Positions 1-64,000 of a DNA stretch of 64,000 nt are shown one piece after another. The notes below the pieces were generated by a model. That model was not told the DNA's origin and made no database searches. It saw nothing but the letters and a program-made list of their open reading frames with translations. Position 1 is the first letter of the stretch; each line of letters begins with the position of its first letter. This DNA comes from Trichoplax adhaerens (taxonomy: Eukaryota; Animalia; Placozoa): the NCBI RefSeq assembly GCF_000150275.1, contig NW_002060947.1, positions 3,526,980 to 3,590,979 of the forward strand, read 5' to 3'. A program made the translations under genes and the position numbers.

Positions 1-3000
1 TAGTAATAAAGTCGACGCTTGAACTATTTGGTCTAAGTATAATAAATAATCATTTATAATAAATACAGGAAATCTTTAGCGGAAAGTTCTATTATAGTTA
101 TGCCGTATTTACGTTAACTGAAGATACAAATAGTAAGTAATTAGCTAACATTTGATTGACTCCAACGCATAGAAAAGGATAATCTTCTGTTCTTGTGTAA
201 AATATTTCCATAATATTACTGCTGACAACTGGTTGATACTTGAATATCTAAAGGATTAATATAACCCAATTGCATAGGAATATTAATTTATTCTTTAGAT
301 GCTGCATTACAAAATACATTTACAATGAAAATTAAAAATACAGTAAAGAAATCTGCTATAATTTAAAATGATAAATTACGGCAATATGTAACCTTAACTT
401 GTACAAATTTGCTTTCTTTGAGGACATATTTCATGATTAATATTGAATCCGACAACTGAGCACATAGGAAACACCGTTGATTATCATATGGATCAGCGCC
501 TAATTATATAGAAAGTCTTAATTTTATTTGCCATAAATACTATTTAATGGGAACTAACGGCAAATAATTTTAACCATCCCGTGATATTAGTGTATAAATT
601 TAAAGGTAAGAAGCTATAGCCAATTGATATAGTATTATGGACATAGATCTGCAATGCTTAAGTGAGAATGGATTTAAAACAATTTATACGGCATCATAGG
701 TGGAGTATTTGATATTATAGTCTACAATGGTACTGGCTATATGCATTTACTGGCATATAGCTAGAGTTAATACTTTATGACATATCAGAGAATATATAAA
801 TATAAAATATAAGTGAGAGGATAATAATACTTACGAATAGTACATCTTTGACACGAAGGAAGCATAGAAATTAGAGCGTCACCAATTGGGTATCTGCTAA
901 TTGATATTATAGAAATAGCATATAATAGTTTGTTCTACAAATTTTTGACAGGAGTATGAGGCTAAAATCTATTAAAACAACATAAGATACATTTGCAACC
1001 TGTTGCCTATCCTGTTGCTCCTTGTAATGGATTTATTTAATCTTGGGAAGAAAGGGCGCGTCAATTTTTTGATATCATAGAAACACAGCGTAGATAGATC
1101 ATGACCTTGATCTATGAAGATATTGTAATTAAATAAACTGAAGGTAGTTAATTTGTTTTATATTACATCTAATAAGATTATAGAGATACTCTCAGATAAC
1201 ATTGGTCAATCTAAGAAATATCAACATAACGTAAAATAGAGTAAACTCTTATAAAAAATTTCTCTTGGGTAGATTCTAGAAGACTACTATATCAGAACAA
1301 ATATTTTAGCAAACAATATATTATGATAGCATAAAAGACTACTATCAATGCTAATTATAAATATCTGATAGCAGCAGCTGTTTAAAAGTAAAAGATCTCT
1401 AACATAGCTATAGCATTCTTATAGAGTATAGGTTATAATCAACTAAGTAATGAGTAAAAAAGCCTATCTAACATACCCGTGATAGCTACCAAGATATCGG
1501 TGTGAATATCAATCCAAGACGTTCTTCCTTTAGTAATTTCATAATAGCATTGCTGCAATATAGGTATGATGTAAAAAATCAAGCGCAGCCTGATTAATTA
1601 TCTGTCATCACTTAAAATTAGCATGACTAGAGTATTGTCTTACCGATTTATTATCAGCATTGGATATTAGGATACCAGTTTCTGTACCCAGTATAATGAA
1701 TTTTTCTAATATGAAAACAGAAATTTAAAGACTAGAAGATTAACCAGAAATGATTGAAGATAGATTCAAATTCAACAACGATACCTAAATGTCGCAATAA
1801 CTGAAAACGTACCATTATTCTTCGATTGCCATATTGCTGCTTTATGAATACGCTTTACGGTATCGAAAGGTAATGACGCTGTTATGGTACATTTATAGGA
1901 CAAATACTGCATTGTAAATATAAAATTAGGTAATTGATAAGATAGCAGATGAATTTACTATTATTAATTGTGCTACCTTGCACATAAATCTGTATAAATG
2001 AAATAAAATACCTTAAATGTTCCCTCTAATACTTGAAATCGTTGATCTGATTGCTGACGATTACTATCGGTGGAAGCATCAGAGATATTTTTTCGTTCTC
2101 GTCGTATTAAGAAAGAGTAGGCATGCTGTAGATTTGAACCAAGTCGAGCAAATTGCCTAATTTTCAATCATACAAAATTCAACTTTGAGCTTTGGTAATT
2201 GAATAAATTGTTAATAGAAGTGCATTTTTACACGTTAACCCGTTACCTGTGAGCTAGTAACATATCAGATTTATTCTTTATCTTTTCATGATCTTTAACA
2301 CGCTGGCTATTATCGGTGGGAGAAACAAGTTTTGCTTGTTTCTCTGTAGATCGTCTAAAATATAACCATAAAAATTTCTTTCTCTAATATCAAAGTTTGA
2401 TCTATCTTTGTAAAACAACGCTGTTCTATGGTCATACCTACGAGTTTTTGTTACGTCTAACTTATTCGTCATCTTTTGATCGTTGTGAATATAGTGGTTA
2501 TTAGAAGAAATACATCCTGATGACTTCGCCACCTTAAATTTATCCAGATGAGATAGACGATATGATGATTGTAATTCCTTATCGTCGTTTTCCTTAGTAT
2601 GGTCAGTACTGAGACATGATGCAGATGCTAATGATCCAGCCTCTTTTAATTTAATAAGCTTATCTTCCATTTGCTCCTGAGCAATTGTATCAGAGGGGAA
2701 TACTATAACTGGACAAGCACGATTACTTAAATAAGGTGAAGGCTCCACTGATTTCCTTGTTAATGGTTTTTCTAAGGATAAATTTTGGCTGCAACTAAGT
2801 ATACACGCAGCAATCTTGTTTTGGTCACTATCATTTATATTAGGAGAAGATTGTAATAAATCCATTCTAGCTGGATTCACTTCTTCACTTTTAATTAGCA
2901 TATACTCCATATGCTGGTATTCGGATATTGTTGAACTTTTCTTATCTTGACGGACAGGTGGTCGAGGTAGAAGAACTGGTGGTCTTTTTCTTGCCTTTCT

Positions 3001-5618
3001 TTCTTTTGAAACTTCCTTTCCATCGTTAGCTGTAGATGTATCTTTTTTGTCTTGGAGAACTGGCCTACGAGGAGTAGGTATTGGTGGCTTTCCTTTTTTA
3101 AATTTGTCTGATAATTTCTTTGTACACTGCTGACTTGTTGAAGGTTTGACTGTATTAACATTTACATAACGAGCTTGCATAGATAGTCTGCTTTCCATAG
3201 ATTTATTCGAAATTGCCCTATCTCTCGCTTGTGTACCCGTATCCTCGGCCTCTGCTGTAACAATTTTAATTGTCTTTCGATTAGATTTCAATAGTTCTAA
3301 GCTATTTTTACGTTCATTATATCTCACAAAACTCCTGCTCACGAATCATTATTAACTTACTACAAGCATCTCCTTTCCTATCATGATCAGCAATTGTAAG
3401 TAATAAGGAATCGCTACCCTTCTTACCTATAACAACCAGAAAGCAAAGTAACTTTATATGATATGTAATTTTAAACTTTCACAATAATTAATCATTTATT
3501 AAGATACCGATCAGCGATAAGCCAACAACTACAGTATCTTTACTAAGGCGTTTTGATTAATTTTATACTTGTTAATTGCATATATCATTACATAATGATA
3601 TAGTGATCACCCTAGAAAATATTTATCAGCTATAGAAAAATTATTTAGTAAGACTGGTGTCTTACCTATTACATCAGGGTAGATATTGGAAGACGGTATG
3701 CTTTGTGATATTTCTCTTGCTAAAGATAGAGCTGTATTCTGGGTATTTTGCTCTTTAAGGGAATCTATCATACCCGTAAATTAATATCTCTTACTAGAAT
3801 TAAATATAGTAATTAAAAGCAATTTTAAGATTAATCAATCTTACATGAATTGATATCGTCGATATTCCACTTTTGACCGCTTGCAATAGCTTCAATAGGA
3901 TTGCTTTCACTGCTGCTATGATTCACTGACACGGTAGATTGAAGGGATTGTGCTGTTTCTGAGGAGTTGCCCATGCCACCATGCCAATCCTCTTCCGCAG
4001 GGATTATGTGTAAATTATGGGGATGAGCGGGTAAGATCGAGGTCTCCATTGGGTGTTTGCACTCTTTCATTATACTTGTATTCCTTGAAGAGCGAGATTT
4101 ATTGGAAATAGCAGCAGCTCTACTCCTGGAAACGTGTATGCTGGGATGACATGGTTTCGTCAAAGGCCATATATTAATTTCTTGTGATACATCTTCGACA
4201 GAAGATTGGCCTAAAGGAACATTATCTACGTTATGCCTATAAGCACACAATTTTGGTGAACGTGGAGGTACAAGTGGTCTGTTTGCAGTTTTTGTTGATT
4301 TCTTAACTGCATCTTCCAAATGTTGCTGATCTGATAAGGCTAAATCCACATTGCCATAAGATGGATGTGATAATGGTAAACACGAAAGTACTGGCGGCCT
4401 GTTTCTTGCTCCGCTCGGCTTCTCAACTACGTTCCCTAGCCATCGCTGATCTAATGAAGATACTATATTCCTTTTCCGTAGTATGCTGTTCGTCAAAGCT
4501 TGATTTGACGAAGCTACTCCTCTATTACTTTGAATAGGATGTAACATCGACGAACATGTAGGTATTGATGGCTTATTTTTTGTTTTATTCCGTTTAATTT
4601 CTATCTGTTGGCGAGCTGGAGAATGCAAAGTATCCATTTCCAGTAAAGTATTATTAGGGATACAAGATTGCTCCGATAAAGGTGCTCTAGCATTAGTTGG
4701 AGTTGGAAGTGTTTTCGGTGAACTTGGAGATATTGATGGCCTTTTTCTTCTGTCACGCAGTTTTTTAGCTGAATCTTCCGTCTGCGGCGAATTTTTCTGA
4801 CTTTCCGTCATAATACCTAGCGTTGCGGAAGACTCTGGCTTATTCAAGCCGTAGTCGTAAAACTTTAACGGACGAGGTGGTTTTAGAAGCAATTCTTGCG
4901 ATATTTTATACTTTTTAGTAGTGATACTGGAGGATCGATCTGCTAGTCGCGATGTTTCCATCTTGAAATGGTCTGGTAAATTTGTTATGTTAGATTGCTC
5001 ATTTGCATTATTCGACGAGAGATTGTCTTGAATCGTCGAAGCTACGTTAGCTCGATCTCTTTGGTTAGGCATCGTTGTTATCTTCGATTGCTTGTTAATA
5101 TTTGATGAAATATCATCTTTAATCGTCGATACTATATGAGAACGATTGCTATAAGAAGATGGCGTTGAGCTAACAACTCCTACTTGTCTTGGTTTACTCT
5201 CTTCAGCAGTATCAGTGATACTACCTAGCGCAGGACTGGTCCTGTTATAACTATTATCTCCATAATCGTCACAACTGATTTGGGTAGGCGATGAGCAGAC
5301 TACTTTTATTTGATTTGATTTATCCGAAAGAATGCCTGATATACTTCTGCGAACCTCATGCTTAGAGGAATGCGACTGAAGAGTTAATTTTGATTCCAAA
5401 GATTTATTTAATACACTGTTAACTTGACGATCAGTAGGAATAGGAGGTAATGGCCTATTTTTCATTCTACACTTAATTCTTTCATCCTTTATCCAATTAT
5501 TCTCAGCATCAGGTGCTATTTCATAAAATCTTTCTTCAATTATAGAGATTGTTGAGTCCTTTTGCATAACTGCATCAACTTCTTCCATTGAATCGATTTC
5601 AGGATATTCGTGATATTT
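1..5618 (-). CDS. Multi-exon gene: long Pro/Ser/Lys-rich disordered region followed by a MAP4K (GCK-I)-type CNH domain; runs off the left edge, 5' end not located
   Basis: Phase-compatible GT-AG exons 5618-3845, 3764-3666, 3426-3361, 3296-(2438 or stop at 2278), 2156-2012, 1906-1813, 1705-1644, 1552-1477, 1111-1000, 893-835, 499-393, 247-~113. The downstream exons read KRIHKAAIW..EKFIILGTETGILI..KGRTSWIDIHTDILVAIT..CQRCTIRADPYDNQRCFLCAQLSDSILIMKY..KFVQVK..MEIF..EDYPFLCVGV, colinear with the MAP4K3/5 CNH domain as recalled (KIHCASSW..QYLIFGAEEGIY..RRCTWL..CQKCCVVRNPY..YLCGALQTSIVLLEW..KFMLIK..FEML..EYPLVCVGV). Many PxxP motifs upstream. Confidence 0.7.
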
Positions 5619-7485
5619 CTAAAATAAAGGGACAAAAATTGACAATTTCTTTTATAAATTATTCCTTTTACCAGCAACACAATCAAAACAACAGCACAAT
5701 AATTTAAAATTGAAGATGAATTTGCCAAAATTCCTATCAACGAATACACTAGGTTTACAAGGATAACAGTCGTGATCGGAGATCTATAAAAACTGAAATA
5801 TCTTCAGATAGTTAAAGTGACTTTTACAGTCAATCAACACAACTTATCAACCGTAAATTTAATGCAATACTTTAAAATGGCGATGAATTAACAATTGCAA
5901 TATGCAGACTCTTGATATTGCTGTGACTGAATCAAATATGTATGAGTATAGACTAATTCATCCTTAATCGATTGTTATGATGAATTATTATCACCCGCTG
6001 CAAAATTATAACATTGCCATGACTGTTAGATAGATTAAGATATCTTATATCTTTAAAGATTGTGGTAATGAACCGTCATCTGTAGTCGAATCATGATATT
6101 GCAAAGTCGAAATAGGAAAATTGGCCAGAGAATATACATTTGCACATACAACATATTTATGACGTATATCTTGTACTGATATTAATTTAACATGTTCGCA
6201 TCAAAATATACCTATATCTATAGTAGTGTACCTTATATAGCATGAGAAATCGTTCAGTGAGAGTATAGAGAATGTCAAACAAAAATTTATCTTACAGATC
6301 CGTGGATTATTAACTTATAGCTGTTTTATCAGTATGAAGTATACGAGTTACGAGCTAATAGTAAACCTGCTGGCTACCTTAGTATTACTATGTTATTATT
6401 GAAATATAGCAAATACCCAAAGGGTAACTCTATAACATGCAGCCAGTATCATTCTAAGTAGCCCTTCGCAGCTAGCTTAGTTTAGCTCGTGAGCATCTCA
6501 AAATGGGTCACATATAACTTATCTCAGTAACGTAGTAACTATAGTATTTTAGCATCATAGCAATTTATTCACTCATTAATGAGATCTAGCCGATCTATGA
6601 TTTACGAATTAGCAAATAAACGGGCCTATCCGGTTAATAGTACCAGACACAAATCGGACCACCAGCGATATCCTCACCCTAACTTGACTACATAGCTTAT
6701 GATCAATCATAATTAATTATCAACTTTGCTCGAATATTTTAACTTTATTATTGATATTTAGGCTTGCTATAATAATTTAGAGGTAATTCCGTAGTGGTTT
6801 AAAGTCGGTTCATGAAAAGTCCTCCGTTTGTATATTGCGGCCACTACTAACTTAATGTTTTCTCTCTTACTGGGGCTATTAAGCTAGACGTACGAATGTG
6901 CGAATTCGACGCGTTAATTGATCCAAACTCACTTCGGATCTATAAATCAGACCTTTAAAGATTCACTAAATGCTGCTAAATTTAAATTAGACATGGATCG
7001 ATTTAATTCAATATCAAATCACAATAATAATTTCCTTCTAGGATTTACCGGAATAGGCAATAATATTAGTGCTACATGAATGAATATGGTACCCTACAGT
7101 GATTTTGTGATAAATAGTCCTCTTGATCTTAGCCTACGCTACTACAATAAGAAATTATAATCTAATTTTTATGGCAAATGCTTCCAAGTCAAATAGCTAT
7201 AATGTTACATAGGCACATGTTTTTAACGTACTTTATACAGTGGATCTAGATTCAATAGTATAAGTATATCATACACCAGTCACAAATTCATATATCGTTA
7301 TGTGATATTTATTGCATCTAGATATGCGCACGGCGATATTTTAATCTTTAAATCATCAATTCGAAATTGGAATTCCATAAGTACAACTGATATGGTAAGC
7401 TATAATATTTTTGTTATTAGTAGAATAAGTCATCTGAGGAATTAGACACTGGCTATCGTTAAATAATATAGATCATAGACATATT

Positions 7486-10400
7486 TTAAAATTTTGTGCA
7501 CTCGTAACCATCAGCCCATGGCTGTTTCTCCCCAGAAGCGAAAAAGAAGTAAACTGCTCCACCGAGGATATATAGAGCAGATGATATATAAAATACCATC
7601 GTCCATTGTTCAGGTTTCTGCAAGTTTAAACATTAAATTTCCATCAAATCTCCCCTTAGGAATCCTAAATTTCTTAAATTAGTTCAAACAACGTGATACT
7701 TACCTCCTCAGTTGTTAAATACCCCACTAAAATTGGACTGACAATGCCAGGAATACTAGCGCAGAAATTCGTCATTCCCAACAATAAACTTGCATACTTC
7801 GGAGATAAATCCAAGTGATTCACAAGATATCCCGATTTACCAAAGCCTGAAAACCCTACTGCAATAGTAACACAAGCAACAGCTGCAGCTTTGGATTTCA
7901 TTTGTGCGGTAATAATGAGAAAGATAGCTTGTCCAAAACATGCTGTAAGAGCAAAGTGATAAGACATTTTAATCAGTTTATAATATTTACATAGCAACTG
8001 ATATTCTTTTCATCAAATTTTCAATGTTGAGTGACTCGTATTATTATATATATTTAAAGCTTTAATCAATTAACGAACAAAGTTACCTATAGTATTAAAC
8101 AACTTCCTAACTGTGGTAGTAGTAAAAGTATTGCGACTTCGCCAATAATCTGCAAGTTGTCCTCCTAACTGGCATGTAATACTCAGACATAAATATGGCA
8201 ATGCCGATAAAAATCCAGTCTGTTAATAAAATATGTGTAATAAATAAATAATTAATTTTCAAAGGTCAATAGCTGATAACATTGTCATTAACATTCGAAC
8301 TGACATCGTTATCCTTCAAATTATCCTAAATTTTCTATTCCCTTACTTTTTCAATATCCATTCCGATAACTCTACTAAAATAGGTTGGTAAAGTTGTTAA
8401 AAAAGTATAAAATCCCCAATTTTCACAAAAATGAGCTACCAAAATAGCCCAAAATGGAGGAGAAGCTAATATAGACTTCCATGGTGGACTTTTCTATATC
8501 AATGAAAAAGTAGCCAATAAATACTCGTGTGATAGGGAAATAATTTTAATCCATTAAGATCTAGCGGTAAATATATATTACACTTTAATACTAAGTAATC
8601 CAAGATGGAAATGGCTTATATCCTGTAATATAACTAATCTATTATTAAATCTTCCCTAAATAATTTATTTTGCTGAAACTTTTAGGAAAGATAGAGTAAA
8701 TTCTGCTGTGAATACCCCATGAACGAAACGTTATGATTCAGAATGGCTTAGTTAAGCATTTAATTAAAATCCCTTAATATAATAATCTGTAGGCATTGTC
8801 AAAAGTAATTTATCGATTGGTAGATTCTATATAGAATGTTGCATATTGTATTAAATCACGTTAGCTGGGATTGCTTAATTAGCTATTTAATTATAATTGT
8901 CAAATAGCATAATCTTATTTATTTAAAATTTTATGAAAGGGTAGAAAAACTTAACAACAGAATATGACCTACAGGACTGACAGAGCCACCTCCTAATGGT
9001 GTAGTTTTACGTAAATATTCTAATTCCTTAGGTGTTATGGTAGGATGATTACAAGGCTGATCGTAAATTATAGCAAACCATACGATATACCAAACGATCC
9101 CAATTACTCCTAAATTAAATTAATAAACAATCTGTCGTAAAATACATTTTAGATATAGAGCAGATGATATTCTAATTTCAGTGGCAATTCACGGCAATAA
9201 CGAACTTACCATAAAAGTAAAACACACTTGACCAGCTTAATCTTTTAGTTAATTCCCCTGCAAGAGGTAATCCAATGACGGTGCCAAAGTAAGCTCCTAT
9301 AAATTTGAGCAGTCGATAATATGAGTAAGTGGAGTTAGGTACTGTAGAAATCTAGTTCTGGTTAAAATTGATCTCCATAGCTTTAAAGTAAGATTTTGGC
9401 AACAACACTGTAGTAGCATATTACTACATTTACTAAACACCAATCATAGAAGCAATATACAAATAATATTGATTACTAGTCAAATACGAATAAATCTGGG
9501 CGATGTTAATTCTAGTAATCCTGCAATGAGTTATAACTTGGATTTCATTGATTTACATAAAGAAGGTCTTCTGAAATTAGTAAAAACATATTACTAATAG
9601 AGTGCCGTAGGGTTAGTGTAGGGTTAGTGATATGCGATATGTAATACTAAAAAACTATCAAAAGTAAAAGTAAATATTCGTGCTAAAAATAGCAGTTGAT
9701 ATTTTTACACTATTGGTATATAATATACGGTAAATCAACATTATTATAATAAATTGATCATTTTCCTCATTTAAGCAGCTGTTACTTATATTTGCTTATT
9801 AATGTAACATATCATGTACGATAAACAACATCCCACCATTATTTTAGCCAACAATAAAGATAGAGTAAAATTTCAACGTCACCAATATCCATTTTTTACT
9901 ATGTCCTCGTTCTTTAATGCTAAATATCGCTAACAATGATATCATTTTATGAGAATTTTCGAAGAATTGTTGCAAAAGATACTCTTCAGAAGCATTAGAA
10001 AGTTTTATAGTAAAGTACTTTACTTCATTAGAAATAAAGAGAAATGGAATTGAAACATTATAGTAATCGTGAGGTAACATCTTCTTTTCAGCTGTCTGAA
10101 TACTTTAACATTGGGCGAATTACGAGTGTAAAGTAATTTAGTTTAGTCATATAAAGCTAAAGTTCCTGCATATGATTTTTCAAAGCAGCGATATTGTATT
10201 CTCAATTGGTAGTAATTATAAGTTAATCAGGGTCTATTGTAAAGGAATTGAGACACTACAGGCAAGTCAACTAAAGCCTTAAATAAATGAAATTTATCCC
10301 AATATTTGGTTAAATTAAGTAGTAGATTAATTTTATCAACCTAAAATTAATCTACTAGTTATTCATAATCTAAATTAAATAAGGCTATTATACAGTATAT

Positions 10401-12430
10401 TTACCCGACATGGATATTGTCGTCAATTTACTCTTTTCCAATGATGGTGCCCAAACGCTCCATATTGCGTGCATTGCAGGATATGAAAATCCCTGAAAAC
10501 ATAAATTACCCATTTAAAATAAATTTTTACTTAGTTCCGTTATTTGGCTCTACTCTGCTATACGAATATTTGTGATAGAGCAAAATTGTCTTAGAACAGA
10601 AAAAAATGTTTCTTCTCTATTCTATATTTTGGTATATTTAACAATAAAAAGTTTATACCTCAGCAATTCCCTCCATAATTCTTATTGCTATAAGGGCTAA
10701 AAAATCCAATCGTGCAGCAGGTGCAGTGAATAAAGTAAAGATAGAAGTGAATAATAATCCAATCCCAAATGTCCTTGTTCCACCAGCATAACCAGCTATC
10801 CATCCACCTGGTATTTGTGTGATCATATAACCCATAAAAAATGATCCTAAGATAACGCCTAGTAAAAGTAGATTACCCATATAAATAATTCGATAATTAA
10901 CAATATTGCTTAGCTTTACACTAACTAACAAAAAGTGCAGCCTATGTAGGGTTATTGGCGATTGATTTTTGTTAGTATGGTGGCAAATGAAAGTGGCTTT
11001 GACTTCAGTATATACAGTATACTGTATATACGTGTACAGTTCAATATCTTACCTTGCTTTGTTGTATCCCAGTCAAATTCTTTCATCTATATTAAGGATA
11101 TGTAAATTGTCAATTCATTTGTGTCGAATGATCTCTATCCCTATTAATTTCGTTATTTAAAGGTTGTAGGAAAATGCTTTTTACTCTGTATGATGTCCTT
11201 CCATATACAGCATGCTATTTCCTAGATTCTTTTTTAGTTATATATAGTTATATATAGTACTGTAGTCAGAAAATTTGAAACTGTCTATTTTGAATACTGT
11301 ACATTTATCAACTTTTACACTGCATGTTTGAAATAATATGCGTAAAAATCAAAACCATTGGCTTTAATTTTTTGTTTTGGTGTAAAGTTATAATCATAGA
11401 TACGGTACTAAAGTACTTTCGCATATTGATAATTTACTGTAGAATTACGACCAATCCTTGCTTGTGCATAGTGAATATAGTGAATAACAAAAGAACAACT
11501 ACAAAAACTCAAATATTGATAGAAATTATACATGTATCTGAGATGATTTTTAGCCATGTTATGTAATCAGATTTCATTTACAACATAATCATCTAGTGGA
11601 TTGGCTAACAAATCAATTATTTGGTCAAAGATTTCGAGAGTAATTCTTACTGAAATGGTGGCTTTCGAATAGCAATGCTTTATTACTGCCAAGGGTCTGC
11701 GATAGCGAATCGCAATAACGCAAACCTCATACTGATTCTTGATCACGTAGACCTTATCAGATTTCCAATAGTAGTGTATTTAAGTAGATTGGATAACTGT
11801 TAAATTATATCATTGAAGTGACCTTAAGGGAATATTTCTAAACTGATTACTTCCAAAAGTTGTGCGAACTTCACTAATGGCTAGTAGAAGAGGATTCACT
11901 TGAAGTCACCAGATTTCATTTACAATACAATCATTCTGTGTGTGACATTACTATTAAAACTGATACTATTCCATCTAAGGAACTGTAGAGAAAATATCGC
12001 CAAATGATCGTTTTCTAGTTAATATTATTGATCGCATAAGGATATTGAAACAGAACACAGAATTTTTTTCTCTTCCACATGCCCGAACATTAGTATTAAT
12101 GAAATTTTGAGTGGCTAATATTTTCATTAAAAAATAGTAAAGTCTTACATGTACAGTTGTGTTATGGCGATGAACGGTTTTATTTGAAACCATATCAACT
12201 AGAGCAACGCTTAAATTAATTCGCATGCCATAAACCAAGCTAAATCCAAGAAATGACATAATTGCCAAGACATATCTCTTAGGTATAAAATCACGGCATC
12301 GAATGCGTAGCGATTTGGGCTCCTCTGGATCTTCATATCGAAATGCCGATGGATGCTTTTGCTCGTCATCTTCATTATCAATCAACTTGCGTTCTTCACT
12401 GCTACGTCTTACAGGATGATTTCCTGACAT
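7486..12430 (-). CDS. SLC17-family MFS anion transporter, sialin (SLC17A5)-like, 10 exons
   Basis: Spliced product contains [113 protein letters not shown]; all exon phases are compatible. N-terminal acidic dileucine EERKLI. Confidence 0.9.
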
Positions 12431-13615
12431 TTCTAAGCAGATCAAATTATTTCTTTATAATGAATACGGAAACCAAGGTTGAACTTTTAATTGCCAACGA
12501 TAGCTATTTTTCACTGTCGCTAGAGTGATTGAATTATTATTATATAATCGTAAGTAACCGCTATATCTTTGCTGTTACACCATCAGCTTTACTTTTGGCA
12601 ATTAATGTTGATTTCTGTGATACGATAGCCAGCAGTTAGTGGTCCAATCATTTCAAGAAATTATTTCTTAAAGTTATGATCAAGTTACGGTCCGATCTTA
12701 CCTGATAAAATATTAAGTCAGTTGCCGAAGGAATATCAACAACGATTGGAGCACTGAATAAATAAATTGGATAGAATAATATTATTATAGAGCCATACTG
12801 TATTGAGTTGTTATGCTGAATAATATCTATACATAGCTATCTTAGAATAGTTGATATATTTGGTAATTCTAGTAATGTAATGTCGCAGTTATGACCATCG
12901 ATCTCAAAATTTATAAAAAGGCAAAACTGTAAGAAATTAGTTTGAAATATAATTAATTTGAGAGAAAATTCGATTTTGTAGGTTTCACTCTTTTCGAAGT
13001 TATAATATGTCCCCAATTTAGCACAGTTTAGCTACCAAATTGATGACTTGTAGCCAATAGCGAAAAATCTCTAGAGTCGTAATCACGATCGAAGGAGAAA
13101 TTTATACGTATCCATATCTCCTCTTTATTCTCAGCCGTCGCCCCTTTTAAAGCATCTAAGTGAGTTATATCAAAACTCAGAAAGGAAGAGAGATTTTTAA
13201 ATTTACATAATTTCGTCACGTAAAGAACCCTTTTATTGATTATGGACAAAAAAATTAAAGTAAAAACTGCCATAATCACTTGGCAGTAATCCAGAAACGA
13301 TGCTTCGTACTATTTATATAGAATAACCCGATCTTCTTAAGTCAAGAACAGGTTTAAATGCTACATAAAAAATTTTGAGTGATATATAGTTTCATTTCGC
13401 CCAGCCAACTTCGAATCATTTTTAACATTGCTTTCAATCTTGTTTTCTGTACTATTGGACTCATTTTTGTATCACAGTTATCTAGAAATGTGTACTACAT
13501 GCTAAAAGTTTATGAACGATGTATTCATATTTGATTTTTTCTATTATTTAATAACAGGGAAAAGTAAATAAAGTGATGGAAAAAGTAAAATTCGACACTA
13601 TCTGATAAATTTTAG

Positions 13616-14825
13616 TTGGGTCACCTTCCGGCTCAAATTCATGTAAATTGATATCTAATTTTTAATCTTACTGTATGGGAAGCTAGCCAGTGAGACTAAA
13701 CCCAAGCAATTTATCCTTTCGACAGACCTTCATAGAATTCATTGGGCTAATTGGCAGGCAGAGTAAGCTCCATTACAGTCAACTCCATTATGGTAAACTC
13801 TGGTGGACTCCGGATAATAAGTTAGTCTTTTTGCAAACTCAAATTTACTACCCGTAGAAGGGCATTGTAAAGATGTAATCATTAAGAGATTCTACGGAAA
13901 TTTAGAGCTCAAGTCCTTTTAAGTTTTCATTTTTCTCTACTGACCGAACACAGGGAATACTGGGCAAATTTTGCGGTAACTTCAGGTGATTACTATTGAT
14001 CAAACTTGATAGCTTCCAAAGTAAACTAACAAATCTACTCATCTTAGCTGAATTCGATCATTTCAAGTTGAATGAACTGAAAGTACTGTGCTTATTAGCT
14101 ATTACTACCGATTATGTATCGGCATATCATCAGTATTAATAAGAGAGCAAATGTACTTTTCCTGATTGAGCAAATAAATGATTTATTGCTGTCCTGTACT
14201 TCGTAATTTAAATCAATAGAGCGATCATGAAGTCAAAATACAAAGCCGAGAATAAACTCATTAATCTATTTTTAGCTGTTTAACCAAGATTTTCGTGATT
14301 GTTTTAAACGTCGATATCAAAGCTATTTATTGTCAGGTTGAGTAATACTATATGATTTTTATAACCATGATTCTATTTGATGACCAACTAAATTTTTAGA
14401 CGTAATCGGAGAATCGTCATCAAGTAGAATAATAATCGTAATCCAGTCGTAATACGCACATACACGTATAATAATGTACTAGTCAGTAGTTATTAAAGTA
14501 TGTATTTAAATTAAAATTTGCTATAAAAATAAATATCTATAGGCTTACTATTATCTTCTAAAGGCCTTGTCTAAATTAATACAAAATTAGTATTCTTTAC
14601 TGTTATGATGAGCATAGTGGAATAAAAATTTTGAACTCCATTTTTACGTCTATTTATGTAATTATTTATTATTTATCAGGCACAGATATGCCGTATGGTC
14701 TAACTATAACGATGTGCATGAAGTTAACGCTCATCATTTTGATGTCGTCGTTATCATCGGTCCAAGCGAGCGTTCTTCTAAAACGAATAAGCAATCGTGA
14801 TAGTACCGTAGTTATTCATGAATAA
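13616..14825 (+). CDS. Probable unannotated small-exon gene of unknown function (5' end unresolved)
   Basis: Six consecutive AG..GT-bounded segments (13616-13642, 13726-13762, 13954-13985, 14048-14082, 14276-14336, 14680-14825) splice in phase without stops: GSPSGSNSYLHRIHWANWQAEEYWANFAVTSAEFDHFKLNELKLFNQDFRDCFKRRYQSYLLSGTDMPYGLTITMCMKLTLIILMSSLSSVQASVLLKRISNRDSTVVIHE*. No family recognised. Confidence 0.45.
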
Positions 14826-17137
14826 CTGCTCTAAATCTACTATTCTAACTATAAACCTTGTTAAAAGTAGCAAACTACTTTCTTCTAACACTTTGTATTT
14901 CAAAATTTAATGATCATGAAATGAAGCGATTAATAAAGTATTTTTCGTCAGGAGTTGTTAGTTTTGTATAGTCATAAAATACTAATTATGATATCCTATG
15001 ATGACTATCATAATCCGAAGTTCTTAGTCACTACATCTTTAGACTTTCGAAAGTAAGGAATTCTCAATCTTTAAGTTACTAACAAATGCCTATCTTCTTT
15101 AATGGATCATCCCCATATCGTACACTTACGCACGCTGTACTGTACACTATCAAACTCCTTGAAGGAATTAAAATTTACTTTCAGTCCTCTTATTAGTAAC
15201 TAGACTCCTCATTATAATAACTGTTTAAACTGTATACAGATATTAGAATACTTTCTAATAAATTTCACTCTTCTATTTAATTTCGAGCATCTCATAAGGT
15301 TCATTTCTCCACTTTAAATAAATTACGTAACCAATAAACACGGATGGATCTATAAGTACATAAACCAAATCTGTATTTGATGCGAGATAAAACGGACAGT
15401 TAAAAAAAAAATATTAGTACTGATGAATGAATGACCGTAATTTAATAACGGTTCTACTTGCTGTAACCGCTTATAAAATCATGCTAATTTGTGCTCATGA
15501 CTAGATTAAAATTGGATCGGCATGTAAAAATTCTCGTCGATTGATGGAACAAATCGGCTCTTTTAGACGTCATGACACGCTCTTGAATGATTGACCTTTT
15601 TAAAACATCGATACAATTCCACAAGGAGTAAGCTTGACTGAGATACTGCTCCTATGAAAACTATTGGCACTACATAATTGTGATAGATTTGATTTTTCAC
15701 TACTAACTCGATCATAAATGAGTAAAAAATCTCTTGAGAGTTTTAATAAGTCCCTGGTAACGGCATCATTCGAAATTTTGGTGCGTACCAATATTTTATA
15801 ACAAATACACAGCATGATGATAAATTTATGTGTTTTCTGCTTTCTAAAATAATGATTCCTGGTCTATTCTTGATCTTAAAGTTGCAATCACTATGGTAAA
15901 TTACTTTCCTTACAGTTTTAAAGTCTACGGAATACTGCAATAACTACCAATCAAAGATCATCGAATTGTTCACTTATTGCAGTATACTTATTTTCAGTTA
16001 TCGCTTACCGTTTTAGCCTGATCTTTAATATCTGCTGCAGGCTAATCAAACTCCTTGTTCAGTTTTTTGTGAATAACGTCGTATTAATTTCACGATCAAG
16101 TCAGATGAACTATCGAAAATTACTATCCACTACTGTACTTTTGTAGTAGGAGAAACCTCCTCATCTGTTATTGAAATCAATAAGTCATAATCGCCCCTTT
16201 ATATTTGCAAGGCTAAATTATACAAAAAGACAATAGAAGTAGCCATTAGACTCGTAACAAGTAACTGCTGAAATAGTATAGTAGTTGTTACTAGGTAACA
16301 CTTTAGCCATTGTAAGTCCAATAATAGACTGTTTGTATAATGGTTAATGAAGTAGTCAGATAAAATTGATTTAACGTCTCATTTAAATTCTTCTTGCATG
16401 TATTTCTACTGTTCTACGTGCAATTTCTGGATACCTCAGAGCTTGCAAGCTTACGGAGAGATCAATTTTTTAAAGCGTGGTAGTTACCAAGTATTCTTTC
16501 TAAGAGAAAATGTCTTGATTATATAAATTATTGAACGTTTTATCTCATTCCTTCGCTTCTCGATTTACCTGATATTTTGTGTTTACTGTTGTGCGATATC
16601 ACAACAAAAAGATACCAAAAATAATTTCTAAATGTCATATGACTCGGGCATTTCTCAATTTACTTGTGATATCTTTCTTGATATTACAATATTCAATCAT
16701 AACCATAACGTGTCTTAAAACCGGAACCAAATTTTTTAATATAATTACGATAATATTCCAACAACTAGGCTGGAATAAAAATTCTACAATATTTAGGCAA
16801 ACTACGATAACCGGTAAATTTTTACTTGCATCTATTGTACAAGTATAAGTCACGTTCCTGGTTGAAATTCTTTGTCAAATAGACTATATATACGAATATC
16901 GTGCAAGCAATTGCTTTCCAGATTTTAGAGATATGATAAATTTGCAAATTGTGAAACTAGCAGAAACGATCTGATAAAAAAATATACCATTTGATCGTTG
17001 TAAACAATAGTTAGAATTTAGTAATGAATATTCTAATGGCTATCATGAAGGTAAAATAATGGCTACTTTTAGGAATACAAGTAAATATTAAAGACATAAT
17101 AGTATATAATAACATTCAAACTAATAGTTTTACTGCA

Positions 17138-20100
17138 TTACATTTTATCTACACCGTCAATGCCAAGTAAATGAAAAGATTTTTCCATAATCATAGCAGT
17201 TGCTTCACACAATATTAATCGATTCATATTAATCTTTAAAATTTCGCCCGTTTTCCTATCTTTCTCAATGCAATAGCAGGTATCATAGAATTCAGTAAAA
17301 GTACAAGATAACTCGTACATAAAATCGCATAGCGGATGTAACAATAAGTCATCTAAAATTTTCTCTAGAATCTCAGGAAATCGTAATATTAGTTTAGCTA
17401 ATTTCCACTCTTTAGGATGATCAAATTCAATCGAAGCACTTTCAGCAACTTTCGTCAGTTCTGAAGAGCTAACATTAGCCAATCTTGCAATAGACCTATT
17501 AATATAGAGTCAATTACGAATTTATCACAAATGATGCTCACAAAAGATTTCATGCTATATCATTGCGATATAAAACCAGCGCGTGTAAGCATACTTACCT
17601 AATGCGGGTTAGAGCATATAACAGGTATACGGCCGTATTACCTTTGTCATCAAGCATCTGTAAGAGAGTTAGTAGCTGTTTGTAAAATTATGTGCGTAAT
17701 AGTGGGAAAATATCATAAAAAAATACGACAGAGTTAATACCTTATCGAAGGAGAAAATATAGTCGCCTGTTCTGTTACGCGATAAATCAGCATATTTGAT
17801 ACACCCATAGGCGACAGCTTTAGCAGCAACTTCCAACTCTTCTTTCGATAAAACCTGCATCATCATTTAAACAATAAATTAAATAAATTTTTGTAAATTT
17901 TAATACATGCTATATGTGAAGGACATGCTGCAGTTATAAACTTTTAACCAAAAAACATGCCTCGAACCCACCTTATCTCTTCCTTTATCAATTAGCTTTG
18001 CTTTTGCTCTTCGAATTCCTTCATCTAATAGATCAACCAAGCGGACGGTATCAGTAGATCGAGTCTTAAATTTTTTCCTGATAAGTTGTATACAGGTATT
18101 AGGAATAGTCGAAGTGAGATCTATTATCAGTAATCTATCCGACTAACTTGTCTTCTCCTAAAACAACTCCAAAAGGAACATGAACTACGCGAACGTGTTT
18201 TCTGTTAACGTATCCAACAGCTTCGCTAGCTGAAAATATGATCTCGAAATGCAGGCCCTAGCATTAATAGACGCAAACTATCACTACACAAGTTTTTAAA
18301 TAGTATCCTTCACAGTGACATACTAATAAAGTAACATGAGTATAAAAATCTGCGAACCTGTCCTCCATCAGTAATGTAAATCAGCCAATCTGCCTTTTCA
18401 TCCATAACTCGTTGTCTCATCGCAGCCATATCGGAGGTATCATAAGTGAAGCCTCCATCTGATTTAACGATCGTTAATGGTACTTTTATATTAGGTACTT
18501 TCAATATTTTTCTTCCTTCATCAAGCTCAAGTAGACCTTTAAACGAATTGTAACCAAAGATCAGATGCTCACGAGTATATTGCAAAGTCATCGCCAAATA
18601 AACTGTCCATTATTACAATGTATCAGTTACCTCGTGTATCTAGATCTTTAACGACATCAATCATCATATCCTGATAAAAAGATTCACCACGATTGACTAC
18701 TTTCACGCCAAGCCGCTGATAGATTTTTTCAAATTCTACGATAAATTCCAGATCAGGGATATACGAGTAAGTTACTTTTTAAACTTCAACGGTTATCAAA
18801 TCAGATGTATTGATAGATTCCGAACAGTAAACCTATGATATTTGATAAAGATTTTAGGCCTACCGTTCTTTGATACATCACATATCATCTCCCACGCTTT
18901 AAAATAATCACTTTCACGGGCCTGTAGTTTCACAACAGCTTCATACGCTCTTTTTTTAAATACTGCATCTTCATCAAATCGCACTTTCGCAGCCTGTAAA
19001 ATCAAGGGAATCGAAAATTTGTAATAAAAATAACGTAATGTAGTTGCTCAACTACGAAAGTCATATAAGGTGAATTATATATACAATATATGAAAACCTT
19101 ATAGAAAGCCTGCAAGTCTGCGATTGGAGGTGATTGGTTTAAATATTTTGGGAAAGTGTCACGAAGATGAGCTATTAGCATTCCAAACTGGGTCCCCCAA
19201 TCACCTAGGTGGCTGATTCTATATTTAAAATGAAGTTATCTCGTTTAGAGAATTTATTCTAATTAATGTACACAGATACATGACCATTACAAAATCAGTA
19301 GGCCAAAGTTAGTCTGTAAAATTACGCCTTACCGCACAACGTCATGTCCGACAAATTCCAACAGTCTAGAAATACTGTCCCCTATTATGGTAGATCTAAG
19401 ATGTCCAACATGCATCTCTTTAGCAACATTTGGAGAAGAAAAATCGACAAGAACGCGCATTTTTCGATTCATGACCGGGGGTCTTACTCCATACATGATA
19501 ATGTCGCTTAGTAACGATAAGATAAAATGCTTCTTGATAGTGATATTGATAAAACCAGGTCCAGCTATTTCAGTCTATTACGAAAAGAGATTTTTATCGT
19601 TTAAAATTTTGGGTTTTATTGTACAATATAAACACCTTTACACAAGTCTTATAGTCATATCAAAATCAAAATTATTCAACGATTGAAATAATTTAATATA
19701 AAGTGGTACCTTTTCCAATACGTCATTCGCTGGGAGATGCTGAATAATCTGTTCAGCAACACTACGTGGAGATAAAGATTTACCGTTTTCTTTCAACACC
19801 TGAAAGTTGGACATGTTAATTAGATGCGATTTAAGCTAAAATTATACTATTAATGGGATTGTATGAGCAAGACTACATTCTAATTTCACCTTTGAAAGGA
19901 TCATAGCATTATTGCATTGGTAATCTCCAAATCTTTCTTGAGTAGAAGAGTGTACGATTGCAGAAATCGATACATCTGGAAATGCTTTTACGATTGCCTG
20001 TTCAAAAATTCCTTGTACGACCTTTTGAATATTTGGCATAGCTTTACGCTTTGAAGCTTGCAGAGCTTCCTCTTCCTTTTTGATACTCTATTTTATGTTA

Positions 20101-21744
20101 CAAATCAGAGATTTAAAAGCGCAATTCCAACTGCGAAGTTTGACACTCGTTAAAACACGGTAAGCACAAGATGTAATGATTAGTAATGCAAGGGATTTAA
20201 AATCTGGGAACAAGGTATGCCATCCGAAGCTGCCATTGAGCACAGCTTATAAACCATTATATAGCAGTTATCATGACCACTTTACAGAGTACTATAGATC
20301 AAACGGTAACACACCAATAGATCATAATAGTACGAGTCTTACTCTGTATTACAGTCTGTCTATAGTAAATTTCTTTACTTGCATTTGAGTAAAATTAAAA
20401 ATTAAATAAATTTTGCTATAGCAGTACTATTAGATTACAACGATATAAACAAATTTTTATTATTGTTATCCCTCATATTCTAATATTATATTGCACGACA
20501 ATCAGAAGTTGGCCTGATCCGAATCACAATTATATAATTAAGTCAAGATTTTTATTCAATTGAATACGAAGAGATAGCATATATTATTTCAACTGCTAGA
20601 TAATTACCAGATTCAAATGATAAATTCGATATCTTAATCTGTCATTCTGAGATTTTAGATCATTCACAATCATATCTGTAGCTTTGCCTTGGCTGCTTGG
20701 ATCCGCATCCTTTTCCAACTGCTGGATTAACTTTTTTAATTCTTCGATTTCTGCTTCCTAAGATAGTTACAAGCATCAATTGTTATAATGGTTGACAATA
20801 GTTAGGCACTGTAATGTGACCCTTTTAAATTTAAATTTAGAGTTACAACTAATTAGCTTATTCTCATGTACCTATTACCGTATAATAAGTATAACATAAA
20901 TACGACATGGTACGTATTTTCAAATAGGTACAGGCGGAACTAAAGGAATGACCTATTTGACCGTTGCTTTCATAAGATATATCCGAAAAATCACTACAGT
21001 ATAAAGTGTATAACCATCTTTACTTACTGTAAAATATGCTGCGCTTTTGTTCAGCAAAGTGTACGAAAAACCTATACTAAGATGGTTTGCCAAAAATCTA
21101 GCAGTATACGTAATTAACTACCTGTAACTGTAAAAAGCTAAGAATTGGCCAATAACTATACTATACAAATATACGGCCTTTCATAGTTTAATGATGAGAA
21201 ACGCAAGACAGCTTTACTGTAGCACTTTACTTTATCCGATAAAGAAATGAAGATTTTCATACTGTCTGATATTACTCATCAATAAAAGGTGAAGTTGTCC
21301 ATACTGTGCTGAATCGGATAAAGGTTTAGAAAAGTTTGGCATTACACGAGAGCAAATTTCGTAAATTTCTATTCTTACAGATTCAATTCCCCTTTTTTTT
21401 ATCTCTATGGTTAATTTATAATCTACAGTACATAACTGTACAAGTCTATCATTTACAGTGCAGTAAACTGGCAACATCCCTAATGGTGAATAAAACTCGC
21501 TAATAAAGCTGTATTGATGATTCAAGAAGCTAACGAGTTTTCAAAGCCACACAACAGTGTTGATTTACTACAGTACTGTTGGCAATTTCCTACTGGCAAT
21601 AGGCAGAGATTCCAGATTTAGTCCTTCATACGGCATACAGTTCTATTATATCATCTATTTACATGCACAGTATAGTGCGTATATTGAAAATGTTCTAACC
21701 GTGTTGGACGTCCTTTTAAGTAGATCTTCCATTCTCTTCCTCAT
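17138..21744 (-). CDS. RARS1: Cytoplasmic arginyl-tRNA synthetase with N-terminal leucine-zipper extension, ~14 exons
   Basis: [39 protein letters not shown] (HIGH), [57 protein letters not shown]. The first exon (21744/21732-21700, [15 protein letters not shown]) is inferred by phase and is less certain. Confidence 0.93.
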
Positions 21745-21784
21745 GCGCTAATTTACCGGGATGTCAAGGGAAAGTGAAGGGTCA

Positions 21785-22296
21785 ACACGTTGTGGCTTAG
21801 TATGGATTATGCCACTACTATTAAAAGACCGTGATTACAGTCATTCATAGACCTCTCAGAAACGATCGTACCGTACAGTATTATTGCCCATTTATCTACA
21901 GTACTAATCAGGTACACGTTGCGACTTAGTACTGTACTGTATGGATTACGCCACCACTAAAAGACCGTGATTACAGTCATTCATGGACCTCTCAGAAACG
22001 ATCGTACAGTACAAGTGTACAGTACAGTACAGTACTGTACTGTACTAATCAGGTACAGTACACGTTGCGACTTAGTATGAATTAGCCACCACTAATAAAA
22101 GACCGTGATTGCAGTCATTCAGGGACCTCTCAGAAACGATCATACAGTACAGTACTGTACACTCACAATGCACAGTACTTTATACTGTAGACAACGTACT
22201 GTACAGTGTACTGTACTGTACAGTACACTACATTTACTGTATATTATTATTTATTAATACACTGTATTATTGCCCATTTATCTGTACTAATCAGGT
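21785..22296 (+). repeat. Three direct copies of a ~130 bp unit immediately upstream of RARS1, differentially interrupted by CAGTA/CTGTA insertions
   Basis: Copies start at ~21785, 21914 and 22060; shared core acacgttg..cttagta..gcca.cacta..aaagaccgtgatt.cagtcattca..gacctctcagaaacgatc..gtactaatcaggta. Confidence 0.9.
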
Positions 22297-23544
22297 ACCT
22301 GATAAATCATGATGATAATGCGTACAGTACTGAACACTAACGTACTACAACTAGAAGTAGAACCGTAATACAGTAGGTCACAATCTATTATACTGTGTAC
22401 AGTACATCGATTGAGAATCCTTTCTCTGTGTAGCAGCATCTCTCTCTCTCTAATGAACCTTGAACCTGACGGACTTAGAGTAATAAAGTTCTCCTCTCTG
22501 AAACAGCTTTCTCTCGTCTCAGTCTAGAACTAGAGACATACTGTAGCTTAGCAGCAGTTTATAGCTAATTTGGATGCGAATAGTGGACAGTATTGTACAC
22601 TTAAATGTACAGTACAGTACAGGAGAGTGTACCGCTGCCAACATACAGTACAGTATTCAAACTTGATGTTTCAACATCTCAAACCATGGCTTTTACTTAC
22701 TAGAATTCATACACAAAATTTGGGCAATTCTATCAACATTTTATTCCGTAGCTCAAGTTTTAGATATCAACGAGCGACGGCAAAGTTAGCCGTGAATTTT
22801 TAACTCTAAATAAATAAATTCCATCGCGCGTATTCCAGCCATACATCATCCCTACCTCAGCAACGGTAATCTGCGATTACAGTAAATTGCAGATAGTTTT
22901 CAGACGACGCGGTAAACATGACGTAAAACATGCAGATAATGCGCTCCATCATGAACTGCTAAGATCTTTCAGTAATCTACGTTGTCTCAACTCCATAATT
23001 CATGTAATCAAGTGATCGAACCCGAGATTTATGTAAAACTGCCGCTGTAGGAAAATTCCTTTGTATAGTAATAACTTATTTATTGAGATCTTGGTCTATC
23101 ATGACCCTTGTTAGTTTAATAATTATAATTATATACGTGTATAATTATCGTTGCTAGACAAAATACTCGTTCAATGGAACGATAAACTCGGCATTACAAC
23201 TGCTTTTAACCCTATATGATTTAAATAAACTTGCATTGCTGATAATTAATAAAGAAAATTAATGTGCTAAATTACTGCAGTACTCGTTTATATATACAAA
23301 TTTACTCTTACATACAGTACAGGTATAGTGATTACAATATAAATAATAAATAATGATAACTAGGCCATCAGAGCTTCTCTATTTTAGTTATTGTTAATAG
23401 CGCTACATAACTGGTATAAGGTAGTAAGGTAACAGTCTCTCATACGAGGATGTATATGAGCGCATACGATAGCAATGACTCAGGCTAGTTACAGCTGAAA
23501 TCGCAGTTAAATATTAAACCATTAATCAGATATTCTATCTTTTG

Positions 23545-26500
23545 TTAGAATAAATTCAGAGTAACATTGGCCAAACTATTATGATGAATTGTATGACCAT
23601 TGAAAGCCAGAACTAAACGATAAATAGTCACACTTGTTCCAGTGATACCACATAAGCAGCCCAAAATGATAATAATAATGTCTTTCAAGATCATCCATTT
23701 GGAAACAGGAGGACAATACGAATAATGTGTTCCAATCTCGATCAAAGCAGGGAAAACCAGGCACGCCATGCTGCCCAAAAAAGCTCCAATTAATGAAATA
23801 AATAAACCAAGCTTAGGAACTGCAATCGCTAGAGCAGCTAATTAGATTGATATAACCACGTTAATATCATTGATACATATTAAATTATCACTCTCGTATC
23901 TCGTACAGCACACTGTACTGCTGCTATAAGAGCTACTACTGTGCTTATGCTTAAGATCCTAAAATTAATAAAAACTAAGAACTACACTATTTACCTGTTA
24001 CTATGACCATTATAGTTCGATATGCTAGATCAATTGATCCTTTTTTGATCTCACCAGCCTCAGCTAATGCATTACGTGACAAGTGTGTCAAAACCAGGTT
24101 CGCTGGGACGTAAAATTGCAGCAAATATGAGAGGAAGATGCTTATAGCATACAGACCACGAACACTTAGATATAGACTGAAATAAGCGGATAAATAAAAT
24201 CATCAGATCCCTTTTGAGCAGTTATTTCGCAATGTGGGATTTACATTTGTTTGATAATTTGTCTTGGGAGTTGAAATGTATAATAAACACTATAGCAAAG
24301 CTAACAGGGAATAGAGTTAATATATTTAGAATAATTATACTAAAAGATCTAAGGCGATAAACAAACATAACACCAAAGTAGGAGTTGAATGCCATTCTGA
24401 GTTTAATAACAATTTTGGAAAAATGAAAAATATAGACTTATCAAAATTTTAGTCGGATGAAATACCGTATTATGTAATTCACTTACGGTGTTTTTGGTAA
24501 ATTAAGTGTAATGCTACCCAGACTATAAGAGCCGTAACGAAGATAACCCCCAACAGCCATCAACATGTAGCAGATTGTAATAAAAGTCTGTGCTGCCCAT
24601 AAAACTTTACTAAAATTCTTAGGCTTTTTCATCCTATTTTCTAGTGGAAGAACCTACAACAGAAGCAGTTATGTCTATAAACTCATAAAGTGACTCCATA
24701 TTTATTACTAATTACGACAATCTACAACGAAATGTCTACTAAAGGGCTAGAATAATAAAAATCATAGTTCTATCCACTATAAAAAGATATTACTCACAGC
24801 ACATATGCCTTCAAAAGCAAAAATGATACTTCCAAACGATAGGGGAATAGCATCAAGTGATGCAATTAGTGGTAGCTTTTCTATATGATGAATGCCTTGA
24901 AATATATACTGGTAAATAATGATTAAACCAGTAACCAAGCAAATATTTGCGAAAAATGACATGTAAGACAGGATGTCCAGTGAGCGGATGTAACTGAAAA
25001 CTATAAGGGGAGGCACCAGTAGCAGCATCCATATTTTTACATCAAAATGACCAACTAACTATTATATAAAGAATAGAGCGATTTAAAATTGAATGCCTCC
25101 CGCACATACACCAAGTCACTTACTAACACATGTACTAAAGAGATCACATATAGGTAAACTACATTGAAATATCACATGGTAACATAAATCAATGAGATTT
25201 TTACAGAGTCAAATGTTGTTACATAAAATTTTTATTTACCTGCTTAAGATTTTCAGCCATAAAGAGTATATATGTTGCGCAAAAGCCATACTGCATCATC
25301 CAAATTACACAATTGACAAATTTTCTATCATTTGCGGACGTTTTCAAAATAGAAATTATAAGTTTAAAACTTTTCAAGTACAGTCCTACTTTCAAACCGT
25401 AGTCACAAATAATTTTTAAAGCATTTTCCTTTTGGCGTATAATAAAACAGCCTAAATATTAATAAATTTAAACGCGATACCTATTTATAAAAAAATGATC
25501 TAGTCTACAAATTAATTATTATAATACAGCTTGACTGTTCGTGCGTTTAACTTTTGACGCAAGCTTACTGGATTATTTTAAAGTATTTTGCACAGTAATT
25601 TACTCTCACAATGATTTTAACATTAAACACCTCTAGAAAGCCTTGACTCATTAACTCATCCGGAATGATTTTATGATAACTGATATAAGATACCGCAGTA
25701 AATAAAAAATTACTACAAAAAGGTTAAACTAGAATCATAGTGTTGTGTACTTTACCAGTAGCGCACTTTATCAACTCTATAATCATTTTGCTATGTAATG
25801 CATTCCAACACTCTTAACTAAAAAAGCCATAAGCCTACTTTGTCTTGAAAAATCTATATTTCTTTATACTATGGACTGTTTACAAGAATTATCTCAACGC
25901 AGTTAACAAATTATTGTAATGTAGTATAGTATAATGTAATACATGGTAATCGACTGTTTAACGACAGCATGTTACCTTATAGAATGGATTTTATCATGCC
26001 AATATTTTAAACTAACCTAGCATAAAAAGATTTCTTTGGAAAAATTTTAATAATGCTAAATTCAGCAGTTTTTCCGTAATCAACAGATGGTGCCTTAACA
26101 CTAAATAGGAAAAACGACCGTTTCATAAGTTTAGTTGATATCATCAAAGGCACACTACCGCTTATGTAAATGTATGATTGTTATTATTATAAACCGTTAG
26201 TAAGATTTAAAATGATAAATTAGATAATATTTACTACACTCATATATATTCTTTGAAATACAGTAATACGACTGTATTTATGAAGGAGCATGTTTAGATA
26301 AATGTTCGATATAAGACTTACTTTTTGCTGATGATTTGACTACTTGTAACCAACATATGCATACAATGAGTGGATAAGACAGCCATAAACAAAAGGAGAA
26401 TTGGTCCAAACTAGAAAAGCGGAAATACAGTACTGTAAGTAATATGGATACAGTGCATACGCTATACTGTATAGTGTACAATATCTGCAGTATTGTTCAT

Positions 26501-27658
26501 TGTATTAATTTCCCATCACACAGGTTTACAGCGTAGTGGTCAATCGTAGTGTGTTGCTTAATGATAAATTATAAATCAGGCGACTATACACTGTATACAG
26601 TAATGAAGATAAAGTATAAAATTCTTGCAATCAAGATCGTAATGACAAGTGTAGAGAAAGCACAGTACAAGAACGCACCATATCAATTTACAGTGTACAG
26701 TATTACGGACATAAAAAGGAGAAAAATCAAAATAGTTATACGAATATACCGTATAGCGATATGCTTTCAAGGGATTTTCATTCTATCATATAACTAACTA
26801 CAACAGTATGCTATGCTATTCGAAAATCTGACATTTGTCAAAAAGTTGTAAATCACAAATTTACAGCGAGTACTGCGGTCTAAGGTAATGTTCTGTACTG
26901 TACGTATGAGTATACAGTACTTACCAATAACCCGGAGTTTTTCATAGCAAACGGAAGACCCAATATACCGGTTCCGAGATTGACTTTTACTAAAGTCATA
27001 AATCCTTCCCAATCTCTAATTATATTAGGATTAAAATATGGCAATTACAGTCAGGTAATTTTTAATATTGTGTTGTTACAGTGCTATTAAGATAGTTACT
27101 ATTATAATAATTACATCATATAATGTATGGGAAAACAATACTTTTACAGTAACGGAAAGTGAGATCTTTTTTAATGGACAATAATTTCGTATGAAGGAAA
27201 CATATAATGCAGCGCAATCATTTCATCTTTTCAAAATTAAAAATGCTATTTCACATCAAAGATATATGGTGTATGGAACGAAGAGAAAATCAGTTCTAGC
27301 GTACTAATTTTGAAGGGTAATAAGAAAAATATTATAGCCAATTCCAATTTAAAACCGAGACTGTCAAGTGGTAAACGTAAAGTAGAGAGAGCTAGTGTAA
27401 AAACGGCGGTGTTTCGTATCAAGCTTTAATATTTTAACTTTTCTTTGATTTTATATACTGTACACTGTACAGTACTCGTATATCGACGAAACAATAAAAT
27501 AGACATACTGACCTTAATAATTTGCCTTCATGAACGGTGTCAGTTCGTTCGTCTTCCGGCAGTAATTCTTCGCATTCTTCAGAGTTGATCTCTGAACCAT
27601 ATCCAACGTTATCCACTGGGTTTAATAAAGGTTTACCTAACTTGTTATCATCATTCAT
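23545..27658 (-). CDS. SLC36 / proton-coupled amino acid transporter (PAT), tandem copy A, 9 exons
   Basis: Exons encode LVKVNLGTGILGLPFAMKNSGLLFGP, HCMHMLV, DYGKTAE, QYGFCATYILFMAENLKQ, SFFANI, FGSIIFAFEGICAVLPLENRMKKP, GYLRYG..GSITLNLP, SYLLQFYVP, AIAVPKLGLFISLIGA, LVFPALIE; all in phase. Confidence 0.9.
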
Positions 27659-30643
27659 TTCGATAGTATCGAATGCCTTGCTAATACGTGTACAAGCACC
27701 ATTAAATGATATGTGAACAAATACCAATTTATTACTTCAAACCGCGAAGTTTCGACTGCAAATTTTATCGCTAAAATTGAAGATGCGGGTTACACCCGTA
27801 TTCTCACGATTAAACTAAGAATTTGAAGCCAAAAACTGTAAAGCAGCAGTGTAAAATGCTAATGAGATACAGTCCATAGATTTAACGATCACGATCATTA
27901 AACATAAACCAGAAGCGGATAAAATCCCTAAACTGCATCTAATCCACTTTAATTAATATCACTGTGTTATATATGGTGATACAATACAATATCTGTAATA
28001 TGATTGATTGAAACTTGTGACATGTGACCCACAGCTAGTAAGATGTCGCGTATTGTGGTATCCAAGATGATTGATAGCTTGTCCTCCTTTTTAAACTTTC
28101 ATTTGCGAAATCGAATCAGTTTATGAACCTAGCAGTAATACTTGATGCAGCATGTTTATGATCGCAAACATAGAGGATTATTAACTCTATTCCAGTACTG
28201 GGAGACTATGATAATAAAGTGTAGGTAATAGCAAGATTAATTTACTGGTTAATAGACGCACGTAGTAAATTTAGTTTACGGACGATGCCAAAGGCCACCC
28301 CTTGATGAGTGATAAATATCTATAAATAATTTAATTTAATTTAATACTCAGGAGACCCTAAATTAGAGTCGCTAGTAGAAAAGGCTTATAGTTGGCCCAT
28401 ACATGGACTACAAGAAATATTTGTAGTCTATGGTCCACGGTAAGGTACTGTAATCTATCCAGATCTTTTACACAGCATGGTCAGCGTGGTATATAGAGTA
28501 CCGTTACAACCAGTCAATAACGAACTAACGCTACTCACTGGTAATACTGTCAACAAAGACAATAAGCAGACAGCGTACACGCCCAAAATATCAGTTTGCG
28601 AACTGTGATTGTATTTACTGAAAAATAAATGGCAATCAACGATGTAGTACATCGTAATTCTTGAGCTAATACGGACAGGAAAATAGAAAGTTGTATGTGT
28701 CGTTGTTATGTATTATATTGTGACACTAGGTCAATAATACTTGACAGAGTTAAACACGTTAAAGTAGCTTTAAACACAAAATCACTTTATTCTCGATTGC
28801 CTTCCCATAAATTACTTATGATAAGTATACTGCATCAGAGTCATATGCATAACAAGTCTTATACATAACATACGTGGTTAAAAATTAGCGTGAAAATATC
28901 AAAGCTGGCTGCATCTACCTGTATTCATTTTAAGGTTTTGATTGAAAACCTACTTTTATGCGTGTGTCACCTACAATTTGGAATTCAAATCTAACGTAAA
29001 GTGTACTAGCACAATATGCTATCACTTCGCTGACAGAGACGTTGGTACTTTGTACAGTATGCAGTTTTATATAGCAGCTAAGGTAGATAATCAAGTTAGA
29101 TAATCGATACAGGATAGCAGAAGAGGTAATAAATTAGTTAAGCGTAGTAATATCCGCAGTTATAACGTAAACTACCCCGTTAATTTAATATATTTTATCA
29201 GATCTAAATTTATGCAACGTACACGATCGTATTAGATACTATAGAACATAACGTAAAAAATAAAATAGCTAGTATCGCATACTCACACAAATCGCTACTG
29301 CATAGTATATAAGTTTACAGTAATATATAACAACCAGGATCAGAAAACATTTCTTTGTATTTTTACCAAAATTTTTTGGTAGCCTTGTAATTACGAGTAA
29401 TGATTTTATGCTAAATACAGTACTAATCTTTAAGTCAATTGTGAATTTTGCGCCGGCATCACCGTGCTGCTTCTCATTTTTATATTACCAACAATAAAGT
29501 CGAAAGCATCTTAAATGAGAAAAGGAAAATCTTCCATTCTGCTTAATAAGCTATTCGCATATGAAAGCAAGAACTTTTACATGTAAAAAGTCCGCGATTA
29601 CATATTAAATCACTTAAAACTACACACTCTTATGTCAGATATACGACTAATGTTATTTTATATGATGTAATGTATTAGTAATTGTCATATCTAATGACAC
29701 GTATTTTACTAGCGTGGAGAAGATATGTTATTGTAATGTTCAACTCATTAAATTACACATTAATACAATATTACAACAGATTATACTGTGATTATATCGC
29801 TGCTACTACAGCTTATCACCATTATTAGATTATTTCTAGTTTAAACTAGGCGCTGAAAGATAATATTACATTAAATAACCGTTATCAAATACTTTGAGAG
29901 TTAACCCTAATTCACATAACTTATAATTATATTAAAATTAAATTATTGCCAATTCATGAATCACGATACAAATTTTCAGTGAATTATTTAATGATGGTAA
30001 ACAGTTGTTTTTATGAAAGAATTATCTGCAAAAAGCAATGATAAAAATACGCGTACGGGAATATAGGTGCAACGGATTAAAGGTGAGAATACGCATAGTA
30101 GTAATGGGCAGTAGGAACTCCAAAAGATACTATAGGAGCTAGTTTACATTATAAGTGAAGATCACTGCACGTAGTGCGAGAGAGGTGAGAAACAGAAAAC
30201 ACGCTATGGTATAAGCGTATATAAAGAGCTACTAAGATCTTCTAGTAGCCTATGGCTGTGTATATATTTATTCAACCAAGTAACCTACCAATCCGCAAAA
30301 TAGACTTAATAGAGTGACAAAATTACCTTTTAACATTCACTTAGAATTGCATAAATAGAGAGTAATAATATGCTCGTAAATAGATAATTCCAACATTATC
30401 CGTATATACAGCAAAGAAAAAGAGTTAAAATCATAAATAGTGAATACTAGGCCGTCAGTATTACCTCATTTTTGCCATTATTAATTACAGCAATCAGAAA
30501 GTACTCTATATAATAGATTGTACAATAACAGTATCTCATACAAAGATGCATATAGAATCGAAACGATCTGTATACTGCTGTCGCCATAGTCGCAGTTAAA
30601 TATTAAACCTTCAATCAGAAATTATATCTTGGTTATCAGAGTT

Positions 30644-33600
30644 TCAGTTCTGCGTAACGTTGGCAAAACCATGTTGATGATTTGTATGATTTCCGAAAGC
30701 GAGAACTAATTGATATACAGATAGCCCCGTTCCAGCGACGCAACATAAGCAACCAAAAATGCCAATAATAATATCTTTCGCAAGTATCCAATAGGAAATA
30801 GAAGAACGGTACGAGTAATCCGTTCCAATCTTAATTATAGCAGGAAAAATTATACACAACATACTGCCTAAGAATGCTCCCAGTAATGAAATAACTAGAC
30901 CCAGCTTAGGAACTGCAATGGCCATAGCCGCTGAAAAAATATATACGAAACCATATTAATGTGAATTTACTCGCTAAAATTTTGATACTGAATTCATTGG
31001 CACTTCATAATAGCCGGGCGAGTATTGCTAATGTGATATTCTATGCAGTAATTAAAGTAATTACCGGTACCTCACAGAGTATATCGTGCACATATAATGT
31101 ACCGCTAAAGTAGGATATTCTAAAGCTGTTTTATGCTTAAGATCTTATCGATTATAGAATCAAATTCAGAAATGCTCGTATGCTATTTACCTGTTACAAT
31201 AACCATTAGAGTTCGATATGCTAGATCAATTGATGCTATTTTGATCTCGCTAGCTTCAGCTAATACAGTACGTTTCCAATATGTTATAAGGAGATTTGTT
31301 GGGACGTAGAATTGTAGTAGGTATGAGAAAAAAATACTGGTGGCATATAAACCCCGAACGCTCAGATATAGACTAAAAAATAGACAGAGAAATTGTTAGC
31401 ATGATCATTCTTAAGCATCTACTTCATAAAGAAAAGTTGATTGCTGTTAAAAAACGATTTTTTTGCAATTAAGATATTCAAATATACTACCATGGTACAG
31501 TAAAACAAAGATTAGAAGTAACAATTCTATACTGATAACTTTGATACATGTACGATAATAAATAAAGACAGTAGTAATTTAGAGGTTGGATAGGTAATAT
31601 AACCAAACTAATGATAAGTAATTTTAGAAAAATGAAGAATGCAAAGTGCGAACTTTTATAAAAATTTTCCCAGATGAAATACTGTCTTTGCAATTTACTT
31701 ACGGTGTTCTTGGTAAATTAAGTGTAATGCTGCCCTTACTGTGGGAGCCGTAACGAAGATAACCTCCTACAGCCATCAACATGTAGCAGGTTGCTGTAAA
31801 AATCTGCGCTGCCCACAAAATTTTACCAAAATTTTGTGGCTTTTTCATTCTATTTTCTAGTGGAAGAACCTATGACAGAAACAATTCTGTCTATAAACTC
31901 ATAAACAGGTTTCATGTTTACGTTACTTTTATCTAATCCGTATTGGAAAGTATCTGTAGAAGAGCTAGGACAATAAATATTATAATTCCATCTACAATAA
32001 AGAATAATACTCACCATACATATGCCTTCAAAAGCAAAAATGATAGCTCCAATCGACAAAGGAATAACATTAGGGGATGCAATTAATGGTAGCTTTTCTA
32101 TATGATGGATACCTTGAAAGATGTACTGGTAAATAATGATTAAACCAATGACCAAGCAAATATTTGCGAAAAATGAAAAATAAGCCAGGATATCTAGTGA
32201 GCGGATGTAACTGAAAATTATAAGTGGAGGTACCAGTAGCAATATCCATATTCTTACGTCAAAATGACCAATTAACTAATTGTATAAAGAAATATATGAT
32301 TGACTCAAGTTAAATGGTTCCTATACATGGAGTACATACAATATATCAGGTCTAACGTTAAAACTTTCGATATACTCTGACTTATCAACTTTACCAATCT
32401 TTTGTTTTATAACATTACATGATATTGTAAACCTATGGGATTGTTACTTAATTGAAGGCTGTTAAGTAAAATCTTTTTATACCTGTTTAAGATTTTCTGC
32501 AATGAAAAGTATATACGTGGTGGAAAAACTGTACTGTAGCAACCATATAGCACAGTTAACGAGTTTTCTATTAGGAAAGTTATAAAATAAGCATTGTAGG
32601 CTTAAAATTAGGTGGATATACGTAGTTCTACTTTTAAGTCATAGTTATAAAACTTTTATAAGGCATTATTAGTTAACTGCGTGACAATCCAAGTATTAGT
32701 TAAAATGAACATGATATTTATCTATAAATTTTATCAAAATTTACGCGAAAATTTCCATAAATACAGCATGATCATTCGATATCTTTATTATAATTATCAA
32801 GACTGGCAAAAATTTTTAGAGTACCTCACTCAATAAGTCATTTCCTTCATAATAGCTTTAGTAATGAACAGTTTGGAAAACCTTATGTAACTCGCTAACT
32901 TATCTCCGGTGAATAATATTTACATATCATCGATATAAGGTAATAGTAAAGAATGTTTTTAAAATGATTAAACTAGAATTTTTATTTACTTTGCAAACAG
33001 TACTTTCGACATTATAGCAATTTTATAGAATTATGATTTAAGCTCCTTAATATCTCTTTATTTAAAAATATCATAAAGTGTGTTTTAAAATCCTTAGCGC
33101 ACAAAAAAGTCGGATTTTTATATTATGTAAAATTTGCGTCTTTCACTTTTAAAATGTTAGTTCAGATTGCAATTCTAAACATATAATAGTTTACAATTTA
33201 AATAATTCAGTAAAAGAAATACTATAATGTCCAGCTTTGCAGAAAGTATAAGATGCTATAAAACTGCGTTTATTATAATAACATTCTTAACTAACCTAAA
33301 ATATTGGGATTTCTTTGGAAAAACCTTATCGATACTTAATTCAGCAGTTTTTCCATAATCGGCACATGGAGTCTTGATACTGAATTAGGTAAAATTATTG
33401 CATTAGTGGATAAATTACGTTCAATGATGTGGTTGTAGATGCATCATAATTATTTAAATTTTAAATAAGATCCAAAATGATAAACATTTAATATTTTCTG
33501 CCGCCATTTATATGCAGTAATAGTGTAATATTTGTAAATAAGCAATTGAATATGTTTAAATAAAGATTTTTAATGTAAAGACTTACTGTTTGCTGATAAT

Positions 33601-35801
33601 TTGGCTACTAAGAACCAAGATATGCATGCAATGAGTGGATGTGATGGCCATAATCAGAAGGAGTGAAGGTCCAAACTAAAACACAAGAGAACATTTGTAG
33701 CATAGATCGTCAAGCAATGCTAGTGATGTGCTATTAATCTAATCTGAAATTAAACGTATATGTTACATTGGATGAGATATAAACAGGAAAATACTATATT
33801 GCCGTCAAGATTTACATTACCACAACAAAGATCAGTGAACTGAATATTTAAGCTTTTATCAAATATTGAATGCGATATCATAGATTTCAGGATAGAAGTT
33901 TGGAACTCATATATTAAAACATCAAAGAATTTGTAGTTTATTACTTTACTATAGGATTGAATGTGGTTGAATTAATTTTCAGCTAGAATTTAAATCGACA
34001 GGAAGCCGAAAAGGGGAAATTCGTTGTATATTAGTGATATTACCATCAATAGTGGTGACTGGTAGTATTCCTTATAATGAAAAATAATATTTTATTTGTC
34101 GTCGTAAATATTTTGTATGAAAGTCATATCATTCGATTCCAATGTAGCGTTATATATGATGATATCGAAATTAACTTTTATTGCATAAAACTTAACCGTT
34201 GGACAGATTTAGCAAATGCTCAGTAACAGTGGCAACACTCATAATTTAACAAATTATGCAATCGACTGGCGGATATTTTAATATCGATTATTGAATGCCT
34301 AAATAATAATGTGCTAATATACAGTATTGATAATCATGGATAGTACTGGTAAAATATGTATTACTTAACATTATCTGTTAAAGAAATTCATAAATTTAGC
34401 ATTATGAATGAACTAACTACAACAATAAATTGATTACTATAAAAATTTAATCTATTTATACGCGATGCGATGGTATAACTGTCTAGTTAAAATAAAAAAA
34501 ATTCGGTATTGGTAAATTAAATCGTATGTATTATTGGATGCACTGCAATAGGGAGCAAAGCAATTTGATCGCACCATCTTTACAGCTAATACTATATCTT
34601 ATATTCAACTGGTTGCATCACTGTCAATCAATTATGCTGCTGTAGATAATCTATAGACAGCTTAATAATTTGTCAGTTATTATACTATTATGGAAGATAG
34701 GGCGACAGGTCCTTAGTGGTTACTATATGTATCGTGAAGGTGTTATCGGGTAAAATTATCATAACCAAGGAATAAAATGAGGAACTATTTCAGTGAATAG
34801 TATTTGTGTAGGTTTATCAATTAAACTATGTATCGCGGTGAAAAATATAAGTAAGATAAATAAGTTTATCGCAGTACCACAGCTCTGTACACAAACTACC
34901 GCATTTTTAGTTATACTAATGTCGTATAATGCTCAGTAATGTATATTACTTAAAACGGAAAAGCAAAGATTCGCATACAATGTTGTAGAATAGTAAGAAA
35001 GAGAAATATACCACTAATCCGGCGTGTTTCATAGCATAGGGCAGAGCCAATATACCGGTTCCGATATTGCCTTTTACCATACTCACAAATCCTTCCCAAT
35101 CCCTAATAGAATATATATGTACAATAGATAGCGGGATTAACTATGGCAATCGCAGCAATCGTTATATATATATTACTTAATATTTTGATGTTACTATAAC
35201 GGTTATTGTAATAATAGTTAACAATATCATACAAGATATAGAAGAATCACATATTATAATTTTTTATTTTACAATAACAGAAAGAGGGATTTTACGATTT
35301 ACGTGCGCTACGATTACAGGAACAAATAATACAACAAGACAATTTTATTTACTGAAAAACCGTATTATATTAGAGTCCTTGCGCTTCTATTAAAATGTGG
35401 CATAGATAATATAGAGACAAAGTTAGTCTTATAGTCTATATGTTACGATAAATTGAACGATAGCACTACAACATTGCAACTAATTTCGTTGTTAATACTG
35501 CATTAACAAGTAGAGTTTGGCCGTAGTTCACTATATGATAGCAGTTAATTTGAGAAGCAAAGAACGAAACAACAGCGTTTGTAATCTTCTAAATTTATGA
35601 AATAGTGAAAATAGGAGTTTTATACCTCAAAAGATTGCCTTGATCAGCGTTACAACTTCGTTCATTCTCCGGCAATAATCCTTCGTTCTCATTGGTGTCT
35701 ATATCTGAATATTGTCCCTCATCTTTATTGCTATCCTCTGGATTTGAAAGATATTTATTCAACTCGCCATCATTATTCATTTTAGTAGTATCGGACGCCA
35801 T
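30644..35801 (-). CDS. SLC36 / PAT transporter, tandem copy B, 9 exons
   Basis: Same exon structure as copy A; MVKGNIGTGILALPYAMKHAG, HCMHILV, IFAFEGICMVLPLENRMKKP, SITLNLP, LQFYVP, IIFPAII. Confidence 0.9.
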
Positions 35802-38800
35802 GATTATCTTCCGTAATTACAAGTAGTATTAATTGCGAGAAGGAATTTCAATCTATCATCAAAAGTTGAGTTGAGCCCTGAGGATTCGACTAATAATTTT
35901 AGTGCTAAAATTTCGATACAGATTACACTCATACATTCATAACTAACTAAAATTACTAATAATTAGAATTGAAAAGCAGGGTCCAGATGACCCTGTGTTA
36001 CAATCTATGACTTTATCTGTCACTAGCTTCTAAACTTGTTATAGTACGATAAGGAGTGATTCTTCCAATCTAGCAGTTTCCACTTCAAATAGCGTTGTAC
36101 ATTAAGTAATTTACTGCTGATTCAATATACGTATTTGCATAGATTAATAACTAAAATAATTATAATTATATTATAATCACGTATGCGCAGTGCACTACTA
36201 ACTGCGGCAATATGATGGTGATTATGATCTTTTTATGGACTAATCAAATAATGGCAATTATAGTACAATCGAAGTACAGTTCTGCAGACTGTAGTCTACA
36301 GTAATGGGTTGGCATGCATTATACATATATTGTTGTACTATACCGTCATATCGCTGTATCTATGCCCTTAGGGCTTAGGTTCTAAATACATCCAAAAGAA
36401 TGAATCAGTCAAGAGTATAATTGCGACGTCGATTTGTAAGCAACGATGCGGGATAACTAGCGGTAAATAGGATAAGACAGGCGTGGACCTTAGCTACAAA
36501 TCCCCAGAACTTTTGTAGTAAATGCACGACTAGCACAATTAAAAAGAATTGTTTAAAAAATTTGCTATTTGTTAACCTAACCGTCCGGTATACATCAGTG
36601 CAGTAATCTCAAGTGATGTTGGCAGAACCACTAAAATAATTAATTACTTTACAGTTTCTTATATATAGATACTTTTTCTTGCATAGGTCCTAGTGTTGAC
36701 GGCCTAGCTTTTCTGTTCTACTCTACTATTCTTGTAATAAGCAGTGCAATAGACGTAATAAATCCATTAATAGGGAAAGAAACCAATTAGTTCGTATTAC
36801 TTATAAGTACGAAAAGATTTTGGAAAAATTTCTTTTTAGTGTAAAGATGTTAAATGAGCACATTATCGTAAACCGTCAGTAAAGCGACGGGAGTTTGCAC
36901 TAGTTTATTATGAATTATAATGATGTACCGTACACCTTTTCCGCCTTTGGAGTTATAATTTTTAATCCATATATCGATAGTAGCGTTAGACGATATTTTA
37001 CGAGTACTATCTTAATAAAGTAGACGGCCTAATTTTCTACCGTGATTGCAAATGAAAAAATTTTACCACGATGAATTAATTGCAGGCCACTATACAGTAA
37101 AGTAGATTCCAATTTGAGCCTTAATTGAAGTCGGATCATATCTGATATGGCTGGTATCACACAATGACATATTTCTTTCCATGTTCTTACTTATCCAATG
37201 GCGAAGAATAATCTGCTATGAACTAGTGAAAATTCAGACTGCACGTTAATCCTGAAAATATACACTCCCTATCTCGTACTGAAAGTCACAATTCTAAACT
37301 AATTGCACCATTTATGATCTCCTTTTATTAATTATCGATACTAAATTATATTAATAGCATCTTGCACCAGGAAATGAATTTTCCTGACTGCATTCAATGA
37401 ATCATGACGTCAGTATATATTACACAGGGACGTTTATCAAGAAACCTTATAAGATTGTATATATATACAAATGATACCATTGGATAAAAGCCATAATATA
37501 TGTTAAGTATACAAATGATATTATTTTATACAAGATTATGTACGCGTATTCATAAAACTATCGTATTTGGCGACTTGCATCATTATAGGCGAGACAAAGT
37601 CATGTTATTCTAATAATATTTTGATCGTTAAATTAGTCGTTTGATAAACGATCGCGAAAGATTTTAACTGTAGATACTGTAGCACATCACTGACACTAAA
37701 GCTAATAATAAAGATCGCTACTATAAATTCGTTTTGAACTATTGTAGATATTGAAGAAATAAGAAGTTGAAGAATCGCGATCAGATATTTCGTGAGATAA
37801 TTTTATTATGTCTCCACCTAACTTGCAGTCGAAATTAAATTGTTACAAACTTACAAATAATGACGAAGTGTCGCAAAATTTCAAATGAATTAACTTATAA
37901 CCTTTTCATATTCGCTCTTATTTTAATGAGAATAAACAGTTATTCTTATGAAGAATTACCTATGGAAATAACTCCCAACATGGAAAGGGAAGTACTCGTA
38001 TAACACATTTAGACTAAAATAGAAATATTTTTCTATCTAATAACGTAGTCTATCCGCCACTAGAAATACGATCATTTCTCAAATAATGGTCTTAGAATAT
38101 ATACCTTTCACTAGTCCTGCAATCTACTTTGCTACGGGCATATTCGATATTAGACATCGTAACGCTGTCAGCATATAGAAATATGCAAGAATTCACAGAA
38201 GTGTGGATGAAATCTTATACCAATAATCATTTAATCTGCCTCAATTATTAATAGCAAAAGTAATGTAAGGTATCAAGATATACGCCAGTCGCTAAATTAT
38301 GCTATAATTTTCTAACTTTGACCATTATCTATCATAACGTAGCATTAGGTGAGCATTACATAAAGAACAGTAGAACAAGAGAGAATACGTGTATGTTTAA
38401 AATTAAATTTATGCTAGAAAAATGACTCATGCTACTATTATTGATATGAAATATCAACATTTTATAAATTAGTCACGCGAAATCGGCAAACTTGCTGTGT
38501 TACTAGGTCATTGCATGCTATGTAGTCGTCTACGTACAGTGTGACATACAAACACGCTGCGCCTGCTTACCTGCCTGAGGTATGCATTTAATAAAGCAAA
38601 TCTTAGTAACTTTGCATATGCCTGAAAGTACGAAGAGAGCATTTTATTTCAATTTATTTCTAAAAGGAAATAATGCAAATCCTCAATTCTAAAAGGTAGT
38701 ATTGAAATACTTTTGAAATAATTGACAACAAAATCATTAGGATCTTCTTTGATCATTAGTCTCAACGATCACATGAATAGACTGGCGCTTGCATTATTCG

Positions 38801-39026
38801 TAATACTGTAATTGTATAGGTGATATAGTGGTCTAAGTACATCAATTGATTCACATTACATCATCGCTCATATTAAGTTGAAAGTAGAGAATTTAATTTA
38901 CGATATCTACATTCGTTTTTGTACAGCTGGGTGGTCGCGATGTCACGAAAGAAAAGAATAATCCAGAGTGACTGCCTAAAATAGTAATACTTTAATAAAA
39001 AATTACTAGCACTTGCTCCTACACGA

Positions 39027-42000
39027 TTAACGCTTCTCAGGTTTTAAGGTTGGAGGTTTGAAAGCCGTCTTTTGATACTTTTCTTTATGTTTACTAACTC
39101 CTCCAGTTTTAAAATTCCTCCAATTATCAACTCTGTTCGTTCGAGATTTCTAAATATGCAATAAAGAGGAATTACAGTTACTATATGAAGAAAATCTATC
39201 AGCGTAGGGATGCAGTAAAATTTCGTTAGATAACTCAACGCTGGCAATTCATCTATACTATTTTCTTGTTTATACCGTATTTATGTAATAGTATAATCTT
39301 GAATTCATACATAGTTCACGCTATAATTGTTTATCGGTTGATACATAAATACGATAGGATATAGATATACAGTCAGTTACCTCCCAAGCATCTTTGAACT
39401 TTGCCTCCTTCTTTTTTCTTTCTTCTTCTACTATTTCTTCGTTCCTTTGACGCTTTCTACAAAGAGATTAAATTAACTAAACGTGCATCTATAAAAGATA
39501 ACTTTGAAACATCTAATGCATATAAACAGGTAGTGCGCAATGATATCTTTAATAGATAAACTATTCCGATTTTAAGAGCTCCAAATTGATGTTTTTAAAT
39601 TACTTTTCTTCGGTTTCTCTCCTTTCTAATTGCTTTCTTCTTAATTCGTAGTCGGCAAACAATTTAACTGTAGTGTTACGAACGAATTTCTTCATCTAGA
39701 TATGTAAAAGAATTACTCCAATTTAATTTTAAAATAGCATACAATCTTGGCTAAATTTTCATATCTTTCTTCCGATATCAAACGTTGTTACCAATTCAGG
39801 GTCTTTATCTTCCTCTATAGGTAAGTTGCCTAACTTTTTCGCCTCCTTACGCTTATCAGATAACTAAAACAGCATGATAATGTGGTGGGTGAAAGGTGAT
39901 CAGTATTGCTACTTAATATATATATACTAAAAATCTAAAATTGTATTTCTATCGCACAAATACATGTTCAGAATTGCATTATATCGTATGAATATGATAG
40001 GCATATGATTTTTACTTTTTTACTGGATAGGGCCTTGGCATCTTCTATAATTTGCAATATTTTCTTAGTTTCATCTTCATCTTCCAATAATTTATAAGCT
40101 TTACTAATAGCTATCAGGAAATAAATAACGTATCAATACATTGTATAGCTAACGAATCATTGTATGCTCGCATATTCATTTTGGCTAAAAATTAGGTCGA
40201 AAGACATTTTCATCATAAATAAGCATAATTGATAGTAACTGTTATATGTTGCAGATACAGTCAAAAATACTAGCACGGACTATCCTAATAATTATTTTAG
40301 GTTTCAACTCCGAAATTGATAAAATTTTTAGCTTGCCGAGACTACTGGCCTGCTGCAGTTTTAACAGCCATGTTACTAGGAAACTGGTAGGGATTATTGA
40401 ATGACTTTTAAGAAATTGCCGAAATGTTTTCAAATCATTGGCTAAATTAACAAGAGTCTACTACTCATACAGTGTAATATTAATCATCTTGTGCTTAATC
40501 AAGTACCGTAGTATCCCTAGAAATACACAAGCACATGCAAAATTCTGCTGTATGAATAATGTAGGGTTATTTACATTTACTCATTTAGATTACACACATT
40601 AAGATCTCACCATCAAACGCTTTACGAGCTGATTCTTCTCGTTCTAGATTCTTGTCAGGATGTACCAGTATAGAGAGCTAATAAGAGAATAGGATTTTCC
40701 AAAATGATTACAATCGAATTAGCGTTGGTATGCGTCCATTGTACAGTATGGTGACAAATCGTATATAAAGAACATTTGTAAAATTAAGATGGGTACATGA
40801 ACGCGATTTAAACTCTTTGTTACTGTAAAGTAAAATAAACTTTGTAGGAGGTAGTGTTATTATCATAATCAATTTATTACCGTTCGATATTTTTTCTTCA
40901 GTTCGGTTTTATCGGCTGAAGGATCAGCTTGCAATACCTGAAAATGTGTAAAATAAAGATAAGATTTCAACTTGATGGAATACGTTATCAAAGACGATAT
41001 AGATTGCATATTGTAGTGCAATAGTAAGACACTACATCGGTGTCCAAAAAGTTCAAGCCGCAATTTTGTACACTGTATTTTGAAGTTGAGTAGTTGAAGC
41101 GGATTTAAAAATGATAACGTGCTGGCTTATAGACAGTATTATTGTCTTTATCAAATGCTGTATTCCAACATATTATCATAATACAGTAGTGGCAAAGGAC
41201 GTAGAAATGATAGTACGCAGCACTAACTAGTTGAAAGCAGTGTGTTTGTCGCTAGCTATCTGGTGAATTAGACCATATCATGACGCATAATCAACGTTAA
41301 TTATAATCCGAGTTAGCAGTGTATCATGTACATGTATATCAAGACTTTAGCTAAGCTTCCGATAATAATCAAATCATTAAAACTTTGAAAGTAAGATAAC
41401 CCTACAGTATCTTGCACAATATTGTTTGAGGTAAGCTGAATTTTGTGAATAAGGTTTTAATGGTAGTATTGTACGCTTGAACATGATTAGCAATAACTCA
41501 CTACAAAGGTGAAGGACAGTAAATTTTTTATATTATAAGATTAAGTACATATACATCCTATTTGCCGATGAACTAATGATTTGTATTGTTGATGAGTCAG
41601 TTGAAAGGAGAAGACTGCATGTAAGAGCCCTGGTAAGAATGTAAAGTACATGTCGACATGATCAAATGTAAGGATTTCCAAAATAGCGAGTGATTTTTTT
41701 GGATATGTTGTACACGTACATATATTGTATAGTCAAGGTAATGATCTAGGTATTTTACAGTTACAGTACAATACAATGATGAAAAATGATGATACGGCTA
41801 AGTTACAAACCTCGAAAGGGTTTAGATTAAGATAACTGGATCCAGGTTTAGTGAGGCGTTGAATTTGTTGCTCACTTGTTAGTACGGAATCGCGTTTTTC
41901 AATAGCTTTGACCTAAAATGGAATGGTAATGACAGAATTGGGTAGATTGAGCTTTGAGCCCTTTTCACCAGGCAACGAAAATACGAGTATGCCCATCGAT

Positions 42001-42093
42001 GATTATGCAATCGTTTGGGAGAGATATTACCTCTGTCAGGAAATTCTTGAAACTATCATCTGGTGGATTTTGATTCGTTCCGCCACTTGCCAT
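39027..42093 (-). CDS. DNAJC8: DnaJ homolog subfamily C member 8
   Basis: MASGG..FKNFLTE|VKAIEKRDSVLTSEQQIQRLTKPGSSYLNLNPFE|VLQ..|LSILVHPDKN (HPD motif)..SRTNRVDNWRNF..AFKPPTLKPEKR*; colinear with DNAJC8. Confidence 0.92.
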
Positions 42094-42234
42094 ATTGAAT
42101 GCTTGCAGTTGCTATCAACAGCAATTTTACACCTTCCAACGATTGGATCATTGATGGACAATTTCACCTTGATCCATTGGATTGGCGGGTACAGTGAAAA
42201 GCGCACCAAGATTGTGTGCGAACAGTTCAGTCCA

Positions 42235-42560
42235 CTGTATACTGTAGCTGTCCTCGTACCGTACACTGTACTGTGTACGGTACGTACAGTACAGTACTGT
42301 GGCGGCTACAGTACGGTACGACGGATGGAAAACTGGGGTGACATTTTCAATTGAAAAGACTGTACAGTGTACAGTACTGTATTGTACAGTATACTGTACA
42401 CTATACACTGTACTATATTGTCATTCAATGTACTGTACAGTACACTGTACTGTACAATAGTCAATACGCTACTTTACAGTACCGAGTACTGTGAACTGTA
42501 CAGGGTACTGTAAGTATTATACTGTAAAGTCGCTCAGTTATACTGTATTTGTAAGGCACT
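42235..42560. repeat. Mixed TA-CAG/CTG/CCG/CGG-TA array upstream of DNAJC8
   Basis: e.g. cgTAccgTAcactgTActgtgTAcggTAcgTAcagTAcagTActgt and ctgTAcagtgTAcagTActgTAttgTAcagTATActgTA. Confidence 0.85.
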
Positions 42561-42754
42561 GAAATATACTGTACATACTCTCGTTGTGCAACAAACCTCA
42601 AATTAAGAACTGTATCTCTAAAAAAGGACTACTCTACAGTACTGCATGTCTGCATACAGTAATCAGGATTAATCATGAAAACAAAGAAAACCTCTAGGGA
42701 TATTTTCTTTCTTTTACCTCGATGGGAAAAACCCAGTTCACCTTTCAATTTTTA

Positions 42755-43318
42755 ACTGAGGCACTAACTGAGATACAGTACTGAAAGCAACAGAGATTGT
42801 TTTCCTTCACTCAGGCACTAACTGAAATACCGTACTGAAAGCAACAGAGATTGTTGTTTTGGTTCGCTGAGGCGCTTACTGAAATACAGTACGGAAAGCA
42901 ACAGAGATTGCTTTCCTTCGCTTGGGCACTTACTGAAATACAGTACTGAAAGCAACAGAGATTGTTGTTTTGGTTCGCTGAGGCACTTACTGAATACACT
43001 ACTGAAAGTAACAGAGACTGTTGTTTTGGTTCGCTGAGGCACTTACTGAGGTACAGTACTGAAAGCAACAGAGATTGTTGTTTTGGTTCACTGAGGCACT
43101 TACTGAGATACAGTACTGAAAGCAACTGAGATTGTCGTTTTGGTTCACTAAGGCACTAACTGAAATACAGTACTGAAAGCAACAGAGATTGTGCTTTTCG
43201 CTCACTAAGGCACTAATTGAAATACAGTACTGAAAGCAACTGAGATTGTGCTTTTCGCTCACTAAGGCACTAATTGAAATACAGTACTGAAAGTAACAGA
43301 GATAGTTTTCGTTCGCTT
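42755..43318 (+). repeat. Minisatellite, 10 tandem copies of a 54-57 bp unit
   Basis: Consensus ggcacttactgaaatacagtactgaaagcaacagagattgttgttttggttcgctga; unit starts at about 42760, 42814, 42871, 42925, 42982, 43038, 43095, 43152, 43209, 43266. Confidence 0.95.
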
Positions 43319-45455
43319 GAAAAATATTGAACATTGTACAGTACACTAGTTGTAGTGGCAATTTGACACACAGTATTAAGTGCTACAGTACCATGAAATA
43401 ATACCATCAAAACGCCCGCAAGCAGCAGTTGAAATGACAACAAAAAGCTTCTCCAATGAATGGACTGCTGTTGCCTTCACTATATAGTCGGTACAGTAGC
43501 GCATTAACCATCATGAATTGCTAGATTATATAGTCATCATCACGCTATTCATGATGGGATTATGACTATTACAAGTTAAGACTATGTCAAATGAAGATGA
43601 TGCATCACCACTTTAGGGCATTGGAGGGCAAATTGAAGTATTTCAACTCTTCAATACGGTCCCAAACTAGACAGGCATGCTGGCAGGGATTACTAAAAGA
43701 ATCCTGCTAATACGATACCGTCATAAAGTCCAAACAATATGATTGTAATGAAGTAGATGTCTTAGCATGTCGACTGCAGCTATGCTGTCCATTTTACTAT
43801 ATAGTAGGCCTACGAAAAGGAACCCCCATTGAAAGGGACTTATTGTCAAATTGTCGTGGTTATCATCAAGCTAGTTGCAATAACTTTGAAATTGACTATA
43901 CAAGCGGTAAATGAAATTAACTCTAAATTACGGTATACTTAATTATTGTAAAATTTAATAATAATAATAGCAATAATAGATAGTCATATTAAAAATGAGA
44001 TATCGGTCATAATAAATCATATTTCCAAACCAGTCTAATGATAATTATCATCAGGGATTGCTCAATTCGTTCCTTCATGCACGATCGGCACACTTACAAA
44101 ATTATTGTTCATATCCATAGTCCGTCTACTCACACTCAATCTTGTACAAAGAATTGACTCTGCACTATCGTTTTAAAACAAGATAGTGAGAAATGCTGAT
44201 TGAATAGGACAGGCTGTGACAACTATTCAACGGTGTTGTCTTGTTGTTTGCTATTTAATTTGCATAATATATCAAAAATCCACCACATGCGTATCTTGAT
44301 TCAATATTGATCTTTTGTTTATTCGCATTAATTAATGATAAATACAAGGTATTATTAATATTATCCTCTTGTTGAACAGTTATAGACTATTGGTAATCTT
44401 ACTTTACCAAACGTTGACAAAAAATAGATAATTTTGCAATTGCTATGATAATAAATGGAAGATTGATAAAGGGAATTCTGTTGGGTTACCACGCAGTCTC
44501 GCTATAGGGTGCGCACCATTCATTATTATTCTGATTATTATTTTTTGTTATTTTGATTTCCTTTATATTATATCATGAGAAAATTAGTAATCAAGCATTG
44601 GATCGATGCATACCCAGTATTTGACATTTGCTAAAACAACAAAGTAGTATCATATTATTATCAAAGAGTACGACAATGAGCTGCATCAACAGTACTACAT
44701 CTATTGCACTCAAACACCTCTAAGGAACGAGTTAAAATTTCTCTTAGATACTTCTGGTCTAGAGAATACCATTCTATAGTATATACTATAAATTAATTTC
44801 CATCTCGGTGGAATTGGTCTAAATATTTTTTTCTGCTTTTCCAACATTTTTTCCGTACTTTATTCATTTTTTTTTCGGTGTCCTCTGCTTGTTTCATGCA
44901 AGGCAAATCTACTGTAGCTGTAACTTGGGTAAGTATCGAATAAATCATATTAATGTAATAGAATAGAATGCCTGCCATTTTGTGTACTTTTACCATTATG
45001 CGCACACTGTATCTTGCTAAGATATACTGTAGGATGTATTTTTTTTCTTGAAATTAAATTAAGTGCAGTGCAATACAAACATTGAACACAATTTTCTATC
45101 AATTTTTCATCATTAATACTTATTGTCTACTCGATACTTGTATCTTATTATTGCACTACTTTAGAGCTGAAATATTGATTAACTGCGATAATAAATTTTG
45201 AAGTTAGTATTATCTTCATTAATATTTCCTCTTTTCAATTTACCCTTACCATAATTTACACTCGTACTTTGTAATTGATCGCAGTTTTATGTTTTATCTC
45301 TATCGTTCGTTTCCTTTTTCTCTTTTTAGTTTACAAAATATCATTTTATGATTGTTGGTTATCGAGTATCTTATCTCTATTTTTGTCCATCTTAAATATT
45401 TTGAACAACAGTCTCATTTTGCAAACAAAGATCATTCCTATATCAATCAAGATAC

Positions 45456-48400
45456 ATGGCGGGTGGTGGTAATAATCGTCAACGCTTTTCAACAACGACC
45501 TCAATTGCTGAATATTTGAAACAGTTACTAAGGGATAAACACAATGTCTCTACTTGTGCTCCAAACACATTCCTTCACTGCGAACGCCTTCTCAATGAGG
45601 GTAAGTTTACTAAATTAAAAGTATTAATCAAAATTTCACTGCATCTTCTATCCTTGTACAGTAATCCGCTAAATTCTATTGTTACAAATCTACCCGCCAT
45701 CAATCGTTGGAGATAATTGATAACAGAATTATTGCGACCTTTGCTAGTAAAAGTTAATTTTTCCCATGATTAAAAGCTAAATGAATATTTCAAATTAAGT
45801 TACCAACATCTTAGCACTTTCTTTCATCGCTATAATTATCGTTATTATCAATAGAATAAGATAATGAATAGAATATTTGTATATAATTATTGGATGTTTT
45901 GTTTCAACTTAGTCCAAAATTCTGTCAACTATTAACACCATTTTTATCCATCGTAATCTCTTCATGAACAGTAAAATATTACTTGAAGCCATCATAATAA
46001 TATTGGCTATAGATCTAAGTGCATTATCTAACTTGTATGCTATCAGACTGATTTATCCTTATTATTATTTGTTGTCCATCATTTTTTTTTGGACAAGTGG
46101 GTAAGTGATTAATGAAATTTAGCAATTGCTTTGTTTCTAGATTCATTAACAATGTTAAGATAAGTTGATTAACCCGACTATCAGTCTCCATGAACAAATA
46201 TCAGTTCGTATTTAAGTCATGACATGCCCGATAGAATATAGAATACCTATCTCTTTCCTATTGCTCTTTTTAAATAACGATCGCGTATTCTAAAATAAAT
46301 CCGAATCCCCCTCCCTCTCAGAAAACGATGAGATCAAATTAAAATGAGTTGCATATTAAACTTGACAATTATATTTCTGTCAAGTACGTAATGGTCAAAA
46401 ATTATGATAATTATAAGTAGCCGTACAGAAAATCGATCAAGTCTAGACGATACTCAAGTAGAAGCCATTTCATCCTTAAAGGCTATTATAGAATTTACAA
46501 CCGAAGCAACATAACTATTATTGTCATACGTAATTCGTTGATGAAAAGTAATGTACCGTAGTATCGCTTTGCCATTTGCCATATACAGTATTTAGCATTG
46601 AGTACTCGGTATAAAAACAGCTTAAAATAGTGCTCGCATCGTTCATTCCATCTCAGGGATGAAGCTAGGGTAGTAGCATTTTAGTCATATTTATCTGCCG
46701 CTTATTTAGTATTATTACTTGCTACAAAGGATATTAGAAAAGGTATTATTATATATTATCGAAAGGATTCGCTAGAGTAAATTCTTTAATTACCTTGTGT
46801 TGAGTACTCGTACCAAAAAATAATTTTATGCAAAAAATGTAAGAAAAAGAGATAATAGTTGCATACACTTGGGCATAATATGTATTCATACAAATTTATT
46901 GTACGTTAATCCTACACAATGTTAGTACTATAATTTAAAGAATATTAAATCAATTTCGTCTCACCGTTATTACCGCAATCTGGTTGCAAATGACCCAACT
47001 AAAGAGAATAATAAAGTTACAGTTTCCTAAAGTAAAGTAATTGGCATTTTATCAATTGCTTGTCTGGTTACTAATCAATAGCGATAGTTAGTACTGTATT
47101 CCCATAAATTGAATTATAAACCACATTGTATAAACCAGCTTATGATTCCAATAAATCAGTTTAGCATCAGTCGATGCATAACAACAAGTCGCTCATTTAC
47201 CTTCAATTTATTACACTAGTCTTCGATTATCTATTTCCATGTTTTGCATAGGATGCAACAGCTAAGGCTACCACGATACAACGTCGTTGATGTTGTATGA
47301 CATGCGTTAATAATTTCCAATTTCCATCATTTATCATTATTTTATTTCAATGGTTATTTTAAGCGCAATAGTTACACTAGTTCCTTTGTAGATATAATAG
47401 CGTAGGTGATGATGTTGAATGATTGTACTGATTTTGGGCTATAAATCTACCAGTAAGCAAACCTATCCTGATCAATATAAAGGAGGTTTTTAATTCTATA
47501 TAATCTTAAATTTTGTGTTACTAAATTAGAAAGTCAACAATACTTATATACTTAGAATCGAATCGACAAAGTCTAAATAACTTTGTAAATCTCAATTTTT
47601 CATTAATTTAAAATACTTGAACAGTCAGAAATGCAGTTGCTAATGAAGGCGCTATTCAATAAATGGAATAATAGCAAGATTTTTAACGTAAATTATTATA
47701 TTTGATCGTATGAGTGTGCAAAATTTTAAATTAGTAGATATTGATCAAGCCTATACAAAAATCCTATAAAAAATTGATCGTTACTGTATTAATAAATTAT
47801 ATTATCTTTCTAACTACTGTAATTACTAGAGTTACATAATGCAAAGCTTAAAGTTTGATTCTGTAACATAACAACATGCTACAAGTTAGTGTACGATCGA
47901 TTTCATTATAATCATGTTATCACATCAAGATCGATAATTTGTCGCTATATTAATCTATGGAGTGACATCTCACTAATGAATAAGCCATTAATTAGAAATA
48001 AAATACAAACTGCAAGTTGAAATAATAACTTTTCTTGCTTACTTTACTTTACGATGTTTAGTAATGATGGCGCATTGTTGCTAGTTGTATCATTCTACCT
48101 TTGCATATAAGTATGCGTAGGGAGTATTGATATTGGCTATCCTTATCATAATGGACAATAAACAGACTGATGCAATTTTTCTTTCAATTATTGTAATAAT
48201 TAACATGTTATGATTAATTTTTAATTAAAATTCATAGATTGCTCAAACATATTCACAAACATTAATTTTATTAATTTGCCGTGAAATAACTGTATCGTTA
48301 GCACCATAGCTTAGATCGATACTTTAAGCTATAAATTAAAATATGATATACATATTTTAATTCTAAATTGGCAATCAGATTACAGATCATTCTGTGGTCA

Positions 48401-50345
48401 TGTAGTAGCGGAAATGATATCAATAGTTCCGAATTTTATAGCTGTATATCCGTACTTCCTTGCGAGATCGAACCTTTAATTTTTATGGTAATTTGGTTTG
48501 ATGTTGTAGAAATTGAAAGAGTTAGAATGGAAATGATCGGACTTAAAGCAGAAAGCCCAAATAGTTCATTTCTTGCTTCATTACCTGAACCTGAAGGCGA
48601 CAAAGTTCAAATTATCGAGAAAGTCTTTATACCGGTTAATCGTTTTCCTAATGTGAGTAGCGATTTACTCTGTAGGCTAACATTACTACGTCAAATTTAA
48701 GATCAGTTTACTAGGCTTATGTTACAAATATGTAACATTATTTTTAATTCAAGCCGAATCAGTAATACCTTTCATCTGTTGATCCATTTATAATCGAGAT
48801 GAAAACTAAATTTGATGTGTACTGAAGTCATGATATAGATTCTGGTTAAAAGCATGCGAAATTATAGCGCAAGAATCGAGTTGTCTTCTAGTTCAGTATT
48901 TCTAATTATAATTCTAAAACTTGTATTTAGTATAATTTTGTAGGTCGACTTTTAGGCCCAAGGGGAATGACAATGAGACAGTTAGAACTTAATATAGGTT
49001 GCAAGGTGAAAATTCGAGGAAAAGGATCTCTCAGAGATAGAAAAAGAGTAAGTACTAAGATAATCTAATGCTATATATAATCACTGAAAGGTAAAGAAAA
49101 GGACGTAATAGAAAAATTGTTAAACGCTAGAACTGATACGGCAAATACCTGAATCATTAAAACGTGTTTAATAAATTCAATGGAATTTGCAAATGTGCAA
49201 GGATTTTACATCTATATAAATGTGTGGATAGAAACGTAACTTTTTTTAAAGTTAACCAATCTGTGATGATTATTTTACAATGAACAAGTCATTGTGAGAT
49301 ATTACTGCTCCTATACTTAGTAGAACAGCGAATAAATTTTATTGTAGGCCTAATTTTGTCGTTGGGTCTATATGTGATACGTATTTGGTTTACCTAGCAA
49401 TGTTGACATAACTTTAGATCATGTAGTAACTCATTAAACAAGCAAGCAGAGCACCTACAGTACCAAAATTATACTGCGGTAGATGTCCTTATATAGTATC
49501 TCATTCAATGACGAGAACTGCAGTCAGCAAATTCTTAACATATTTCACACATTGTCATTAGGAAGAACAACTAAGGGGCAAACAAAATTGGGAGCATTTA
49601 CAAGAGGAATTGCATGTTGTTATCGAAGTGGAAGATACACCAACCAGGGCTCAAATCAAGTTAGAAAAAGCTAAGGATGAAATTAACAAACTATTAATTC
49701 CCGTGGTTAGTAATTTATCATCTTCATAATCATTTCATAACTTCTACACAACTAATAAATTATGAGAATAAATTATGGACTTATGCTCTTATCAAAATTT
49801 AACGGATGACTTGAAATATAAAGTCTGAAGAAGATGACGAACTGAAACGAAAACAATTGGAAGATTTAAGGCTCTTGAATGGGGTAGAAGGTATGAGCTT
49901 TCTTCAACGAGATATGATAGTACAGTTTGGCAGTATAGCTGGTAATACAGCAATTTACTCAAAATGTTTATTTATTATATTAATTTTCAACAGCTGCACA
50001 AAATATGGATCCTACCAACAATTACAATAATGTTTACGCTACCGTTATTCCTAGTCCAGTTGATACTGGATTAATGCAGTATACTACAACTGGATCACTA
50101 GTTAGTGCATTTCAACCGTCATTAACTCAGTTGCAAAGTGGAATTATTGCATCACGAACACCGACTACTTTAGTTCGACCTATGAGAATTCATGGTTAGC
50201 CTAATATACTGTACTAATATGCTTTAATAGTGTAAAAAATTTTATTGATGTTTATTTGTTAAAAGTGCTCTAAACCCTTGTACTAGGAGTAGTAACTGGA
50301 GACTACCTTAAACAGTATCGTGGACATCCATACAGACGATCTTAA
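45456..50345 (+). CDS. QKI: Quaking/How-like STAR (GSG) KH-domain RNA-binding protein, 7 coding exons
   Basis: Exons 45456-45600, 48510-48652, 48931-49047, 49562-49705, 49824-49890, 49994-50194, 50287-50345. QUA1 ([26 protein letters not shown]), KH ([57 protein letters not shown]), QUA2 ([16 protein letters not shown]), C-terminal RGHPY nuclear signal. Confidence 0.88.
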
Positions 50346-51588
50346 TACGGTAAGATTCGGAAAACAATTAAACATGATGATAAACATCGCTGCTACACGT
50401 TAAACATTAAATCATGAGAAATAATTTATAACCGGCCAGCTTTTAAAATTTTTAATACTCCTCGGGTTCATAAGCCTAAAGCTTAACTAATGCGTGATAT
50501 AATAACCTTGTTATTTATATTAAGTAAAGGTACCAATAACATATATACTACAATGACCACCTTAAGCCAAACTGTGGCTTTCTAGGGCTAATGAATAACA
50601 CAAAATAATATAAGAGTATTTTATGAAAATCTTTTGAAACTTTTTCTGTTTAGAAGTGTATGATAAAATACTGATAAAGCCTATCAATAAATAAGAGGCC
50701 TCATTTATAACTGCAATATTTATTTACTTATGTAGACTAAATAGCACTGATCTATTTCAATATTTTTTGACTAGATGATGTATAAAATCATAACTAACCT
50801 GAGCTCCTAACTCTACGATGGTGCAAGCCTAACAATACCATGCATACAGCAAAACCAATAATAATTTAAGATGAACAAAATTTTCCTTAAGGAGCCATTT
50901 ACGAGAGATTCTGACTATTTATCACCATAATTGATTCCCAACATACGTACTATTTATCGCTACCAATGCTGCTAATACGGAATCTCATAAACAATTTGAT
51001 CCACGTTCACAATAGCCGATTCATTGATTTAAGCAGATCACGTTACTAAATTAATCATGATCCGATTTAACAGGGCACTTACTAAGTAGCTCAGGCCTGC
51101 TTGTATAGACTTAACATTTAATCAGTTTAAAATGATTTTGCTAATTTTGCAGTATAGACATACATGCAAAGCTGATTTGTGATTTTTCGTCTTATCTATA
51201 ATAAAATGTACATGATTGTTACAACGTCTCTTACAACTCTTAAGATTTGTAATAGCAAATACTGCACTTGGACATCAGCTAGCTTATAGTTGAGTATACA
51301 GTACGTATACATGTAAGAAATCATATCACATTTGACTAAGATGGCGTGACATTGATTGCCATAAAAGTAATAGAGTACGAAATTAGAAAGAAAATGTAAT
51401 TTATTGTCGCAGATTGCTTACAGTACCTATAATTTTTTTAAGTGTTGCTACAATAATAGTCAATAAAGTAGGCCTCAGATGGAGTATTACTTAAAATGCT
51501 GCTGATAATTATTGAAGCCTTTCGATATACTGTACGAGTGTAAGTGTACGTTTGGCATGTAATTTAACAAAATATTATTTATTACAAA

Positions 51589-54500
51589 TTAACTGATTGA
51601 GCTTCCCGCGAGACTTTGCACTCTAACCGGTCCCTTTTCAGTCTTGAAAACGTGGTTACTGTCTTTATAGACAGCAGTCAGGTCATCAGAAATTTTTAAA
51701 TCGGCCTATTGGAAGATGATACAGCATATATTGTTAATACATAATCTAAAAATGCTGACTTTGTAACGAATTTAAATTATTTGTATTAGCTTCAAAACTA
51801 CAATAAACAAACCAGGATAGTTTCTAGTAATTTCTTTTTAGGATTGATTTCTTTATCCGGTTCTATCAGGATAAAATCCATTATTAATACCAATAACCCT
51901 ATTTTAGAAAGGTGTTACTCAATCTTAACAAGGCTGTCAAACCTCCACACGTGTCATGCTCAAACCCAGAGGTAAATATCTTTTCTCCAGGTTCACAGCT
52001 GGAAGGAGGATCAAGTGGCTCAATTGTTTTCGGATCTCCACTATAAGAACGAAATAACGGATAAATTTACAACTTATATTAGTATTCGGTAAGCCTTCTC
52101 ATTACTGGTAAAAATTTAAGTAAAATAAATTGTAGGTTATTTTGATGTAAAACGTTCTAAAAGTAGTAGTGTTCCTTACAGAGCATCTATTTCTTACAGA
52201 GTAATAGATGCTGCTTTGGAAGCCAGCAATTGGTAATACTTACCTAGATGCAGCAAGCATCATTCCTTCCGAAACTACTCCTATAATATCAGATAGAAAA
52301 AACGATTACATGATTAATACTGGAGGCCACTAAACAATCGGTCACCAAATTGCAATTTCGAAAAATATCTACCGCGAATATTTTGAGGCTTTAGATTACA
52401 TAATAAAGCTACTTTTCTCTTCTCCAGTTTTTCTACTGGGACATAATTAACCAGGCCACTGACGATAGTACGGTTTTCTACAACAAAAATCATGGAATAA
52501 AGATAGTTGTCCATGATTGATAAGGTATAAATTAATATGAAGACATTGAATTCATCAAAGATGGAAAGCTTCATACATGATTTACCTCCTGAACCAATAT
52601 CCACTTCTTGAACATATAAGGAATCTGCATTAGGATGCTAAAGAAAGCCGCGAAAGTCAAGAGATACATACATTGATCGCTTTTGTTAGTGTTAAATTAA
52701 ATTTTAGATAAACGCCTATAGCAATTGACAGACCTTTTTAACTGATACAATCTGGCCAACTCTGACATCCAGTCTTGATGGATCAGCAGCACGATTTGCT
52801 TTTTGTGAATCACTTTTCATTTTATCCACTGTAATAATGCATGAAGATATTTTTGTAACTAAATTATATCAGCGGAAGCTAGTTACATCTAGAATTCTAC
52901 GAATATTGCGTACATTTAACAGTCTCCGGGTAGGCTAGGTGTTTTAATTTAGTAAATTCAGGATTGTCGAGTTCTTGTCGAATAGGATCAAGGAGCTAAG
53001 TATGCAATATATCGTTTACTTAAGGAAGGCTACATCATCAATTTACTCCAACAATCTTGCTTTCTTATTTAGTCAATTCCATTAAGTGCTACGCAGTGAA
53101 TGAAGCTGAATGTACTATTTATATTTTATACCTGATTTAATGCATCCGCTACTGCCTGTTTAAGATCTGCCGGGTAAAGTTCCTATAACGGCCATATAAA
53201 AAAGTGTGCATTATAATACTATAAAACATAGTAATTATACGTTATTTTGTCAGCAGTAGCTTAAATAGTCAATTTTAAATTCATTTTTTGCTTACATTCT
53301 TAGCAAATGCGGCTTCCAGGTCCTCATAATTTGTATAAACTACGCGCCCACCATATTTTTTGTCCCGATTAACAACAAATTCTGCATAATGAAATGGCAG
53401 GGAATTAATAGTTTATAGCTTTTCCAAAAAAATTTTCTTTAATTTTTATCTAAATACATATGCTGTACGTGCAAGAAATGTATCTCATTCTATTTGGAAC
53501 TTTACCTTCAGTTTTCGATAACGGCAGCAACACATATTTAACAAAGGATAATACCCCATTCTCCTTAATATTGCCAGGTTCGCAGAAGGCCTATACAAAA
53601 CCAATACATGAAGTTAAATCCTCTATATACCAAATATCATATCAAGTTTAAGCTAAAACTAAAAAAAATTGCTTTACTTTACGAAGTTTCTTCTCAACAA
53701 CTTCTTTAGAATCAATTAAATCAATCTTAGAGTCCTAAAATAAGAGTGTATGTAGAATGCTTAGTATCGAAATAAACTTATCACCGTTTAGACTATAAAT
53801 TTTTTAAATAATTTTTAAGGGTTGCTAAACCTCTACAGATGAACTCATTTTTCCACCAGTAAGTCCTGGAACTATAGTCAAAGTAAAAATACGAATGCAA
53901 GTAAAATAACAGCAAAATGTGCAAATTTGGTACGCTACAATCAATACTCACTTCCGTGACAACTGATGCCAATCGATAGACATCCAAGGTATATTCCCTG
54001 ATATTGAAAATGAAACGTGCATAAGCTGAGTCAAACATTTAAAATTTTAAGCATTAAAATTAAGTAACTAAGCTTAACTTTGTAATTTACCTAGACAATT
54101 GGTAATCAGTCCCCCTAACAAACGTTAGTTTTTCTATTGAAACTCCAATAGATTGTAGCATAGCCTATAAGCATAATTGTTTTCGCCCATTATGTCACAA
54201 TATCATTATAAACATTTTACCATTAAATTCTCTACAATGAAATTTCAGATATGATCGTACTTTAATAACGAACGAGTAGTATTTCACACGTTGCGCAAGT
54301 AACTCCCACGGCGCTTTCATATTATCCAGGTAGCCATGTAAATCAGCAAATAATATGATGACCTAAGTAGTAGTAATAATCACAAAGTTCACTGGTTGTG
54401 TCTATCATTGAGCATAGTTGTTAAGATCTCATATTTTTACTACTGTAAGACCGTGCAGTATCATTAACTTTTATCTAATAATTATGAACAAGTAATCATA

Positions 54501-56141
54501 ACTGATCCCAGATGGAACGAGAACTACTTCTAGCCTTTTGTATGATTCTTACTTAATACGGTATAAGGTACTTCCAATTAAATTAATATATGAATATTAG
54601 AACAATTTGATACCGATTCGATTATTACGCATGATCTAACATTCCGTTTCTGTACAAGTTAATGGATAAGATATTTGAATAAAGGCTACTAAGAGTTGGC
54701 AAAGAAACTGCCAAGAGGCTAGTTTGACATGGTTAATAAACTGCTAGTAACTAACGAAATTTTAACAAAGTATAGTCTAGCCCAGACTATTTTAAGTTCA
54801 TTCGTGTATCATAAATTAACTAGGATAACCCAAAAGTTCTCATGTGCAGTACTAACATAAATAAAGGAAGAGCACTTCCTTTTGTAATTCATCGTTGTAT
54901 AGATAGATATTCTACGGTATATTATCTTACGTGGCATCCTGCCTTTAAGAAATCAGCAATTTTACTAATAGGAACAAAGTAGCCCACATGGGGACGGCCT
55001 GTGGTCGCAGTTCCCCAATACAGTGAGATATCCTTTTCCTTCAGAGTTTTCAAGAGTCTTTCTTCACCAATCACCTCCTAACAGATAAAATATGATATTA
55101 CATGGTAATATCTGCATCTACATTGTCATTGATACCCCAATAAATTAATTGGATACTATAGGTTATAAAATTTAGTTGCAATTAGCTCCTAGAAAAATCT
55201 TAACATATAGTAACTTTGAAATATTTTTGAATCGTGCGTCACTAAAACAATGATAGAATTCATTGATTAATTTAATTACAAAATTGTACAAATATACTGT
55301 TTGCCATGCAACACAAACTTGTTGCGCTACGAATTACAAGTATTTCAGTCATCAACAATGGCAAGGACACTCAACATTAGTGCATCTGAATCGGATCAAT
55401 ATAGATATTTTATGTGATGTAATAGCATTCATTATAATTACAGCTACAACATTCTACATATAGCTGCATTATCGACATTGGAAGCAACACATATCTATAA
55501 TATCAAGTAACAATATACAGTACGTCCTGTTTTATAATTATCAACAAATTGATCTCAACTGTACGTTGTAAGACAGGTATATTTTCAATACTTCATTACA
55601 ACCCTTGCTGTTAACTGAAATTACTGCACATTTTGAATTCTTTATTCGTTGTAATAAAATTCTAGAGTGAATGTAATAACACTACACATACTGGCTAGCT
55701 CACTGTGTTGCAAGCGGAATATCAGGACAATCCATCGTATTTTTGATACGTATTGCATGATCAAGTACGTAAAAATGGAATGCAGAGAAAGGATGAAAAA
55801 TGAAAAATTCCTATAGCAAAGTAATGACCAATCGAATTTTATTCTATTTCTTACACTGTTGTACTATATAGAATATAATCTATTTATGAAATCAACCACG
55901 AAGTAAATTTAAATTTATGTGGTCAGTCTCATATCCTCGGACACCATGATGCTCAAGTTGTAATCCTTGCTGATGATGCACCAACTTGAACTCCTTACAA
56001 ATCATACATACCACAGTAGTACACCATAGCATGACTGCGTGTTACATCATCGTTTAACTTATCCAATATTGATTATACCTGTAAGTTACGCGTAATCAAT
56101 TGAAATTTTCCTTCAGCGGACAAAGTAGAGCCCGATGCCAT
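51589..56141 (-). CDS. YARS1: Cytoplasmic tyrosyl-tRNA synthetase with C-terminal EMAP-II-like domain; as assembled it lacks ~72 central codons and is frameshifted
   Basis: [124 protein letters not shown]. The segment HD.KKAGAEVVKQ...HLMNPM is absent between 53952 and 53871. Confidence 0.88.
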
Positions 56142-56409
56142 TTTCCTAGTGTTTAGTATGACTTCAATGCTGTCCTGGCGGAATTATTAATAAAATAAGC
56201 GAAATGCAACTGGAGTTTCAAAGGGCCAACTTGGATTTGCTTTCAAGTTTAAAGGGAAGTGTGCGTTTTGATTGTCGTCTTATGCCTAAAACGGTATCCA
56301 GTTTTGATGCACAGTAACAAGCTGTGCATAAAAAGTGTCCCACACACCCAGGCGACAGTAGCGTAAAATTCAGACCATACAGGACTAGAGACGGTGTGTT
56401 AGTGTCATG

Positions 56410-56600
56410 GGTGTACAGTATACAGTATACACTGGGTGTGCACTGTGCGGTAAAAGCTGGGAGTTGACACTCTCGACTGGAGTACAGTACTGTACTGTAG
56501 CTACATGGACTAAAGTACTGTACTGGATGCCCTATGGCATCTACTGTACAAAGTACTGTAACTGATGGCTAATATACTGTATACAGTGCTGTAAGGACCT
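56410..56600. repeat. TA-CAG/CTG-TA array upstream of YARS1
   Basis: gTAcagTATAcagTATAcactg, agTAcagTActgTActgTAg, agTActgTActgg, TATActgTATAcagtg. Confidence 0.8.
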
Positions 56601-58354
56601 TTTCTAAAATGATGTCACCCCGTTAGGGTAAGATAGATATTGTACTGGCTGACTATACAACCTTAATTAATTAAAACAAAATAAAGAGAAACGAAGTAAA
56701 AAATAACTTTTTCAGCTTATAAACAAACACGGGTTGTTGAAGGAGTTCGATAAAGCATATTAGTATTGGGTAATCTATGGATACGTTCCCTTATTAATGA
56801 AAGTACAGTACTACCAATCAACATTCCTTCTTATCCTTTCAACTTTAATTCATTCTAAAATGATAGATAGCTTAGTCTAAACGAGTTATGAAATCTTTAA
56901 ACTGAGCTACTGTAGATAAAAGTCATTTCACAGTCGGTAATACGTAAAAATACCTCAAATATATATTGTTGTATTATATAGAGACTGTACTACTATCCTA
57001 TCACAGATTGCATAATTTATACTGAAATTTGCAATAGCATATTGGTAAATATGAAATTATACAGTGGTAATTTTCTCTTAAAACAATCAGCGTCTTCTCA
57101 AGAGAATGGCATCGGTTGCACTCACTCAAGTAGATAGGTGATCGAAGACAATCCAGTCCAGTACAGTACTGTATTTGCCAATCAACGTCAATTTGCAGTA
57201 TACGAGCGTACAGTAGAGTAACACTTAGTACTACTGCATATTTACTGATAATTGCGACCAGCATTCTGCAAAATTATTTAACGCGTAATTTTATCTATCT
57301 AACAGTTTTGTAGCACAGTACAGTAATTTCAACTGAATAATTACAACATTTGTACAGGATATGAAAATATGCGATCAAATATTTGATGCTTTCTGTAATT
57401 ATAATTACACAATATTATTACACTTAAGTTATAATGCTATCACATATTGCACTTTTGCTTTCTACAGATTACTGTACATATCATAATAAAGCATATACTA
57501 ATCAATTTTAGCCAGGCATGACTATTACAAGTCATTCCCATGTACTGTAAATACCAATCAGTAATATTAGTATACTAGTATATGGTACTATCGATGATAG
57601 TGACGGATTTTTACTAGTTTCCTCTTAAAATTAGAAGTTCCTGGTATACTTCTGTAGCGTATAGAACGGTTTTAGAGCACCACTTACGATGAGAATTTGA
57701 TCCGCACACACATCTCGTCTGTTCATTGAGCGTTGCAATTTCTGGACTAAAGCAGCAACTGTAAACTTATTTAATATGCACACCCAATGAAAAGATCAGG
57801 ATTACATAAGAAATAAGCTTGACATAAATCCCTGTTTGCAGTAATACACGGCACAAGTAGAGACGCAGTAAAATATTTAGTTATAAGGGAAATGCAGTGT
57901 ACAAACGTACCGGCGGTATGTGTCCGTATAGTATAATACCACAAGTGGAAAATCTCTTCTGCATTGTATACATAGTAATTTTATCAAATGTTACAGATGT
58001 ATTACTTTTCAAAAATTTTATTGTTCGACGTTCCTAATAGTCATTGAACACATTGCTTTATCAAAGTTTACTTAACAGCAAAAATAGCTTTTGTAACACT
58101 AATCCAACATGAAGGTAATTGTACATCAAACAGCAGCATTTTATACGAATTAGGATCATAATCAATTCGTATTTTCAGTTTATAGCGCAAGGCATGCATT
58201 AAATAATAAAAATACAATAATGTCGAAACCAGGATCTAAACAGTACCTCCATTAGGTCTCAGACGTTGAAAGAGATTTAGATTGACATAGGTCAAATCAA
58301 ATAGAGAGATCAAATTACTTAAATGCATCCATCTCAATCGAAGCAAAACGTTGA

Positions 58355-60606
58355 TTACAGTTTCTTCTTATTATTCTTCACACCATATAAACTACTTTTC
58401 TCCGACATTGTAAAATTACGCGCTATCAATCCACCTATAATAACTATAAATTAAAAATGCAATGTTATCAATCCTTTCTCTAAAATAGTTGAAACAACAT
58501 AGCGCAAATACTAACATTCAAATGATAAAACAATAAGAAACTCAATCGTTACACAATACTAAGATCAAAGATACTTACTCAATAAGGAAAATACACCAGA
58601 CGAGACTAATGCAACTCTAGATCCACTAATAATGGCAGGAATTAAATAAAATACTAACGAAACTAAAACAATTGTCCACCAAATTGTAGTTAATAGGAAA
58701 GTAGTACGGTTACGATGGGCGTAACACCTAGGCCAACCAACAGTGCCTTTTTGCAAATATTCATCCATCAATTGATCCTACAAGCATCATTCTTAATTAG
58801 ATACAACGATTATATGTATATTATGTTAAATCATTCAGGTATCATACCTTTGTCACGTATAATTCCCTTAAAAATTTTGTGCAAGCTTGTTCGTCATCTT
58901 CACCTCGTATCACAGAGATCGGAAGGCGCCTAAATTCAGGCAAAAAATAGTATTTAAGATCTTCATTACTTGAATTAACGAGGATCAAAACTAATATTTT
59001 TGTATCTGGACCAGTAGAAATGCTTTGATATCGTGTATCTAAGCGAGAATATAAAGGACGGTAGGTTCTTATACATAATTATAGTTACCTTACAAGAAGA
59101 ACTATTTTACAAGGTTTGCAGAACAACAAGTGCATTAGGCTAGGCAACGTATCGGGAAATATGAAAGTGGTATCGTAGATTGCATCACCTGGTGGTTTGG
59201 CAGCCAAATCGTAAAGAAATTTTTATGAATAATTCAATATATCTAAAGAATGATATACAGTTTTATATAATGGAGTTATTGCTAACATTTTTCCTTTAGA
59301 CAACTATATGCAAGTGTAAAGCCCTTAACACGAGGCTGCATGTGGTGTTTAAGAACTGGAAGGCCATTTTTTTTTGCAAATTCAACACTTTTTAGGTATT
59401 TTTCTTTCGTGTACCTTGTACCTTCTGCAAATATTGTTAACTTTAAAATAAAATTTACAATCAGACTAGCAACGTGGGAAAAGACGAGTAACACCAAGAT
59501 GATTTATAAATGCGGTAAATACTTATAGTATTACCCATAAAGGAAAAGGCCCTTCTTTCAAACTTTTTAACTGCCGTTCCAGAGATATAGAATCTTTAGC
59601 CCAGTCCCTCTTAACAAAGAGATGTTCTAAGTTCCAGAAAGAGAAACCGAGTAGGGGGACGTACTTTATTGCTGATTTCAAATAGCATTTTGTAGCCTTC
59701 AATTCAAATATATTTCAAATATGTTTCAAATGTAAGTATTTACCGTAATAAATAAATAGATGCTGATTTTTCATGTACTTCTTTCGAGTTATTGAGTGAA
59801 AAATGCAACTTTTTTCATTGCGTTTTAAACATTATAACATGTGAGACATGAAGAAATAGTACTTTCGTATGATAAATGTGCACGTGATAAAGTAAGGTTA
59901 TAGATTATAATATATTAATTATACTGTAAATCCGAATATTTACCGGCACCATATTAAACCTATCAGCGAACGTCAGGCCAATCAGCCAGTCAACATCGCT
60001 ACGATGATTTGCGACAATCAGTGCATTTTCCTTTCCGAAATATTTATCATCATCATTCGGGCAATAAACTTCCCATTCTAAGCCACTCCAGAATTCAGGC
60101 AATGCCGTTAAATCTATACAAATAAGTTATCATTTTTATTATAGAGCACAACATATGCGTTTTGTAGGTTGTAAAGAGATGCAACTCTTTGATATCGTAT
60201 GTGTATGTAGTCAATAGTTTATATAATCTGCAGTAAAAAATACTAGAACAGCACATAAGATAGACAACAGAAGGTACGATATTGTAGAGCTGTACATTCT
60301 TACATGATGCAGCACCATAACTCTTTCACTGCATGAATAGAGAAAATATAATTGATTCATCTGCAGTATAAAGTAATAGCATCACTGTATTAATGATTAC
60401 AATACTACTGTACATAAGATACTGTACTTACTTGCAAGCCATAGGCGACCTATTGCCATAGATACGTGTCTATAATATACTTTAGATATTGGCCAAAGAA
60501 CTAACGAAAGGATATGAAAAATGCATGCAAACGTTCCGCTAACAAAAAAGACGGTTGCATACAAGAACCAAGCCAATGGTGATTTCTTAAAAGCCGTAAG
60601 CGCCAT
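58355..60606 (-). CDS. 1-acyl-sn-glycerol-3-phosphate acyltransferase, AGPAT3/AGPAT4-like, 8 coding exons
   Basis: NHRSDVDW (NHx4D motif), KYVPLLG, LFVKRDWAKD, IFAEGTR, LPVLKHH.QPRVKGF, AIYDTT, C-terminal TM segments and a KKKL* ER-retrieval end. Confidence 0.9.
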
Positions 60607-62720
60607 TATTTCAATCCACTGAATCGGCACTGTGAAAAGCAATGAGTGTGCAAAATAAGTACATTTTATGTACGCCTGTAATAGAGATTTAATTGGTACT
60701 CGCCCCACTCTTGAATCATGATAACTCTCAGGACATACGAGTAACAGTAATGGAAAGCAGCTACATCAACAATCACGAACAAATCAAATGTCTATGTTTA
60801 ACTATGCAAATCACAAACCAAAATTAATTGTAACTCCATTTAAGCACTGATCCTTAAATAGCTTATAGTATCGTAGAACGAGCATCTAAAGTTACTTCAT
60901 TTCAAAATCAGCGAAATATCTGACTATCACAATTCAGTCACTCATGCAAAATGACATTATTCCTATAAACACAACTTAAGGGTATGCATACATAATTGCT
61001 GTAGATAGCACGATCAGCACGAAGTTAACAAAAGAAGACTCAAAGCCTAGCACATATGCTGTTTACTATCTGCCTTGATACATATACCCATACTGTACAG
61101 TTCTCAACATTATAACATGGTGCAATTTTAGTTGAAGAATCTGTTGTGCGCTGATTTTCGTTGTTTTATCTCACTCGTACTAATGAAGCTTACGCACAGT
61201 AGCGATGATTATCTTAACCTATCATACAGAGTACTTTTGCACCTGAGATGCAATTACCGCAGTTTAGCATGCAAATAAATAAATAAATACGTCAAATCAT
61301 AGTTGAAATGAGGCGTTGTACTATACACGTATGAGTGAGTATGGTGCAGACGGCAGTGTTTACTATTTAATGTTAAGGTTTTTCTCGCGTTGTAAAAGGC
61401 AGTTGCCCGATTGGACGCATCCGCAGGTAAATACCAGGCTTCTGAATACAGTAAGTAGTAGTGTCCTGCATTTGACTAAATGTTGATTCCAACATTTGCG
61501 CAGTCACGCCTCATGCATACGTTAAATCAAATAAATTAAATTAAAAAAAAAAATTAAATTTATTTTGCGATAGATTATAGAATATACATGTTAGACACTA
61601 AAGAATTACCATAGAGGTTTTACGTCCATGAATCAGTCGACTCAGAAAAAGTTCAAAAATATATTAGTACTTTGCGCATAACACATGCATGTCAATATTG
61701 AATGGTGTACTATTAATGGCATAGTTTAGCTCATAATGAATTGATGCAAAGATATACTGCTCTAGATCCAGTATGCACTATTGCAGATTTCACTATTAGC
61801 ACGTCGAGTAACCAATAATTCATATTATGCGACTCAGGCGAATTGCAATATTGTAACACTGTGAATAATGATCAAGCTAGCTTTCATATCGACGTTTGGG
61901 AAATAAAATTCGATGCATCCAATGTTTATTAAGGAATATAACACCATTGAGCAAATGCTTGCCAGCAAGTATACATCAACCGTTTCAAAGTGCTGTCGGT
62001 ATTGCTTTAAACTAAACTACAGCACTGTATTTATTTACAGTTGAATGCTAAACAAATAAATGTTCAGTCTTCTACAGCAGAATCGATCATTCTGCAATCG
62101 CGGTCCGGTCGATATTGAGCTAATTTATTCTATAGCAAAAGATTCTGCTTGATTGACTCCCACCCTGCTACCTATAACGATGGATAGATCAGTTATTCGA
62201 TAATGTGCGGTGCAATAGGAGTATAGTATTGCATTGCCTTTAGACACTTTGCCATATTGTTTTGAAGTACCTTACTGCTAGTGAAAAATTGTATGCGTAG
62301 GTGCAGTAAGTTAAAAATTGGTGAAAGCGTAGCAGCAGGGACTTTCTTAAACCATCAATATACAGTACAGTACAGTACTGTACTGTACAGGAGGATAAAG
62401 TGACCTCGATGCAAGTGTAGGTGTCGTGTAGTGTGATCAATGCTATTGCACTCGACATACTGTAATACAGTGCGACCACTGTCGTTAGCCTTTGTACTAC
62501 TGTATATTGGCATAGGAGGGTATATCTACAGTAGTAGTCCATAAAGGGACTAGCCAGATCCCCCAAAATAGTAAATTGCAGCGGATGCTATCAATATTAT
62601 CTGCACATGTGTTCATGTTCCTATTGCATTGATGTAGGCTATAAAAATCACTTTCTCAACGATGCCAATGCTTGTATATACAGATGACATCAATAACAAG
62701 AAGAAAGGATCTTAACTCAC

Positions 62721-62900
62721 CTCAAGTTGTGGATGTTACAGTAATCTTCAAACGCTCATCCAAACATGCAGACTTGCAAAATGTTAATCGCAATACTCGT
62801 GCATTCGCTTCCAGACAGTTGCAAGTGTTGAGCTTTTAAATCATCCGACCTCAGTTGATATACGATAGTTGTTGATATATACGTGACAGATACAGTACTG
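62721..62900 (-). other. Probable non-coding 5' exon of the AGPAT gene
   Basis: Consensus donor GAG|GTGAGT at 62720 on the - strand closing a GC-richer segment upstream of the AGPAT ATG; the 5' boundary is approximate. Confidence 0.35.
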
Positions 62901-63034
62901 TGATGCACCGTGTTGTGACTTGTGACCCCTCGTGACCTCTGAATCTGATTCACGCAGCAGAGTTCATGTACACTGATACGAGACTCTGAACCACATAGAG
63001 TACGTTGCTACAATGCACAGTACAATGTGGTAAT

Positions 63035-63300
63035 CTGTACTGTGCACTGTACACTGTACAGTTCTTTTATCAGTCCGCGCAGATGTCGACCAAAAGCTGC
63101 TGACGTGTGATTGATTGCTAGGCGAAGTACTGTACTGTACAGTACATTGTACAGTACATAGTCATTAACAGTACTGTACTGTACAGTGTACAGTACTGTA
63201 CGTACAGTATTAGAAAAGATACCGGTAATTTTTCGACTAGCCTATTAGGTTATACTGTACTGTACAGTCATATAATGAAACTACAGGAATTACTGTACAG
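63035..63300. repeat. TA-CAG/CTG-TA array at the probable AGPAT/divergent-gene promoter
   Basis: gTActgTActgTAcagTAcattgTAcagTAca..cagTActgTActgTAcagtgTAcagTActgTAcgTAcagTA (63128-63209); a smaller block lies at 62359-62389. Confidence 0.85.
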
Positions 63301-63434
63301 TAAAGTAATTAATAATAACTATTGAACCACGGCAGGCTAAACGAATCAATCAACGAACGAACCAACCAACGCACGATCGACTGGAAAACGGAATCCCAGT
63401 GACTATCGCTGCTCAATCCTGGTTCAAGAACAAG

Positions 63435-63441
63435 ATGTCAG
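63435..63441 (+). CDS. Possible first coding exon (ATG TCA G|GT) of a divergent gene
   Basis: aagATGTCAG|gtatct preceded by a GC-richer leader; no downstream exon identified in the window. Confidence 0.2.
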
Positions 63442-64000
63442 GTATCTACTAGTAGAGCTTCATATAAAATCTCTCTCAGTCTCTCTGCTTTCCTTAAACC
63501 CTGCTAAAATAGACGCTGTGCAAATAGGGTACAACCCTAAAACCAATTTGTTAAGAATGTGAATGAATTGAAAAGGTTGTTTCCAAAATTATTCCTGGGA
63601 ATTAAATTTCCCTTTAATGCTCGCATAAGTACAGCACTGCTGTACTTATGAATGATGCAGTGATACGTGTATGTATATATACAGTATACACGTACGCGTA
63701 TATATCTATATAAAGTATAATTAGAATAATTATAATTAATGTAACATTAGTCGGAATAGCATAAACATCAATATAAACTATGACAAAATATGTGTATAAA
63801 GGCGATATTGAGTTCAATAAAGTTAAAGTATATTCTAGATAATAATTAGTAAGAATTAAATTGAGCTTGTATTATTATATGGGATGTTATGCTAATATCA
63901 TGGATTGTCAGATATGGTTTAAGACAAGTTCCGTCGAATTACTTCGTGTGATCAATCCCGATACGTATAGTATACATCGCATAAAACTATGGAGAGAAAT

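Follow-up and report, generated by a model that had tools for sequence, protein, structure and literature searches.

The window, a 64,000-nt stretch of Trichoplax adhaerens contig NW_002060947.1, includes RARS1, DNAJC8, YARS1 and an AGPAT-like gene, all on the minus strand, each with a field of short TACWGTA units (TACAGTA or TACTGTA) upstream. Probable exon 1 of RARS1 lies at 21699..21744 (minus strand), with the ATG at 21744 or 21732 followed by a GT donor and with an RNA contig touching 21727; the downstream ArgRS exons occupy 18799-20757 on the same strand. The RARS1 array field (21868..22660) holds 28 units in mixed order, for example the chain AAATT (by central base) at 22018. It is flanked by RARS1 exon 1 and the 3' end of an SLC36-like gene (23548-27736, minus strand), and RNA contigs span 22719-25269. 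A local 136-bp tandem repeat (21785..22179, plus strand, 2.9 copies) carries arrays that differ in length between copies. The 136-bp unit was considered as a dispersed element and rejected, since a genome search found it solely at this locus.

DNAJC8 begins with exon 1 at 42031..42093 (minus strand, ATG 42093) and exon 2 at 41811-41912 (minus strand), and its array field (42235..42575) lies directly upstream, with ACCGT/ACGGT units at 42257-42320. An orthologous exon structure is present in contig L025; the Logan contig that matches the DNAJC8 exon (L025/L026, 76% identity) contains no arrays, and, deriving from another species and showing no synteny, is uninformative in this respect. Between DNAJC8 and QKI lies a 57-bp minisatellite (42755..43307, plus strand, 9.8 copies) in which each unit contains one TACAGTAC, with point variants in two units. 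YARS1, also read from the minus strand, has exon 1 at 56076..56141 (ATG 56141, lower bound approximate), an exon encoding the HIGH motif near 54999 and KMSSS near 53851; its array field is at 56410..56585, upstream of the gene. Exons of the AGPAT-like gene (59425-60765, minus strand) are preceded by an upstream field at 62359..63302, made up of two blocks, 62361-62387 and 63050-63302, and of further units scattered in the interval.

The dense piles of TACAGTA and TACTGTA described in the initial annotation were confirmed. The window contains 165 TACWGTA heptamers (91 TACAGTA and 74 TACTGTA) against a chance count of 16.3 +/- 3.8, and 165 was reached in none of 100 dinucleotide-preserving shuffles. 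The four fields hold 89 of these (54%) within 3.4 kb, or 5.3% of the window, at densities of 22-41 per kb compared with 1.25 elsewhere and 0.23 by chance. The promoter focus claimed for them was likewise borne out: the fields begin ~125 nt (RARS1), ~145 nt (DNAJC8) and ~270 nt (YARS1) upstream of the ATG. When the window was combined with 200 kb from the same contig, this 264-kb sample contained TACWGTA at 7.5x and TACSGTA at 3.9x expectation, with each of the remaining TA-NNN-TA classes at no more than 1.8x. The two forms occurred ~1:1 (228 TACAGTA and 214 TACTGTA). Three rarer spacer pairs had also been listed, and these fared differently: CAGTG/CACTG spacers are enriched 8.8x, CAC/GTG spacers occur about as expected by chance (1.1x), and CCG/CGG spacers are present in excess, at a frequency expected from point-mutation decay of the W class (see below).

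These arrays are the Trichoplax pentamer repeat, (ACAGT)n/(ACTGT)n, which is the dominant simple repeat of the genome and clusters immediately upstream of genes with constitutive expression. Wang et al. (2010, Biol Direct 5:18, PMC2871265) identified ACAGT as the principal microsatellite of Trichoplax, placed 54% of its copies in the 1 kb upstream of genes and noted enrichment at translation genes, and the arrays of the window agree with that repeat in organism, period-5 unit, upstream position and translation/housekeeping bias. The host being Trichoplax and (ACAGT)n having been described in 2010, the feature is already known; its origin has been termed an open puzzle since then. One protein of this genome is 100% identical to TrispH2_008830 of Trichoplax sp. 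H2. A 2026 study, Chimaera, describes repeating ACGG and ACAGT motifs and, from Micro-C maps of T. adhaerens, associates the ACAGT motif itself with insulation (PMC12817080). The arrays mark housekeeping promoters by the thousands in an animal that ranks among the simplest, and have recently been tied to 3D genome insulation. Whereas Wang et al. (2010) counted perfect repeats of one orientation, the GTAC-W units described here are near-randomly oriented and include many isolated heptamers. New in the present analysis are that near-random orientation, the background flanks of the isolated heptamers, an apparent balance of birth and decay, multi-unit polymorphism and an insertion at a naive TA; the near-random orientation, the isolated heptamers, the birth-decay balance and the multi-unit polymorphism are all absent from the text of Wang et al. 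(2010).

GTAC-to-GTAC spacing showed that the unit consists of palindromic GTAC cores exactly 5 bp apart with a near-randomly ordered central A or T; 5 nt is the dominant period, tandem arrays were also recovered by TRF, and the longest chains in the 264-kb sample contain five units. Since the GTAC core is self-complementary, an inverted unit differs from a direct one only in its central base. Across the genome assembly of 105,631,681 bp in 1414 contigs, neighbouring pairs number 4851 AA, 5064 TT, 3495 AT and 3225 TA; that is, 9,915 of these 14-mers have the same orientation and 6,720 are switched (59.6% and 40.4%), while reversed controls gave 0-3. Triples (AAA 1250, AAT 795, ATT 818, TTT 1349) indicate a first-order chain, the probability of the same orientation being 0.58 after one unit and 0.61 after two. 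Perfect palindromes were not in excess among quadruples (AATT 193, compared with AAAT 212 and ATTT 234). Array sequences are able to form hairpins (z -2.3 to -4.4).

Several simple origins fail on these counts. Plain slippage, which the initial annotation had judged insufficient, is ruled out by the 40% of adjacent units that flip orientation; the one-orientation runs and run-length-dependent growth of a classical slippage microsatellite were not observed. Flipping of A to T by point mutation is also rejected: two thirds of the possible changes at the centre would give an S unit, yet within chains S-containing pairs (9) are far fewer than flips (23), and no such flips occur among the 57-bp minisatellite copies. 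Multi-unit fold-back copying or quasi-palindrome correction is unsupported by the quadruple counts, as fold-back copying predicts the palindrome excess that these arrays lack. Nor are isolated heptamers decayed arrays: they occupy TA sites whose flanks match background, and the array signal is absent at -3 to -5. From the 59.6% same-orientation figure it follows that ~81% of adjacencies need a process that ignores orientation. Neither slippage nor selection on point mutations, in its plain form, accounts for the arrays, and some orientation-blind insertional process is needed.

Length differences within the arrays are consistent with insertion and loss of blocks. Haplotypes differ inside an array by +15, +10 and -5 nt (signs are relative, and all could be deletions), while elsewhere in the same 6 kb haplotype indels are just 1-3 nt. 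Alignment of the three paralogous copies of the 136-bp repeat, whose differences do have a known polarity, revealed two gains in copy 2: one of 5 nt (GTACA), and one of 10 nt that consists of two CTGTA units inserted at a naive TA. The initial annotation had predicted 5-bp gains at naive TA sites; the 10-bp CTGTA-CTGTA insertion provides the naive site, but most differences among haplotypes and paralogous copies are multi-unit (10, 10 and 15 nt versus two single 5-nt steps). Strings identical to the inserted ones recur within the same promoter at a distance of 110-340 nt. The number of one-mismatch variants is close to that expected under neutral decay (neighbour excess 448, parent excess 384), and the excess of S-type units, with CCG/CGG spacers, is 61 compared with a decay expectation of ~50 from the W class. 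TACSGTA enrichment was considered as an argument against excision footprints and dropped, the excess fitting decay of W units.

These data bear directly on the proposal that the fields are homotypic site clusters for a transcription factor or an architectural protein. The site would be a palindromic TAC-N-GTA that arose mainly through point mutation and was retained by selection, the A/T mixture being two views of one symmetric site. A palindromic site with a tolerant centre (W 7.5x, S 3.9x), the housekeeping-promoter focus (PMC2871265 and the window) and the link to insulation (PMC12817080) all fit such clusters. However, units follow one another head to tail in strict 5-bp phase and arrays differ in length from copy to copy and between haplotypes, both of which indicate insertional growth; ~1.5 units per kb across the genome, introns included, are too many for selection to maintain, and one-mismatch variants occur at the neutral-decay frequency. 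In the 57-bp repeat, moreover, the motif is conserved no better than the surrounding sequence. We consider selected site clusters a very unlikely origin of the arrays.

The initial annotation had proposed that the arrays are excision footprints of a transposon. In this explanation heptamers were seeded at TA sites of accessible promoters by an element of Tc1/mariner type whose ends are CAG...CTG, perhaps belonging to a low-copy, very mobile and now extinct family, and slippage acted later. The sequence pattern fits: TACAGTA and TACTGTA match the canonical Sleeping Beauty footprints at every base (PMC6943129), TA-bounded and with both forms at ~1:1, and orientation behaves as independent of neighbours, given the 59.6% figure, the first-order chain and the palindrome counts. 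The near-random orientation with its ~81% orientation-blind adjacencies, the background flanks of isolated units and the single insertion at a naive TA are all expected of footprints, and the neutral-decay pattern suggests a mutational rather than a selected origin. Adjacency observed within fields is near that simulated for random TA targeting, although the field limits had been picked with the motifs already seen; it is in this sense compatible with footprints. The idea that stacking requires targeting into existing units was dropped, simulated random targeting giving similar adjacency, and the self-amplification put forward in the initial annotation is not needed in the simulation. By a rough estimate, ~10 copies moving at ~1e-3 hops per generation could leave ~1.5e5 footprints within ~7% neutral divergence.

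The source element demanded by excision was not found in the genome Pfam searches or the 264-kb scan, and here the initial proposal is not supported. A Pfam profile search of the genome identified one DDE_3 locus and three pogo-like DDE_1 frames, which together are four intact, single-copy Tc1/pogo-like frames and could count in favour of footprints; the same search returned no mariner match. The three pogo-like frames lie at C1396:1272742-1273251, C1373:146174-146725 and C1411:7363514-7363975. The Tc1-like DDE_3 locus, the one of the four that was examined, has neither CAG ends nor convincing inverted repeats, and TA-CAG...CTG-TA inverted-repeat candidates occur at chance in the 264 kb once array-derived pairs are set aside. 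Neither the genome Pfam search nor the ends read at the DDE_3 locus provided a family combining TA duplications with CAG...CTG termini, and the Tc1/mariner or MITE termini that had been predicted were not found in these searches. In published annotation, transposable elements make up 0.13% of the Trichoplax genome with none active, the 11 Tc1/mariner fragments are degenerate and likewise inactive, and transposon ESTs are absent (PMC2871265). The observed steps also differ from Sleeping Beauty footprints, the majority being 10-15 nt, with units stacked in phase by the thousands at promoters, and TACAGTGTA, a 9-mer variant enriched 8.8x, falls outside the canonical footprints. Tc1/mariner elements are not known to favour promoters, which further counts against this origin. 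On balance excision footprints are an unlikely explanation, though the one among the alternatives to which we give most credence.

A related proposal is that a TA-targeted insertional process derived from a transposase adds CWGTA units, 5 bp each, to accessible promoters, so that the arrays would be a cumulative record of accessibility in germline or stem-cell chromatin and would serve as architectural sites later. The agent would be a low-copy, very mobile Tc1/pogo-type element or an intact single-copy transposase-like gene acting as a cut-and-repair enzyme. We regard this as quite unlikely; if a transposase were responsible, the arrays would offer a rare example of promoters being shaped by the excision of a mobile element and not by its insertion.

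The arrays might instead be remnants of transposon termini, either Mutator-like inverted repeats or miniature elements with ends built of GTAC-N units. Four MULE-domain loci exist in the genome, and inverted ACCGT/ACGGT arrays ~330 nt apart lie among ACAGT arrays at L014:6440-6890, in addition to the ACCGT/ACGGT arrays at 42257-42320. Kim et al. (2025, PMC12221973) describe Mutator inverted repeats that carry a loop-anchor motif at housekeeping promoters, a system that shares with the present arrays the genome, the promoter class (GP1 promoters) and the GTAC frame. That motif is described as being of the ACGG type, and the 2026 study terms it repeating ACGG (PMC12817080); the W-type arrays may or may not be identical with it. 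Against terminal remnants, W units far outnumber S units and the S frequency fits W decay, and the unique sequence between arrays is local, with no dispersed family. Software would, in addition, score arrays of mixed orientation as inverted repeats, and a Mutator annotation of them may thus be circular. Of all the readings considered, we find transposon termini the least probable.

We favour, at about even confidence, the reading that the arrays are a hypermutable promoter repeat, symmetric with respect to strand, that endogenous repair maintains. Replication and repair in the cell itself would add and remove 5n-bp blocks by up to three candidate routes: slippage between GTAC cores, exchange among nearby arrays, and microhomology-primed copying in which either strand of an array already present serves as template for filling breaks at TA. 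Perfect units would continuously be born and then lost through point mutation, and array growth could proceed with no transposon excision. Quasi-palindrome template switching and polymerase-theta insertions copy short nearby sequences in either orientation from a few bases of microhomology; the genome-wide spread of one pentamer is, to our knowledge, not documented for either. We also know of no endogenous process by which CWGTA would be inserted at naive TA sites across the genome, which counts against endogenous repair, as does the lack of the palindrome excess expected from multi-unit strand-switch copying. Isolated heptamers with background flanks and near-random orientation, moreover, are what excision footprints predict, and so also weigh against it.

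Persistence of an endogenously maintained repeat may reflect a function at promoters. Drosophila (GA)n, the target of GAGA factor, and yeast poly(dA:dT) are promoter repeats that act in cis. The Trichoplax arrays would resemble these as a simple repeat at constitutive promoters, plausibly nucleosome-free or insulated, and differ from them in having a 5-bp unit with a palindromic core. The published associations suggest that the arrays may persist as an aid to open or insulated housekeeping promoters, and that they are probably a multi-site platform for a putative factor binding the symmetric TAC-N-GTA.

Smaller clusters were also observed beyond the four fields of the initial annotation. One is a looser scatter of 11 units (26259..27474) in introns and the 5' part of the SLC36-like gene, and another (11013..11441) comprises five W units and one S unit.

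The 64-kb window contains 91 copies of TACAGTA and 74 of TACTGTA, and none of 100 dinucleotide-preserving shuffles of the window reached this combined 165 (16.3 +/- 3.8 copies of the TACWGTA pair, where W is A or T). The copies are strongly clustered in the four fields proposed by the initial annotation, which cover 5.3% of the window and hold 89 of the 165 at 22-41 units per kb; outside the fields the density is still 1.25 per kb, about 5x chance. A 264-kb sample, made up of the window and 200 kb from the same contig, all read directly, contained TACAGTA and TACTGTA at 7.7x and 7.4x dinucleotide expectation and TACCGTA plus TACGGTA at 3.9x, with all remaining TA-NNN-TA classes at or below 1.8x. 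Among the other rare spacers noted initially, CAGTG/CACTG is truly enriched (8.8x) and CAC/GTG is at chance level (1.1x). The array unit is a GTAC core with a 5-nt period (GTAC spacings of 5 nt, n = 52; 7 nt, n = 14; few others), and the letter between 5-nt-spaced cores is A 26 times, T 21, C 3 and G 2. The arrays form hairpins more readily than shuffled sequence does (z -2.3 to -4.4) because their units are in mixed orientation, and this folding may matter for function. GAGAGAG, at 6.9x expectation in the 264-kb sample and present as a CT/GA run within the RARS1 promoter field (22438-22452), is another simple repeat over-represented in array regions.

The genes assigned to the fields were confirmed, with strand the only addition: RARS1, DNAJC8, YARS1 and the AGPAT-like gene all lie on the minus strand. 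ArgRS (RARS1) exons occupy 18.8-20.76 kb, and a probable exon 1 starts at an ATG at 21732 or 21744, where open reading is followed by a GT donor and an RNA contig touches 21727. This placement puts the near edge of the RARS1 field (21868-22660) about 125 nt upstream of the start codon. The field also lies downstream of an SLC36-like gene (minus strand), whose 3' end adjoins it and across which RNA contigs span 22719-25269 with two introns removed. DNAJC8 (ATG 42093) and YARS1 (ATG 56141) have upstream fields at 42235-42575 and 56410-56585, and the AGPAT-like gene (exons at 59.4-60.8 kb) has one at 62359-63302. The sparseness described upstream of QKI (start 45456, plus strand) was borne out, with just four units in 2 kb.

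We conclude that the arrays are almost certainly the known Trichoplax ACAGT promoter repeat. ACAGT accounts for 78% of pentanucleotide repeats in T. adhaerens, pentanucleotides account for 62% of its microsatellites, and ACAGT repeats lie upstream of genes (54% within 1 kb, 85% within 5 kb) that are enriched for translation (Wang et al., 2010; PMC2871265). In Micro-C maps of T. adhaerens, a 2026 study (PMC12817080) associated insulation with two repeating motifs, ACGG and ACAGT, and assigned the former to a transposable element from Kim et al. (2025; PMC12221973), who described promoter hubs formed by housekeeping (GP1) genes, with loop anchors bearing a motif like a Mutator terminal inverted repeat. 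The array observation is already published. The reading of the arrays as transposon terminal inverted repeats has some support, in that contig C1410 of the Trichoplax assembly carries at 1036440-1036890 (6440-6890 of the fetched stretch L014) an inverted pair about 330 nt apart, ACCGT on the left and ACGGT on the right with ACAGT arrays on the flanks, and ACCGT/ACGGT also occur at window 42257-42320. This pair could be the feature that has been labelled Mutator termini at placozoan housekeeping promoters. However, the sequence between arrays in the window is unique to the locus, and detection software would score mixed arrays as inverted repeats.

Simple slippage as the array builder is ruled out by unit orientation, as the initial annotation had correctly argued. 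Genome-wide, neighbours in GTAC-W-GTAC-W-GTAC are nearly random (AA 4851, TT 5064, AT 3495, TA 3225), only 59.6% being alike. Triples (AAA 1250, TTT 1349, AAT 795, ATT 818) give a probability of a like unit of 0.61 following two like units versus 0.58 following one, and genome-wide quadruples have no palindrome excess (AATT, a perfect palindrome, 193 versus AAAT 212 and ATTT 234). If adjacencies mix slippage with an orientation-blind process, about 81% must be orientation-blind. The explanation we prefer, in which we have roughly even confidence, is that endogenous repair, blind to orientation, would act on a repeat with a self-complementary core, and that constitutive promoters would retain the resulting arrays in an architectural role.

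Half of the heptamers in the 264-kb sample (229/441) have no second unit within 40 nt. In these isolated copies the flanks are near background (G at -1 in 26%, C at +7 in 28%, versus 19% around TA generally) and array signal at -3 to -5 is absent, so they are neither shrunken nor decayed arrays; they originated as TA-CWG-TA. One-mismatch non-central neighbours are in excess by 448 copies versus a parent excess of 384, and TACSGTA (S, C or G) by 61, near the ~50 expected from central-base decay. The pattern resembles perfect units being born continuously and then decaying neutrally, rather than sites under purifying selection. A pure binding-site model would account for the symmetry of the site and its concentration at promoters, but leaves unexplained this neutral-looking decay, the genome-wide background of units, the strict 5-nt phasing and the insertional length differences.

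A local 136-bp tandem repeat with three copies provided a natural experiment: copy 2 carries an insertion of two CTGTA units at a TA site naive in the other two copies, and one additional GTACA where GGTACACG stands in copy 1. Haplotypes were compared over 21500-27499 using contigs from three runs, one under the window's own species label and two under the sister label. Array differences were 15 nt (with an adjoining SNP; units C,A to C,T,T,A,A), 10 nt (units A,T) and 5 nt, and all other indels across the 6 kb were 1-3 nt. Taking haplotypes and repeat copies together, three of the five length differences are multi-unit steps. As the haplotype differences could be deletions between GTAC cores, these steps weaken the excision-footprint model and do not refute it. 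A same-label and a sister-label run carry the same three SNPs and a TG insertion absent from the reference (21795-21816, 21568), which shows that haplotypes are common to both labels.

Seeding of the arrays by Tc1/mariner-type excision is a live minority reading, which we consider unlikely; it stays live because its sequence-level predictions are borne out. TACAGTA and TACTGTA exactly match canonical Sleeping Beauty footprints (PMC6943129), as originally claimed. The near-random orientation, the background flanks of isolated heptamers, the excesses consistent with birth and decay, and the insertion at a naive TA also fit. Simulated random TA hits gave 6.7, 4.6, 2.8 and 4.7 adjacent pairs per field versus 11, 3, 2 and 9 observed, with field limits picked after the motifs were seen, which favours agreement; stacking needs no special targeting. 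Against seeding, Pfam searches across the whole genome yielded few candidate sources: one DDE_3 locus with an intact 358-aa frame (HTH_28 and DDE_3 domains), flanked only by a weak inverted pair of 16 nt lacking CAG at its start; three pogo-like DDE_1 matches (C1396:1272742-1273251, C1373:146174-146725 and C1411:7363514-7363975) inside stop-free open frames of 550, 419 and 426 aa; and no mariner-type match, although that control matched nowhere. Scanning the 264-kb sample for TA-CAG...CTG-TA with 14-nt inverted repeats gave eight candidates with at most one GTAC core per end, most still array-like, versus a rough chance estimate of 2-3 pairs. Promoter preference is not a known trait of Tc1/mariner elements. 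The ~1.5e5 units needed genome-wide (extrapolated) are not counted against seeding, because a low-copy, often-hopping element could write them before neutral divergence exceeded a few per cent. Transposable elements make up 0.13% of the T. adhaerens genome, none active (PMC2871265). The Tc1-like 358-aa gene (C1409:3537595-3538671; 895-1971 of fetched stretch L021) is intact and single-copy, encodes a protein that matches TrispH2_008830 (Trichoplax sp. H2) at 100% identity and has relatives at 53-54% on short contigs of other origin, and is possibly a domesticated transposase.

Contigs stack by thousands per sequencing run on arrays at 21900-22300 and 27300-27500, where run assemblies break, and the many contig joints reported there are repeat artefacts; short-read assemblies will truncate or misjoin array-bearing promoters. 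Between DNAJC8 and QKI lies a 57-bp minisatellite (42755-43307; 9.8 copies, 88% identity) with one TACAGTAC per unit and point variants in two units (TACCGTA, TACACTA). A 10.8-kb Logan contig from another species (SRR18067462), reached through a DNAJC8 exon search, carries a DNAJC8 orthologue (exon 2 identity 76%); it contains only two TACWGTA, and the promoter, where arrays are absent, bears a 10-nt GGTTTTTCC-type repeat instead.
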